Source: an uncultured Clostridia bacterium (GTDB lineage: Bacteria; Bacillota; Clostridia; Christensenellales; UBA1242). Taken from it: a DNA stretch of 50,497 nt. The stretch spans positions 1 through 50,497 of the forward strand of contig CALWFX010000010.1 in assembly GCA_944377765.1 (NCBI GenBank). The letters are read 5' to 3'. The notes below the pieces were generated by a model, which saw only the letters and a list, made by a program, of their open reading frames with translations, searched no databases and was not told the origin of the DNA. The translations under genes and the position numbers were made by a program. Positions 1 to 50,497 of the stretch are shown here, piece after piece (positions within the stretch are counted from its first letter, which is position 1; each line of letters begins with the position of its first letter).

Positions 1-1
1 A

Positions 2-226
2 TTGCTTCTTTGGAGATTTACAACCTATTATTTCTATTTAATTCAAGGGCTTTCAGTTATCACTTATGATACTTTATATGGAAACAAGAAATATAAGTGG
101 GTGAAAAAAAGATTGGCTTTACAGCAAGAAAGTCAAATATTTAAGAAACAACAAATTGATATGTTCCGTGCAGAAAGAAATAAAAGAAGAAAAAGAGAAA
201 AAGTGGGTAAAAATTTGTATAAATAA
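2..226 (+). CDS. 3' end of an ORF truncated by the window edge; probable membrane protein with a basic C-terminal tail
   Basis: The frame is open from the window edge with no credible start. A hydrophobic segment (FTTYYFYLIQGLSVI) is followed by a K/R-rich tail, and TAA lies at 224-226. Family not recognisable. Confidence 0.35.
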   Translation: MLLWRFTTYYFYLIQGLSVITYDTLYGNKKYKWVKKRLALQQESQIFKKQQIDMFRAERNKRRKREKVGKNLYK

Positions 227-250
227 TTAAATATAAAACATTCTAAGGAT

Positions 251-787
251 ATGAAAAAATCTTCATATCCTTGGCTTTTTTCTATAATAATTTTATCGGT
301 TTTATTGGTAATTTCTTTAATTTTAGGATTTACAGGTTATTTTTTTTCATTGTCTATGATGAAAACTTCAAGTGATTTAAGTTTGGGAGATACTGTTTGT
401 TTAAATGTTGAACCGAATGAAGCAAGTGTTGTTAGTTTTACATTTGATGGAAATTATCTTCCAGGAGAAGTTTTGCCACAGGTAATCCAAATTAAAGCGA
501 ATAATATTGACAAAAATTTAAAAGTTCGCGTGAAATCTGAAGCATACACTGAAAATGGTGTGATACAATTTGATTTTGTAACAACTGACGAATTTACAAA
601 GGGTAATGATGGTTATTTCTATTTTAACAGTGATCTTGCAGGTGGTAACAAGATAACTTTTTGTAATAGCATTGTGATGCCTGAAAAGGCTTCTTTTGTA
701 AGCAAGGAAAAATATATTTTAAGCGTTATTGTGGAAAGCCTTGATTCAAGTTTGCCAGTTGAAGAGATTTGGCAAGAAATGTTGTAA
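251..787 (+). CDS. hypothetical protein, N-terminally membrane-anchored or secreted
   Basis: 178-aa ORF. The N-terminal hydrophobic span WLFSIIILSVLLVISLILGFTGYFF is followed by about 140 aa of beta-rich sequence. An AGGA sits only 1-2 nt before the ATG, so the SD is poor. No family recognised. Confidence 0.55.
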   Translation: MKKSSYPWLFSIIILSVLLVISLILGFTGYFFSLSMMKTSSDLSLGDTVCLNVEPNEASVVSFTFDGNYLPGEVLPQVIQIKANNIDKNLKVRVKSEAYTENGVIQFDFVTTDEFTKGNDGYFYFNSDLAGGNKITFCNSIVMPEKASFVSKEKYILSVIVESLDSSLPVEEIWQEML

Positions 788-840
788 TTTTATTGGACTT
801 TTTTCTTTAATTAGGGTAAAATTAATTTATGAGGTAAGAG

Positions 841-1158
841 ATGGAAGAAAAGAAAAATTTGCCAAAACCACCAACAGGTGTTGTGCCACCAAGACCACCA
901 ATTATTAATAAGGAAGAAAGTGTTGAACAAAATGAGTCTATAGATAATACTGCGAATAAAGAGTCATTACAAACACCAGAGTCACTAGCTGTTCAAGATA
1001 AATCACAACAACAACCTGAAATAAATGACAATTCTGAGCAAAAAGATAAGCCAGCGAAAAAAGAAAAGGTTTGGAACAGGAAGCCACTTCTTTGGTCAGG
1101 CATAGTCTTGTCGATTGCTTTAGTTGGTGCATTGATATTCTTTTTGGTGGCTTTATAA
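841..1158 (+). CDS. hypothetical tail-anchored protein with a Pro/Gln/Glu-rich low-complexity N-terminal part
   Basis: GAGGT lies 5 nt upstream of the ATG. The N-part is low complexity (PKPPTGVVPPRPP, QQQPEINDNSEQKDKPAKKEK). There is a single C-terminal hydrophobic span LLWSGIVLSIALVGALIFFLVAL. A strong terminator follows. Confidence 0.5.
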   Translation: MEEKKNLPKPPTGVVPPRPPIINKEESVEQNESIDNTANKESLQTPESLAVQDKSQQQPEINDNSEQKDKPAKKEKVWNRKPLLWSGIVLSIALVGALIFFLVAL

Positions 1159-1176
1159 TTTTAAACTAAAATCTTT

Positions 1177-1215
1177 AAAAAACAACATAATTTTTATGTT
1201 GTTTTTATTTTTTTT
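1177..1215 (+). terminator. intrinsic terminator after the 841-1158 ORF
   Basis: 13-bp perfect stem (1178-1190 pairs with 1194-1206), loop ttt, then a T-run at 1208-1215. The hairpin contains the ATG at 1196 that the ORF track uses as the next gene's start, which argues against that start. Confidence 0.8.
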
Positions 1216-1231
1216 AGTTAATAATTTCCAT

Positions 1232-1684
1232 ATGAAAAAATTAATTGTATTTTTAATCATTTGTATATTTTTGCCACTCACTGCTTTCACTAAAAATGAA
1301 CTTTTACCACTTTTTATCTATGATAAAGTAAAACAGGTTTGCGTAACTGTTGACAACTCAGGCGAAAGTTATGAGAATGAGATTGAAATGGGAAACAAAA
1401 AATTTGTTTATTTAACAAAAGAAGAAGGAAAAGAACTTGTTAAAAAGAAAAAGATTTTTGGAATTCAATTCTATTTAGAAGATGTTTCGTTTGAAGATAT
1501 TTTAGATATTATGCAAGCAAAGGTTGTTAAAACACAAAATATTGAAGAAATTGATGTTATCTATGCTTACACTCCACTTTATCAAGATAGTATTTATATT
1601 GATGGCAAAAAAGTTAATTTACAAATAGCGTTAAAAGACCACGAAATCATTGCAGGTTTACCGCTGATTTTAACAGGATATTAA
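1232..1684 (+). CDS. secreted hypothetical protein, tentatively YwmB/DUF1779-like
   Basis: The ATG at 1232 gives a signal-peptide-like N-terminus MKKLIVFLIICIFLPLTAFT. The C-terminal KVNLQIALKDHEIIAGLPLILTGY resembles, from memory, the YwmB-family C-terminus. Its position next to M23/spoIIID genes fits Firmicute synteny. There is no SD. The family call is tentative. Confidence 0.5.
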   Translation: MKKLIVFLIICIFLPLTAFTKNELLPLFIYDKVKQVCVTVDNSGESYENEIEMGNKKFVYLTKEEGKELVKKKKIFGIQFYLEDVSFEDILDIMQAKVVKTQNIEEIDVIYAYTPLYQDSIYIDGKKVNLQIALKDHEIIAGLPLILTGY

Positions 1685-1750
1685 AAAATATAAAAATTTA
1701 TGTATAAACATTTTAATATAAGGCAATATTTCATGCATGGAGGAAAAGGT

Positions 1751-2311
1751 ATGGAAATCAACAATGCAAACAAATTAAAAAATTTTTTCAAAAGATATGG
1801 AGTTTTTGTTCTTGCTGGAGTTTTTGTTGTTGCAATTGCTTTAACTATCACTTTTACAGCAATAGACAAAGGAAGTCAAGTTTCAACTCTTAATTTACAA
1901 TTTGATGAGCCAATGAATAATGCAATGATAATAAAAGATTATTCAGACACAGAGTTACAATATAACGAAGTTTTAGATAGATGGGAAGCACATCTTGGAA
2001 TTGATTTCACAAGCGATGACACTTCAGTGTTTTCTGTTTTAGATGGAACTATAACAAGTGTAACAAACAATTCTTTGGAAGGATATGTGGTTGAAATTAC
2101 CCATGAAGGTGGCTTTGTAAGCATTTATTCATCTCTTGATGAGAATGTGCTTGTTGAAGAAGGGGATAAAATTTTGAAAGGGGAACAGATTGGAAATGCA
2201 TCATCTTCTGCCACAAACGAATATGAAGATGGCAACAGACTTCATTTTTGCCTATTAAAAGATGGTGTTGAAGTTGACCCTAACAATTATTTAGACTTGC
2301 AAAACAAATAA
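1751..2311 (+). CDS. membrane-anchored M23/LytM-domain protein, SpoIIQ-like, with catalytic His residues substituted
   Basis: GGAGGAAAAGGT precedes the ATG at 1751. The N-terminal TM span is VFVLAGVFVVAIALTITF. LytM signature: HLGID (HxxxD) is present, the usual Y-x-H is YSS, and the usual HLHFE is RLHFC. The overall layout G-x-V-x-I-x-H...G-x-x-I-G...LHF...DP is typical of M23. Confidence 0.8.
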   Translation: MEINNANKLKNFFKRYGVFVLAGVFVVAIALTITFTAIDKGSQVSTLNLQFDEPMNNAMIIKDYSDTELQYNEVLDRWEAHLGIDFTSDDTSVFSVLDGTITSVTNNSLEGYVVEITHEGGFVSIYSSLDENVLVEEGDKILKGEQIGNASSSATNEYEDGNRLHFCLLKDGVEVDPNNYLDLQNK

Positions 2312-2317
2312 AAAAAT

Positions 2318-2341
2318 CAAAGCACTTTTAAAAGTGCTTTG
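2318..2341 (+). terminator. palindromic hairpin after the M23 gene
   Basis: caaagcactttt / aaaagtgctttg form a perfect 12-bp palindrome that starts 7 nt after the stop codon. The downstream T-run is poor. Confidence 0.45.
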
Positions 2342-2511
2342 TTACATAAAATTTTTAAAAACAGTATAAAAATGCATAAAATTTTGAAATTTTTGTTGAA
2401 AATTAACAAATTTTTACTATTTTTTATTTATATCATACATAATTAGTGTTTTTATTGAAAAAATTTATATTTAAAATATTTTAAATAATCAGTGAAACTT
2501 TGTTAAATTAG

Positions 2512-2539
2512 TTGCAAAATCTTGCTAAGATATGATAAT
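2512..2539 (+). promoter_or_regulatory. candidate sigma-A promoter for acpP
   Basis: TTGCAA (2512-2517), 16-nt spacer, GATAAT (2534-2539). GGAGGG SD at 2553-2558 and ATG at 2563. The AT-rich background makes chance matches likely. Confidence 0.3.
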
Positions 2540-2562
2540 ATATAATCATAGCGGAGGGCAAA

Positions 2563-2793
2563 ATGATTATTGAAAAAGTTAAACAATTAGTTGCAGAACA
2601 ACTTGGTCTTGATGTAAACACAATTAAGGACGATTCTAATATTTTGGAGGATTTGGGCGCAGATTCATTGGATATTATTGAAATGTTGATGACTCTTGAA
2701 GATGAATATGGGGTAACAATTCCAGATGATAAAATAAATCAAGTTAAAACAATAAGTGACATTGCACAACTTATTGAAGATTGCAAAAAGTAA
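2563..2793 (+). CDS. acpP: acyl carrier protein
   Basis: 76 aa with the canonical LGADSLDIIEMLMTLEDEYG motif (phosphopantetheine Ser in DSL). Colinear with E. coli and B. subtilis AcpP. SD GGAGGG. Confidence 0.92.
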   Translation: MIIEKVKQLVAEQLGLDVNTIKDDSNILEDLGADSLDIIEMLMTLEDEYGVTIPDDKINQVKTISDIAQLIEDCKK

Positions 2794-2827
2794 GAATACA
2801 TATTTGTATTTTATCTGAGATGTTTTT

Positions 2828-2856
2828 AAAGATTGCTGAGTGCAATCTTTTTTTTA
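2828..2856 (+). terminator. intrinsic terminator after acpP
   Basis: aaagattgc (2828-2836) pairs with gcaatcttt (2842-2850), loop tgagt, followed by a T-run. Confidence 0.75.
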
Positions 2857-2881
2857 TGTAAATAGGCATTGACAAATTTTT

Positions 2882-2910
2882 GCATATTTCGACAAATTCT
2901 CTCATAAAGT
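2882..2910 (+). promoter_or_regulatory. candidate sigma-E-type (mother-cell) promoter upstream of spoIIID
   Basis: GCATATT (2882-2888), 14-nt spacer, CATAAAGT (2903-2910). The remembered B. subtilis sigma-E consensus is (G/T)(A/C)ATA(A/T)(A/T)-14-CATACA(A/C)T, so -35 matches 7/7 and -10 matches 6/8. A TTGACA at 2869-2874 has no good -10 partner. Confidence 0.3.
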
Positions 2911-2932
2911 TTTTTATGGGAGGAGAATGTTT

Positions 2933-3190
2933 ATGAAGGCATATATTGAAGAAAGAACTCTTCAAGTTGCAAACTATGTTGCAGAAACTCATGATACAAT
3001 AAGAACAACGGCAAAAAATTTTAATTTGTCTAAAAGCACAGTGCATTATGATTTGTCAAATCGATTAAAGAAAGTTGACAAGAATTTGTATGGTAAAGTG
3101 AAAAAAATTTTGGATAACAATTTTGCAGAAAAACATATTCGTGGTGGAGAGTCGACCAAAAGAAAATATGAAAAAGAAATGGGCTTATAA
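2933..3190 (+). CDS. spoIIID: sporulation transcriptional regulator SpoIIID (stage III sporulation protein D family)
   Basis: MKAYIEERTLQVANYVAETHDTIRTTAKNFNLSKSTVHYDLSNRL...HIRGGESTKRKY is colinear with B. subtilis SpoIIID (YIKERT...ET..T.R..AKEF.VSKSTVHKDL..RL...H.RGGEATK.KY). GGGAGGAG lies 8 nt before the ATG at 2933. The ATG at 2927 is too close to the SD. Confidence 0.88.
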   Translation: MKAYIEERTLQVANYVAETHDTIRTTAKNFNLSKSTVHYDLSNRLKKVDKNLYGKVKKILDNNFAEKHIRGGESTKRKYEKEMGL

Positions 3191-3192
3191 TT

Positions 3193-3279
3193 AAAAATAA
3201 GAGAAAAAAATAAAAATAAATAAAAATTATTAAAAAAGCATAAAAATATTGAAAAAAATTAAAAAAAATGATTAAAAAA
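3193..3279. promoter_or_regulatory. array of helically phased A-tracts (predicted intrinsically bent DNA), followed by T-tracts to about 3400
   Basis: A5-A8 runs start at 3193, 3204, 3212, 3222, 3232, 3242, 3252, 3261 and 3274, which is nine tracts at roughly 10-bp spacing. From 3284 the same pattern continues as T-runs (3284, 3295, 3302, 3315, 3326...). Confidence 0.6.
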
Positions 3280-3444
3280 CTAATTTTTTCAATATTTTTT
3301 ATTTTTTATAACAATTTTTCAAATATTTTAAAGCCAGAAAATAAGATTTTTTTAAATTTTAAACCTTATTTTTTGCGTAAAATTTAAAGTATTTTTTTTT
3401 AAAAATGAATAAAAAATTATTTTATTTATTGTTTTTCTATTTGT

Positions 3445-3474
3445 TTGACTTTTTTTCGTCTATTAATTTATAAT
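3445..3474 (+). promoter_or_regulatory. candidate sigma-A promoter for the 6,906-aa gene
   Basis: TTGACT (3445-3450), 18-nt spacer, TATAAT (3469-3474), about 75 nt upstream of the ATG at 3549. The AT-rich context means chance matches are likely. Confidence 0.35.
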
Positions 3475-3548
3475 TATAATATATAATTTTTACTTACATA
3501 TTTTGATTAAATTTTACTTCATTTGCAAATAGTAAATAAGGAGGCTTC

Positions 3549-3617
3549 ATGAAAAAAATCGCATTTGGTTTTTTAACTGTATTGATGCTTTTAGGAGGAG
3601 TTATTCTTTCGGCTTGT
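3549..3617 (+). other. type II (lipoprotein) signal peptide with lipobox Cys23
   Basis: MKKIAFGFLTVLMLLGGVILSAC has a basic n-region, a hydrophobic core, and L-S-A-C with the Cys codon TGT at 3615-3617. Confidence 0.8.
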
Positions 3618-6600
3618 GGCGAAAAGAATATATATCTTTCTGTGTCTTCTTCGGAAGTTGTTATTTATACAAATTATGAGAATTCAGAATTCAACTATCA
3701 GCGTGCAAATGTTTCTGTTACTCTTGAAGGCTCAGAAGATGGAGTTGGACTTCAAATTGAATCTGGAAAAGACATAATTAAATGCACATCTCCTGAAAAA
3801 GATAGACAAGGAAATTATAATTTTACTATTGAAGAAATTGGAGAAAAAAGCGGTAAGGCTCAAATTAAAGTTTATTCAATTGAAGATCCTTCAATTTACA
3901 AATATGTTAATGTAACTTCTTATACATACCTTACAAAATATCAAGCACTTGACCTTAAAGATGAGGATGGAAGAAGTGGGCTTTATGTAATTAAAGGAGC
4001 ATCTCAAGACTTAACACCTTCAAAATATTTTAATTTTTTGCCAAGTGAAGCGAATGTTGTTGATACAATTTGGACTTTTCAAGGTGGTGATGGACAAGAT
4101 AGTGGACTTACAACTTTGCAGTATGATGGCGATATTATAGCGGAAATTGTGGACAATAAGACCTTGGTGGTTTATGATGAATGTTTTTATCCCACCATAA
4201 CATTGTTTGCTTCTTTTGAAAGACAAACATCAATTTTTGAAACTGTAACTTTTCAAGTTATTGACAGTTCAAGCATAACTTCATTTAAACTTGGCGACAC
4301 AACTTTAATTTCTCAAGATACAACAACAGGCGATATTATTTACGATAATTTTATGGCTGATTTAGTGAGAAATGATGCAAACAATTCTTCTGTTCAAGGT
4401 CAGATGGTTATTTCCACTTTTGACAAAAATATTGAATTGGATGTTGAAGCATATTTTTTAAATTCTAATGGAACTAAATCATATATTGAAAATTATGAAG
4501 ACTACTTTAAACTTGATGTGCAATATTTACCATATAACGATGTAACAGAAGAGATGACAATTAATTTCACTCTTGATGCTCTTTATGACGATTCTTCATT
4601 TGAAATGAAATATGGCGATATCCATATAAACTTTGTTTTAAAATATAGCGAATACACCTACTCAATCAACACTTCTAATTGCGATATTAAACTTAATACT
4701 TACTTTATTCCTGAAAGTATTTTGGTTAGAGATGGCGGAGTTAGCAATATTGGCGGAAACACAATAGATTTATATTCTCAATATTTTTCTTCCTATGGTT
4801 ATGAAATTAATGTTAATGTTTACCCTGATGATGTTGCTTTGAAAGATAGCACCTTTAAGATTAGCATTGATAACGCACATGAAATGGTTAATGATGAAGA
4901 TTATTTTGTGAAAATTTATTACAAAGATAATCCAACAAGACAAGTTAAATTTACAAGGGTGGAAAACACTGACACCTTTGTTTCAGAAGCAATTGCAAAT
5001 GGCACAAGTTTATATTTTACAAGTGGAAACATTTCAAGTAAGTCAGGTCTTAAAATAGATTTTTATGCATCTGCAAATCCATATAATGCCATTCAGTCAA
5101 TTTATGCCAATTTGTTTAAAATTTCAGAGTCTTCTATAATGAAAGTTATGGAAATTGACACCGAAACAGGAGAAACAGAAGATTTTAATTTTGACCAAAC
5201 TTTCTATATTTCTTCTTCTGAAACTTCTTTAAAAACAAAAGAATTTAATTTAAGAATTATGGGAATGGCTTCAATTGCAGGCTTGGAACTTGACTATGAA
5301 CAAAGTCGCAATTTTTCAATTTCAATGGAAATGACTGATAGTTTTGAAGATACTGAAGATGTTAACAACTCTTATGTTGATATTAAGGTAACAATTAGTT
5401 TAACAAGAAGCAATTTTGCTCAAGATTTTAAATTTTCTTTGAAACATAAAACTGGTTTACAATCTGAAATATTTAATATTTCAAGTTTTGCACCAATTGA
5501 AAAGGCAGAAGTTGTTTGTGCTGATGGTGGTTTCACAAATATATATGAGCAAGAGTATTTGGAACAAAACTTTGTTGCAGATATTGATGATGGAAACTTC
5601 ACAATTGCAGATTCCACAATTGTTGATAACTCTCTTTCAAGTTTATTAATTTCAGCAGGCTCTAATGTTGCAATTAATTTGGATTACAACAGTGCCACAT
5701 TAAATCTTGCAAACAACACTGCGGGTTACTACTTTGCTTACTTAGACTATGAAGCATTTGCGAGTCATGACCAAAATCTTGGACTTGATGGCGACACATT
5801 GACTGAAAGATTTAACAATTTGCAGTTTACTGACAGTTTGGATAACCTTACATATTTACCAATTTTTGAAAGTGCTTTTTCAACTTTAAATAACACATAT
5901 TTCTCATACACAAATGGCCAGTTTAAGGTTAGCGATAAAGAATTTGTTGTATATGTTATGGTTGTGTTTAATGGCTATAACGAATTGCATCAAGATTTAA
6001 ATTTGGTTCGTTTCTTTAGATTGGAAAGTTTTTATCCTGTTGACTCACTTAGAAGTGATATAACTGATTTGGAACTTTATTCAAAAGAAAGTTTGAGTGT
6101 TAGCGATGAGAATTTGTCTTATGCTAATGTCAATGTTACTCTTCGTTTAGATGGAAAACTTCCAACCTATTCTGACCTTTCATATTTTTCAATCTCTCTT
6201 GGTAATGGAACTTATTGCAAGGGAGAAGATGAAAGTGGAACTTTCAAGGAAAGAGCATCTCTTACTTGTGTTTCAATTTATAATGACTATGTTTCTCTTT
6301 CAAACTTTAGAGTGGATGAAAGAACTGGTGTTTTGTCATTCAGAATAAGTGCAAATTCAACAAGGTTACAAAGTAGAGTTAGAGATGTTATCACTCTTTA
6401 CTATAATTTTAAGAGTGTGGAAATTCCAACTAACATAAATTTAACAATACTTCAGGCTAATCGTGTGGAAAATGTTACATGGATAAATGAAACTGAAGAT
6501 AGTGAGATATACTTGAATATTGCAACAGATAATGTTGAAGAGCAAACTTTCACAATTTCAACTTCAATTTCGCCAGATGATGCTTATAACAGAAAACTTA

Positions 6601-9600
6601 CAAATTATTATCATCCACTTAACAACAATTCCAGTGTTTTAGACATAAACACAACTTCAACTGGGCAATCTTTCACTCTTACAATTGGAAATCAAAATGA
6701 AGGTGGTTATGGATATTTATATCTCCTTCCAGAAGATATGGTTAAAAATGTTGATAGTATAAGAAAAATTGTTTATTATGGACTTGATGACGAAGGTAAT
6801 TTAAGCACACAGGCAGAATATATTTCTCTTTCTGAAATCAATGGTATCTATGAAGATTTGATTAATGGAACAAATGGTTATGTCAATTATTTCTTAAATA
6901 ACAACAATGAGAAAGTATACTATAAAGATGTTATTTTAAGAATTAAAGTTACAATTGCAGATGGTCAAAGCGAAGATACAGCAATAAGAATTTACTCTGC
7001 TGATGAACTTAGAAATATTGATACAAGATTGTATTATCGCATTATGAACGATCTTGAACTTACAAATTGGACACAACTTACAGAACTTCGTGGCATGATT
7101 TTTGGTAATGATGAAAACATCACTTTAACAATGTCAGGACAAAGTTTGATTGGTAATTTATATGGAACTGTTAAGAACTTAACATTTGTTGGTGCTGTTA
7201 ATGGTGGCGGTTTTGTTGCTGATAATGTTATAAGTGGTGGTGTGATTGAAAATGTTAAGGTTGATGTTCGATATGACAAGGAAAAAGCCGAATGCATACC
7301 AAGTGTTGTAAGTGGCGGTTACTATGTGGAAACAAGCCTTATTGGTAATTATATTGGTGCAATTGCTGGTAGAAATGAAGGCTTGATTACTTCTTGTTAT
7401 AACTATGGTGCAAACTTAACTGCCAGCCTTGAAAATGGTTCTTCTGTTGCTGGTGGTATTGTTGGATTAAACTATGGCAGAGTGGAAAATTGTGGCGTTG
7501 AATTTTATAAATTTACAAGTGTTGAAAGTAATCAATTCTCTGCTCTTTATATTGGTGGTATTGTTGGTGCTGTTGATTGGGGACAAGAACAAGAAGTTTC
7601 TCCAACTATCTATAATTCATATGTATATGCTTTCAGCCTTGAAAATGGAACTGTTGGAAGTGACATTGACATCAACAATGTAAGTTACACAAAACTTGTG
7701 AACTATCAAGAATCAATGGAAAGACCAAGCGAAAATGGCGATGGAAATGTTTACTTTGGCGAATTTATTGGCTACATTATGAATCTTTCTCAAAATAAGA
7801 CCATGATTGAAAATTCATTTGCTTTCCTTGGCGATTTAACAGCAAATAAAAATGCTCAAACCAATTATAGTGTTATTGGTGTTGGTGATTCAATTGAAAG
7901 TTCACCTTTGACTTTAAGAAATTCATATTTAACCAATTTTGTTGTTAAAGAAAATGCTGAAGATGGAACAAAAACTTTGGGACTTGAATTCCGCTATTTC
8001 TTAAGAAATGGAGAAAATAACATTAATTCTCCAATTACTGATGAACAAGACAGTGAAAGTGTAGAAGAAATTTATTCGGCATTCGACACAACAATTTGGG
8101 AGACAGAAAATATTGACAAAGAAGCAAACTTTGGCTTTGCATATTTGAAGAATGTTCGTCAAAATGTCAGCGTTTCAGTTGAACAGATGATTCAGAATGT
8201 TGAAGACAAAGTGCTTGCATTTACTGGTGGAGATAAGGCGGTTATCTTTAAGTATGATGTTAACGAACAAGTTGTTAGTAATGCTGTTCAGTCTGAACTT
8301 GATAGGCTTAACACAATTTCATTAACAGAACTTTTTGGAATTTCAAGTAATGAGATAAGAAGTCTTCTTGTAAGTGTGGATAGACCTGATTATCTTGATT
8401 TTACAACCAATTCTTTAAGCGTTAAAAAGACAACAACAAATCTTGCAACAAAAACTGTAACATTGACTTTGCATAGTCGTATGGATTTCAGCGAAAGCAA
8501 AACTTTTGAAATTATGATTGTTAATGCTATTCCTGAAATTTTAACAACTGTTGGAAACAATGAGGTTAAAGATGGACAAATTGTTAACATTCAAACTGGA
8601 ATTGATAATTCTAAGAAAGTTCAAATAATTTTGGATAACACAATTTATTTGAATGGACAAGAATATACTTTAACAACAAATAGTTATAATTACTTTGTTG
8701 AACTTGATAACAATTTAAATGCTGAAAATGAAAAATATATTGATGAACAAGTTTCAGGCAATGCTGTTGAGTTTATTGCAAGAAATGACAGTGGGGTTAA
8801 TTATATAAGTGCAAATATAAGTGTTGGACTTCTTAATCTTAATTCCACAGATGAAAATTCTAATGAATATGCTTTCAATGAAACAATTAAATCTCAAAGA
8901 CAAAGAAATTTATTGCTTTCATCTTATGTTGGGGCAAATTATGTTAATGCTGATCACACTATTTTAAATATCACACCTTCTGAATTTACATCCTTTAAAG
9001 TAACTATAAATTCTGATAACCCAGAAGAAGATTTAGTGCTTTACATTAACTATAACAACGAAAGATATGATGTTGAAAATGGACAAGTTAAAATTAATGA
9101 TAATTTAGTTTTGGATGTTTCATACACTTTGATTAGTTCAGATAATGGTAATTATGAATATAAAGTTCTTATTAATGTAAACAACGAATACAGGCATAAA
9201 GTTGATACAACTTATTCAATGGATATTGTTGTTAATGCTTTAAGCCAACAAAACAATAGTAATTATGCAAAAATAGTAAAATTTACAGTTGAAAAGCAAG
9301 AAATAAATGACGTTAATGTCAATGCATACACAGTTTCAAGTCGTTTTATAAGAAATAATGTTTGGTATTACACACCAAGCAATACTATATCATCGGCTCT
9401 TGTTCCAGGTGGAGAAAGCATTTTAACAATGGAAATAAGCCCAAGTTTTGCTCACTACTCTCATTTTATTGTGGAATATGAAGTAACTTCTCAAGGCACA
9501 ACTGGTTCTGTTGGACTTTCAAGATTATCATATACTGAAGGTTATGGTTATTATATTGATACTTCTACCACAGAAAATAGAACAAATGGAATTAAAGTTA

Positions 9601-12600
9601 ATCCAACAGAGACAGATTTAAAAACAGGTGTTTATAATTTCAGAATTTACATTTCTTCAAGTTTCACAGCAAACAGCAATGTTAAACTTAACATTACCTT
9701 CTTTGATGGGAATGATAGGTTGGAAACATACACTTACAACTATATTGTTGATTATCTTAAAGAAGCAGAAGTTTTGGTTGATGGTGCTCACAGTGTGATG
9801 CTTGCAAAAGGAGATACTGCTGAAGTTAGCATAACACTTGAACTTGACCAAACACTTTATAATAACACTATCACTCTTGAAAATAATTCCGCTTCAATAA
9901 CTTTAAGTGAAATTACAGAAACAGTTGCTGATTCTTACAAGGTTTACACTTCAACTTTAAGAACTTCAGTTTTATCAACGCTTCAAGATAATAAATCGAC
10001 AGGTGCTTTCTATGTTAAAGCGGCAGTTTCAAGATATGTTAATGGTGTTCAAGAAATTAAAGAAAGTTATGCAACAGTTTATCTTGTAGATTTCACAATT
10101 GATGCAGAAAAGACAAAAGTTGTTGGCTCAACAGACACAGTAAACTATAATGGTGTTGAATATGATGCCTTTAATGCTTATATTAATGATAGTAAAGGTC
10201 AGATTGCTTTTGACTACACAATTGCACCAGAAAATTATGTTTATGATGAAACTAATGTTAAAGAACAAGAAGCAGTTAAAAATCTTATGATCAAACGCAA
10301 TGAATTTATAAAAAGTAATTATTATGCTGATTCTCAAGCAGGTTATTACATAAATTATAGATACAACGAACTTACAGGTGTGTTTGAAGAACAGACATTG
10401 AAAGAAAGATTGTATTATGTAAATTCAGATGGCTCTGCAACAGCAATTTGGAATGGTCAAGACTATATCAAAAACACAACCTTTGATTTTGGCGAAGAAA
10501 CAAATGGCACTCTTGGCATTATTGGTAGACAAACAGGGAGGGTGCTTATGCGTCTTGAAACAATTGTTATTGTTGGTAACACAACCTTTGTTTATGAATA
10601 TGACTTTGTTGTTGTGGTGGAAGTTTGGACAGATGAAGAAGTTCCTCTTCCAATTTACACTGCAGAAGAATTTCTTACTTACTTAAATGGAAGCCCTGAT
10701 GACGAAGGTAACACTCATGCTGCTGATTACATTTTGATGAATGACATTGTGCTTGATGAATACACTCCATTATCTTCTCAATATTTCAACAGTTTTGATG
10801 GAAATGGTTACACAATTCATATTAATTCATTTGAATTTAGCACAGAATCAACTTCGCTTAATTTGGCATTATTCAGTGAAGTTGCAGAAAATTCCACTAT
10901 AAAAAATGTTAGAGTTAATTTATATAATGGCGGACAGATAACAGTAAATCTTAATCTTTACACTCAGGTTAATGTTGCAGGCTTTGCTCTTGAAAATAAT
11001 GGTATAATTTACAACTGTGAAGTTTTAGCTTATTATGATGAAGAAAATTCAACTTCAAGACTATCTGGTGATACTGGTCTTGTTGTGAAATTTGTTAGAG
11101 GCAATGGCACTGACCCTGTTTATTTAACATCTTCTGATGTAAATATTTCTGATGTAAATATTTCTGGATTTGTTAACAATAATAATAATGTTATAACCAA
11201 CAGTCGTGTGGGTGGAACAAGCATTGGAAAAATAATTTCTGACGATACAACAGACTATTACATAAATTACAGGCTTCCAACTTTCACAATTCAAGGACAA
11301 TGTAATGTTTCTGGTTTTGTGGGAAGCAATGTTGGAACAATTACCGCTTCCTTTGCAAATGCTGTTCAAATTAACAATGAAATGCGTTCAACAACATCAA
11401 GAACAGCGGGCTTTGTGCTTAACAACACAGGAAATGTTCAAACATCCTATGTTCAAGGTGTTGAAGTGAATGAAAGTTTATTCTTTGAAGGTTCAACAAT
11501 TGCAACAACAGGTAAAGTTGCTGGGTTTGTTTATTCAAACTCAGGACTTGTTAAAAACTCTTATGTAAACATCGCTTTTGAAATTGATGCTTCAAGAAGT
11601 TATCTATCTGCAGGTTTTGTTTACGAAAATAATGAAGATGGCGAAATTACACTTTGCTATTCATCAGTTAAAATGTCTAATACAGATATAAACGAAATGA
11701 GTTTCTCAGGTGTTGACGAACTTGGAAATGATTTGAATTTAAATAAAGACGGAATAACTTATTCATATTATTACAGCGAATCAAGAAATGACCAATCAAC
11801 ACAAGCAAGTTATGACACAGGTGCATATGCAATAACTGATGTTGAATATGAAGAAACTTTCTATAGATTCAGTTTTTCATCTGAAGAAAATGCTTATAAT
11901 GGAATTTGGATGATGACTAATAAAGGTATAACACTTGTAAGTGCAAATCAAATTGCTTTTTCAAATCGTTATATTGAATATAGTTCTGAAGATGAATATT
12001 CACTTTTCTATAACACTTTAACTGACTATGCTTCTTATAGACAAATTGACCTTTCTTATGGTTCAATCAATAACCCTATTATAATAAGAAATGCAGATGA
12101 TTTTGCAAAAGCAACAGGAAAAGCGCAAGAACTTGAAATTTCTTCGTATAAAAAATATTATAACGACAGAGAAGTTTTTGGTAATTATCGTTTGGTAAAT
12201 AACATAGATTTCTCTGAAATTGACCAAAACACAGATGGAACTGATGATATTAAACTTACAACAACAGATAAAGACTTTAAAGGCTTAATTGATGGTAACT
12301 CTTTCACAATTTCAAACATTAACCTTGGTGGTTCTGCTTCGGTTGAAAATTATGGTATTTTCAAGAGAATTGTTGACAATGCAGTTATTATGAACTTAGG
12401 GCTTCAAGTTGCATCTGTTCACAATTCAAACGCAAACATTGTGGGCACACTTGCAGGAACTGTTATTGATTCAAGATTGATTTCAATCAATTTGTCACCA
12501 ATGGAAAGGAGTGATGACGAAGAAATTCAAGCAGTTTCAATTGCAGGATACAACATTGTTGGTGGACTTGTTGGACTTGTTATGGGCGATTCAAAATTAA

Positions 12601-15600
12601 GCGATATACAAGTTACCGATATTGATGTTGACTCTGGTTATTATAGTGCAAGTAAAGAAGTTAATGGGAATAAGTCTTACACTGGTGTTGAACTTAGAAA
12701 CCTTGTTGAAATGAATTCAAGTTTAACAAGCAAGGTAAGGTTTGTTTCATATGCTGGTGGCATTGCTGGATATGTTGATATATATGACAGTATAACTGAT
12801 TCTTTTGTAAGATATTCTCCAAGCACACAGGTTACAAGTTATAATATTGCAACCATAAGAGTTTTAAACTCAGTTGATATCTATGGCGAAGTTGCAGGTG
12901 GACTTTTTGGATATATTGGAGAGTCAACCCTTGCATATGACCTTGGACTTGAAATCAATGCAGATATGGCATTAAACACACCTTCATATATCACAGCAAA
13001 AAATCTTTATGCAGGTGGTATTGTTGGTGAAAATCATGGTGGACTTTATGCAATTTATGCAGAACATACAAGAGAATTACAAGATTTAATTGAAACTAAT
13101 ATCTATAATTATTATAACAATTCATCTACAGTTGAAAGAGGACAGATGAGTATCTTCTCTTATACTCAAAACGATACCAAGCATTATGGAAGAAGATACA
13201 ACAATCCATATTATATTGGCGGACTTGTTGGTTATGCTGGAAGCGGATATATTTCAGTTGGATATAATCGTCTTAATGTTGTTTCAAATGAAGCGGAAAC
13301 CTTTACAGAAGAAAATAAATTAAGAACTTTGGCTGTTGGCGGGCTTGTTGGTTATGTTGATTCGAAAAATTACTATGCTTCAGATGTAATTTCTGGCAAT
13401 CCTGATGTTTCTTATTACTTAAACGAAGTATATTTCAGTGGGGTAATTAATGCTAACACAGCCGTTGAAGCTGGTGGACTTATTGGCAGGATTAGTTCAA
13501 CAAGTAAAGTTGCCATAGATTATGTTAATAGTGTTCCATATTATGATTTAAACACTGATATAAATAAAGTATTTTCATTTATTGGTGGCTTCGACAGTGC
13601 ACTCCCTTCAAATCTTTATGTGTTAGATACTGCTGGCGGATATAATGACTTAATGACTGCAGGCGGTGTTTCTGGTGGCACTGGCTCAGTTCCAAGTGTT
13701 GGAATTATGACAGAATATGGTGCAGTTGATGCTGAAACATTGAATGTTGTAAAGCCAATTAACGATAATTACAGTCTTAACTTTGATGAAAATAGTTATC
13801 TTAAGATTGACAGAATTGCAAGTTCTTCAATGTCAACTTTATACACAAAAATGAACAACTATTTCTTGGAAAATGGTTGGGATATAACTCAGTGGGAACA
13901 TGAAGTTGACACACTTTATCCAAGAATTGTGCTTACTCCAAAACTTTCAGTTGTGTATCTTGATGCAAGCGAAAATAGTATTCGCAATGTTATGGATTTA
14001 ATTGAAAATGGTTCAACAATGACAATTGTGGTTAGGGGAAGAGTTGATGAAAACTCAGATGCTGCACATACTGATGTTGATTTAAGAGATTATATTAATG
14101 CTTCAAACAGATTCAGTAATTATGCAGGAAAAATTGTATCTTACTATAGTTATATGAACAACAGCACTGAAGAAGGAACAGTTTCTGAAGAACAAAGAGA
14201 TAATGCAGGCAAGTTAATTGGTGGTAAAACTGGTGCAAGAGTTGGACTTATCATTGATCAGCCAATTTTTGAAAATGCTGGAACAAATTTTGAAATGGAA
14301 GATATAAATATTTATTATGCAAGGTCTGATTATGCACCAAATAGTATTTCATCTTTGCTTATCAATGGAACAGCAAACGATGCCACATTTACAAATGTTA
14401 ATATTTATCTTAACGAGTCAATCACACTTGAAGCCAATGCTCAAGGCTATGCTGGACTTATTGTAAACAGAGCAAATTCAACAACCTTCTCAAATATAAC
14501 TATTAATTTAAGAAATAGTAGCACACAAGATATTAAAATTAAATTTGAAACATATAATGGAAATTCAAATCAAGAAAGCAATTATTTTGGATTACTTGCA
14601 GGGTATATGAGTCAAGCATCACAATATAAAGGTATATTTGTTTCAAATGTTTTGATAAATTCTCTGTCTAGTATTGATAAACCGATTTCAACTTTAAATG
14701 TTGATGTTGATATTTCAAAAGGCGATACAACTGGAGATGGTAAAGCAATAAAAAATCTATACTTTGGTCTTTGGGCTGGAAATGCTTCAATTGCAAGTGG
14801 AAATAGCGTTAACACTTTTGATGCAATGTTAAGTAATTTAACAACGAGCGTAATAAAAGAAACAAATATTACAATTAATTCAAGTGATAATGTTGAGTTG
14901 TCTAATCTTTATGTTGGTGGGTATTTTGGAAGTGTTGGAACCACAAGCATAACAAGGTATAATGCAGATGCAGATAGTGGCGTTAACCTTTCAACTTTGG
15001 TGGAAAATTTAAACATTATTCAAAACATTGGTGTTTCAAATATCTATGCGGGGCTTGTTGCTGGAACAGTAAATAGCACTAACTTCAATTTTGAAGAAAA
15101 TGAAAATCAAAAAGATTTAATGCTTGGTTTGTCAGGAAGTTATAGGCAGGCAAAAGATAAGAAGATTGGAAATGTTAGTGTTGGTGCAATTTTTGGACAA
15201 ACAAATGCAAATATAACTCTTGGTCAAAAAGTTGATGTTAATTTCAATGTTCTTGGAAATTATGTAACCACAACACAAGCAGAAGTTAGCACTTTGGCAA
15301 ACGAAGATGAAGTTAAAGGCATCTACATTAAGAACGATATGGCATTAGATGATAATTCAGATATTAAACTAGATACAAATAACAATGCACAAACTGATTA
15401 TTTGCAAGTAGCAGGTATTGCTAATGTTGGCTCATTGATTGGTAACATGGTTGGCGGAACCATGAGATATAGGGCTATGGATATTAAAGGTGAAATTCAA
15501 ATAAAGAATAGTGGAGATGATGACACTAATGCTGGAGTCTTTAATGTCGGAGCAATTGGATATTTAGGTGGTGGAGAAATAAGATCTGGTGAAACAACCG

Positions 15601-18600
15601 ATAGCAGTATAATTAAAACAAACATCCTTGTTAATAACAGTTCTGATGCATTTGTCAATGTTGGCGGGTTTATTGGTGGTATTTCTGATGCAACAACAAT
15701 TCTTTCAATTGGCAATTTGGCTTATGTTGGAAATGTTGTATCTTTTGCAAAAAATCTTGTTTTTGGTGGAATTGTTGGAGATGCTGGATATGCCAGCTCA
15801 TCAGATTTAATTTCAAATGCTGTGTTTGGTGGAAATTTGCGTCACTATGTTAGAAGTAACATAGATAATAAGACTGAGTATACCGATGGAATATTGATTG
15901 CAGGCGGTATTGTTGGTAATATTAACATTCCAAAATCTAGTGTTAATATTACAGAAGTTTATACTTATGGAAATATTTTTGTAAATTATCCTAACAATTC
16001 AACCAAATATTTGAATAAATATTGTTTTGGTGGAATTGTTGGTGCAATTGGTGCTTTAACAGCAAGTAGCAGTGAAACAACTAACACTGTTAGTGTTACA
16101 AATGCATATTCACTTTTAACAAACTTTAATGATAAAATAACCTATAATGGCTATACAACAACCGATTATGTTGCTAATGCAATTGTTGGTTTTGGAGATG
16201 GTTCATCTAATTTGGGAGATAATGTTTACTATTCTTCTGGTGTTAACCTTGCTTATCAAGCAAATGAAAATGCAAATGATGTTTCTTATGGAGTGTATGT
16301 TGAAGATTATCGTGGATATACAATTCAAAACGACACAATCGGAAACACAACAAGTGAAACAGCAGAGACTCCAAGTGATGAGACTAATATTGTTGGCGAA
16401 ATTAAAAATATGTTGACAACTAATTATAATGGTTTGATTGATGCAAATGATATAAATAAATTAAATCCAACATTAATTAACAACAATAGCTTTACAGAAG
16501 ATGGAAAAGGGATTGATAACAATGAAGAATTAATAAATAATGCAAACGACAACGATATTAAATGGTATTATGCAAATTCTGATATTAGTATAAACAATGG
16601 CAGATATATCACAGATTTAAAAAATGCTGTTGTTGTTGGAAATGGCAGAACGATAAGTTATCAATTGATTGCTACAGCATCAAATGATTATGGTATCTTC
16701 CAAAATGTTGGTGGTATTAATGACACATTTACAGCAATTTCAGGTTTTGTTGCAGAAATTAATTTGGATATTGAGTTGGATAAGGAAGATAAAACTAATT
16801 ATATTGGTGGATTTATAAGTAAGAGTAAAATAAAAGATGATAATTCTCTTTACTATAATTCTGTTATCATATATGGAATTGGTGTTACTGGACAAATTGA
16901 AATTGGTGGAGATGGCAGTGCCAATGTTGGTGGGCTTGCAGGCGTTATGTATAATGGCTTAATTTCCAACTCCTTTACTGATGTCAATATCATTTATCAT
17001 GGTGGTGTTCAAAGAAGTGAAACAAATTCTGTTGTGTCATATGTGGCAAGTTCAAATGTAAGTTCAATAGCAAATAACACTGGCGATTCTATGGTTGATA
17101 TAATTGACACATTTGCAGGGGGAGCAGTTCAAAGTTATGTTTCTGCTAACCTATACTCTTTCAATGGAATTTTGTCGGTTGGCACAACAAATAATGGTGA
17201 ATATACAAATGCAAATCCAGATTTAAGAATTTTCGATTCTTACACATATTCTCAAATTTCGAGAGTGGACTATGAGTTTGGAACAAGTGGCATTTCGGGA
17301 ACATTCAGTTATAAAGGAAGTTATGCTGGTAAAAATGCAGATGAGATAAACATTCACAGTGGATTATATTTCAATAATTATAATACTGATACAAATGATG
17401 CAAATAATACAATTAAATTTACAGGTTCATCAACAAAAATTGACGATATTTCTCTTAACTATAATGGCGAAGTAGGTTCAGGATACGCAATTAAACTTGA
17501 AGAAAGAGAAGATAAAGAAAATACTGAAACAGGTGAAATAGAAAAAGCAGAGCCTGTAACCCATTCACTTTGGTTTAATTCTCCATATAGAAACTATGGT
17601 TATGCAACAACTGGTTTTGCATATTTAAGAAATGTAACTGTTTACAGTCAAGCAAGACTGGGTGGCATTGCTAGCGATGATCCAGATATAGCACAAGATG
17701 AAGATGGAAATAGAGTTGAACTTGCATACAAAACATATGACTACACTCGATTAACAAATGACCAAGCATTAGGAATTAAAAAAGATAATGGCAAAATTTA
17801 CTTTGAAAATGATGAAGAATTAGAAGTTTTCTTTGCAGTTCCTAATGGCGGAAAGTTTAAGCAAATTGCAGATATGTATAATCCTGAAAGTGAAGATACA
17901 ACAACTCAGACTGTTACTGAAATAGACGCAAAATATAATTTCTTCTTACTATATGATTTAAATTTAAATAATTTAACAGGTGATGAATCATGGACTGCAA
18001 ACAGTGACATTGGAACTGAAGACTATAATACATATATTGATGGACAAAATCATCAAATAGAATTTAATGGAAGTGGAAATGGTTTCTTTGGTGTGGCTTA
18101 TGCTGATTTAGAAAATATGAGAATAATTCTAAGTTCAGATTTAACAACTGCAAATGCAACTGAAGAAGATATATCTGTTGGCGGTAATTCAGAGACAGTA
18201 ACATATGAATACTATGGTGTGCTTGCTGGCGAACTTATTGGAAGTGCAACCAATATAACTGTAAGTGGTAATATTGAAGTAAGAGGCGATAGTAACAGAG
18301 TTATCGGCGGTCTTGTTGGTAAACTCAGTAATGGAAGCACTGTTACTGCAATTGAAAGTTTGGTAAATATTAATGTTGCTAAATCTACTAGTGGTAATAG
18401 TGGTATTAACTATGTGGGCGGTGTTGTTGGTTTTTCAGAAGGAACAATTTCAACATCTTCTAACTCTGGAAATATAATTGTTAATAACACATCAAGTTCA
18501 AAAAATCTTGCAAATCTCACTCCAACAGATGGTGTTATCAGCAATTTAACAGCAGAATTACCTAAATATGATGATAGCCTTTCAGATCTTGAAAATAATA

Positions 18601-21600
18601 CTTCTATTGAGGGAAATGAAAAAGTTTCTAATAACTTGCAAAGTGTTATTGGTGGTGTTGCTGGCTATAATGGTGGCACAATTGAAAAATCATATAACAC
18701 TTCATCAGTAATGAATAATTACAATGCTACAGATGCAAGCGTTGGCAATCTTGTAAGTGGTGGAATTGCTGGTTATTCAATTGGAGATATAGCAAATTCA
18801 TTTAACACAGGCTATGTTGTCAGCGGAAACACTTCCAACACAGGACTTGCCATTTCTGGCGGTATTGTTGGCTTTGGCAATAGTGGTGAATACGCAAACA
18901 ATATAAACGACGCCAAAGTCCAAGCAGTAAGTGAGTTAGATAGTGGAAGGTATAAAATTACTCCATTGTATTCTTTTGGAACTAATGAAAAAATAACAAA
19001 TTACTCTAGGACGGTTACTTTACGAATTGAATATAATATAGATAGTGAAAGTGAAGAAAAGGATGCAAGAAAAGTTTATGCTTATGGTATTGGTTATATA
19101 ACAAATTACACAAGCAATGATTTTGACAATAATACTAAAATGAATACTAACAAAAATTTGGCTTATGACGAAATTGTAAACGATGGTAATTTGGGATATA
19201 TTAAAAAGATATTCCAAAAAGATTATAGTGTGCAAAGATATTATGGTGCAGATCATGATAATGACAATAGATATGATGTTGAAGATAGTTATAATTTTGC
19301 AATAAATAATGGTGACCCAGATTTTAAAATAAGTGGTTATGATGCCTATGGTTTTGTAAGTAGGTTAAATTTAAATTATACTTATTCTTTTGATATTACT
19401 GCATTTAAGCACGGGTATATTGTCGAGAACACTTCAGATGATTACTACTATAAGAGGGGTACGGACTTTTTTAAGATTTCAATCACTGATTCAGAGCCAA
19501 ATGAATATAGAGACAACAGGGCTATACCTAGTGGTACAATAGATGTAAATGGTAGCACACTTAATGATAGTGATACTTCAGGTCTTTATCCTGGTGGAAC
19601 AACAAGTTATTATTTGTCAATGCCTTTCTATGGTGAAGAAGGTAATTATACTTATCAAGAAATAATTAGTGAAGAAAATAACCATACATATTATGGAGTA
19701 AAATCCGATTTAACAAGCAATGAGTATAACATTGTTAAAAAAGAGTTAAACTATAAGTATGAAGAAATTAACAAATCAAGAAAAGTTTACGTAAATAGCA
19801 CAGAAGCAGAAAGTATAAATATTAATGGAATATCTTACAATATTGTTAACAATGAAACTCAGCTTAGTAGTTACACAAGTGGATGGAACACGAATGGAAG
19901 TATAACACTAGAAATACCAAGCGTTTCTCATGGAGATAAAACTATAGCTTCATCACAACCAAAAATTGATTATGTTGAGTATGAAATAAAAGTTAATTAT
20001 GGGACTGATTATCAAACAAGTGCAACTTTAACGAAAAATAGTCAGAACTTAACACCAATTGGCTCCAGTGAAGAAATTGTTAATACAGGGAATAATAGTT
20101 ATACATTAAACTATAGTGTTTATTATAATAAGACTGATTTAGGAAATGCTTTAAAAACAGTGTTAGGTGATGATTATGCATCTAAAGATTATAGATTAAG
20201 TGTTTCATTAAATTATAATATAGAGTATGAATTTGAAGATAGTTTTGATTTATATAAAAATACAGTAACCGTTAATGGTGCTAATGTAAGCATTGATGTT
20301 GTTGATGATGCAAATAAACTGATAACTTTGGGAACTTATTTAAAGAACAGTAATGCAACTAAAACAAATGGTGATTTTGATATTGAATTTAAAGATGCAA
20401 GAGGACAAAGAGTTTATATAAATGTAGATGGAACAATACTTGATGGAACAGATGGAAATTATGGCGTTCAATCTATTAATGTAAATAGTGCTGGATCAGG
20501 AATGATAAATCTTGGAGATGCTTCAAATGCAAGTGCTTTTGCAACTGCAATTAACAATTTAACAATGACCATAAAATATCAAGTATATGGTAGTGGTAAT
20601 TATGTAATTCCAGTTGAAAGTGGCAGATTTGAAATAGAATCGGAAATTTCAAAAAGTTATAGATTTACAAGTGTAGAGTCTGGATTAAATTACAATGACG
20701 ATTATTCAGATAGTTACAATATTGAAGCAAGTGAATCAAAAATAATTTTCAGTGTCTATGAAAATAAACTTATAGAACATGATATTGTTGCTGTGTCATT
20801 TGTTTATAATCCATTAAACACAGGGGTAACTTTTGAATATAATACTGATTCTGGATTTGTAAAACATACAGGTGTTATTGAAGGCTGGGGCGGAACAGGC
20901 AGTGTAGAATATGTAATTAATGAAAATACGATTGAATTTACATGTGTAAACAGCGGAGATATTAATACTTTCATAAATTCCTTTAAGAGCATTACAAAAT
21001 TAAATATTGAAAAAGAAAAGTCTAGCTTAGAAATTGAACCTATTATAACTCAATCTGTTGGTGATGGTTTGGTAACTGTAAATTATAAATTTGATGGAGT
21101 TCTTCCAAGTGGTTACACATATAATAGTCAAACAAATGTCATTACAAGAAACGAGGGAACAAGTGTTAATCTTACATTAAATTATGTTAAAGATGGAGAT
21201 ATTAATATTCAAGACGCAAGTTCTGTGACATTAAGTTCGAATAATGATAAAATTGTTATCTATTACATTAAAAATACATTTGAAAAGAATATTATTTCTG
21301 GTAATACTCTAAATGTTAAAATTGAAGATTCAAATAAAGTTGAATATGAATTTTATCGTGAAAATTCTGATTTGCAAACAGGTGGATTGTTGGTAAGTAA
21401 AGATTATTCTGTTACAAAGGTTATATCTGAAAATTTTCCAATAAGAATTGCAAGAAATGTTACAAGACAGGGTGTTGGAATTCTTACATATGATTATGAA
21501 CAAGCAACAATTTACGATGTTAACAATTCATATAGTATTGCTGTATTAAAAGATGGCGATAAAGAAGATTTTTATTTGATATATAAAGGTACAGATGGCT

Positions 21601-24269
21601 CTTTAACTAATAAAGGAATTGAACATTTTGATTTAAGATTGTTATATAGTGAATATTTTGACTCTATTATTCAAGAAGGCGAAGGCATCTTTTCACAAAA
21701 AGCAACAATTAAATTTAATTATAGTTCGCCATTATCACAAGAATTTGTAAATGATGGCAAATATTCAATTGATGGTGATGGAAATGTTTTATATGATGGA
21801 AATGCTGTGACAGAAACAATGCTATTTTATGACTTAAATGATTTGAAGTTTGTATATTATGTTGTTTATAGTTCTGGTGAAGAAGAGATCAATGAAGCCC
21901 TAACATTAAATAACTCATTTAATATTGATGAATTTTTGAATTTGGGTGAAGTGAGTGAAATTCCTGAAATATTTTTAGTTGCAGATGAAATTTTAAATTA
22001 TGCAGATAATAGTGTTGACACAATTATTAAATTTAATGAAGACTATTTGGCAACAATTCCTGAAAATATAACATTTAATTTGCCAGATTATACTCCAGTT
22101 GATGATAGTCTTGATAGCAATTTATATTGTGGTGAAGAAAAAGTATCTTACAATTTCAATATAGCAAATGGAACTATTAATGAAATTGAAGGAGAATTAC
22201 TAAATGATATTGATAATTCAATTAAAGTGACTGAAAATACAAATCAATATAATTTTGAATACATTGGCAATGGTGTAAATGATGAAGAATCATTAAAAGA
22301 AAAATATAATGGAATTCCATATGGTGCACAAAATTTCGATGTAACATTTAATGTAAATGCTAATTTCAACTATACATCAAATAATTTAGTTTACAACGCA
22401 GAAGATTTAAGTGGAAATAATATAATTATTAAAAATAATATTTATTATGATGATCAAATATCTGTTACAGGCATTAAACTCTATGGAGAAAATCATATTA
22501 TTTCACAAAACTTATCATTGTCTAACTCAAGTTACATGTTCTCGGTTGATGGAAAAGGATATGTCTCAAATTCATATTTAGTTGCTATCTTAACAATGAA
22601 TGATAGTATATATATGAATAATCAAAGGAGTGCTATTCAAGTTGAAAATACCAGCACAACAAAGAATTTATCTGTATATGGAAGCATTAGAAATATCAAT
22701 CCAAACAATGATTTAATTGTTACTGGATTGTCGTTGAAATATGATTCCTCAACTGCAACCTCTTCATCGGAAAAGAATTTTCAATCTCACTTATCTTTAA
22801 TTGGTTCAAATATAGAGGATAGCCCTATTATTAGTTCATCAAAAACTGATGGAGAAAATGTAAAAGTTAAAATTGGAGAAGTTTATATAGATAAAAATAC
22901 AACTTTAGAAGAATTAACATTATCAAGAAATACGATATTGATTTCTGGAAATGGTGGTAATGCATCTAATGGTATGGATGGAACAGGGTATGACTATTAT
23001 GGGAATGGATATTCTGGAACTGATGGTGGCAAAGGCGGAAATGCTGGTGAAATTGGAATCACGTATAAGTTGGAAGAGAAAGATGGGAAGGATGAAACAA
23101 CAATTACTAAGCCAACTGACTTAACAAAAGCAATTTCAGGAGTAGTTGGTGCTTCTGGTAATGGTGGAAATGGACATGATGGTAAGAATGCGAGCGCACA
23201 TAACGAAAATGGTTGGCGTAATGGATATACTCAATATGATTCATCACGCGGAGATGATGCTTTTAAATTTAATTATAGCACTGAGGTTAATAATGGTTTA
23301 GCCGGTGGCGGTGGGCATGGAGGAACCGCAGATACTTCTAATAAGAGTGCCTCTTCACAAAAAACCAATAGAAAATATCAAACAATTTCTGGCAATGGTG
23401 GCTCAGGTGGATTAGGGTTGATGTATTATTCTAGAGATATTAAGCTTGGAGACCGCTTTGAATACACTGATTTTGAATATCCAGACTATGATTACAAAAG
23501 TCTTTACAAAGCAACAAAATATAATGAATATTCTTCTTGGTATAAAACTGCTGGTGGTGGTGGAACTTCTGGTGATTATGAAAATGCCGCAAGTGGTGAC
23601 AAGGGAAGATTCTTTGGTGCTGGCGATGGCTTCTTTAGAGGAGATAGTTATGATGCATCAACTATAGGATATTATTGGTATGATGGTGCCAGATTATTTG
23701 GTAACTTACAACTAATTTCAACATTTAGTAATTATGGTTATTATGATGCTGAATCTGCAAATGGTTGGTATAATTTCTGGGGTAGACCTAGAAGTGCACA
23801 GTTCATTGCAGATGGTGGATTAGATATGTATAGTGGTGCTAGTGTAGAAGAAATTAAAACAGCATTTAACTATTTCTTATATGGTGGACGTGTTCATTGG
23901 AAAGCATGGACAGGAGACGGATATATTGAGAAGCCATCTTATATTGAAAGTTTGAATAGATTATTCCAAGAAAATGATAATGGAACCTATTCTTATAAAG
24001 TGCCTTCAACTTATTCAGTTAATTATCATGGTGAATGTGTATGGAAATATGCGTTTTATGGTGGCTCTGGCGGAGGAGAAGGAACAGGTGAATCTGGAAA
24101 TGGAGGAACACCTTATACGAAAATTATTTATGGGTTCTGTGGGCCTATAGAAAATTATGATAATTATTCTTATGCTAATAGAAAAGTTTTCTTCACTAGA
24201 GATGATATGGTGACATCTGCTGGTTCTTATGGACAAATTTCAAATTTAGCAAATTTAATAATTGAATAA
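3549..24269 (+). CDS. giant (6,906 aa) surface lipoprotein with multiple GLUG-motif repeat modules and a Gly/aromatic-rich C-terminal domain
   Basis: Uninterrupted 20,721-nt ORF in AT-rich DNA. AAGGAGG lies 4 nt before the ATG. The signal peptide has lipobox L-S-A-C. At least seven modules contain entry motifs such as FNSFDGNGYTIHINSF, FKGLIDGNSFTISNINL and YIDGQNHQIEFNG, and I spotted about 20 GG[ILVF][VAI]G motifs by eye (AGGIVGL, IGGIVGA, VGGLVGL, IGGLVGY...). No C-terminal TM or LPXTG. Confidence 0.93.
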   Translation: MKKIAFGFLTVLMLLGGVILSACGEKNIYLSVSSSEVVIYTNYENSEFNYQRANVSVTLEGSEDGVGLQIESGKDIIKCTSPEKDRQGNYNFTIEEIGEKSGKAQIKVYSIEDPSIYKYVNVTSYTYLTKYQALDLKDEDGRSGLYVIKGASQDLTPSKYFNFLPSEANVVDTIWTFQGGDGQDSGLTTLQYDGDIIAEIVDNKTLVVYDECFYPTITLFASFERQTSIFETVTFQVIDSSSITSFKLGDTTLISQDTTTGDIIYDNFMADLVRNDANNSSVQGQMVISTFDKNIELDVEAYFLNSNGTKSYIENYEDYFKLDVQYLPYNDVTEEMTINFTLDALYDDSSFEMKYGDIHINFVLKYSEYTYSINTSNCDIKLNTYFIPESILVRDGGVSNIGGNTIDLYSQYFSSYGYEINVNVYPDDVALKDSTFKISIDNAHEMVNDEDYFVKIYYKDNPTRQVKFTRVENTDTFVSEAIANGTSLYFTSGNISSKSGLKIDFYASANPYNAIQSIYANLFKISESSIMKVMEIDTETGETEDFNFDQTFYISSSETSLKTKEFNLRIMGMASIAGLELDYEQSRNFSISMEMTDSFEDTEDVNNSYVDIKVTISLTRSNFAQDFKFSLKHKTGLQSEIFNISSFAPIEKAEVVCADGGFTNIYEQEYLEQNFVADIDDGNFTIADSTIVDNSLSSLLISAGSNVAINLDYNSATLNLANNTAGYYFAYLDYEAFASHDQNLGLDGDTLTERFNNLQFTDSLDNLTYLPIFESAFSTLNNTYFSYTNGQFKVSDKEFVVYVMVVFNGYNELHQDLNLVRFFRLESFYPVDSLRSDITDLELYSKESLSVSDENLSYANVNVTLRLDGKLPTYSDLSYFSISLGNGTYCKGEDESGTFKERASLTCVSIYNDYVSLSNFRVDERTGVLSFRISANSTRLQSRVRDVITLYYNFKSVEIPTNINLTILQANRVENVTWINETEDSEIYLNIATDNVEEQTFTISTSISPDDAYNRKLTNYYHPLNNNSSVLDINTTSTGQSFTLTIGNQNEGGYGYLYLLPEDMVKNVDSIRKIVYYGLDDEGNLSTQAEYISLSEINGIYEDLINGTNGYVNYFLNNNNEKVYYKDVILRIKVTIADGQSEDTAIRIYSADELRNIDTRLYYRIMNDLELTNWTQLTELRGMIFGNDENITLTMSGQSLIGNLYGTVKNLTFVGAVNGGGFVADNVISGGVIENVKVDVRYDKEKAECIPSVVSGGYYVETSLIGNYIGAIAGRNEGLITSCYNYGANLTASLENGSSVAGGIVGLNYGRVENCGVEFYKFTSVESNQFSALYIGGIVGAVDWGQEQEVSPTIYNSYVYAFSLENGTVGSDIDINNVSYTKLVNYQESMERPSENGDGNVYFGEFIGYIMNLSQNKTMIENSFAFLGDLTANKNAQTNYSVIGVGDSIESSPLTLRNSYLTNFVVKENAEDGTKTLGLEFRYFLRNGENNINSPITDEQDSESVEEIYSAFDTTIWETENIDKEANFGFAYLKNVRQNVSVSVEQMIQNVEDKVLAFTGGDKAVIFKYDVNEQVVSNAVQSELDRLNTISLTELFGISSNEIRSLLVSVDRPDYLDFTTNSLSVKKTTTNLATKTVTLTLHSRMDFSESKTFEIMIVNAIPEILTTVGNNEVKDGQIVNIQTGIDNSKKVQIILDNTIYLNGQEYTLTTNSYNYFVELDNNLNAENEKYIDEQVSGNAVEFIARNDSGVNYISANISVGLLNLNSTDENSNEYAFNETIKSQRQRNLLLSSYVGANYVNADHTILNITPSEFTSFKVTINSDNPEEDLVLYINYNNERYDVENGQVKINDNLVLDVSYTLISSDNGNYEYKVLINVNNEYRHKVDTTYSMDIVVNALSQQNNSNYAKIVKFTVEKQEINDVNVNAYTVSSRFIRNNVWYYTPSNTISSALVPGGESILTMEISPSFAHYSHFIVEYEVTSQGTTGSVGLSRLSYTEGYGYYIDTSTTENRTNGIKVNPTETDLKTGVYNFRIYISSSFTANSNVKLNITFFDGNDRLETYTYNYIVDYLKEAEVLVDGAHSVMLAKGDTAEVSITLELDQTLYNNTITLENNSASITLSEITETVADSYKVYTSTLRTSVLSTLQDNKSTGAFYVKAAVSRYVNGVQEIKESYATVYLVDFTIDAEKTKVVGSTDTVNYNGVEYDAFNAYINDSKGQIAFDYTIAPENYVYDETNVKEQEAVKNLMIKRNEFIKSNYYADSQAGYYINYRYNELTGVFEEQTLKERLYYVNSDGSATAIWNGQDYIKNTTFDFGEETNGTLGIIGRQTGRVLMRLETIVIVGNTTFVYEYDFVVVVEVWTDEEVPLPIYTAEEFLTYLNGSPDDEGNTHAADYILMNDIVLDEYTPLSSQYFNSFDGNGYTIHINSFEFSTESTSLNLALFSEVAENSTIKNVRVNLYNGGQITVNLNLYTQVNVAGFALENNGIIYNCEVLAYYDEENSTSRLSGDTGLVVKFVRGNGTDPVYLTSSDVNISDVNISGFVNNNNNVITNSRVGGTSIGKIISDDTTDYYINYRLPTFTIQGQCNVSGFVGSNVGTITASFANAVQINNEMRSTTSRTAGFVLNNTGNVQTSYVQGVEVNESLFFEGSTIATTGKVAGFVYSNSGLVKNSYVNIAFEIDASRSYLSAGFVYENNEDGEITLCYSSVKMSNTDINEMSFSGVDELGNDLNLNKDGITYSYYYSESRNDQSTQASYDTGAYAITDVEYEETFYRFSFSSEENAYNGIWMMTNKGITLVSANQIAFSNRYIEYSSEDEYSLFYNTLTDYASYRQIDLSYGSINNPIIIRNADDFAKATGKAQELEISSYKKYYNDREVFGNYRLVNNIDFSEIDQNTDGTDDIKLTTTDKDFKGLIDGNSFTISNINLGGSASVENYGIFKRIVDNAVIMNLGLQVASVHNSNANIVGTLAGTVIDSRLISINLSPMERSDDEEIQAVSIAGYNIVGGLVGLVMGDSKLSDIQVTDIDVDSGYYSASKEVNGNKSYTGVELRNLVEMNSSLTSKVRFVSYAGGIAGYVDIYDSITDSFVRYSPSTQVTSYNIATIRVLNSVDIYGEVAGGLFGYIGESTLAYDLGLEINADMALNTPSYITAKNLYAGGIVGENHGGLYAIYAEHTRELQDLIETNIYNYYNNSSTVERGQMSIFSYTQNDTKHYGRRYNNPYYIGGLVGYAGSGYISVGYNRLNVVSNEAETFTEENKLRTLAVGGLVGYVDSKNYYASDVISGNPDVSYYLNEVYFSGVINANTAVEAGGLIGRISSTSKVAIDYVNSVPYYDLNTDINKVFSFIGGFDSALPSNLYVLDTAGGYNDLMTAGGVSGGTGSVPSVGIMTEYGAVDAETLNVVKPINDNYSLNFDENSYLKIDRIASSSMSTLYTKMNNYFLENGWDITQWEHEVDTLYPRIVLTPKLSVVYLDASENSIRNVMDLIENGSTMTIVVRGRVDENSDAAHTDVDLRDYINASNRFSNYAGKIVSYYSYMNNSTEEGTVSEEQRDNAGKLIGGKTGARVGLIIDQPIFENAGTNFEMEDINIYYARSDYAPNSISSLLINGTANDATFTNVNIYLNESITLEANAQGYAGLIVNRANSTTFSNITINLRNSSTQDIKIKFETYNGNSNQESNYFGLLAGYMSQASQYKGIFVSNVLINSLSSIDKPISTLNVDVDISKGDTTGDGKAIKNLYFGLWAGNASIASGNSVNTFDAMLSNLTTSVIKETNITINSSDNVELSNLYVGGYFGSVGTTSITRYNADADSGVNLSTLVENLNIIQNIGVSNIYAGLVAGTVNSTNFNFEENENQKDLMLGLSGSYRQAKDKKIGNVSVGAIFGQTNANITLGQKVDVNFNVLGNYVTTTQAEVSTLANEDEVKGIYIKNDMALDDNSDIKLDTNNNAQTDYLQVAGIANVGSLIGNMVGGTMRYRAMDIKGEIQIKNSGDDDTNAGVFNVGAIGYLGGGEIRSGETTDSSIIKTNILVNNSSDAFVNVGGFIGGISDATTILSIGNLAYVGNVVSFAKNLVFGGIVGDAGYASSSDLISNAVFGGNLRHYVRSNIDNKTEYTDGILIAGGIVGNINIPKSSVNITEVYTYGNIFVNYPNNSTKYLNKYCFGGIVGAIGALTASSSETTNTVSVTNAYSLLTNFNDKITYNGYTTTDYVANAIVGFGDGSSNLGDNVYYSSGVNLAYQANENANDVSYGVYVEDYRGYTIQNDTIGNTTSETAETPSDETNIVGEIKNMLTTNYNGLIDANDINKLNPTLINNNSFTEDGKGIDNNEELINNANDNDIKWYYANSDISINNGRYITDLKNAVVVGNGRTISYQLIATASNDYGIFQNVGGINDTFTAISGFVAEINLDIELDKEDKTNYIGGFISKSKIKDDNSLYYNSVIIYGIGVTGQIEIGGDGSANVGGLAGVMYNGLISNSFTDVNIIYHGGVQRSETNSVVSYVASSNVSSIANNTGDSMVDIIDTFAGGAVQSYVSANLYSFNGILSVGTTNNGEYTNANPDLRIFDSYTYSQISRVDYEFGTSGISGTFSYKGSYAGKNADEINIHSGLYFNNYNTDTNDANNTIKFTGSSTKIDDISLNYNGEVGSGYAIKLEEREDKENTETGEIEKAEPVTHSLWFNSPYRNYGYATTGFAYLRNVTVYSQARLGGIASDDPDIAQDEDGNRVELAYKTYDYTRLTNDQALGIKKDNGKIYFENDEELEVFFAVPNGGKFKQIADMYNPESEDTTTQTVTEIDAKYNFFLLYDLNLNNLTGDESWTANSDIGTEDYNTYIDGQNHQIEFNGSGNGFFGVAYADLENMRIILSSDLTTANATEEDISVGGNSETVTYEYYGVLAGELIGSATNITVSGNIEVRGDSNRVIGGLVGKLSNGSTVTAIESLVNINVAKSTSGNSGINYVGGVVGFSEGTISTSSNSGNIIVNNTSSSKNLANLTPTDGVISNLTAELPKYDDSLSDLENNTSIEGNEKVSNNLQSVIGGVAGYNGGTIEKSYNTSSVMNNYNATDASVGNLVSGGIAGYSIGDIANSFNTGYVVSGNTSNTGLAISGGIVGFGNSGEYANNINDAKVQAVSELDSGRYKITPLYSFGTNEKITNYSRTVTLRIEYNIDSESEEKDARKVYAYGIGYITNYTSNDFDNNTKMNTNKNLAYDEIVNDGNLGYIKKIFQKDYSVQRYYGADHDNDNRYDVEDSYNFAINNGDPDFKISGYDAYGFVSRLNLNYTYSFDITAFKHGYIVENTSDDYYYKRGTDFFKISITDSEPNEYRDNRAIPSGTIDVNGSTLNDSDTSGLYPGGTTSYYLSMPFYGEEGNYTYQEIISEENNHTYYGVKSDLTSNEYNIVKKELNYKYEEINKSRKVYVNSTEAESININGISYNIVNNETQLSSYTSGWNTNGSITLEIPSVSHGDKTIASSQPKIDYVEYEIKVNYGTDYQTSATLTKNSQNLTPIGSSEEIVNTGNNSYTLNYSVYYNKTDLGNALKTVLGDDYASKDYRLSVSLNYNIEYEFEDSFDLYKNTVTVNGANVSIDVVDDANKLITLGTYLKNSNATKTNGDFDIEFKDARGQRVYINVDGTILDGTDGNYGVQSINVNSAGSGMINLGDASNASAFATAINNLTMTIKYQVYGSGNYVIPVESGRFEIESEISKSYRFTSVESGLNYNDDYSDSYNIEASESKIIFSVYENKLIEHDIVAVSFVYNPLNTGVTFEYNTDSGFVKHTGVIEGWGGTGSVEYVINENTIEFTCVNSGDINTFINSFKSITKLNIEKEKSSLEIEPIITQSVGDGLVTVNYKFDGVLPSGYTYNSQTNVITRNEGTSVNLTLNYVKDGDINIQDASSVTLSSNNDKIVIYYIKNTFEKNIISGNTLNVKIEDSNKVEYEFYRENSDLQTGGLLVSKDYSVTKVISENFPIRIARNVTRQGVGILTYDYEQATIYDVNNSYSIAVLKDGDKEDFYLIYKGTDGSLTNKGIEHFDLRLLYSEYFDSIIQEGEGIFSQKATIKFNYSSPLSQEFVNDGKYSIDGDGNVLYDGNAVTETMLFYDLNDLKFVYYVVYSSGEEEINEALTLNNSFNIDEFLNLGEVSEIPEIFLVADEILNYADNSVDTIIKFNEDYLATIPENITFNLPDYTPVDDSLDSNLYCGEEKVSYNFNIANGTINEIEGELLNDIDNSIKVTENTNQYNFEYIGNGVNDEESLKEKYNGIPYGAQNFDVTFNVNANFNYTSNNLVYNAEDLSGNNIIIKNNIYYDDQISVTGIKLYGENHIISQNLSLSNSSYMFSVDGKGYVSNSYLVAILTMNDSIYMNNQRSAIQVENTSTTKNLSVYGSIRNINPNNDLIVTGLSLKYDSSTATSSSEKNFQSHLSLIGSNIEDSPIISSSKTDGENVKVKIGEVYIDKNTTLEELTLSRNTILISGNGGNASNGMDGTGYDYYGNGYSGTDGGKGGNAGEIGITYKLEEKDGKDETTITKPTDLTKAISGVVGASGNGGNGHDGKNASAHNENGWRNGYTQYDSSRGDDAFKFNYSTEVNNGLAGGGGHGGTADTSNKSASSQKTNRKYQTISGNGGSGGLGLMYYSRDIKLGDRFEYTDFEYPDYDYKSLYKATKYNEYSSWYKTAGGGGTSGDYENAASGDKGRFFGAGDGFFRGDSYDASTIGYYWYDGARLFGNLQLISTFSNYGYYDAESANGWYNFWGRPRSAQFIADGGLDMYSGASVEEIKTAFNYFLYGGRVHWKAWTGDGYIEKPSYIESLNRLFQENDNGTYSYKVPSTYSVNYHGECVWKYAFYGGSGGGEGTGESGNGGTPYTKIIYGFCGPIENYDNYSYANRKVFFTRDDMVTSAGSYGQISNLANLIIE
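6984..8155 (+). repeat. GLUG-type module A of the 6,906-aa protein (aa about 1146-1535; approximate)
   Basis: IRIYSADELRNID...GMIFGNDENITLTMSGQSLIGNLYGTVKNLTFVG, then IGAIAGRNEGLITSCYNYG, VAGGIVGLNYGRVENCG and YIGGIVGAV. It ends near TIWETENIDKEANFGFAYLKNV. Confidence 0.6.
10650..11960 (+). repeat. GLUG-type module B (aa about 2368-2804; approximate), paralogous to 46856-48100
   Basis: PIYTAEEFLTYL...FNSFDGNGYTIHINSF...IKNVRVNLYNG, then NVAGFALENNGIIYNCEV, NVSGFVGSNVGTITASF, RTAGFVLNNTGNVQTSYVQG, KVAGFVYSNSGLVKNSYVN and LSAGFVYENNEDGEITLCYSS. Confidence 0.65.
11133..11166 (+). repeat. perfect 15-bp in-frame tandem duplication (2 copies plus a partial third)
   Basis: tctgatgtaaatatt occurs at 11133-11147 and again at 11148-11162, followed by tctg. 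It encodes SDVNI-SDVNI. Confidence 0.9.
12072..13935 (+). repeat. GLUG-type module C (aa about 2842-3462; approximate), paralogous to 48209-49710
   Basis: NPIIIRNADDFAKATGK...YRLVNNIDFSEIDQ...FKGLIDGNSFTISNINLGGSASVENYGIFKRI, then VGGLVGLVMG, YAGGIAGYVD, VAGGLFGYIG, YAGGIVGENHG, YIGGLVGYAGSG, AVGGLVGYVD and EAGGLIGRIS. It ends near WEHEVDTLYPRIVL. Confidence 0.65.
13950..16330 (+). repeat. GLUG-like degenerate repeat region D (aa about 3468-4260; approximate)
   Basis: Serial Y-x-G-[LG]-x-x-G motifs: YAGLIVNRAN, YFGLLAGYMS, YFGLWAGNAS, YVGGYFGSVG, YAGLVAGTVN, VGGFIGGISD, FGGIVGDAGY, IAGGIVGNIN and FGGIVGAIG. Confidence 0.5.
16520..17650 (+). repeat. GLUG-type module E (aa about 4325-4700; approximate)
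   Basis: ITDLKNAVVVGNGRTISYQL...YGIFQNVGG...ISGFVAEINLD...YIGGFISKS...NVGGLAGVMYNGLISNSFTD. It ends near GFAYLRNVTVYS. Confidence 0.5.
17815..18980 (+). repeat. GLUG-type module F (aa about 4756-5144; approximate)
   Basis: YNFFLLYDLNLNN...YIDGQNHQIEFNGSGNGFFGVAYADLENMRI, then YYGVLAGELIGSATN, VIGGLVGKLSNG, YVGGVVGFSEGTIS, VIGGVAGYNGGTIEKSYN, VSGGIAGYSIGDIANSFN and ISGGIVGFGNSG. Confidence 0.55.
22947..24266 (+). other. C-terminal glycine-run / aromatic-rich domain of the 6,906-aa protein (last about 440 aa)
   Basis: Short Gly-runs (GNGGNASNGMDGTG, GTDGGKGGNAG, GASGNGGNGHDG, AGGGGHGGTAD, SGNGGSGGLG, AGGGGTSGD, GGSGGGEGTGESGNGG) alternate with Tyr/Trp/Phe/Asp-rich segments (FEYTDFEYPDYDYKSLY, GYYWYDGARLF, NGWYNFWGRP). 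Confidence 0.7.
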
Positions 24270-24298
24270 AATAATAATATATAAAAGGAGAAAGGGTT

Positions 24299-25084
24299 AT
24301 GGTTAACAACGATGATATTTCGCACGAGGGACACAGAAAAAGATTGCTGGACCTTGCTGTTAATGCTGGAATTGACAATATGAGTGATGTTCAAGTTGTG
24401 GAATATATGCTAACTTACATTTTTCCGCGTGGAGATGTAAATCCTTTGGCTCATAGACTTCTTGACACTTATGGAAATTTAACTGCCATTATCGACGCTT
24501 CATATTTTGACTTAATGAATGTTAAAGGCTTAAATGAAAGAAGTGCTAAAAAGATTTCAATGCTTGGCGAGTTATTCTTTGGCTACACAACTGCAAAATT
24601 GAGAAAGAAATGGCATGTTAGCAATCTTGCTGAAATTCTTGATGTTGTTGAAGACAGTCTTCGTTTTAGAACAACTGAAAACCTTCTCCTTTTGGGACTT
24701 AGTCCTGCAAATTATATTTGTGGACGAAAAAGATTGAATTTATTTAAAGTTGATGAAGTGTCAATACCTGTTATGGAACTTACTGCGTTTATTTCTTCAG
24801 TTAAACCAACTTCACTTGTTGTTGCTCATTGTCATCCATATGGAGAAGCGTTCCCATCAAAAAGCGACAAAAGTGCTTTCAAAATGGTTAAGAATATATG
24901 CTATAATTGTGGTGTGAATTTAATTGAAAGTTTGATTGTTGGTGAAAATGGTGTTTATGGTCAGGTTAAAGACAGCATGCTTAGAACTTACCATGACATT
25001 GATGCTGTTAAAGAAAATTTGTTAAATACAATGCAGATTTCAAAAGGAAAATTGGTGGACACAAATAAACCATCAAAAAAATAA
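24299..25084 (+). CDS. radC: RadC-family protein (HhH N-domain plus JAB/MPN metalloprotease-fold domain), paralogue 1
   Basis: The N-terminus SHEGHRKRLLDL...LTYIFPRGDVNPLAHRLLDTYGNL...VKGLNERSAKKI is RadC-type with an HhH. The JAMM motif is intact: HCHPYGEAFPSKSD (HxH-x7-S-xx-D). AGGAG lies 9 nt before the ATG. The gene starts 29 nt after the giant gene's stop with no hairpin between. Confidence 0.85.
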   Translation: MVNNDDISHEGHRKRLLDLAVNAGIDNMSDVQVVEYMLTYIFPRGDVNPLAHRLLDTYGNLTAIIDASYFDLMNVKGLNERSAKKISMLGELFFGYTTAKLRKKWHVSNLAEILDVVEDSLRFRTTENLLLLGLSPANYICGRKRLNLFKVDEVSIPVMELTAFISSVKPTSLVVAHCHPYGEAFPSKSDKSAFKMVKNICYNCGVNLIESLIVGENGVYGQVKDSMLRTYHDIDAVKENLLNTMQISKGKLVDTNKPSKK

Positions 25085-25087
25085 CAA

Positions 25088-25114
25088 ATAGACGAGTGAT
25101 TGCTCGTCTATTTT
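25088..25114 (+). terminator. intrinsic terminator after radC paralogue 1
   Basis: atagacgag (25088-25096) pairs with ctcgtctat (25103-25111), loop tgattg, then TTT(T). Confidence 0.75.
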
Positions 25115-25162
25115 AGTTATAGCAAATAGTATAAAAATTGTGTTTTGCAAGAAAATAACTTT

Positions 25163-25522
25163 ATGACAAAGAAGGATAAATTGGTTATGTCCCTTCTTTG
25201 CGAAAAGGGGCAAAAGAAAAAATCATACCTTATTTCTCCACAAGAAATTACTTCTGCTTTATCAAAGAAGTATGTTTTATCTGTTGCTGAAATTGATGAA
25301 ATTATGGTTAATCTTTCCAATGAAAATTATATTGATTTTGTTGTAAGCGACAGCAAAAAAGGATATTACTATTGTGTTACACTAAAAAAATGCGGACAAA
25401 CCTATATAACTGACACAAAAAATCAAAAGAAAACCTTGGGTATTTTGGTTTTACGCTCAATTTTTTTGGCAACTGTGAGTTTCGTCTTCGGTATAATTCT
25501 AAAAGCAATATTTAAAAGTTAA
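25163..25522 (+). CDS. hypothetical protein with a C-terminal transmembrane anchor (possible winged-helix-like N-part)
   Basis: The ORF is open from 25145 and the first ATG is at 25163 ([16 protein letters not shown]...). The C-terminal hydrophobic span is [26 protein letters not shown]. There is no clear SD, so the start is uncertain (alternative ATG at 25187). Confidence 0.5.
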
Positions 25523-25529
25523 AAAAATA

Positions 25530-25557
25530 TTGTAATTTTACATTTTTATGCTATAAT
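25530..25557 (+). promoter_or_regulatory. extended -10 promoter abutting the uvrB start codon (leaderless-type arrangement)
   Basis: TTGTAA (25530-25535), 16-nt spacer, TGcTATAAT (25549-25557). The uvrB ATG at 25564 lies 6 nt after the -10 and there is no SD. Confidence 0.5.
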
Positions 25558-25563
25558 TGTTGT

Positions 25564-27552
25564 ATGAAAAATAATAATGAAAATAAGGAATATAAATTTG
25601 AGTTAGTTAGTAAATATCAGCCAGCAGGCGATCAGCCTAAAGCGATTGAAAAACTTGTGGAAGGACTTGAAGATGGTTTGAAAGAACAGGTTTTGTTGGG
25701 AGTTACTGGTTCTGGTAAAACTTTTACTATGGCAAATATTATTCAAAAAGTAAACAAGCCAACCTTGGTTATTGCTCACAATAAAACTTTGGCTGCGCAA
25801 CTTTGCAACGAGTTTCGAGAGTTTTTTCCAAACAATCGTGTGGAATATTTTGTTTCATATTATGATTATTATCAACCTGAAGCATATATTGTTTCAAGTG
25901 ATACTTACATCGAAAAAGATATGAGTGTGAACGATGATATCGACAAACTTCGTTCGTCTGCAACTTTTTCTCTTCTTGAAAGGCGCGATGTTATTGTTGT
26001 GGCGTCTGTTTCTTGCATCTATGGGTTAGGTATACCTGATGAATACTTAAAATTACACATTTCTCTTCGCCCCGGAGAAGAATATGACAGGGATGAATTG
26101 ATTAATGAGCTTATCAATATTCAATATTCCAGAAACGACATTGATTTTAAAAGAACAACTTTTCGCGTGAAAGGGGACACTATAGATATTTTTCCAGCAA
26201 ACCAATCTGAGTCTGCAATTAAAGTGCGTTTTTTTGGAGATGAAATTGAAAAAATTTATGAATTTGACCCAGTTACTGGAAATTTATTAAGAGAACTTAA
26301 TTATATTGCCATTTATCCTGCAACTCACTATGCTGTTGGTGGGGAAAGAATGAAAAATGCTCTTGCTCAGATTGAAGAAGATAGACTTAAGGCAATTGAA
26401 GATTTTAAAGAGCATGGCAAACCGCTTGAAGCAGAAAGAATTGGGCAACGAGTGGCATATGACGTTGAAATGATGCGTGAAGTTGGTTATTGCAGTGGAA
26501 TTGAAAATTATTCGCGATATTTTGATGGAAGAAAACCTGGTGAAGCACCATATACGCTTATTGATTATTTTCCAAATGATTTTTTAACCATAATTGACGA
26601 AAGCCATATGACAATTCCACAAATCAGGGCTATGTATAATGGTGACCAAGCAAGAAAAAAATCTCTTGTTGAATATGGTTTCAGGTTGGAAGCAGCAAAA
26701 GACAATAGACCATTAAAATTTGATGAGTTTGAAAAGAAATTGCGTCAAACAATTTTTGTCTCTGCAACACCGGGGAAATATGAACTTGAAAAAGCGGGGC
26801 AAGTTGTGGAACAGGTTATTCGTCCAACCGGTCTTCTTGACCCAACAATTGAAATTAAACCAATTAAAAATCAAATTGAAGTTTTGATGCAGGAATGTGA
26901 AAAAACTATTGCTCGTGGAGCAAGAGTTTTGGTTACAACTTTAACTAAAAAAATGGCAGAAAGTTTAACCACATATTTAAGTGACCATTCTTTTAAAGTG
27001 AAATACCTTCATAGCGAAATTGACACTATGGAAAGGGTGGAAATCATTAATGGACTTAGGCAGGGAGAGTTTGATATTCTTGTTGGTATCAATCTTTTAA
27101 GAGAAGGGCTTGATATGCCAGAGGTTGAACTTTGTGCCATTTTGGATGCCGACAAAGAAGGCTTTTTGAGAAGTGAAGGGGCTTTAATTCAAACTATTGG
27201 AAGAGTTGCAAGAAATGCAAATGGCAGAGTTATTATGTTTGCTGATAATATAACCGACAGTATGAAAAGGGCAATTGATGAAACAAACAGAAGAAGAAAA
27301 ATTCAAATGGAATTTAATAAAGAACATGGAATTGTTCCTAAAACAATTATCAAGGAAATTAAAAACACTTTGGAGATTGGAAAGAAAGTGAGTGATGATG
27401 AAATTAAAAGGCGTGATATTCCAACTGAAATTGACCGCTTAACATCAATGATGAAAATTGCTTCCAGTCAACTTGATTTTGAAAGGGCAATTGAACTTAG
27501 GAATAAAATTGCGGTTTTGAAAAAAAGATTAAATAAAAAAGAAAATATATAA
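25564..27552 (+). CDS. uvrB: excinuclease ABC subunit B
   Basis: 662 aa. The N-terminus [18 protein letters not shown]...[17 protein letters not shown]...[13 protein letters not shown] is typical, along with helicase motifs ([30 protein letters not shown]) and a C-terminal UVR domain. Confidence 0.97.
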
Positions 27553-27614
27553 ATTAATAAAAAGATATTGAAATTTTGCTGATTTTATGTTATTTTACTT
27601 ATAAGGAGCAAATT

Positions 27615-27974
27615 ATGAGTAATAATATTTTATTTAATGGAAAAAAACTTCAAAAATTGGAGATTGAATTTAAAGAAGATTTAGCTCCATACACATTTTG
27701 TTTATATGAAAATGGCGAAGATAATGCACTTGTTAAAAATTTAGCATGGGTAAATCATGCTTTTGGGGTTAGAATTGGAACAAGTGATTATCAAAATATG
27801 TCAAAATATCTTCAAAAACATGGTGGTTGGGGAATTTCAGGTGAATTTAATGGCAAAGAGCTTGAAATTAAAGTTGTTGTTGGTGGCAATTTAAGAAATC
27901 AAAAATTTAAAAATTTTAAAAGTGCTTTTAATAAACTTAAAGAACTTTCAAAAGAAAATACAATAACAATGTAG
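27615..27974 (+). CDS. hypothetical 119-aa protein inserted between uvrB and uvrA
   Basis: AAGGAG lies 7 nt before the ATG at 27615 (MSNNILFNGKK...). There is no terminator between it and uvrB, and a strong terminator follows it. No TM segment, signal peptide or recognisable family. Confidence 0.6.
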   Translation: MSNNILFNGKKLQKLEIEFKEDLAPYTFCLYENGEDNALVKNLAWVNHAFGVRIGTSDYQNMSKYLQKHGGWGISGEFNGKELEIKVVVGGNLRNQKFKNFKSAFNKLKELSKENTITM

Positions 27975-27988
27975 TTAAAGAAATTTAG

Positions 27989-28030
27989 GTAAACAAGTTA
28001 AAATTATAACTTGTTTACTTTTTATTTTTG
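27989..28030 (+). terminator. intrinsic terminator after the 27615-27974 ORF
   Basis: 12-bp perfect stem: gtaaacaagtta (27989-28000) pairs with taacttgtttac (28007-28018). Loop aaatta, then tttttatttttg. Confidence 0.75.
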
Positions 28031-28039
28031 TGGTATAAT
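28011..28039 (+). promoter_or_regulatory. extended -10 promoter abutting the uvrA start codon (near-leaderless arrangement)
   Basis: TTGTTT (28011-28016), 17-nt spacer, TGgTATAAT (28031-28039). The uvrA ATG at 28049 lies 9 nt after the -10 and there is no SD. Confidence 0.4.
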
Positions 28040-28048
28040 TATTATGCT

Positions 28049-30871
28049 ATGAAAAATTCAATTATAATTAAGGGTGCAAGGGAAAATAATCTTAAAAATA
28101 TCAACTTGACCTTGCCAAGAGATAAATTTATTGTTTTCACTGGTGTGAGTGGTTCAGGTAAGAGCTCACTTGCTTTTGGCACGATTTTTGCAGAAGGACA
28201 GAGAAAGTATATGGAAAGTTTATCTTCATATGCTCGTATGTTTTTGGGGCAAAGTCAAAAGCCAGATGTCGACTCCATTGAAGGACTTTCTCCTGCAATA
28301 TCCATTGACCAAAAAACAACAAATCATAATCCGCGTTCAACAGTTGGAACAGTAACTGAAATTTATGACTATTTACGTCTTCTTTACGCCAACATTGGAA
28401 CGCCATATTGTCCGCATTGCCATAGACAAATTAAACAGCAAACAATTGACCAAATTGTGGATAGCATAAAAGAATATGGAGAAGGAGCAAAAGTAACAAT
28501 TCTTGCACCTGTTGTTCGTGGTCAAAAAGGAACTCAAATTAAACTTTTGGAATCGTTAAAACGCAGTGGATTTGCAAGAGTGGAAGTTGACGGAACAACA
28601 TATATGCTTGATGACACAATTGACCTTGATAAAAATATTAAGCATAATGTCAATGTTATTGTGGATAGAATTACAATTAAAGATGGAAAAGATGCAAGGC
28701 TTGCTGGCAGTTTGGAAACAGCACTTAAACTTGCCGATGGGCTTGTGATTGCAAAGCAAGAAGATAAAGATGAACTTTTTTCAATCAATTATGCTTGTCC
28801 AACTTGTGGGTGGACTCTTGGGGAAATTACGCCAAGACTTTTCTCTTTCAATGCACCATATGGGGCTTGTCCAACTTGTTTAGGGCTTGGTTATAACGAA
28901 GATATTGATGAAAATGCTGTGCTTAAAAATTCAAATTTATCCATCAATCAAGGGGCTTTTAACATTACTGGGTGGAAAAGTGAAGAAGGAACAATGGCAA
29001 GAGCATATTTTGAAGCGTTGTCTAAAAAGTTTAAGATTGATTTAGATAAACCTGTTAAAGACCTGTCAAAAGAGAAGTTAAATATTCTTCTTTATGGTTC
29101 AGGCGAAGAAGAAATTGAAGTTGAAGTTATTAATGAACGAAATCGAAGATATGTTAAAACAACCTTTGAGGGTATTGTCAATAATTTAAGAAGAAGGTAT
29201 AAAGAAACAACAAGCGAATGGACCAAATTTGAAATTGGTCGTTTTATGCGTGAACAACCTTGTGTTACTTGTCATGGTAAAAGACTTAACGAAAGTGCTT
29301 TGGCTGTTAAGATTAATGGCAAAGATATTTTTGATGTTTGCAATGAAAGTGTTAAAAATTTAATTCCAATGATAAAAGATTTAAAACTTGACAAAACCAA
29401 GGCAAAAATTGCAGAGTCTATTGTTAAGGAAATTTTAAATCGTCTTCAGTTTCTGGAAGATGTTGGACTTAATTATCTCACTTTAAGTCGTTCAGCAGAC
29501 ACATTGTCAGGTGGCGAAGCACAAAGAATAAGGCTTGCCACACAAATTGGCAGTGGGCTTGTGGGTGTTTTGTATATTTTGGACGAACCTTCAATTGGGC
29601 TTCATCAAAGAGATAATGAAAAACTTTTAAAAACTTTAAAAAATTTAAAAGACTTAGGAAACACTGTCATTGTTGTTGAGCATGATGAAGACACAATAAG
29701 AGCAGCAGATTTTCTTGTTGATGTTGGTCCTTATGCTGGCGTGCATGGTGGCGAGATTGTGGCATCGGGAACAGTGGAACAGGTTATGAAAAATAAAAAT
29801 TCAATAACTGCAAAGTTTTTGCGTGGAGATGATAAAATTGAAACTCCAAGAACTCGACGAGTGCCAAAAGATTTTATTGAAGTTAAAGGAGCAAAAGAAA
29901 ATAATTTAAAAAATATCAATGTAAAAATTCCAACAGGGGTTTTTACTGCTGTGACTGGTGTTTCTGGAAGCGGAAAAAGTTCACTTATTAACAGAATTTT
30001 ATATCCATATTTATCCAACCTTTTAAATAATAGCAAGTTGCCACTTGGTAAATGTGACAAGATTGAAAATGTGGATGTGCTTGACAAGGTTATTTGTATT
30101 GACCAAGCACCAATTGGCAGAACTCCAAGAAGTAATCCTGCAACATACACAGGAGTCTTCACTGCCATAAGAGAACTTTTTGCTTCAACTGTGGATGCAA
30201 AAGTGCGTGGATATAATGCTGGGCGTTTTTCATTTAATGTTAAAGGTGGAAGGTGTGAAGCGTGCGAAGGGGCAGGTGTTAAAGAAATTGAGATGTATTT
30301 CTTGCCTGACATTACTGTGCCGTGTGAGATTTGTAAGGGTAAGCGCTATAATCGTGAAACTTTGGAAGTTAAATATAAAGGAAAAACAATTAGTGATGTT
30401 TTAGATATGACAGTGGAAGAAGCATTGAAATTCTTCGAAAATATTCCTTCCATTGTAAACAAATTACAATCGCTTTACGATGTTGGGTTGTCTTACATTA
30501 AACTTGGTCAACCTGCCACAGAACTTTCAGGTGGTGAAGCACAAAGAGTTAAACTTGCAACAGAATTATCTAAACGCGAAACTGGCAGAACAATGTATAT
30601 TTTGGATGAACCAACAACTGGACTTCATGTCTACGATATTAAAAAGTTGGTGGCAATTTTAAATAGGTTAATCGGCAATGGAAATTCTGTTGTTGTTATT
30701 GAGCATAATTTAGATGTTATTAAATGTGCTGACTATATAATTGACATGGGACCAGAAGGCGGAGATGAAGGGGGAACAGTTGTTATAACAGGAACTCCAG
30801 AAGAAGTTGCTAAATGTGAAAATAGTTATACAGGGCAATTTTTAAAGAAAATTTTAGATAATAATCAATAA
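28049..30871 (+). CDS. uvrA: excinuclease ABC subunit A
   Basis: [45 protein letters not shown] matches the UvrA N-terminus. There are two ABC ATPase units ([10 protein letters not shown] twice, LSGGEAQR twice, ILDEP twice) and zinc-finger Cys pairs (CPHC, CPTC...CPTC, CEAC...CEIC). The ORF-track start at 28028 is a TTG artefact. Confidence 0.97.
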
Positions 30872-30884
30872 TTTAAGGAGTAAA

Positions 30885-31667
30885 ATGAGAGTTTTTAATT
30901 TATCATCAGGCAGTGATGGAAATGCAACATATATTGAAACTGAAAATGCACGCATTCTTGTGGATGATGGTATTTCATGCAGTGAAACTCTTAAACGACT
31001 TGCACTTATTGGTGTGAAGGGTGAAGATATTGATGCGATTGTTGTAACGCATGAGCATTCTGACCATATCAAGGGGCTTGATGTTTTTTCAAAAAGATTT
31101 AACACTCCAATTTATGCACATAATGACGTTTGGGAAGGGCTATATAAAAAACTTTCCAAAGTAAAGGAAGAAAATATGCGTATTTTTACTGGAGATTTTG
31201 ACATTAAAGATTTGATTATTTCTCCAGTTGAAATTCCACATGATGTTAAATGTTTTGGATATTCCATACAAAATGAAAATAGTAAAGTCAGTTTGCTAAC
31301 AGACTTAGGACACACGAACGACAAAATTTTAAATAGCGTTCAAGGAAGTCAACTTGTCTATCTTGAAGCCAATCATGATTTGTCAATGCTCAGGAATTGT
31401 GAAAAATATCCACTTTCTCTTAGAATGCGAATTGCAGGCAAAAATGGGCATTTGTCGAATGATGCTTCGGCAGATTTTGCTGAAAAATTAGTTAAAACTG
31501 GAACAAAACAAATTGTTTTATCACATTTAAGCAGAGAGAATAATACGCCTGAACTCGCTTTTACTTACATATCAAATAAACTTGAAGAAAAAGGAATAAT
31601 AGAAGAGAAAAATGTTAGAATTGATGTTGCAACCATTTTTCCAACACGAATTTTTAAATTGAAATAG
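30885..31667 (+). CDS. MBL-fold metallo-hydrolase, YycJ/WalJ-like
   Basis: MRVFNLSSGSDGNATYIETENARILVDDG...VVTHEHSDHIKGL carries the HxHxDH motif and is colinear with B. subtilis YycJ. AGGAG precedes the ATG, which is 13 nt after the uvrA stop. Confidence 0.85.
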   Translation: MRVFNLSSGSDGNATYIETENARILVDDGISCSETLKRLALIGVKGEDIDAIVVTHEHSDHIKGLDVFSKRFNTPIYAHNDVWEGLYKKLSKVKEENMRIFTGDFDIKDLIISPVEIPHDVKCFGYSIQNENSKVSLLTDLGHTNDKILNSVQGSQLVYLEANHDLSMLRNCEKYPLSLRMRIAGKNGHLSNDASADFAEKLVKTGTKQIVLSHLSRENNTPELAFTYISNKLEEKGIIEEKNVRIDVATIFPTRIFKLK

Positions 31668-31698
31668 TAAAAGGCTTTTATAGTAAAAGCCTTTTTTA
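31668..31698. terminator. hairpin between convergent genes (MBL hydrolase on plus, radC paralogue 2 on minus)
   Basis: aaaaggctttta (31669-31680) pairs with taaaagcctttt (31684-31695), then TT. Confidence 0.6.
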
Positions 31699-31733
31699 TA
31701 AAATTTAAATATAATAATTCAATGTTTATAAGT

Positions 31734-32483
31734 TTAATTATCATCCATTTTTGTAATGCTGGAAATTAGGGTGCCATAAGTGTCAAATTTACGCGGAAAA
31801 CCTTTATTATATTCACTATAAATTCCATCAATGCCAACAATGTAACTATCAATTAAACTGCAATTAAAATCTTTGATTATTGATTCAATAAAAGCATTTG
31901 CATCAGCGTCATCTTGGGAAGGAAATGCTGAACCACCGGGATGATTATGTGCAATAACAAGGTAAAAAGGTTTGGCGGTTGCAAGAAATTCATATATTTG
32001 AATTGGGCTGATGCCAACTGATTCTTTACTTTTTCTATTAAATTTTCTTTTGTGAGTTAACATAAATTTATTGTTAAAAGCGAAAAAATAAAGAACTTCA
32101 GTTGTTTGAAAGCGTAAGGTCTGTTCAAGTAAATCAAGAAATTCACCTCGATTGTTTAAACTAATTTTTTTAGACATCTTTGAAGAAGAATAGTAAAAAA
32201 TAAGTTCACTGAATAGTTTTATCTTTTTTGCACTTCTGTCATTTATGCCTTTAACAGATTTTAAATCACTTTCGCAGGCATCAACAATATTACCAAAATT
32301 TTCAAATCTGTCGAGAAGCCTGTGCGCAAGTGGATTGACGTCTCCGCGTGGAAATATGTATGTTAAAAAGAACTCCACTGCTTGAACAGTGCTGACACAG
32401 TCAATGCCAGAATTATTAATTAAATCTGTTAGCCTTTCTCTGTGGCCTTCGTGGCTAACATCGGAATTTCTGTTATTTTCCAT
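31734..32483 (-). CDS. radC: RadC-family protein (HhH plus JAB/MPN domain), paralogue 2
   Basis: MENNRNSDVSHEGHRERLTDL...LTYIFPRGDVNPLAHRLLDRFENF...VKGINDRSAKKI. The JAMM motif is intact: HNHPGGSAFPSQDD. GGAGA lies 6 nt before the ATG at 32483, inside the end of fba. An alternative ATG at 32495 would overlap the fba stop as TGATG. Confidence 0.85.
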   Translation of the reverse strand: MENNRNSDVSHEGHRERLTDLINNSGIDCVSTVQAVEFFLTYIFPRGDVNPLAHRLLDRFENFGNIVDACESDLKSVKGINDRSAKKIKLFSELIFYYSSSKMSKKISLNNRGEFLDLLEQTLRFQTTEVLYFFAFNNKFMLTHKRKFNRKSKESVGISPIQIYEFLATAKPFYLVIAHNHPGGSAFPSQDDADANAFIESIIKDFNCSLIDSYIVGIDGIYSEYNKGFPRKFDTYGTLISSITKMDDN

Positions 32484-32494
32484 TCTTATCTCCA

Positions 32495-33418
32495 TCAAAT
32501 TTTATTTGCTGAATTAAACACATTTGCATTTTTGTCTGCCACAAAATTTGCAATTTCTTTTATTGCAACTTGGTTGAATTTTCTTAAATCAAAATTTTGT
32601 GGGTTTTCTGCAAGGTGTTTTCTAAGTGTTGCAAAATATGCAAGTCGAAGGTCTGTGTCTGTGTTTATTTTATAGATATTATGCTCTGTGCTTGCGGTTT
32701 GAAGTAATTTTTCATCAACTCCAACAGCACCTTCAATTTTTCCGCCATAATTATTGATAATTTCCACATATTTTTGTGGCACAGAAGATGCACCATGAAG
32801 AACAAGTGGAAAATTAGGAAGTTTTTCTTCAATTTCTTTAAGGATATCAAATCTTAAAGTGGATTTACCTTTAAACTTATATGCTCCATGACTTGTGCCA
32901 ATTGCAACAGCAAGACTGTCGCAGTTGGTTTTTTCAACAAATTCTTTTGCTTTAAGTGGGTTGGTAAAAATATTTTTATCTGACTTAACATTATCTTCAA
33001 TTCCTGCAAGCACGCCAAGTTCTGCTTCCACAAAAACATTTTTTTTGTGTGCATAGTCCACAACTTTTTTTGTAAGGGCAATGTTTTCTTCAAAAGGCAA
33101 ACTGCTTCCATCAATCATAACAGAATTAAAGCCAAGGTCAATAGCCTTTTTGCATATTTCAAAACTTTTGCCATGGTCGAGGTGTAAAAAGAAAGGAATT
33201 TCAGGAAATTCTTTTTTTGCACTATTAAAAATAGGAAGCACAAAATTTTCTCCCATATATTCCAAGGCTCCTTCGCTTACCGAAGCAAGAAAAGGTGATT
33301 TGCTTATTTTTGCACCTTGACAGATACCTTTCAACATTTCCATGTTGACAAAGTTGTATGCTCCAAGAGCATAATGATTTTTGATACTATCTTGCATATA
33401 AAATTTAAGGTCTTTCAT
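32495..33418 (-). CDS. fba: class II fructose-1,6-bisphosphate aldolase
   Basis: MKDLKFYMQDSIKNHYALGAYNFVNMEMLKGI...SPFLASVSEGALEYMG...FLHLDHG...LVLHGASS are class II FBA signatures. GGAGAAAAT precedes the ATG at 33418. The stop is TGA. Confidence 0.92.
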   Translation of the reverse strand: MKDLKFYMQDSIKNHYALGAYNFVNMEMLKGICQGAKISKSPFLASVSEGALEYMGENFVLPIFNSAKKEFPEIPFFLHLDHGKSFEICKKAIDLGFNSVMIDGSSLPFEENIALTKKVVDYAHKKNVFVEAELGVLAGIEDNVKSDKNIFTNPLKAKEFVEKTNCDSLAVAIGTSHGAYKFKGKSTLRFDILKEIEEKLPNFPLVLHGASSVPQKYVEIINNYGGKIEGAVGVDEKLLQTASTEHNIYKINTDTDLRLAYFATLRKHLAENPQNFDLRKFNQVAIKEIANFVADKNANVFNSANKI

Positions 33419-33518
33419 ATTTTCTCCATTATTCGATATTATTAGCATTATTTTACCACATTTTTTCTTTTTTACAAAAATAAATAATTATAAAATAAGA
33501 AAAAGAAAGGAGAAAAAT

Positions 33519-34187
33519 ATGTTTAAAAAAATTTTAGTAGCGTTATCAATGGTGATTGTATGTTTGAGTGTGGCAGGTTGCGGAAAAACAATCGAAAATT
33601 TTGTTAATGATAATATGTCGGAAGTGACAAAAACCTATTACCAAGGCGAAAGTGATAATTTTTATGCAACTTTAAGTGTGGGCGAAAGAGAAAAAGATTA
33701 TATTTATAATGGTCAAAGTACTGAAAGTGTGGATTTTATGTTGTTGACTTTAACTTTGAAAGAAGATATAAGGGATAAGATAATACATGTGCAGGTTACT
33801 AGTGGAGAAAATACTGTTAATGTTGAGACAGAGTTTAATAATTTAAGTAACACCTATATGGTTGATCTTGCTGGATTAATTGAAATTGCAGATAGTTTAA
33901 CAATAAGTTACGAAGGAGAAAATTTAATTTTATTAGATGTCTCTAAAGATTTTGTTATTGATTATCAAAAAGCAATCAATATTGCGTGTGAAAATTTAAG
34001 CGACAAACTTGAAGCATGTAAAAGTTACAACAATTTTAATGCTGAATGTTATTTAAGAGTTTTAAACCAAAAGCAAAATAATTTTGAAGACCTTTATTGG
34101 TGTTTTACTTGTTTAAATTATGAAGGTGAAAGTTTTTCAATTATAATTTCCACACTTGATGGCGAGATAATGGCGCAAAGTGAATAA
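33519..34187 (+). CDS. hypothetical lipoprotein
   Basis: AAAGGAGAAAAAT precedes the ATG. MFKKILVALSMVIVCLSVAGCGK is a signal peptide with lipobox V-A-G-C. No family recognised. Confidence 0.65.
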   Translation: MFKKILVALSMVIVCLSVAGCGKTIENFVNDNMSEVTKTYYQGESDNFYATLSVGEREKDYIYNGQSTESVDFMLLTLTLKEDIRDKIIHVQVTSGENTVNVETEFNNLSNTYMVDLAGLIEIADSLTISYEGENLILLDVSKDFVIDYQKAINIACENLSDKLEACKSYNNFNAECYLRVLNQKQNNFEDLYWCFTCLNYEGESFSIIISTLDGEIMAQSE

Positions 34188-34240
34188 TTAATCTAATTTT
34201 AAAATTATAAAAATCAATATAAATATCAATATTTTTAATA

Positions 34241-34306
34241 AAAATCTCATTTTTTCATAAAATTTTATTATTTTTGTGTTTTATGAAGAAATGAGTTTTT
34301 ATTTTG
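34241..34306 (+). terminator. long AT-rich hairpin between the lipoprotein gene and hflX
   Basis: aaaatctcattttttcataaaa (34241-34262) and ttttatgaagaaatgagtttt (34279-34299) are near-perfect inverted repeats (one indel, one mismatch), followed by ttatttt. It may terminate the lipoprotein gene. Confidence 0.45.
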
Positions 34307-34331
34307 AAAATTATTTAAAGTATGATATAAT
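34304..34331 (+). promoter_or_regulatory. extended -10 promoter abutting the hflX start codon (leaderless-type arrangement)
   Basis: TTGAAA (34304-34309), 16-nt spacer, TGaTATAAT (34323-34331). The hflX ATG at 34339 lies 7 nt after the -10 and there is no SD. Confidence 0.5.
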
Positions 34332-34338
34332 TTAAAAT

Positions 34339-35418
34339 ATGAGTAAAATATATGAAATAAAGCAAAATGAAATTGAAAAAGCTGTGGTGTTTTGTCCTAT
34401 TGAAAGAGATACGGATAAAGTTTTTCAATTTGCCGAAATTAAAAGATTGTGTTCATCTGCAAACTTGGAAGTGTTAAACATTTTTAGTCAAGATATTAAA
34501 GCCTTAAACAGAAGAACAATTATAGGCAGTGGCAAGGTTCAGGAAATAAAGGACTTTATTAACCAAAATGAAGTGGATGTTCTTGTTGTTGACTATAAAT
34601 TGACTGGTTCGCAACTTCGCAATTTGAGTGATGAACTTGGAGTGAAGGTTTTAGATAGGATACTTTTAATTATTGATATTTTTGCCTGCAATGCAAAGTC
34701 TAATGAGGGGAAAATTGAAGTTAAACTTGCACAAAACAAATATCTTTTAACAAGGCTTTCTTCTTTGCAAGGAACCCAAGGAAGATTTGGTGGTGCTGGT
34801 GTTGGAATGCGTGGACCGGGAGAAACAAAACTTGAACTTGACAGGCGTAAACTTGAAAATGAAATACTCTTATTAGAAAAAGATATTGAAAAAATCAAAA
34901 GAACAAGAGAGCAGAATAAAATTGCAAGAAAGCAAGCGGGAATTAAAAGTGTGGTAATTGGTGGTTATACCAATGCAGGAAAAAGTTCGCTGTTTAATTT
35001 GTTAACAAAAGATGACATCTATGTGAAAGATAAACTTTTTGCAACGCTTGAAACAACAAGTAGGCGTATGTTTTTAAAGGATGATAAGTTTTGTATTTTA
35101 ACCGACACTGTTGGTTTTATCAGTAAGTTACCGCATGAATTAGTGGAAAGTTTTGCATCCACTTTGGAAGAGATAAAAGGTGCAGATTTAATTTTGCATG
35201 TTGTTGATGTTTCAGATGTCAATTACAAGAAAAATATTGAAATAACAAATGAGATATTGGATGACATTGGTGCAACCAAAAATCGAATTGTTATACTCAA
35301 TAAAACCGATTTAATGGATAAGCCTTTTGAAATTAAAGAAGGAGAAATGCCTTTTTCTGTTATAAAGAAAACTAACTTAGATAAATTAAAAGAAATTATA
35401 TATCAGAAGTTGTTTTAA
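34339..35418 (+). CDS. hflX: GTPase HflX
   Basis: HflX N-domain motifs are present (GSGKVQEIKDFI, DRILLIIDIFACNAKSNEGKIEVKLAQNKYLLTRL, GMRGPGETKLELDRR). The G-domain has GYTNAGKSSLFN (G1), DTVGF (G3) and NKTD (G4). Confidence 0.92.
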   Translation: MSKIYEIKQNEIEKAVVFCPIERDTDKVFQFAEIKRLCSSANLEVLNIFSQDIKALNRRTIIGSGKVQEIKDFINQNEVDVLVVDYKLTGSQLRNLSDELGVKVLDRILLIIDIFACNAKSNEGKIEVKLAQNKYLLTRLSSLQGTQGRFGGAGVGMRGPGETKLELDRRKLENEILLLEKDIEKIKRTREQNKIARKQAGIKSVVIGGYTNAGKSSLFNLLTKDDIYVKDKLFATLETTSRRMFLKDDKFCILTDTVGFISKLPHELVESFASTLEEIKGADLILHVVDVSDVNYKKNIEITNEILDDIGATKNRIVILNKTDLMDKPFEIKEGEMPFSVIKKTNLDKLKEIIYQKLF

Positions 35419-35431
35419 ATATCTTATATTA

Positions 35432-35460
35432 AAAAATAACAGGTAGCACCTGTTATTTTT
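35432..35460. terminator. bidirectional hairpin between convergent hflX and the DUF1858 gene
   Basis: aaaaataacaggt (35432-35444) pairs with acctgttattttt (35448-35460), a 13-bp perfect stem with A/T runs on both sides. It overlaps the stop of the minus-strand gene. Confidence 0.7.
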
Positions 35461-35674
35461 TCTTTACATTTTCGTTAAGTTTTTTAAGAACAAAATCTGT
35501 GTCAACTCCATGCACAAGGCAGGCCTCTTCCACAGTTTCCATTTGGCTTACTGGACAAGATATACAATGCATACCAAACCCCATAAACACATCAGCAAGT
35601 TTTTCGTCAAGTTCTAAAACTTCTCCGATTGTCATATCTTTATTTATTATATTGCTTTTTTTATTGTCTTTCAT
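35453..35674 (-). CDS. DUF1858 / hybrid-cluster-protein-associated redox disulfide domain protein
   Basis: MTIGEVLELDEKLADVFMGFGMHCISCPVSQMETVEEACLVHGVD carries the characteristic GMHC-x-x-CP motif. AAGGAGA lies upstream of the ATG. Confidence 0.75.
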   Translation of the reverse strand: MKDNKKSNIINKDMTIGEVLELDEKLADVFMGFGMHCISCPVSQMETVEEACLVHGVDTDFVLKKLNENVKKK

Positions 35675-35887
35675 TTTTATCTCCTTTTTAAATTATATCA
35701 TAACAAAGTTAGTTTGTCAAAAACTTTTTAAGATTATGAATTTTAAAATTAACTTTTAAATATAAAAAATCAAAAAAATATATGAATTTTTAATAAAAAA
35801 TAATAAATTTTACTAAAAATGTCTTATTTTGTTAAAAAATAATTTTTAAAATTTTTAAATCATAATATATTTTCAAGGAGTAATAAT

Positions 35888-36526
35888 GTGGAAAATATTT
35901 CAAAACAAGTAATTTCACTTGAAGAAAAAAGAGTTGTGGGATATGTTTTAAAACCATTGATTGACTATAAAAGTTTGGCAAGGGTTGGTTACATTATTGT
36001 GGACGAAGAGAGCGAACAAGAGTATTTTTTGAAAAATGAAAACATAGTTAACATCTCTGATAATTTACTGATTGATAGTATTTCAAATTTGGAATATATG
36101 CCTGAAAGTGATGAGTTAAGAAAACATATCATTTCAGACACAGGGGAAGATTTGGGAACTATTTCTTCTTTTATGTTTGTGAACAGAAAACTAAGGAAGA
36201 TTATTACAGATAAATGTGAAATTGATAGTAAATATGTTCGTGAAATTGGCAGAGATATTTTGTTAATTTCACTAAAACGAAAGAAAAGAAGTTTTCCACG
36301 TTTTGAGAAAGAAGATATTAAGGTGGAAATTATGGAAAGTGAAATTTCTGTTCCACCAGTAATCAATCTTTCTCCAAATTATTATATTGGAAAGGTTGCA
36401 GTTAAAACACTGCTAGGGTTTAACAATGAACTTATAATAAGAGAAGGAGAAAAAGTTTCCAAGGCAATTTTGGATAAGGCAAAAAAACATAACAAAATAA
36501 ATCAATTATTTTTCATAATTAAATAA
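35888..36526 (+). CDS. hypothetical protein, possibly with tandem PRC-barrel-like domains
   Basis: GTG start with AGGAG 7 nt upstream; the nearby ATG at 35886 opens only an 8-codon frame. Repeated pattern V-G-x-V-x-x-x-x-I-D...I-x-x-I-x-x-D-x-L-L-I and a C-terminal GKVAVKTLLGFNNELIIREGEKVSKAILDKAKKHNKINQL. The family call is tentative. Confidence 0.5.
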   Translation: MENISKQVISLEEKRVVGYVLKPLIDYKSLARVGYIIVDEESEQEYFLKNENIVNISDNLLIDSISNLEYMPESDELRKHIISDTGEDLGTISSFMFVNRKLRKIITDKCEIDSKYVREIGRDILLISLKRKKRSFPRFEKEDIKVEIMESEISVPPVINLSPNYYIGKVAVKTLLGFNNELIIREGEKVSKAILDKAKKHNKINQLFFIIK

Positions 36527-36800
36527 AAATAATAAAAAATACACTTTTTTACGAATTTTTTAATAAAAAATTAATATTTTTATTATTTTTTTAATTTAAA
36601 TTAATATTTTTTGACAAATATTTTAGTAAATTAAAATATATGACTAATAAATTATTGCTGATGATTTTATAAGGAATTAAATTGTTTTTTCTTTTGAAAG
36701 GAATAAATTAAGAATAATATATTAATTTATTTATGTTTTTTATTTATTTTATTTGTATTTTTGGAGTAATTTGTAGTATCATAATTTCAAGAGGGAAGAT

Positions 36801-39473
36801 ATGGTAAGAATTATTCCAAGAAAAACAAAAGTTAAATTTGAGTTGTTCCGTGGAGTTACGGGTATTGATATTGGACTTGGTGCAATTTTCATTGCAATTG
36901 CCGCCATTCTTTTTGCAGCAAATTTTGAGTTTCATATTTGGATCGGTGTTGCTTGGGTTATTATTGCTGTGTCTATGTTTTTTAAATTTGCCGATGATGT
37001 TAGATTTTACACAACTTTGATATTCTTACTTCGTTATGCTGCTCAAAAGAAAAAGTTTGTGAAAGGTTCTCAGGATAAAAAAGGTGATATCACTGAAATC
37101 ATTCCTTATGAAGGGGTAATTCAAGATAGATACATAAACTATGGAACTTATTATGGTATGGTTATTGAAGTGCAACCTATGTTTTTCACTCTTTTAACTG
37201 AAGCATTTCAAGATAATGTTATTGAAAGTTTTGCCAATGCAATTAGAAGATTAAACAATGACCAATCTTGTTCCATTGTTAAAATTCGTAAACCAATGGT
37301 GCTTGATGCCTATATTCATAATGAAAACAGGAAATATGATACACTTTATGATTTGCAATATGATGGGCAAATAACAGAAGCGGAGATTGATGCGCGTGGT
37401 CCTATTTTTGAAGAAAGAGTTTCTTTTTATGAATTTATAAATCGTCAACAAAAGGTATATAAAGATTATTTCTATCTTGTTGTTTATGATAAGGATAGAG
37501 AAATTTTGGAAAACACTTGCACAGGTATGATCAATGCAATGGCTTCATCATTAAATCCAATAACAGCGAATATCTTAACAGGGCATGATCTTTATGTTTT
37601 TCTTAAAGCAAACATGGGCAAAGACTTTGATGAAAGAGATTTGGAAGTTTTACCTTTTAATAAGTATATGGATTGGGTAACACCAGATAAGATTAAGTTT
37701 AATATTGCTAAGTATTATGTTGATAAAGATTGCTATCGTTGTTATAACCTTTCCGATTATCCTCTTCAAGTGGGCAATGCATGGGCTGCATCTTTCTTCC
37801 TTCTTGACAGAACAAAGGTTATTATGAAATTTTCTCCTATGCCAAGAATGGATTCTGAAAAGCAAATTGATAAGGCTATCATGGAAATGGAAGCAAAATT
37901 GAATAGAGCAGGAAGAAGTTCGGCACAAATCGACCTTCAAACACACCTTGAAACTTTAAGAGAACTTCTTGTTGGGCTTAAAAATAACAACCAACAACTT
38001 TATAATGTGAACACTTATATTGTTTCAGAAGATGCTGCTAAGAAAGATGTTAGGGCAATGTTAAAGCAACAAGGATTTAAATATTCTGAAATGTTTTCAA
38101 GGCAAATTGATGGCTTTATTTCTTCCAATATTTCAAGAAGAGATAACATGAAAGGGACTTTAAGAGGTATGCCAACTTCAACATTGGCGGCTGCTTTTCC
38201 ATTTATCTCAAACTCTCTTCAAGATCCTAATGGCATTTATCTTGGCGATAATGAATATCCAGTTTTTGTGGACTTCTTTAAGCGTGATAGAGAAAGAGTT
38301 AACTCTAATATGATGATTATTGGTAAATCAGGTTCTGGTAAGAGTTATGCAACAAAAACTCTCTTAACAAATCTTGCTGCCGATAACTGTAAAATTTTTA
38401 TTCTTGACCCTGAAAACGAATATAAAGCCTTGACTAAAAACTTGGGCGGAAAATTTATTGATGTTGGTTCTTCTCTTCAAGGTATTATCAATCCTTTCCA
38501 TATTATTACATCTTTGGATGCTTCTGAAGATGAAAAAGAAGAATTGGATGAAAATGGCGAACCAATTTTTAAAGAAAAAGAAAGTGTTGACGATTCCTTT
38601 GCTCAGCACCTTCAATTCTTGGAACAATTTTTCCGTGTAATTTTGGAAGGTATCAATTCTGACGCGTTTGAAGTTTTGAACTCTTTAATTATTGATGTAT
38701 ATAAAGAAAAAGGGATTACTTATAAAACTAACCTTTCTAAGTTTAAGCCTGAAGATTATCCAATTTTTGATGACTTGTATGATTTAATTTTGAAAAGATT
38801 GAAAACTGCCAAAGATGAGTTTACATTAAGAAATCTTATGACTGTTGAAACTTATATCAAAAAATTTGCAACTGGGGGCAGAAACAGCGCTCTTTGGAAT
38901 GGACCTACATCTATTGAAACAAATGAAAACTTTGTTACTTTCAATTTCCAATCACTTGTTGCAGGAAATAACCCAACAGTTACCAACGCACAGATGCTTC
39001 TTGTTTTCAGATATTTAAATAATGAAATTATTAATAATAAAGACTTTAACCAAAAATATCATAAAAACAGAAAAATTGTTGTTGCGGTTGATGAAGCACA
39101 TATTTTCATTAATCCTAAATATCCTATCGCTCTTGATTTCATGGCTCAAATGGCTAAGCGTATCAGAAAATATGGTGGTATGCAAATTGTTATTACTCAG
39201 AACCTTGCCGACTTTGTTGGTTCTGATGAAATTAAGCGTCAATCAACTGCGGTTATCAACGCTTGTCAATACTCTTTAATTTTCTCACTTGCACCAAACG
39301 ATGTCAACGACCTTATTGAACTTTATAAAAAATCTGGTGGTATCAATGAAGAAGAACAAAACTCAATTGTTACTGCTGGTGTTGGTCAAGCATTCTTAAT
39401 CACAGGTCCAACCTCAAGAACAACAGTGCAGGTTGTTGCTCATGACTATGTAAAACAATTGTTTGGCGGTTGA
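36801..39473 (+). CDS. virB4: VirB4-family type IV secretion/conjugation ATPase with a fused N-terminal PrgI/VirB3-like membrane hairpin
   Basis: N-terminus IPRKTKVKFELFRGVTGIDIGLGAIFIAIAAILFAANF...HIWIGVAWVIIAVSMFFKF gives two TM helices. The VirB4 N-domain follows (IIPYEGVIQDRYINYGTYYGMVIEVQPMFFTLL). Walker A MMIIGKSGSGKSYATK, Walker B KIVVAVDEAHIF, then RKYGGMQIVITQNLADF and QYSLIFSL. GAGGGAAG precedes the ATG. Tandem stops TGATAA. Confidence 0.85.
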   Translation: MVRIIPRKTKVKFELFRGVTGIDIGLGAIFIAIAAILFAANFEFHIWIGVAWVIIAVSMFFKFADDVRFYTTLIFLLRYAAQKKKFVKGSQDKKGDITEIIPYEGVIQDRYINYGTYYGMVIEVQPMFFTLLTEAFQDNVIESFANAIRRLNNDQSCSIVKIRKPMVLDAYIHNENRKYDTLYDLQYDGQITEAEIDARGPIFEERVSFYEFINRQQKVYKDYFYLVVYDKDREILENTCTGMINAMASSLNPITANILTGHDLYVFLKANMGKDFDERDLEVLPFNKYMDWVTPDKIKFNIAKYYVDKDCYRCYNLSDYPLQVGNAWAASFFLLDRTKVIMKFSPMPRMDSEKQIDKAIMEMEAKLNRAGRSSAQIDLQTHLETLRELLVGLKNNNQQLYNVNTYIVSEDAAKKDVRAMLKQQGFKYSEMFSRQIDGFISSNISRRDNMKGTLRGMPTSTLAAAFPFISNSLQDPNGIYLGDNEYPVFVDFFKRDRERVNSNMMIIGKSGSGKSYATKTLLTNLAADNCKIFILDPENEYKALTKNLGGKFIDVGSSLQGIINPFHIITSLDASEDEKEELDENGEPIFKEKESVDDSFAQHLQFLEQFFRVILEGINSDAFEVLNSLIIDVYKEKGITYKTNLSKFKPEDYPIFDDLYDLILKRLKTAKDEFTLRNLMTVETYIKKFATGGRNSALWNGPTSIETNENFVTFNFQSLVAGNNPTVTNAQMLLVFRYLNNEIINNKDFNQKYHKNRKIVVAVDEAHIFINPKYPIALDFMAQMAKRIRKYGGMQIVITQNLADFVGSDEIKRQSTAVINACQYSLIFSLAPNDVNDLIELYKKSGGINEEEQNSIVTAGVGQAFLITGPTSRTTVQVVAHDYVKQLFGG

Positions 39474-39505
39474 TAATTTATAAAATTAAATTGTAAAGGA
39501 GTGTT

Positions 39506-39589
39506 ATGTCAAAAGCATTAAAGAGAAGTTTTGCTTACATAATTCTTGCAATGGCGTTTGCCTTTGCAGGACTCTTTTTATTTGGTTGT
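39506..39589 (+). other. type II (lipoprotein) signal peptide with lipobox Cys28
   Basis: MSKALKRSFAYIILAMAFAFAGLFLFGC, with the Cys codon TGT at 39587-39589. Confidence 0.75.
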
Positions 39590-42500
39590 GATGATAATAG
39601 TCAAAATGTTACTATTTCTTCAAGTGTTTCTTCTGTTGACCTTGAAATTGGAGAAAGTGAAGAAATTACTTTTACAATCAATAATGCAAATGATAACTTT
39701 GCAAAAACACTTAAATTTAATGAGGATAATAGTGGCGTTATAAGTAAAAGCGGAGTTACATATAATGGAAACGAAGCAAAAATCACTGTAACTGGACTTC
39801 GTGGCGGAACAACAAATTTAATGGCGGTTACAGAAGAAGGATATAAATATATTACTGTTAGGATTAATGTTATTCAGCATTCAACAACCCTTGCTTTTGA
39901 CCAAACAAGTCTTTATGTTTCAAATTCCACTCCACTTATGATGAATAATGGTTATTATAATTTTGATAGCAACACAACAGATAAAGATATGTCATTTTAC
40001 TATCTTCTTGATGATGTGACAGGTATGACTTTTTCAAAGTTTACTGATGAAGGTTTGGAATTTGTTGATGATGAAACAACCAGAATTGCGGTTATTGATG
40101 CTGTTGAGTTTGACACTGCAAGAATAAACGATGATGGAACAGCGTTAATTTTAAGTTTAAATGGCGTTGATTATGAAGAAACGCAAGAGATTTTTGACAG
40201 TTTCAAAGTGCTTGCAGTTTATGATTATTCAGAAAATTATGCAAATTATCTTTCTTGTATGCATGAAGTGCAGGTATTGCAAGACCTTGGCGTAAAGGTT
40301 TATGGCGGATATTTGCAAAGAGAAATCGGTCAAGATGGGACTGTTTATGAAAATGTGGAATTCGAAGAACTTTCAGGTGATGAGATATTGATAATTCCTA
40401 ATTCAGATAATTATGAGGCAAATTCATATGTTTTAAAAATTGAAGCACAAAACAAAAGTGATTTAATTGAATATGGTTATATTGCAGAAAATTCAAATAT
40501 TGATGTGGACGAATATAATTTGGTTGAACCTGATGTTGATTATTCTTCAAAAACTGTTGTTTATTATAAAATTCAATCTTCGACTACTGCAAATATTGAT
40601 GTAAATTTACATATTTATTTAAGATATTCTTCAACAAAAGACGCAAGTGACCAAAGTGTCAATTTTAATAAAGATTATAATATCAATATTGATTTTGCGC
40701 CAAAAGAAATTTTGGTTAATGGCGAAAGTGCAACTGAATATTCAAGTCAAGATAATCCTTTAATCTTATATAATAGATACACCTATCCTGAGTTTGGTTG
40801 GCAAAATATTCAAATTTCGGTTACTTCTGGAATTGATGCAGAACCAATCTTTTCCTATGCATATATCACATTTGAAGAAAATGATTTGCGTTTTAAATAT
40901 GTGCAAATTGAAATTTCAAGTGATAGAAATGTTACTGACCTTTCAACAAGTTTTCAATTTAAAGGGCGTGACTATGCAGCAGTAACTGCTGTTGGACAAG
41001 TTAAAAGTTTTACTATTAATGTGGTTTACGAAACTCTTGGCAATGAAATTTCTCTGCAATATATTGTTTATTACAGAATTGTTAATGGTGCAACAAGAAT
41101 TGTTAAAAATATTGAATATGGACAAGGAAATGTAATTTATCTTGATTACGAAGAACATGGAGAAAATGGTGCAATTTTAGATAATTATCTTTTTGCCGAC
41201 CAACTTTTCCAATCTTTTACAACCGAGTTTGTTTCTGGTAATGATGTTGTTGATTTTGAAGTGCCAGAGGTTTGTTATATTGAAAGAGAAGGGAATTATT
41301 ATCTTAATTTTAGTGTTAAGGCAAAAGGAGCTGGGCAAGGAACTTATAACGTTACTTTGGATAATGGAACATCTCAGCAAGTAACTTTTTCTGTTATTGA
41401 AACGCTTAAAGATTATTCAACTTCAATTAATATTTCAAATGTTGGCAATATCGGCTATTATGAAAGATTGAAATCTGATGAAAGTTTAAATTATTATGAT
41501 ATTTTAAATTTAGAGATTTTAAACCCTACAATTGTTAACAATAATGAATATGAAATTCTCTTTGGTAGCACTGCTGAAATCACTTTTAGGGGAAACATTA
41601 ATGGAACAATGGCAGTCGGTGATGATAAAGATGTAATTAGTTATCTCAATTTTAATGGAGTATCATACCATTTTGAAACTGTTAAGAATGGCACTTCAAC
41701 CATGACAATAACAGTGTCGGGGAATGTGGTAAATTCCGCTTTTCAGCGAGATATAACATATTTAGACTTTACAATTAATTTTGTATCATATTCCCTTCTT
41801 GATGAATTTATCCTTTTAAATAATGGAAATTATGCTGTTGATAATATTGTTTACTATGGCGACAGTGACTATATCCCAGAAGAAGACGAAATGGTAGATT
41901 TTGAAATCTCTGCTAAAAATAGTGAAGCATATAATTTCTATAGATATAGCATGAATGAAAGTTTCTTCATCAATAACAACATAATTCAAGATATTATTGA
42001 TGAAAAAGCAAATGAAATAACAATTGGTGAATATGAAGTTTTGGATAGTGATGTCTCTTCAAAACTTGTTTCAGAAACATATAACGATAAATTTGTTTAT
42101 TACTATGTTGACAGCACAAACTTTGGAGCATTGACAACAACTACAACTGCTCATATAACAGTAAATGTCAATGATGAAACTTTCTATTACGCATATGCTG
42201 ATTTAAGTTTTGCTAATGGATTTATGTTCTATGCAGATGAAATGAGTTTTGTTTATGACGAAGATAATAATATCACAGTAACCATTACATTTGACAATGC
42301 TTATATGATTGAAAGTTATGGCGAATATGACTTAAAAACTTTGACTTATACAAACATCAGTAACAACTATGGAAATAATGGCTTAACATTCACATTGCAT
42401 GCTTATGTAAGACAAAGAGATTATTCTCAAATGAGATATGATGCAAACATAATTGCAAGCAGATACATTCAGGTGCAAGACATTTCAAGCGCTTCTCCAA

Positions 42501-45500
42501 TTGAAGAACTTGTTTTCACAAACAGTGAACTTACTCAATCTTTTATTGTTACTGTAACTCCAACAACTGCAACAAACACAACTTTAAGGGCAGAATTTGT
42601 TCCTTTAAATGACACTTCTTCAAACTTAATTGATTGCACAATTGTGGAACAGGGGCTTGGCACCTATCTTGTGGAAATTTCTGCTGAAAGATTTTATAAC
42701 ACAACTGCAAACATCACAGATATAATAGAAAAACTTGCTGGAACTGTTTATGTTTATCCAATTGAATGGGGAGATAGTTATTCAGTTATTCCAACTGAAA
42801 ATAATCCAATCATTGTGGGTGTTTCTTACAGAAATGGGTCAGAAAGCAACAGGTATATTTTGGAAACTCCAGCGGATATTTTGGCAATCAATGCAAATGA
42901 AAAATCTTTATCAAGCCACTATGAAATTAAAAATAACATCGACATGTCAACTGTGGAAGGAAGCCCAATTGGCATTTTGGAAACAAGCGAAGGATTTAAA
43001 CTTGTCGGTTTCTCTGGCAGTATTGTTGGAACAAGTTCTCAAGCAGGAATTTCAAATGTTCATTTAACAACTGTTGGTGGAACTGGTTCAATTAAGTCTG
43101 TTAAGCCGATGGATGAAACTTATAATTACTCTGGACTTTTTGCTTTAATTAATGAAACTGGATACATTAAAAATTTAACCATTACTGGTTCAATGAATTT
43201 AGATATCACTGAAAATCAATATGCTGGCCTACTTGCTGGTGTTAATCGTGGAAATATAACCAATGTTTCTGCAAGAATAACCAATGTTTCAAATGTTCAC
43301 GTTGTTGATGGCGCAGTTAATTCATTTGTTCAAATTGGCGCTCTGGTTGGTGCAAATTTTGGTAATCAAATAAACATTAATGAGCAAGGTCAAAATGTTA
43401 AAATTGCAACTGGTAATATTATTCAATATTTCCCAGCATATAATCAAGAAGAATTTAATGGAACTCACACAAGAGAAAATGTTGCAGGAGAATTTTCAAG
43501 TCAATCAACAAAGAATATAGCATATTTTACAGATAAACTTATAATTTCTTTGCCTAGTCAGTTTAGCGGTAATTTATATGTTGGTGGTATTGCAGGTTAT
43601 AACAGTGGTGATATAAAGAAGATTGACGATAGTTCATTAAAGATTTATGGCTATGCGACCTATTCAAGTTATGCAAATATTGAAATTCAACTTTCTGGAA
43701 ATCAAACACAAGGGAAAATTTATGCGGGTGGTGCAGTTGGTTATGCAATTTCAAATCCAGTGAGTGAAAAGCCAACTTTAATTTCTGGACTTACTGTTGG
43801 TGGCGAAGTTGATTTACAAAATGACACTCAAAATTCATCAAGTGCTGTGGGTGGTATTGTTGGTTTTGCAACAATTGCACAGGAAGCAACTGGTGCAGGA
43901 ACTCAGCCAGTGCAAATATATAACAATATTTCAAGAACTTTCCTTCGTGGTGAGCAATTTGTTGGCGGAATTTTGGGTTATGATAACTATCAAGGCTATG
44001 CAACAAGCGCAAATGGTCAATATGTTTCTTATAAAGATGAAAACAATCAAAATTCAATTAACAAAGTGGAAGCGGTTGATGATGGCAGAAGTGTGCTTGA
44101 AGCATCCATGATGATTTTAAGAAGTAATTCAATAAAACTTGGAAAGGGAACATATAGCGATGATATTATAATTGCAATTGGAAATGCAGAAAATGCAGGA
44201 AGACAACTTGAAGACATTAGATTTACCATTTCAAGTTACATAACAAGAGCAGTTGTTACTGGAGAAAATGTTGTTGTGAATGACAACGCAACAACAAAAT
44301 ATTATGGTGAATATTTAATTTTGAATGGAACTGAAATTAAGCAAACATCCATAGAGTTAAACCCAAATCCATTCACAAAAATTGATGTAAACATTGGACT
44401 TACAGGTGACGAGTTTAAATTGACACCTAAAAACGATATTACAAATGCACTTAATGTTTATTTATCTTATTATTTCCAAGCAGATAGTTTTCTTTCTGGG
44501 CAGACCTCAGGCGTTATTGCACAAGATGTTATTGATGATTTTAATGTTTATGAAACTGATTCAAACATGTATCCATTTACAATTAACACCCGAGATGCAG
44601 AGATAATTTCTTCATCCACTGACATTTTAAATGTTGATTTAAATGGAAATTTAACAGTGCATGGAACTGGTCTTGCAACTCTTAAACTTCAAAGCATTTT
44701 AAATATTCAAGAAACAATTAATGTTTATCTTTATATTGTCAATTATTTCAACAAAGATACAACAGAGTCTATCTATTATTCATCAGATAATTCGAATGGA
44801 CTTAATATTGTTAATGGTTCGCAAATTAATGTTTATGGCAATAAGCAAACATCAATTTATGCTGTTCCAACATATGAAAAGGATGAAGAAATATTGCCTA
44901 ATGGAAGCACATGGTCAATTTCAAAAGATGGTGTGCTTAGATATGCAAACACAAGTGTTTTACTTACAAAAAACACATCCTTAAAAACAGATGTTACACT
45001 TAGAGAAGATAGCGAAGGTTACACAAGATATCAAATTAGTGGCGAACAGATAATTTTCTATGGAAATAATAAGGGCGAAGGCATTGACAAATATAATCTT
45101 GATTCATATATCATGGTGGAAATTGATGGTGTTCCATACATCATGGAAATAGGAAAGCAGGATATTGCTGTTGATGTTCAATACTTGGAAACTGCAACAA
45201 ATATCTACACATCTTCAACTTTAATTTCCATGCAAACAAATGATAAATTTGATGAAAAATTGTTTATAGAGTCAAAAAATAAAGAATATGCATATTATCA
45301 AATTATTTTTACTGACGAGTATAATAATGAAAGTATTGTTCAATCAAGGCTTGATGCAACATTAAGTGTCAGTGAAGATGGATGGAAAAATTATGTTAAC
45401 GATATAGGCGATGATTTATTTAACTTAACCTTTACTCGTCTTGGCGATACAAATACTTTTGATTTTAATATAAGTGTTAATAAAAATAGTTCTGCTTATG

Positions 45501-48500
45501 CTAACAGAAATGTTGATAATATATTTGGAAATTACAGAATAATCTTCTATGGCAATGAATTGGAAGAAGGCGTTTCTTGTGTGTTTAGCATCAACTTATC
45601 CGAAGCTGAAATCACTAATGTCAGCGCATTTAACTATTCAAATATCAAAGATATGGCTATTGCTGATGAAGTTATTGTGCCTTCACAATATGGAATTTTG
45701 GAAATTAACATTGACCCAGTGGAAGCAGAGTTTAACACATTCACAATCAAGAACAATGCAATAAATTATAATACTGGTGCTGGCGAAGTGGCATTCACTT
45801 TTGCTTATCAGTCTGTGGATGAAACTGGAGTTGTAACATATGTTGCAGACACCAATTTTGGCGAAAATAGAAATGGAAGTTTAACATTTACCTATCAAGA
45901 ACTTATGAAGTTTTTGCAAGAGAAAGATGCAAAATATAATGGCAAAATTTATGTTAGATATTTCCTTGGTTCAATGGGTGTGGAAGATGGAGCACAAATT
46001 GGCTTTGATATTAATGTAACTTATGGTGATGGACTTAGTTTTGAAATTTATAAACCATTGACAACCAAACTTGCAAACTATGTTAAACTTACCTTTGATA
46101 ACCGCGAAGAAAGTGACACATATTATGTTGCAAGGGGATTGAATTATGGTATGACTCTTGACTATTATGGTTTTAGTTTAAGCGATATACAAATAACTGT
46201 TTCTGATGAGCGTGTTGCAACTTTAACTGGTCAAAACACATCTTATTCCTTAAATATTACTCCTAATGAGATTAATTATACTGGAGATGTTGGTTATCTT
46301 GTTAACATTTATATCTATGCAAGTCGTGTGGTAGATAATGTTACTGTTGAATATTCAGACATACTGACTGTTTATGTTATGGAATATGTGTTTAATTATA
46401 ATTATGCACCTGGCATCAATGAAGATATTGTTGAAGGTATGGAAAATGGTGTGATATCCACAGCAGTTGGAAATGCATATAAACTTCAACTTGACATTTG
46501 GGATTTCATGGAATATGACCAGACAAATGAAAGTGTTGTTCAAAATGTGAAAACATTTATTGAAAGATTGATGCAAAGTGTTAAGTTCTCAATTTCAGAT
46601 TCTTCAACAGGAATTGAAGATGAAGAACTTGAAGTTGGCAAGGAAATAAGGTCTAATTACTACTATATTAAAGATTATACATTTACTGGTATTAGACTTT
46701 ATGAGCCAGAACAAAATGTTTACACCTTGAAAGTTGATGGCACTTACTCAATGCTTAATGGTGTTTACATTTGCGAAGAGAGCACAACTTTGGAACAACA
46801 GACTTTACACACAAATTTTGCTTTCTCAATTCATCAACAAAGCACAGATGAAAGTCCTCTTCCAATTGAAAGTTATGAAGATTTTCTTGAAATGGAAGCA
46901 GGAGAATACTATATTTTGTTAAATGACATCACTTTGCCAAACGAAGATAACTTAGATTATGAACAATTTAAACCTATCACAACTCAAATTGCAGGATTTG
47001 ATGGAAATGGTTACACAATTTTCCTTGGTGGTGACTATCAATTTACTGCTGAAGAAAGTGTTATTGGTTTATTTGCAGAAGTGGAAGAAGATGTTGTTAT
47101 TAAAAATGTTACAATTGAAATTTATGCAAACACAAATTTCGTTATGGAAGCAACAACTTTCTCAATTGGACTTCTTGTTTCAAATAATGCTGGAATTATC
47201 ACAAATTGTGAAGTTAGAGCAACAAATGATTCTGTTCTTTCAGTAACTTACAGAAACACAACCACAAATTCATACCTTGCTGGACTTGTTGCATCAAACA
47301 CTGGCATGATAACAAATTCACGAACAATGGTTGATTTATACACAAATGTAAATCTTTCGGGTTTTGTTGGAACAAACAGTGGTATAATTGCTTCTTCATA
47401 CTTTAGAAATGGTAGTTTGAAAAATGAAACAAACGGAACAACTGAATATACAGCAGGCTTTGCTCTTCAAAACACAGGTTCAATTTACACTTCTTATGTT
47501 TCAGGCGAAGTGGCAGACAATGATCAAACTTACTATAAAGGAAAAGATGATTATATTTTGTCTGATAACACAATTGCAGGATTTGTATTCACAAATTCAG
47601 GTTTAGTGGAAAATTGCTATACAAATATAAACTTGCAAGGTGCTGGTTCTTTCTCTTCTGGTTTTGTTTTTGTTAATGAAGAAGGTGGACAAATTATGTC
47701 TTCCTATTCAACAAGTGTTTTAACAAGTAACAACACACAAAGTTATGGTTTTGCAAGAACAAGCAATGGTTATATCAGTGATTGCTATTGGTTAAGTCAA
47801 GAAGCAGGCGAAGAGAAAGTAACTGACCAAATAGTTTACACAAATGAAGCAGTTAATGTGAGCATAAGTACAATTGAAAATAATGAAAACAACACATTGA
47901 AAAGTTTAACAGCAGGAGAGTTTAATATAAATCATAAAGACTTCAAGGAAAACTTTAAAAACTTTATATACTCTTCATCAAGAGGTTACAATTCAGTTTG
48001 GTTCTATAATAATGTCAACAGTTCTAGCACATTCAATGGTTCAACTTTCAACACTGAAAGATTGGAACTTGTTGCACCAAATATTGTGGCTTTCTCACAG
48101 AAATATTTGTATAGTGCAGAAGAAATTACCGATGAAGAAACTGGCGTTACAACTGTTGTTTATAACTATGTAAACACTGAAGAAAGTGGAATAAGCGGAA
48201 GTGTTTATAATCCTATATTAATTGATGATGCTGAAAGTTTTGAAAACTATATTTTAAATGAAAATGATGCTAATAACTATAATAATTCCTATTATAGACT
48301 TATAAACGACATTGATTACAGCGAACTTACAATTAATAGTGAACTTTACAAAACTCGCTTCATGGGATATATTGAAGGCAACTTTATGACCATTTCAAAT
48401 ATCAATATGGTAACAAGTGAAAACTTGCAATTTGCAGGACTTTTTGCAGAAGTTGGTTCATCTTCAAGAGCAAATGCAATTGGAACTCTTATGAACTTTA

Positions 48501-50125
48501 CTTTGGAACCTAATGAAATGGTGTTCACTAACACTCAGGTTGCTGGAACAATTGCTGGTAAATTTGATAATGGAACAATAGCAAATATTAATGTTGTCAG
48601 TGATGATAACATTATGGTTACAGGTAAAAATGTTGTTGGTGGTTTGGTAGGAGTTGCTCTTGGTAATTACAAGATTTCAAATGTAAGTTCTCAAATTTCT
48701 GCAAAAGCGTCCTATATTGTAAGTGAAGGAGAAAACAACTTCAATTCAAATTCTGTTGTTTATCAATACTATTCTTTTGCTGGCTCTGTGGTTGGTGTTG
48801 CAAGCGGAAGCGGAATTATTGACAGGGTGCTAGTTGAATCTGACATTGGTGTTGTTGGTGCAAAAGCAGGTGGTATGTTTGGTTTTGTTGACCAAAATGT
48901 TACTGCATCCAATTTAACTTTAAATGTTACTGAAAATTTAAAGATTAATGCTTACAACTATGGTGGACTTATTGCAGGTGAAAGTGCTGGTAATTTTGAT
49001 ACTGTTGCTGTGAATGGAATTGAAAGTGATAATGGTGGATTTAGTTATCTTCAAATTTTCAGTTTATTGCCATATGTGCCAACCGCAGTTGGTGGAATAA
49101 GTGGTCTTGTTAGTGGTGGAAATTTAAGTAATATTTACATGTCACAAAGTTTGGAATTAAGTAAAGTTACATCGACAAGCGGAATAGATAATGTTGGTGG
49201 CATTGCGGGAATAATTCAAGGAAGAACAACAATTTCAAATGCTGATGTTAATGCTGGGCTTGTTGGCTTCCACATTGTTGGTGGTTTTGTTGGAACAATT
49301 CTTGGCAGTAACTTTGATGTTGAATTTAATGATATCGATTATCAAAATGGATATTTAAGCATACTTTCAACACAACAAACAAATGCTTATGCTGGTGGCG
49401 TTATTGGGTTTATTAATGGTTCTGCAAATGTTAAAATTTCTTCAACTTTAGGCGACACTACATTGAGAGATATGGCAGACAAAAAGGAAAAACATATTAG
49501 TGTTAATCCTATGCCTGAAGGAAGTTCGCTTAGCACAGATATTTTCACAAGCGAAAATTATAATAATGAAGCAAATCATGTTGATTTTGAATTGATGATG
49601 ACAACTTATGTTTATAATTCTGCGTTCAGTAACTTTATTGGTGGACTTATTGGTTTAGCAGGCAGTGGCAGTGTTGTTATTGAAAACACAATTTCAAACA
49701 TTAAAAATGCCAATATTCAAAGTCTTGACATGGGTATTTCAGGTGCAAAATTGATTTCTGAAACTGCAAGTGTTGCAAGCACCACATTCACTTATAAGGT
49801 AAATAACGAAGATTTAGAGGGATATGCTTATAGTTTAAATCATACAGTCACAAATCCTGCGATCTCATTTATTGGCGACTCTTTTGGTTATACAAAAGGT
49901 ACATTTGGAGTTTTACCTATTTCCACTAATTCTGATGACAAAACTACAGAAACATCAAGTCTTGCCACAAACTCTGCTCCAAGTTCAGTTATACCAATTT
50001 ATTCTTATAACATTACATTTAGTTATAATCAAGGCGAAAGTGGACTAGGAACAAACTTTTCATATGCTTTGCAAGTTAATAGTTATGGAATTATGGCTGG
50101 GCAACCTTTCTTTGTAAATGAATAA
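39506..50125 (+). CDS. giant (3,539 aa) surface lipoprotein with an N-terminal Ig-like domain and three GLUG-motif modules
   Basis: Uninterrupted 10,620-nt ORF. AAGGAG lies 6 nt before the ATG, which is 32 nt after the virB4 stop. The signal peptide has lipobox L-F-G-C. GLUG entry motifs include IAGFDGNGYTIFLGG and FMGYIEGNFMTISNINM. At least 12 GG[ILVF]xG motifs were seen by eye (VGGIAGY, AGGAVGY, VGGIVGF, VGGILGY, VGGLVGV...). No C-terminal anchor. Confidence 0.93.
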   Translation: MSKALKRSFAYIILAMAFAFAGLFLFGCDDNSQNVTISSSVSSVDLEIGESEEITFTINNANDNFAKTLKFNEDNSGVISKSGVTYNGNEAKITVTGLRGGTTNLMAVTEEGYKYITVRINVIQHSTTLAFDQTSLYVSNSTPLMMNNGYYNFDSNTTDKDMSFYYLLDDVTGMTFSKFTDEGLEFVDDETTRIAVIDAVEFDTARINDDGTALILSLNGVDYEETQEIFDSFKVLAVYDYSENYANYLSCMHEVQVLQDLGVKVYGGYLQREIGQDGTVYENVEFEELSGDEILIIPNSDNYEANSYVLKIEAQNKSDLIEYGYIAENSNIDVDEYNLVEPDVDYSSKTVVYYKIQSSTTANIDVNLHIYLRYSSTKDASDQSVNFNKDYNINIDFAPKEILVNGESATEYSSQDNPLILYNRYTYPEFGWQNIQISVTSGIDAEPIFSYAYITFEENDLRFKYVQIEISSDRNVTDLSTSFQFKGRDYAAVTAVGQVKSFTINVVYETLGNEISLQYIVYYRIVNGATRIVKNIEYGQGNVIYLDYEEHGENGAILDNYLFADQLFQSFTTEFVSGNDVVDFEVPEVCYIEREGNYYLNFSVKAKGAGQGTYNVTLDNGTSQQVTFSVIETLKDYSTSINISNVGNIGYYERLKSDESLNYYDILNLEILNPTIVNNNEYEILFGSTAEITFRGNINGTMAVGDDKDVISYLNFNGVSYHFETVKNGTSTMTITVSGNVVNSAFQRDITYLDFTINFVSYSLLDEFILLNNGNYAVDNIVYYGDSDYIPEEDEMVDFEISAKNSEAYNFYRYSMNESFFINNNIIQDIIDEKANEITIGEYEVLDSDVSSKLVSETYNDKFVYYYVDSTNFGALTTTTTAHITVNVNDETFYYAYADLSFANGFMFYADEMSFVYDEDNNITVTITFDNAYMIESYGEYDLKTLTYTNISNNYGNNGLTFTLHAYVRQRDYSQMRYDANIIASRYIQVQDISSASPIEELVFTNSELTQSFIVTVTPTTATNTTLRAEFVPLNDTSSNLIDCTIVEQGLGTYLVEISAERFYNTTANITDIIEKLAGTVYVYPIEWGDSYSVIPTENNPIIVGVSYRNGSESNRYILETPADILAINANEKSLSSHYEIKNNIDMSTVEGSPIGILETSEGFKLVGFSGSIVGTSSQAGISNVHLTTVGGTGSIKSVKPMDETYNYSGLFALINETGYIKNLTITGSMNLDITENQYAGLLAGVNRGNITNVSARITNVSNVHVVDGAVNSFVQIGALVGANFGNQININEQGQNVKIATGNIIQYFPAYNQEEFNGTHTRENVAGEFSSQSTKNIAYFTDKLIISLPSQFSGNLYVGGIAGYNSGDIKKIDDSSLKIYGYATYSSYANIEIQLSGNQTQGKIYAGGAVGYAISNPVSEKPTLISGLTVGGEVDLQNDTQNSSSAVGGIVGFATIAQEATGAGTQPVQIYNNISRTFLRGEQFVGGILGYDNYQGYATSANGQYVSYKDENNQNSINKVEAVDDGRSVLEASMMILRSNSIKLGKGTYSDDIIIAIGNAENAGRQLEDIRFTISSYITRAVVTGENVVVNDNATTKYYGEYLILNGTEIKQTSIELNPNPFTKIDVNIGLTGDEFKLTPKNDITNALNVYLSYYFQADSFLSGQTSGVIAQDVIDDFNVYETDSNMYPFTINTRDAEIISSSTDILNVDLNGNLTVHGTGLATLKLQSILNIQETINVYLYIVNYFNKDTTESIYYSSDNSNGLNIVNGSQINVYGNKQTSIYAVPTYEKDEEILPNGSTWSISKDGVLRYANTSVLLTKNTSLKTDVTLREDSEGYTRYQISGEQIIFYGNNKGEGIDKYNLDSYIMVEIDGVPYIMEIGKQDIAVDVQYLETATNIYTSSTLISMQTNDKFDEKLFIESKNKEYAYYQIIFTDEYNNESIVQSRLDATLSVSEDGWKNYVNDIGDDLFNLTFTRLGDTNTFDFNISVNKNSSAYANRNVDNIFGNYRIIFYGNELEEGVSCVFSINLSEAEITNVSAFNYSNIKDMAIADEVIVPSQYGILEINIDPVEAEFNTFTIKNNAINYNTGAGEVAFTFAYQSVDETGVVTYVADTNFGENRNGSLTFTYQELMKFLQEKDAKYNGKIYVRYFLGSMGVEDGAQIGFDINVTYGDGLSFEIYKPLTTKLANYVKLTFDNREESDTYYVARGLNYGMTLDYYGFSLSDIQITVSDERVATLTGQNTSYSLNITPNEINYTGDVGYLVNIYIYASRVVDNVTVEYSDILTVYVMEYVFNYNYAPGINEDIVEGMENGVISTAVGNAYKLQLDIWDFMEYDQTNESVVQNVKTFIERLMQSVKFSISDSSTGIEDEELEVGKEIRSNYYYIKDYTFTGIRLYEPEQNVYTLKVDGTYSMLNGVYICEESTTLEQQTLHTNFAFSIHQQSTDESPLPIESYEDFLEMEAGEYYILLNDITLPNEDNLDYEQFKPITTQIAGFDGNGYTIFLGGDYQFTAEESVIGLFAEVEEDVVIKNVTIEIYANTNFVMEATTFSIGLLVSNNAGIITNCEVRATNDSVLSVTYRNTTTNSYLAGLVASNTGMITNSRTMVDLYTNVNLSGFVGTNSGIIASSYFRNGSLKNETNGTTEYTAGFALQNTGSIYTSYVSGEVADNDQTYYKGKDDYILSDNTIAGFVFTNSGLVENCYTNINLQGAGSFSSGFVFVNEEGGQIMSSYSTSVLTSNNTQSYGFARTSNGYISDCYWLSQEAGEEKVTDQIVYTNEAVNVSISTIENNENNTLKSLTAGEFNINHKDFKENFKNFIYSSSRGYNSVWFYNNVNSSSTFNGSTFNTERLELVAPNIVAFSQKYLYSAEEITDEETGVTTVVYNYVNTEESGISGSVYNPILIDDAESFENYILNENDANNYNNSYYRLINDIDYSELTINSELYKTRFMGYIEGNFMTISNINMVTSENLQFAGLFAEVGSSSRANAIGTLMNFTLEPNEMVFTNTQVAGTIAGKFDNGTIANINVVSDDNIMVTGKNVVGGLVGVALGNYKISNVSSQISAKASYIVSEGENNFNSNSVVYQYYSFAGSVVGVASGSGIIDRVLVESDIGVVGAKAGGMFGFVDQNVTASNLTLNVTENLKINAYNYGGLIAGESAGNFDTVAVNGIESDNGGFSYLQIFSLLPYVPTAVGGISGLVSGGNLSNIYMSQSLELSKVTSTSGIDNVGGIAGIIQGRTTISNADVNAGLVGFHIVGGFVGTILGSNFDVEFNDIDYQNGYLSILSTQQTNAYAGGVIGFINGSANVKISSTLGDTTLRDMADKKEKHISVNPMPEGSSLSTDIFTSENYNNEANHVDFELMMTTYVYNSAFSNFIGGLIGLAGSGSVVIENTISNIKNANIQSLDMGISGAKLISETASVASTTFTYKVNNEDLEGYAYSLNHTVTNPAISFIGDSFGYTKGTFGVLPISTNSDDKTTETSSLATNSAPSSVIPIYSYNITFSYNQGESGLGTNFSYALQVNSYGIMAGQPFFVNE
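39617..39844 (+). other. bacterial Ig-like (Big_2-type) domain at the N-terminus of the 3,539-aa protein
   Basis: VSSVDLEIGESEEITFTINNAND...GVISKSGVTYNGNEAKITVTGLRGGTTNLMAVTEEGYKYITVRINV follows the Big_2 pattern (L-x-x-G-x-x-x-x-L ... G-x-V-T-x-x-x-x-G-x-x-x-I-x-A ... V-x-V). Confidence 0.5.
42848..44125 (+). repeat. GLUG-type module 1 of the 3,539-aa protein (aa about 1115-1540; approximate)
   Basis: NRYILETPADILAINANEK...HYEIKNNIDMS...FKLVGFSGSIVG...YSGLFALINETGYIKNLTITG, then YAGLLAGVNRGNITNVSA, YVGGIAGYNSGDIKKI, YAGGAVGYA, AVGGIVGFA and FVGGILGYDN. Confidence 0.6.
46856..48100 (+). repeat. GLUG-type module 2 (aa about 2451-2865; approximate), paralogous to 10650-11960
   Basis: PLPIESYEDFLEME...YILLNDITLPN...IAGFDGNGYTIFLGG...IGLFAEVEEDVVIKNVTIEIYAN, then SIGLLVSNNAGIITNCEV, NLSGFVGTNSGIIASSY, YTAGFALQNTGSIYTSYVSG, TIAGFVFTNSGLVENCYTN and FSSGFVFVNEEGGQIMSSYS. 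Confidence 0.65.
48209..49710 (+). repeat. GLUG-type module 3 (aa about 2902-3402; approximate), paralogous to 12072-13935
   Basis: NPILIDDAESFENYILNE...YRLINDIDYSELTIN...FMGYIEGNFMTISNINMVTSENLQFAGLFAEVG, then VAGTIAGKFDNGTI, VVGGLVGVALGN, FAGSVVGVASGSG, KAGGMFGFVD, AVGGISGLVSGG, NVGGIAGIIQG, IVGGFVGTILG, YAGGVIGFINGS and FIGGLIGLAGSGS. Confidence 0.65.
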
Positions 50126-50130
50126 AATAA

Positions 50131-50200
50131 ATAAAAGATGTTTAAAAACTTAAAAAATAGTGAATATTTTATTAAGAAAATTTTGAACATCTTTTATTTT
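50131..50200 (+). terminator. long-loop hairpin plus T-run after the 3,539-aa gene
   Basis: ataaaagatgtttaaaa (50131-50147) and ttttgaacatcttttat (50181-50197) are inverted repeats with one mismatch, separated by a 33-nt loop and followed by TTT. Confidence 0.4.
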
Positions 50201-50277
50201 GCTTGACGAAAAATTATTTATATGATATATTAAAACAAATAAACTTTATTGTTTTTAAATTTTTTTTGAAAAAAGGG

Positions 50278-50307
50278 TTGACAAATTTAAAATTTTGTTG
50301 CTATAAT
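50278..50307 (+). promoter_or_regulatory. near-consensus sigma-A promoter with extended -10
   Basis: TTGACA (50278-50283), 18-nt spacer, TGcTATAAT (50299-50307). It precedes a leader of about 110 nt and an SD-led ORF. Confidence 0.55.
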
Positions 50308-50357
50308 ATAGTGGTTATTATCTAATGTGGAAGAAAATCGCTGTTTTAACTAAATGA

Positions 50358-50402
50358 AGGAAATAGGGTGGTGACTATTGTCGCCTTCTTGTTTCCTTTT
50401 TT
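50358..50402 (+). terminator. leader hairpin plus U-run (candidate attenuator) upstream of the last ORF
   Basis: The outer stem is aggaaa (50358-50363) with tttcct (50392-50397). The inner stem is ggtgac (50370-50375) with gtcgcc (50380-50385, one G-U pair). Loop tatt, with a T-run through 50402. It lies between the promoter at 50278 and the SD at 50413. Confidence 0.5.
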
Positions 50403-50425
50403 AATTTAATTTAGGAGTGTGTTTT

Positions 50426-50497
50426 ATGTCAGTTGCAATTAAAAAACAAAAATTTGGAAAAGCCGAAAGATATACTTTTGCACAACTTAAAAATTAT
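50426..50497 (+). CDS. 5' end of an ORF truncated by the window edge (MSVAIKKQKFGKAERYTFAQLKNY...)
   Basis: AGGAG (50413-50417) lies 8 nt before the ATG at 50426, and the frame is open to the window end (24 codons). Product not recognisable from 24 aa. Confidence 0.5.
   Translation, partial: MSVAIKKQKFGKAERYTFAQLKNY

Follow-up and report, generated by a model that had tools for sequence, protein, structure and literature searches.

An open reading frame (ORF) of 20.7 kb in the genome of an uncultured gut Firmicute raises the question of what a cell with a genome of only about 1 Mb does with a single predicted protein of 6,906 aa. The stretch of DNA analysed here, referred to as the window, comprised the 50,497 nt at positions 1 to 50,497 of contig CALWFX010000010.1 in a metagenome-assembled genome (GCA_944377765.1). 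The UvrB protein encoded in the window was 90% identical to that of Candidatus Caccovivens faecavium, which, as judged from this protein, places the host near Candidatus Caccovivens in family UBA1242 of the Christensenellales. The type genome of Ca. Caccovivens faecavium, assigned to UBA1242, is 1.1 Mbp (PMC8035907). Members of this family have genomes of approximately 0.7–1.6 Mb, lack most biosynthetic pathways and standard transporters, retain sporulation genes, and are predicted to depend on partner cells, from which they have been proposed to gain metabolites via cell contacts (PMC12306168). They occur widely in the gut microbiota and are uncultured, and their abundance in broiler chickens was negatively associated with body weight (PMC13155120). 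The giant gene takes up about 1.9% of such a reduced genome, or about 2.8% when a shorter paralogue in the same window is included.

The giant gene and its expression signals

The giant ORF (positions 3549 to 24269, forward strand) runs from an ATG to a stop codon through 6,906 codons with no internal stop, in DNA of 31% GC. At the base composition of the ORF itself, 6,906 codons without a stop would arise by chance with a probability of approximately 10^-269; across the same stretch the other two forward frames contained 396 and 1,025 stops. GC contents at the three codon positions were 41, 36, and 18%, a strong periodicity. A sequence-only reading of this DNA had claimed an ORF of 20,721 nt with a strong Shine-Dalgarno sequence, a lipobox, and no C-terminal anchor, and all of these were found. 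The same reading had warned that repeats might be mis-assembled. This worry proved unfounded, as no DNA repeats longer than 41 nt were present within the ORF, which makes repeat collapse during assembly unrealistic. Together, the giant ORF and the ORF of its 3,539-aa paralogue account for 62.07% of the window, in agreement with the earlier estimate of about 62%. The giant ORF is a genuine, intact chromosomal gene.

The Shine-Dalgarno sequence AAGGAGG (3538–3544, forward strand) lies 4 nt upstream of the ATG, and GGAGG was found at equal distance from the start codon in four orthologues (L010, L011, L013, and L019). A sigma-70-type promoter-like site (3445–3474, forward strand; TTGACT, 18-nt spacer, TATAAT) lies about 75 nt 5′ of the start codon and matches the consensus at 11 of 12 positions; as a consensus match within very AT-rich DNA, this site is suggestive only. 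A radC-like gene (24299–25084, forward strand) begins 29 nt downstream of the giant ORF and encodes a JAB-domain protein of 261 aa (Pfam RadC, E 3.3e-13; RadC family in NCBIfam). A terminator scan detected none between the two genes, which are probably co-transcribed as judged from their arrangement. Directly 3′ of radC is a terminator-like hairpin (25086–25113, scored on the minus strand), a possible end of this transcription unit.

Membrane anchor, modules, and tip of the predicted protein

Lipoprotein signals were recognised by a positively charged n-region, a hydrophobic h-region, and a lipobox of the form [LVI][ASTVI][GAS]C within about 35 residues. The N-terminus of the giant protein (3549–3617, forward strand; MKKIAFGFLTVLMLLGGVILSAC) has all three, as expected of a signal peptidase II substrate, and Cys23 is the residue that would be lipidated. 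The lipobox was kept in all 11 giant-type and all 9 paralogue-type N-termini recovered. A second lipobox protein is encoded at 33519–34187 of the window, which suggests that the lipoprotein-processing pathway is in use. Beyond the signal peptide, no segment of the giant protein reached a Kyte-Doolittle hydropathy of 1.8; the C-terminus has no hydrophobic segment, and an LPXTG-like motif was not found, so that the protein of this window has neither a sortase-type anchor nor any other C-terminal anchor.

All segments described below are encoded on the forward strand. Residues 24–1145 (3618–6983) have no GLUG motifs and no Pfam domain and are presumed to form a membrane-proximal stalk. They are followed by GLUG-like module 1 (aa ~1146–1560; 6984–8228), which has a motif cluster and a Pfam GLUG match of 23.7 bits at aa 1297–1317. 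A spacer (aa ~1561–2350; 8229–10598) contains no GLUG motif, and its sole match was to Teneurin_ABD, below threshold. Modules 2 and 3 (aa ~2351–3460; 10599–13928) belong to the conserved core and each open with a ‘DGNG.TI’ head motif; the fuller form seen at the start of modules is ‘F.G.fDGNG.TI’. Modules 4 and 5 (aa ~3461–4660; 13929–17528) have motif clusters and weak profile cross-hits to other modules. Module 6 (aa ~4661–5145; 17529–18983) gave a Pfam GLUG match of 24.1 bits and is flanked by the conserved sequences WFNSPYRNYGYATTGF and NDAKVQAVSEL. Distal to it are a hypervariable non-GLUG region of 1,140 aa (aa ~5146–6285; 18984–22403), a pre-tip module rich in β-strands in an AlphaFold2 model (aa 6286–6465; 22404–22943), and a Gly-rich C-terminal tip (aa 6466–6906; 22944–24269 with the stop codon) containing 15–17% Gly. 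The sequence-only reading had described a non-GLUG N-terminus of about 1,145 aa, a second non-GLUG stretch of about 1,100 aa, and a Gly-rich tip, and all three were present.

The claim of six to seven GLUG-type modules held in part. Six clusters of GG[ILV][IVA]G motifs were located at aa ~1219–1301, 2477–2588, 3004–3308, 3834–4118, 4398–4460, and 4956–5103, and the seventh module, that next to the tip, had no GLUG motifs. With Pfam GLUG (PF07581; gathering score 20.5 bits), only modules 1 and 6 passed the cut-off. The GLUG-like motif part of the core scored 15.0–17.6 bits, modules 4 and 5 gave no match, and only 1 of 5 core orthologues reached even E 0.087. GLUG membership is thus marginal by sequence, and not all of the modules qualify as GLUG-type. 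The PF07581 matches appeared only when the protein was searched in pieces of 900 aa or less, and none was seen with pieces of 3,200 and 3,906 aa. The default filters of HMMER silently lose matches in very long, compositionally biased proteins; therefore, whole-protein Pfam scans are misleading here, and counts of tip relatives given below are lower bounds. Relatedness between the modules rests on weak profile cross-hits with E values of 1e-3 to 1e-6. Internal repeats were detected by neither BLASTP nor phmmer, and the lack of an internal BLASTP self-match indicates that the protein contains no near-identical tandem repeats.

Searches for domains of known function gave little. No part of the giant protein matched Ig-like, lectin, MSCRAMM, or similar adhesin domains in Pfam, and no catalytic or toxin domain was found with Pfam, NCBIfam, PDB sequence, or PHROGs searches. 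PDB sequence searches with each half of the protein were empty, IgA1 protease not being retrieved, and a profile of the conserved core gave one chance match only; scans of NCBIfam and PHROGs yielded nothing meaningful. Neither HExxH nor HxxEH occurs anywhere in the 6,906 aa, and Peptidase_M26 was not matched in Pfam.

The tip of the window protein, designated type A, is marked by the motifs GNGGN.SNG.DG, NGGNGHDG.NA, AGGGG.GG, GNGGSGGLG, TAGGGG, LFGNLQLI.TFS, GGTPYT..IYG, and FFTRDDMVTSAG.YG. Among 1.84 billion representative proteins, at least 15 tip relatives were found. When the C-terminal 1,906 aa were searched against the protein database, one match (P0001) was returned, and a 5-sequence profile added only P0002. 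A 17-sequence tip profile returned no match from the protein database, probably because of a poor profile or saturation by Gly-rich words. None of 14 tip sequences matched a Pfam family, and no PHROG family was matched. With no Pfam or PHROG relative and no significant PDB match, the Gly-rich tip would represent a new domain family. A phage origin was considered, as the N-terminus of P0001 resembles a tail fibre or DUF285 protein, and was rejected because the tip was found neither in viral contigs nor in PHROGs. The orthologues carry at least two types of tip, type A and type B. In the type-A tips of P0003, P0004, P0007, L005, and L006, a hydrophobic insert of two helices resembling a helical hairpin was seen, which could point to membrane insertion rather than simple binding; the tip of the window protein has no such insert.

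The tip was modelled twice with AlphaFold2, giving a mean pLDDT of 28 and then, over aa 6286–6906, of 44. In this low-confidence model, the pre-tip module forms a ladder of β-strands (pLDDT 55–78), and the Gly-rich part has a pLDDT of 25–50. Foldseek comparison of the model with the PDB gave a list mostly of parallel β-helices, dominated for the pre-tip module by pectate lyases, tailspikes, alginate lyases, and IgA1 protease; none of these matches was significant, all having E values of 0.34 or higher. The earlier suggestion of β-helix-like repeats is therefore weaker than first put, and the β-helix is a candidate fold only. In a PDB profile search, the tip weakly matched the N-terminal region of four Obg-family GTPases (E 0.017–1.2).

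Orthologues and neighbouring genes

When metagenomes were scanned with the N-terminal 1,150 aa alone, no relatives were obtained, since single-sequence patterns were too specific; orthologues, about 30 in number (L004–L034), were recovered with a profile of the conserved core. Collinear, open orthologues were found in at least 10 independent assemblies. Complete ORFs encoded 6,037 aa (L010), approximately 6,556 aa (L009), and 6,574 aa (L018), so the survey of relatives proposed by the earlier reading did yield collinear orthologues of varying length, from 6,037 to 6,574 aa or more. Every orthologue with captured ends began with a lipobox, and the locus lay between spoIIID and radC-uvrBA. The constant upstream neighbours were a 178-aa ORF (251–787), a DUF1779 gene, and genes for a SpoIIQ-like M23 peptidase and SpoIIID; those downstream were radC, uvrB, and uvrA. 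The giant gene is chromosomal and syntenic and is not on a mobile element.

The lipobox, synteny, and collinear architecture are conserved, and conservation is uneven along the protein. Identities to orthologues L004, L005, and L006 were 52, 42, and 34.5%, respectively, over 4,200–5,580 aa; the UvrB identities in these genomes were 94, 91, and 85%. The core (aa 2100–3300; modules 2 and 3 extend over aa ~2351–3460) was the best conserved part, with identities of about 80, 67, and 55% to the same three orthologues. In the distal region, which is hypervariable over aa 5400–6300, identity fell to 31% with L004 and to about 19–23% with L005 and L006. BLAST collinearity with L009, L010, and L018 ended at aa ~5270–5360, and the ends of collinearity overall lay at aa ~5270–5600. 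Across at least 12 species-level lineages, the gene was intact and had kept its position and lipid anchor despite very fast sequence change. As sources of this variation, DGR-driven and repeat-driven mechanisms were both rejected: the ORFs of the window include no recognised reverse-transcriptase domain, no direct repeat in the window exceeded 57 nt, and neither tRNA genes nor repeats that might drive variation were detected.

The sequence-only reading had stressed a pairing with VirB4 and RadC genes. The RadC part was confirmed, as radC lay directly 3′ of the giant gene wherever this end was captured (L003–L006, L009, L010, and L015) and accompanied both tip types. The VirB4-like gene, by contrast, is coupled to the paralogue, and in a subclade only. 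It encodes an ATPase with two N-terminal transmembrane helices and TraG P-loop and DUF87 matches in Pfam (36801–39473, forward strand) and matches the mycoplasma ICE VirB4 model NF045975 over the full length with 587.4 bits, slightly under the cut-off of 590. It lies 12.5 kb 3′ of the giant ORF, with uvrBA, a metallo-β-lactamase-fold (MBL) gene, radC, fba, and hflX in between, and its 3′ end is 32 nt from the paralogue. Neither VirD4, VirB6, relaxase, nor other type IV secretion system (T4SS) genes were found in the window.

The paralogue (39506–50125, forward strand) encodes 3,539 aa with the lipobox LFGC. It is collinear with the giant protein to aa ~3200 and lacks modules 4–7 and the tip. 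The two N-termini are homologous (hhalign probability 99.9%, E 3.8e-32, 999 columns), and BLASTP aligned the conserved core with 28.6% identity over 908 columns. Complete paralogue-type relatives were 3,257–3,820 aa long, with a lipobox in all. The pairing with VirB4 was seen again in L022, L024, L031, L033, and L034; more distant paralogue-type genes, L023 and L028, had no VirB4 neighbour.

Possible function and comparison with known systems

The reading we favour, with somewhat better than even confidence, is that the product of the gene is a giant lipoprotein at the surface of a gut Firmicute with a reduced genome, acting as a membrane-tethered adhesive fibre of which the distal end sets the binding specificity. 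The Sec pathway would export the protein, signal peptidase II would then cleave it, and lipidated Cys23 would tether it to the outer face of the cytoplasmic membrane. The remaining residues, about 6,880, would form an extended, mostly β-structured fibre consisting, in order, of the stalk (aa 24–1145), about six GLUG-like solenoid modules with spacers, the hypervariable region (aa ~5150–6285), and a conserved Gly-rich cap. At the far end, the hypervariable region and cap may bind a ligand on another cell, host mucus, or a particle, and rapid divergence and alternative tip types may reflect shifting binding specificity or evasion. Surface exposure, fibre shape, and binding function are what we infer from the features above. 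The sequence-only reading had likewise proposed a long fibre, tethered to the membrane, that makes contact at its distal end, and this is supported, though indirectly, by the conserved lipobox, the lack of a C-terminal anchor and of a catalytic domain, the sharp drop in conservation over the distal 1,100 aa, and the alternative tip types. Its further suggestion of a function beyond that of a simple adhesin found nothing in our analysis to bear it out; the adhesive-fibre model does leave the conserved radC partner unaccounted for. The share of the genome devoted to the gene, and its intactness, position, and anchor kept despite fast change, make the protein a prime candidate for the physical interface of the cell with what it lives on, and they give imaging, expression studies, enrichment, and the search for partner cells a concrete target in the gene.

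A bolder version of this reading is put forward tentatively and is unlikely to hold in full. The giant lipoprotein could be the attachment tether of an obligately partner-dependent UBA1242 Firmicute, a Gram-positive equivalent of the structures by which Patescibacteria and mycoplasmas attach. The hypervariable region and novel Gly-rich tip would then recognise the envelope of a specific partner and perhaps, in the variants with a hydrophobic insert, penetrate it, and the VirB4-linked paralogue would serve as a contact-dependent conduit for metabolites or DNA.

Among the competing explanations, an improbable one is a contact-dependent effector resembling polymorphic toxins such as CdiA, Rhs, and WapA-type proteins, in which the conserved N-terminal part of about 5,300 aa would present or deliver a variable C-terminal cassette onto or into a neighbour cell. 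The giant protein is built like CdiA and Rhs, its N-terminal filament long and conserved and its C-terminal end variable: the collinear N-terminal part is followed by a distal 1,000–1,500 aa, approximately, that BLAST cannot align between orthologues, and by alternative tip types. The helical-hairpin-like insert of several type-A tips and the small, fast-evolving radC always 3′ of the giant gene would fit as well. However, the window protein is without this insert, no toxin domain or pre-toxin motif was detected in the distal region or tip, FHA, Rhs, and LXG domains were absent, and a variable part of more than 1,000 aa is far above the size of a typical toxin cassette. The occurrence of radC with both tip types shows that it does not behave as a cognate immunity gene, and no other immunity-like gene was recognised; downstream, uvrB and uvrA take the place of orphan toxin/immunity modules.

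A little less probable is a surface-anchored enzyme array, in which one or more solenoid modules would act as a protease or as polysaccharide lyases or hydrolases to supply a metabolically poor cell with nutrients. GLUG motifs occur in streptococcal IgA1 and Zmp proteases, where they lie in non-catalytic regions. Clustered GG[LIV][VA]G motifs, the ‘F.G.fDGNG.TI’ heads of the modules, and the passing of the PF07581 threshold in modules 1 and 6 liken the giant protein to GLUG-motif proteins, and the Foldseek list for the pre-tip module was rich in lyases, tailspikes, and IgA1 protease. A host of this kind also needs external nutrients (PMC12306168). On the other hand, no segment matched a catalytic family in Pfam or NCBIfam, the PDB sequence searches were empty, the Foldseek matches came from a low-confidence model and were not significant, and, unlike the GLUG-bearing IgA1 and Zmp proteases, the protein has no M26 domain or HExxH, with 4 of its 6 modules below the GLUG threshold.

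The same low probability is given to a VirB4-powered apparatus for contact-dependent transfer or uptake, of which the giant protein and the VirB4-linked paralogue would be parts, comparable to the mating lipoprotein of a mycoplasma ICE or the relaxase-less T4SS of Patescibacteria. The paralogue follows, after 32 nt, an ATPase gene of the mycoplasma ICE VirB4 type, and the pairing recurs in the five loci named above. In Mycoplasma agalactiae, the ICE surface lipoprotein CDS14 is required for conjugation, in which it probably promotes cell contact (PMC6030558). Among Patescibacteria, T4SS clusters that are chromosomal and have no relaxase are widespread, and epibiotic growth of Saccharibacteria was found to require T4SS genes (bioRxiv 10.1101/2025.01.22.634366). 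The giant protein resembles CDS14 in being a predicted lipid-anchored surface protein of a genome-reduced host of Firmicute lineage; it is very much larger and, unlike CDS14, is encoded by a chromosomal, syntenic gene that is not borne by a mobile element and never adjoins virB4. The absence of a VirB4 neighbour in L023 and L028 and of other T4SS genes in the window also speaks against such an apparatus.

Still less probable is that the protein is not an adhesin but a structural component of the envelope or spore surface, whether S-layer-like, wall-spanning, or an exosporium filament. Filament proteins of the exosporium bear a loose resemblance to the Gly-rich C-terminus, and the gene always lies directly 3′ of the sporulation cluster with the SpoIIQ-like M23 peptidase and SpoIIID. 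Sporulation genes are, moreover, kept in UBA1242 (PMC12306168). Against this, the lipoprotein signal and sigma-70-type promoter-like site point to vegetative membrane anchoring, Pfam scans found no SLH, CWB2, or collagen-like repeats, and hypervariability confined to the distal part is more typical of a ligand-binding tip. An assembly artefact or decaying pseudogene, conceivable for a very long modular gene, of a kind sometimes mis-assembled, on a contig from a metagenome-assembled genome, is effectively refuted by the stop-free 20.7 kb, the lack of long DNA repeats, and the collinear open orthologues in independent assemblies.

As an adhesive fibre, the giant protein can be compared with known surface proteins. 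Ebh of Staphylococcus aureus is a giant surface adhesin of approximately 10,000 aa. Giant extracellular proteins have also been described in Apilactobacillus kunkeei (PMC4494060). The protein studied here differs from these giant Firmicutes adhesins in having an N-terminal lipobox rather than a C-terminal LPXTG or transmembrane segment, diverged modules in place of near-identical tandem repeats, no Pfam domain typical of adhesins, and a host genome of about 1 Mb. Common to both are a single very large ORF, rapid divergence, a secretion signal, and an extracellular architecture that is modular, β-rich, and low in cysteine. For the tip, a comparison can be made with polyglycine-II domains (Obg fold, T4-like gp38 tips, and ALK/LTK). 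No significant match to these was obtained, the tip matched no Pfam family and was not found in viral contigs, and its model is of low confidence; in the tip as in these domains, short GxGGxGG-type motifs alternate with β-strand-like segments. The Gly-rich domain of gp38 is situated at the distal end of a fibre, as the tip would be here.

Reading frame, export signals and modules

The giant ORF (3549-24269, + strand) runs from ATG to stop over 6,906 residues with no internal stops. With the base composition of the ORF itself (31% GC), a stop-free run of this length would arise by chance at about 10^-269; 396 and 1,025 stops occur in the other two forward frames, and the codon-position GC of 41/36/18% is a clear coding signature. 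The single uninterrupted ORF proposed in the sequence-only reading was thereby borne out. The strong Shine-Dalgarno sequence claimed there was also present (AAGGAGG, 4 nt upstream of the ATG), and a promoter-like site, TTGACT-18-TATAAT, a good match, lies at 3445-3474. Since the longest dispersed repeat within the ORF was 41 nt and no tandem repeats of note were seen, the earlier worry about mis-assembly through repeats was set aside.

In the N-terminus, MKKIAFGFLTVLMLLGGVILSAC, the lipobox has textbook form. Outside the signal peptide, the protein is nowhere strongly hydrophobic and carries no LPXTG-like motif, in agreement with the predicted lipoprotein signal and lack of a C-terminal anchor. 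Lipobox signals are used elsewhere in the genome, as indicated by a small predicted lipoprotein of 222 aa (MFKKILVALSMVIVCLSVAGC; 33519-34187; no family match). Together with the paralogue, a 3,539-aa lipoprotein (39506-50125, + strand), the giant ORF makes up 62.07% of the window, matching the previous estimate of about 62%.

Known families describe the giant protein poorly. Clusters of the motif GG[ILV][IVA]G define six modules (aa ~1219-1301, 2477-2588, 3004-3308, 3834-4118, 4398-4460, and 4956-5103), followed by the non-GLUG stretch (aa ~5146-6285) and distinct Gly-rich end (15-17% Gly) that had been described from the sequence. A Pfam scan of the protein as two long pieces gave no family above threshold. 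In pieces of 533-900 aa, just two modules reached the gathering score of GLUG (PF07581), module 1 with 23.7 bits and module 6 with 24.1 bits; the core part with GLUG-like motifs stayed at 15.0-17.6 bits, and no Pfam GLUG match was seen in module 4 or 5. Of the six to seven GLUG-type modules claimed, six thus stood as motif clusters and two as Pfam GLUG. Searches of NCBIfam, PHROGs, and PDB sequences with the giant protein found nothing. BLASTP against itself gave no internal match, and the modules are therefore ancient and highly diverged. Profiles from orthologue alignments gave weak but consistent cross-hits among the GLUG-bearing regions, and a 'DGNG.TI' head motif is common to the modules; on these grounds "GLUG-like solenoid modules" would be a fair label, with formal GLUG membership marginal and the fold unproven. 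An IgA1-protease-like enzyme was rejected as the identity of the protein because the HExxH motif is absent.

Default HMMER filters missed GLUG when the protein was cut into 3,200-3,900-aa pieces and missed a domain of ~50% identity inside proteins of 5,600-6,250 aa, which was found only with --max. Automated annotation therefore likely under-calls domains and homologues of such proteins.

Relatives, locus and host

In a 5.8-billion-protein database, P0001 was the single collinear relative of the C-terminal third; P0002 came from a search with a 5-sequence profile. With each species represented by one genome, a further scan gave three matching loci (L004, L005, and L006), with giant ORFs that exceed the fetched DNA and are at least 5,591, 5,950, and 6,248 aa long. 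A profile of the conserved core retrieved 60 metagenomic loci in two groups, many from human gut metagenomes. Giant-type orthologues (L007-L019; core identity 36-63%) included complete ORFs of 6,037 (L010), 6,574 (L018), and ~6,556 aa (L009), so that the suggested survey for orthologues and length variation yielded both. Paralogue-type genes (L021-L034) had complete ORFs of 3,257-3,820 aa and one of 5,339 aa. A lipobox was present in every giant-type N-terminus recovered and in all paralogue-type complete ORFs. The two types are true paralogues: their N-terminal 1,250 aa matched profile-to-profile with 99.9% probability (E 3.8e-32), and giant protein and paralogue were 28.6% identical in the core by BLASTP. 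Modules 4-7 and the tip are missing from the paralogue.

On the metagenomic contig of P0001 (L003, 1-6936), the C-terminal third is a separate 2,292-aa ORF comprising module 6, the variable region, and the tip. P0001 has no signal peptide and is similar at its N-terminus to a tail fibre or DUF285 protein (DUF285 E 0.0021); it starts 8 nt past the stop of another ORF, with radC still downstream. The gene may have been split, a domain may have been swapped, or the contig may be misassembled.

Giant-type genes were always preceded by a 178-aa ORF (251-787), DUF1779, a SpoIIQ-like M23 peptidase (1700-2311; 78 bits, under the NCBIfam cut-off), and SpoIIID (2927-3190), the last two immediately 5' of the giant-type gene at every orthologous locus, and radC came next on the 3' side in each case, ahead of uvrB-uvrA. 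The flanks contain no tRNA genes, long repeats or recombinases. Given this and the strict synteny, mobile-element cargo was rejected, and the giant gene is a resident of the chromosome.

No terminator separates the giant ORF from the radC-like JAB-domain gene (24299-25084), which starts 29 nt 3' of it, is followed by a hairpin, probably belongs to the same transcription unit, and adjoins the giant gene in 7/7 captured 3' ends. This radC evolves fast: its identity was 75%, 52%, and 53% in L004, L005, and L006, where UvrB was 94%, 91%, and 85% identical. An H-x-H...S..D motif (AHCHPYGEAFPSKSD) is kept in this radC. A second radC-like JAB-domain gene lies 7 kb away (31734-32498, - strand).

The window UvrB shares 90% identity with its counterpart in Candidatus Caccovivens faecavium. 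Caccovivens is GTDB UBA11517 (family UBA1242, order Christensenellales); the type genome measures 1.1 Mbp at 34% GC (PMC8035907). Genomes of UBA1242 are 0.67-1.6 Mb and lack amino-acid, nucleotide, and lipid pathways and standard transporters, with sporulation genes kept; the family was proposed as an obligate symbiont or parasite, maybe taking partner-cell metabolites via cell contacts, in a paper that does not mention giant proteins (PMC12306168). The SpoIIID and SpoIIQ-like genes agree with the reported retention and are consistent with this lineage. At this genome scale, the giant gene would take up ~1.9% of the genome, or ~2.8% with the paralogue. The window also has a class-II fructose-bisphosphate aldolase family gene (32495-33448, - strand; Pfam E 1.5e-87). 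FBA is reported absent from UBA1242 (PMC12306168), and the gene may encode a tagatose-bisphosphate-type enzyme or reflect a lineage difference.

Distal region and tip

Conservation along the giant protein is very uneven. Against the UvrB values cited, the giant protein was 52%, 42%, and 34.5% identical in L004, L005, and L006, collinear with window aa ~1300-6900. Identity was ~80%, ~67%, and ~55% in the core (aa 2100-3300), 31%, 23%, and 19% at aa 5400-6300, and 44-53%, 32-41%, and 34-36% in the tip (aa 6466-6906), so that the orthologue survey revealed a variable distal region. BLAST collinearity with complete orthologues ends at aa ~5270-5360. At least two kinds of tip occur: type A, in the window, L004-L006, L010, P0001, and P0003-P0016, ends in ...GGTPYT..IYGY...FFTRDDMVTSAG.YG, and type B, in L009, L018, and P0002, has a similar Gly-rich start and a different end. 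Such a combination of a stable base and a fast-changing, exchangeable far end is expected of a structure that contacts a variable ligand at its tip.

A profile of aa 6286-6906 gave only 15 matches among 1.84 billion representative proteins, a lower bound, since matches within very long proteins escape HMMER at its default filters; all 15 resemble C-terminal fragments of the giant-protein family. Pfam has no family for any of 14 tip sequences, and the tip was not found in viral contigs. Two AlphaFold2 runs on this region gave mean pLDDT of 28 and 44, with a β-strand ladder only in the first 180 modelled residues (pLDDT 55-78), and the Foldseek list comprised mostly parallel β-helices, all non-significant. 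The suggested β-helix-like fold thus gained a pre-tip strand ladder and no significant structural match. Against PDB, the tip profile weakly matched the N-terminal part of four Obg-family GTPases (E 0.017-1.2), the Gly-rich, polyglycine-II-type 'Obg fold'; this is a lead to such a fold in the tip, not evidence for it.

Between FGNLQ..TFS and GGTPYT, some type-A tips (P0003, P0004, P0007, L005, and L006) carry a hydrophobic insert of ~40-60 aa, like two transmembrane helices, which is absent from the window protein. The insert-bearing ORFs end at 17854 in L005 (insert within the C-terminal ~350 aa) and at 18748 in L006. The insert may serve as an additional membrane anchor or enter a target membrane.

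Proposed function and comparison with known surface proteins

The giant protein would be exported by Sec, cleaved by signal peptidase II, and lipid-anchored at Cys23, forming a fibre of ~6,880 residues with stalk, solenoid modules, and spacers, whose distal hypervariable region and Gly-rich cap would bind a partner cell, host surface or particle. We consider a membrane-tethered fibre with a ligand-binding distal end somewhat probable. The analysis shows the gene's integrity, conserved lipobox, synteny, and conservation gradient and found no enzyme, toxin or anchor domains; surface exposure, fibre shape, and binding are inferred. The observation made from the sequence is confirmed and its interpretation supported in part: the anchor and the gradient speak, indirectly, for the fibre first proposed.

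Among the less probable alternatives, a contact-dependent effector is favoured by the variability of the C-terminus and by the hydrophobic insert that some tips carry; no toxin and no cognate immunity gene were found. A surface enzyme array is opposed by the lack of any catalytic signature. The protein could also be part of a VirB4-driven apparatus. Of the pairing claimed with VirB4 and RadC, radC is adjacent, and the VirB4-like gene (36801-39473; two N-terminal transmembrane helices) adjoins the paralogue, 32 nt upstream of it, rather than the giant ORF. Its product, a chromosomal, orphan VirB4-like ATPase, matched the mycoplasma ICE VirB4 model NF045975 over full length (587.4 bits; cut-off 590), and the pair lies between hflX and rpoB; no further T4SS genes were found in the window. 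Five related loci (L022, L024, L031, L033, and L034) show the same pairing; in the more distant L023 and L028, the paralogue-type gene is preceded by different ORFs of ~1,000 aa. In Mycoplasma agalactiae, mating requires the ICE-encoded surface lipoprotein CDS14, which probably promotes cell contact (PMC6030558). Chromosomal T4SS clusters without a relaxase are widespread among Patescibacteria, with T4SS genes identified as essential for Saccharibacteria epibiotic growth (bioRxiv 10.1101/2025.01.22.634366). Both cases are analogies for the paralogue, not evidence on the giant gene. An envelope or spore structural protein is a further alternative, and an artefactual ORF is effectively refuted.

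That gut Clostridia have giant surface proteins is known in general terms (bioRxiv 10.1101/2023.11.21.568195; PMC11573180); no description of the present family was found. The giant proteins are a new, essentially unannotated family of lipid-anchored surface proteins, of a general kind that is known, the giant Gram-positive surface fibre. Compared with such fibres, the lipid anchor is unusual, the tip domain is novel, and the host has a genome of only ~1 Mb and is presumed to depend on partner cells.

Follow-up and report, generated by a model that had tools for sequence, protein, structure and literature searches.

The locus raises the question of what stands at the C-terminal end of a 6,906-residue surface lipoprotein whose host is a gut Clostridia bacterium with a tiny genome, and what this end might do. 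In the window (the whole analysed stretch of 50,497 nt) the giant ORF extends from 3549 to 24269 on the plus strand, which also carries all features described below, and its final 440 residues (aa 6467–6906; 22947–24266), which translate without a stop, form the glycine-run module.

Architecture of the C-terminal module

All seven glycine runs quoted in the sequence-only reading were recovered as written. The conserved module begins upstream of the start proposed there, at about aa 6291 (nt 22419), and includes a beta-rich pre-module (aa 6291–6462; 22419–22934), which in the alignment is common to all relatives and precedes the first run with the pattern NIIIxxNIY...YGxxHxIxQxLSL...YGSIRN...SLIGxD...GExVxVxL. 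The last ~440–620 residues make up a module without annotation that combines conserved glycine runs with variable aromatic-rich segments.

The first three runs are conserved triplet repeats of 3–5 triplets each. Run 1 (GNGGNASNGMDGTG; 22947–22988) has the family consensus (x-[N/D]-G)x4, with Gly in 11–12 of 12 sequences at each third position, Asn/Asp in 8–11 of 12 in the next phase and small residues in the third. Run 2 (GTDGGKGGNAGEI; 23016–23054) follows (G-x-[N/D/S])x4 and then Ile or Val, and run 3 (GASGNGGNGHDGKNA; 23148–23192; consensus G-x-x-G-N-G-G-N-G-x-D-G) is the best conserved, being nearly invariant in the family alignment with Gly in all 12 sequences in six columns. The run-conservation comparison also covered run 4 (GLAGGGGHGG; 23295–23324) and run 6 (KTAGGGGTSG; 23544–23573); between them lies run 5 (SGNGGSGGLGLMYY; 23388–23429; consensus G-[NS]-G-G-x-G-G-L-G-x-x-Y), preceded by a conserved (K)TNR motif. 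According to the family alignment, an aromatic-rich variable region follows (aa 6679–6835; 23583–24053), in which the islands GYYW and LFGNLQxxSTFSxYG are conserved and relatives carry large lineage-specific insertions, some of them hydrophobic hairpins with no counterpart in the window protein. Run 7 and its conserved motif (FYGGSGGGEGTGESGNGGTPYTKIIYG; 24054–24134) have invariant columns F, GG, G, GGT, I and G in 10 of 10 aligned sequences. The C-terminal cap motif (FFTRDDMVTSAGSYG; 24189–24233) falls within aa 6826–6901, the most conserved stretch between species (46–57% identity).

Composition sets the last 440 residues apart from the remainder of the protein (Gly 18.2 vs. 7.9%, Tyr 10.2 vs. 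7.1%, Trp 1.8 vs. 0.3%). The proposed alternation with aromatic spacers was borne out, Tyr, Trp and Phe accounting for 19.2% of spacer residues vs. 11.3% elsewhere in the protein. Six Gly-dense segments (10-aa windows with at least five Gly) were observed vs. a mean of 2.5 (maximum 7) in 2000 shuffles. The GLUG-like motif G[GF][ILVF][IVLAF][GA] is indeed absent from the module, but its 20 occurrences are confined to aa 1220–5104, so that the pattern ends ~1,800 residues ahead of the C-terminus rather than at the module; the Pfam GLUG model gave no score against the giant protein. As had been claimed, nothing equivalent to the module exists in the paralogue of 3,539 aa: its only two Gly-dense spots are of GLUG type, and a search of the rest of the genome found no second copy of the tip module.

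Family affiliation and fold

The module is not a disordered tail. Its runs and cap keep their order in ~10 relatives at 35–48% identity. Searches of Pfam, NCBIfam, PHROGs and the PDB gave no match to the module. The suggested affiliation to ALK_LTK_GRD (PF12810) or phage gp38 was not upheld at any detectable level, since neither these nor any other Pfam model matched at E ≤ 10, PHROGs gave no match, and hhalign against two genuine PF12810 domains returned a probability of 0.06%. The layout also differs from that of gp38, which has 37 Gly in 73 residues (PMC6851490), whereas the tip has only 18% Gly and spacers of 15–155 aa, varying widely in length across the family, instead of short beta-turn loops. 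With 6 matches among 1.84 billion representative proteins, the tip is a new and very rare family.

AlphaFold2 reached a pLDDT of 30 when run on one sequence and of 37.5 when an alignment of 10 sequences was supplied, low scores that with so shallow an alignment are no evidence of disorder; only the pre-module reached values of 60–70, and it was modelled entirely as beta strands. Foldseek found nothing significant, the weak, non-significant matches all being right-handed beta-helices. A collagen-like nature had been dismissed for want of G-X-Y periodicity. Over short range such periodicity exists, as Gly–Gly autocorrelation is highest at a lag of 3 residues (31 pairs vs. 14.4 ± 3.1 expected), but the triplet stretches of runs 1–3 are far shorter than those of collagen. 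In hhalign run 2 aligned with the Obg motif GGPDGGNGGKGGDI, a likeness to Obg glycine motifs at the motif level only. Triplets conserved in three phases, lag-3 Gly and Obg-type motifs lend indirect support to putative polyglycine/polyproline-II (PGII/PPII) helices in the tip.

Anchoring, tail exchange and probable role

The giant protein starts with a lipoprotein-type signal peptide read from the sequence (MKKIAFGFLTVLMLLGGVILSAC; 3549–3617), whose L-S-A-C we take, by established knowledge, to be a lipobox. The N-terminus would therefore be anchored in the membrane by lipid and the C-terminal module would be the free, far end, in agreement with the membrane-distal position suggested previously. 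Of 24 same-genus genomes, 21 encode a giant orthologue of 6,100–6,900 aa, but its glycine-run tail is a different one. The orthologue in G030 shares the N-terminus of the window protein, and its tip shows 64% identity over the runs and 40% over the spacers, consistent with glycine motifs separated by variable segments.

A RadC-like JAB gene (24299–25084; Pfam RadC, 3.3e-13) follows the giant gene at a distance of 29 nt and holds this position at 6 of 6 loci with the tip family, in 12 of 14 other congeners and in L058; a toxin–immunity pair is unlikely because radC stays constant for every tip type. In two congeners an inverted repeat of ~105 nt was found, inversion of which would exchange the tail in frame. 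Tail replacement among orthologues and this invertible cassette fit a specificity or binding head. Together with the lipid anchor and the constant radC, this context indicates that the glycine-run tip is probably the binding or specificity head at the far end of the protein.

Layout and conservation of the C-terminal tip

The open reading frame at 3549-24269 (+) encodes a protein of 6,906 amino acids, whose N-terminus, as read from the sequence, is a lipoprotein-type signal peptide with a lipobox (MKKIAFGFLTVLMLLGGVILSAC). Since the protein would be lipid-anchored at this end, its last ~620 aa form the free far end. The giant protein occupies about 2% of the ~1 Mb genome. In its last 440 aa (aa 6467-6906; window 22947-24266), glycine makes up 18.2% of the residues, compared to 7.9% in the remainder of the protein, and is concentrated in short runs (44% glycine, versus 10.5% in the spacers, which are 15-155 aa long). 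Six glycine-dense segments were counted as opposed to an average of 2.5 in shuffled sequences, and asparagine and serine are likewise abundant. The sequence-only reading had described glycine runs alternating with aromatic-rich spacers, and this description holds: every run that it quoted was found at 22947-24266, and Tyr, Trp, and Phe account for 19.2% of the residues in the spacers versus 11.3% elsewhere in the protein. Its statement that the GLUG pattern is abandoned in the last 440 aa is correct in that the pattern is absent there, but the pattern ends already upstream, where the last GLUG-like GG[ILV][IVA]G motif is located at aa 5104. As also noted, the 3,539-aa paralogue contains no equivalent domain, and no second copy of the module was found either in this paralogue or in the rest of the 1.03-Mb genome.

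According to two alignments of tip-family sequences (A3 and A4), the conserved unit begins at ~aa 6291, upstream of the glycine-rich 440 aa, and consists of four parts. A beta-rich pre-module (aa 6291-6462) is followed by glycine runs 1-6, by a large aromatic-rich region with the conserved islands GYYW and LFGNLQxxSTFSxYG, and by a strongly conserved stretch of ~80 aa, in which run 7 is fused to the motif FYGG...GGTPYTxxIYG and succeeded by the cap FFTRxDxVTSAGxYG. A hydrophobic, strand-like stretch (ILISG, ISGVVG, TISG, YKTAG) lies ahead of each run. In one relative (locus L017, G412:C1), an ORF of 6,478 aa ends in a minimal window-type tip that retains all glycine runs and the terminal SAGSFG motif, with an aromatic region of only ~60 aa. 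This minimal form suggests that the glycine scaffold is the core of the tip and the aromatic region an insertion.

The same seven runs and the same cap, in unchanged order, were found in about 10 distinct sequences with identities of 35-48%, with 17-19 invariant columns across the alignments A3 and A4. The columns of the runs are nearly invariant, and the spacers vary in length and sequence. The tip family is truly rare. Six matches were obtained when 1.84 billion representative proteins were searched in full with HMMER, and two word-index searches added two further proteins. Five tip loci, all of them in metagenome-assembled genomes of uncultured Clostridia, were found in a scan with one genome per prokaryotic species, and three in a metagenome scan. 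Among 201 genomes from the bacterial family of the window, a profile search gave matches in four, one of which was an Obg gene (E = 3.3e-4). In all cases with DNA of sufficient length, a giant open frame of 6,478-7,209 aa ends in the module.

A steep gradient of conservation runs along the giant protein when it is compared to its closest orthologue (genome G030, G030:C2:51571-72333), with which it shares 57% identity overall. Most 200-aa windows of the N-terminal half (aa 1-3400) are 63-84% identical, aa 5600-6200 about 30%, and the tip 44-57%, with 64% identity in the runs and 40% in the spacers. The tip hence exceeds the adjacent shaft (about 25-30%) in conservation between species, and its best-conserved part is the last ~80 aa (46-57% versus about 25-28% in the shaft just upstream). 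Within the species, a comparison of three near-identical strains, as the sequence-only reading had called for, revealed an essentially unchanged tip: strain P0014 is unchanged over the final ~1,400 aa of the protein, and strain P0011 has a single difference, at aa 6460. The variation of the tip lies between species, with no sign of within-species diversification among these three strains. Strain-level hypervariability was rejected on these counts (0 and 1 differences), and so was variation driven by a diversity-generating retroelement or by repeats, as no direct or inverted repeat of the window involves 22400-24300. In P0014, which is 99.1% identical, aa 3501-4000 account for 18 of the 62 differences, and none lies past about aa 5500.

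Triplet periodicity and relation to known glycine-rich folds

The autocorrelation of glycine along the tip is dominated by lag 3 (31 versus 14.4 ± 3.1 expected), which corrects, at short range, the earlier statement that a G-X-Y periodicity is missing. In a set of 12 sequences, run 1 has the consensus (x-[N/D]-G)x4, with glycine at every third position in 11-12 sequences and Asn or Asp at the phase next to it in 8-11. Run 2 has the consensus (G-x-[N/D/S])x4, and run 3 the consensus G-N-G-G-N-G-x-D-G, all five glycines of which are kept in every sequence. The conservation of runs 1-3 is phase-specific, comprising a glycine phase, an Asn/Asp phase, and a small-residue phase. Three-residue periodicity with glycine at one or two phases, as required in the helices of glycine-rich polyproline-II/polyglycine-II (PPII/PGII) bundles, is present in the tip, and the pattern favours three-residue-per-turn helices as the structure of the runs. 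Given the glycine share of 18% and the long spacers, a PGII core would make up only a small portion of the module, in contrast to gp38 or the snow-flea antifreeze protein.

To our knowledge, glycine-rich PPII/PGII bundles are represented by few structures, which are those of Obg, the snow-flea antifreeze protein, phage gp38, and ALK/LTK. Such domains are hard to detect by sequence. Scans of the tip, the whole giant protein, and all ten family members against Pfam (the gp38 model included), NCBIfam, and PHROGs gave no match at E ≤ 10, so that the gp38 profiles suggested in the sequence-only reading returned nothing. Searches of the PDB with the single sequence, the glycine-run half alone, or the family profile yielded nothing significant either, with Obg (1lnz) at E = 1.7 for the family profile. 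By these methods no membership of the tip in the gp38 or ALK/LTK families is detectable.

The glycine-rich domain of ALK/LTK (Pfam PF12810, formerly Gly_rich and now ALK_LTK_GRD; PDB 7N00 and 7NX1) is an extracellular ligand-binding module, in which a lattice of PGII helices is packed on a TNF-like beta sandwich. It resembles the tip in that hydrophobic strands lead into GGGG-type runs and that bacterial members occur in large surface proteins; one member from the phylum of the window sits in a 1,878-aa ORF. The search against this family, also advised in the sequence-only reading, was negative at E ≤ 10 for 440-aa and 840-aa pieces of the protein (hmmscan) and for a six-frame search of the whole genome, and none of 10 tip-family members matched. 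Two PF12810-positive reference domains from the same phylum scored 86 and 31.8 bits (gathering score of the family, 24.5 bits), and hhalign of alignment A4 against these two domains gave a probability of 0.06%. The runs differ as well, being pure poly-glycine in ALK/LTK and composed of Asn/Asp-containing triplets in the tip.

A weak resemblance in motifs was observed for Obg, a cytoplasmic protein whose N-terminal "Obg fold" (Pfam PF01018, PDB 1LNZ) contains glycine motifs that form type-II helices in the crystal structure. Runs 1-3 of the tip (xGNGGNG ... GGxDGGNGGxGGxI ... NGxDG) are colinear with these motifs. PF01018 itself was not matched in the tip in the Pfam scan. In hhalign comparisons the two aligned over 36-63 columns with 39-40% identity, a probability of 18-20%, and an E-value of about 1e-3. 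The real alignment scored 33.1 and column shuffles 12.3 ± 2.2, but the reversed alignment reached 29.4. Because the reversed alignment scores nearly equal, the likeness to Obg appears to be one of motif type and not of homology, and the function of Obg is unrelated to that of the surface protein bearing the tip.

A GGX/GXX pattern, which runs 1-3 of the tip share, typifies the glycine-rich PPII bundles of the snow-flea antifreeze protein, gp38, ALK, and the mycobacterial PE_PGRS proteins (PMC13243192, PMC6851490). The adhesin gp38 of S16/T2-type phages is a "polyglycine sandwich" (PDB 6F45; Dunne et al., 2018, PMC6851490), with 37 glycines in a domain of 73 residues and short beta-turn loops. 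Like gp38, the tip would sit at the outermost point of a long fibre and emerge from a beta-helix-like module, and it consists of conserved glycine-rich motifs alternating with variable segments, with the variable parts as presumed specificity determinants. The in silico swapping of tails by DNA inversion in two congeners, described below, is a further likeness to some phage tail fibres. In contrast, sequence or profile similarity to gp38 is missing, and a compact domain of more than 50% glycine with short loops was not found in the 440-aa tip, which has seven runs, 18% glycine, and long aromatic spacers. Moreover, gp38 is a separate phage protein that caps a trimer, whereas the tip is fused to a cellular lipoprotein of 6,900 aa.

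The PE_PGRS domains and the snow-flea antifreeze protein, both glycine-rich PPII bundles (PMC13243192), share with the tip the GGX/GXX triplets with Asn or Ala at the third phase, and PE_PGRS proteins are surface-exposed. Their GGX arrays are long and nearly continuous, unlike the short runs and large, folded-looking spacers of the tip, and the giant protein has neither a PE domain nor ESX secretion and belongs to another phylum.

Structure prediction by AlphaFold2 gave a pLDDT of 30.2 for the single tip sequence and of 37.5 for the ten-sequence alignment of aa 6291-6906, values too low to judge a PGII fold. Only the pre-module reached a pLDDT of 60-70 in the ten-sequence model, in which it consisted entirely of beta strands. 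A Foldseek search with this model returned nothing at E ≤ 0.001; the weak, non-significant matches were all right-handed beta-helices and fitted the pre-module only. Low pLDDT is expected for an alignment of 10 sequences, and the PGII domain of gp38 was itself a hard prediction target that was modelled poorly in CASP13 (PMC6851490).

Tails of the orthologues and putative inversion cassettes

A giant orthologue of 6,100-6,900 aa is kept by 21 of 24 congeners, with the window-type tip restricted to few species. Among the tails read in 14 other orthologues, 12 contain a series of glycine runs and two (in genomes G016 and G021) do not. These tails differ in their spacers, in total length (270-690 aa past a YGxxRN motif), and in distal sequence, and tail replacement has taken place between species. 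The tail of the orthologue in genome G008, for example, reads ILIAGDGENGADGDDG ... GLSGNGGNGGNGGNG ... SGNGGIGGFG ... TSAGGGG ... WTSGExxNxAGxFG, and some others carry triplets of the type GKDGADG/GDDGEDG. In one congener (locus L023, G003:C5), the giant ORF continues for ~220 residues past the usual terminal WTSxxxxNxxGGF motif; this extension is rich in Lys, Asn, and Trp and shows no similarity to other tails.

In two congeners, inverted repeats are located within the 3' part of the giant gene and downstream of it. The repeats measure 103 nt (98% identity) at positions 3722-3824 and 5013-5115 of locus L026 (G006:C9), and 106 nt (87% identity) at 3538-3643 and 4886-4991 of locus L027 (G007:C2). 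In silico inversion of the ~1.4-kb segment creates an alternative in-frame tail in both genomes, swapping the last ~190-300 aa. Both predicted tails of G006 have a length of 227 aa, with 52% identity over the first ~110 aa and unrelated sequences in the distal ~120 aa, and those of G007 would be 337 and 139 aa long. No inversion cassette was detected in the window, where no inverted repeat touches 22400-24300, or in 16 other loci. Well-known invertible tail-fibre segments are the G segment of phage Mu and the C segment of P1, and shufflons are of a similar kind; their recombinase sites span ~26 bp. The cassettes of G006 and G007 resemble the Mu and P1 segments in that inverted repeats bracket an alternative in-frame C-terminal tail, but differ in the repeat length of about 105 nt and in that no serine invertase or recombinase was found in either genome. 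By analogy with the logic of invertible phage tail-fibre segments, through which receptor specificity is switched, this arrangement marks the tail as a probable specificity module of the giant protein family, and the cassettes offer a testable handle on changes in attachment.

The tips of several relatives contain a hydrophobic, Gly/Ala-rich two-helix hairpin resembling a glycine zipper, with Kyte-Doolittle values of up to 2.1 over 19 aa. It is found in proteins P0005 (aa ~740-790) and P0007 (aa ~222-270) and in the tails of loci L006, L007 (protein P0008), L016/L019 (genome G484), and L024 (genome G002), where it is inserted past the LFGNLQMTSTFSYYG island and ahead of the FYGG motif; the tips of the window and of G030 lack it. 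The hairpin could be membrane-inserting or buried.

A proposed distal binding head and alternative explanations

We infer that the tip is a distal binding or specificity head with a PGII-type fold, a proposal that we consider about equally probable to be right or wrong. The giant protein would be a fibre-like surface lipoprotein with a very long, probably beta-helix-rich shaft and the tip at its far end. The glycine runs would fold as short left-handed helices with three residues per turn (PGII/PPII type), whose all-glycine and small-residue faces would let them pack together as a compact core. Displayed around it as a ligand-binding surface would be the Asn/Asp phase, the spacers rich in Tyr and Trp, and the insertions specific to single lineages, and the head may set what the cell attaches to, be it a partner cell or a glycan or protein of the host. 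If so, it is the tip that would determine the specificity of a structure that probably serves as the principal contact organ in a large, uncultured group of gut Clostridia with reduced genomes, and a new family with its own motif grammar would widen the class of glycine-rich PPII/PGII bundles.

The main competing explanation, a binding or assembly domain of an ordinary novel beta-rich fold, seems rather unlikely to us. The runs would in this case be tight turns or loops instead of PGII helices, for example Asn-Gly turns of a beta-solenoid that continues the upstream beta-helix; NG dipeptides are classic turn formers. The predicted strands of the pre-module, the beta-helix proteins among the weak Foldseek matches, the strand-like stretch preceding every run, and the lack of any PGII family detectable by sequence are all in agreement with such a fold. 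The strict three-residue phase over 9-12 consecutive residues, however, is unlike the turns of beta-solenoids, and the dominance of lag 3 and the resemblance to the glycine motifs of Obg also argue for helices. Even if the fold is not of the PGII type, the tip represents a conserved domain family that lacks annotation and merits an entry in Pfam. Period-3 glycine has further been considered as a sign of collagen-like segments through which three giant chains would trimerise at their ends, or of a Ca2+-binding RTX-type beta-roll, to both of which we attach hardly any probability. Run 3 reads GGNGADGLN in most relatives and so fits one nonapeptide GGxGxDxUx, but tandem nonapeptides were not found in the tip, and this single unit is imperfect in the window, where a Lys takes the hydrophobic position. 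Uninterrupted (G-X-Y)n stretches were not found beyond 4-5 triplets; runs of 3-5 triplets with long spacers between them are far below collagen-like domains, and neither HemolysinCabind nor Collagen was matched in Pfam at E ≤ 10. That the tip is not collagen-like was also the view of the sequence-only reading.

A delivered effector, that is a contact-dependent, membrane-active or toxic C-terminal domain of a giant protein similar to polymorphic toxins, would explain a conserved trunk with a C-terminus that varies between species, and also the hydrophobic hairpin in several relatives, but is improbable in our view. In all six loci with the window-type tip, the giant gene is directly followed by radC, as it also is in locus L058 and, despite their different tails, in 12 of 14 other congeners; since the neighbour stays the same, the tail has no co-varying immunity gene. 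The scans of Pfam, NCBIfam, and PHROGs detected no toxin or pre-toxin domain, and both results argue against a polymorphic toxin system. In addition, the hairpin is missing from the window protein, and different tip types have the glycine scaffold in common, whereas the tips of polymorphic toxins usually are unrelated folds. Even less credible is a low-complexity, largely disordered glycine-rich tail acting as flexible spacer or sticky end, the outcome that the sequence-only reading had named as speaking against its own proposal. A pLDDT of about 30 throughout, the lack of database matches, and the abundance of Gly, Asn, and Ser are consistent with disorder, but the first is expected from the small alignment, and PGII domains such as gp38 were hard prediction targets. 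The conservation of ordered motifs at 35-48% identity, the invariant columns, the aromatic content of the spacers, and a conservation above that of the neighbouring shaft argue against a disordered tip.

Extending the proposal of a distal head, the giant lipoproteins might be cellular counterparts of the long tail fibres of phages, with an exchangeable head built on an undescribed PGII-type scaffold that displays aromatic loops. We put this forward tentatively and doubt it more than we believe it. The membrane-proximal shaft may be conserved and the distal shaft fast-evolving in such a system, and specificity may be retuned by head replacement, by inversion of tail DNA (G006 and G007), and, for part of the lineages, by the addition of a glycine-zipper hairpin that inserts into membranes. 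The window tip would then found a new family of PGII heads that is bacterial instead of viral and recognises other cells.

Downstream of the tip, the gene order of the genus (window 24299-27552; loci L003-L007, L021-L034, and L058) is giant gene, radC, a small protein, and uvrB. The small protein has a C-terminal transmembrane segment and the motif MLDxKSxLVLKILxKE, and is often followed by a second small, paralogue-like ORF before uvrB. The succession of the giant gene, radC, and uvrB is independent of the tip type, and is rearranged in G002 and G014.
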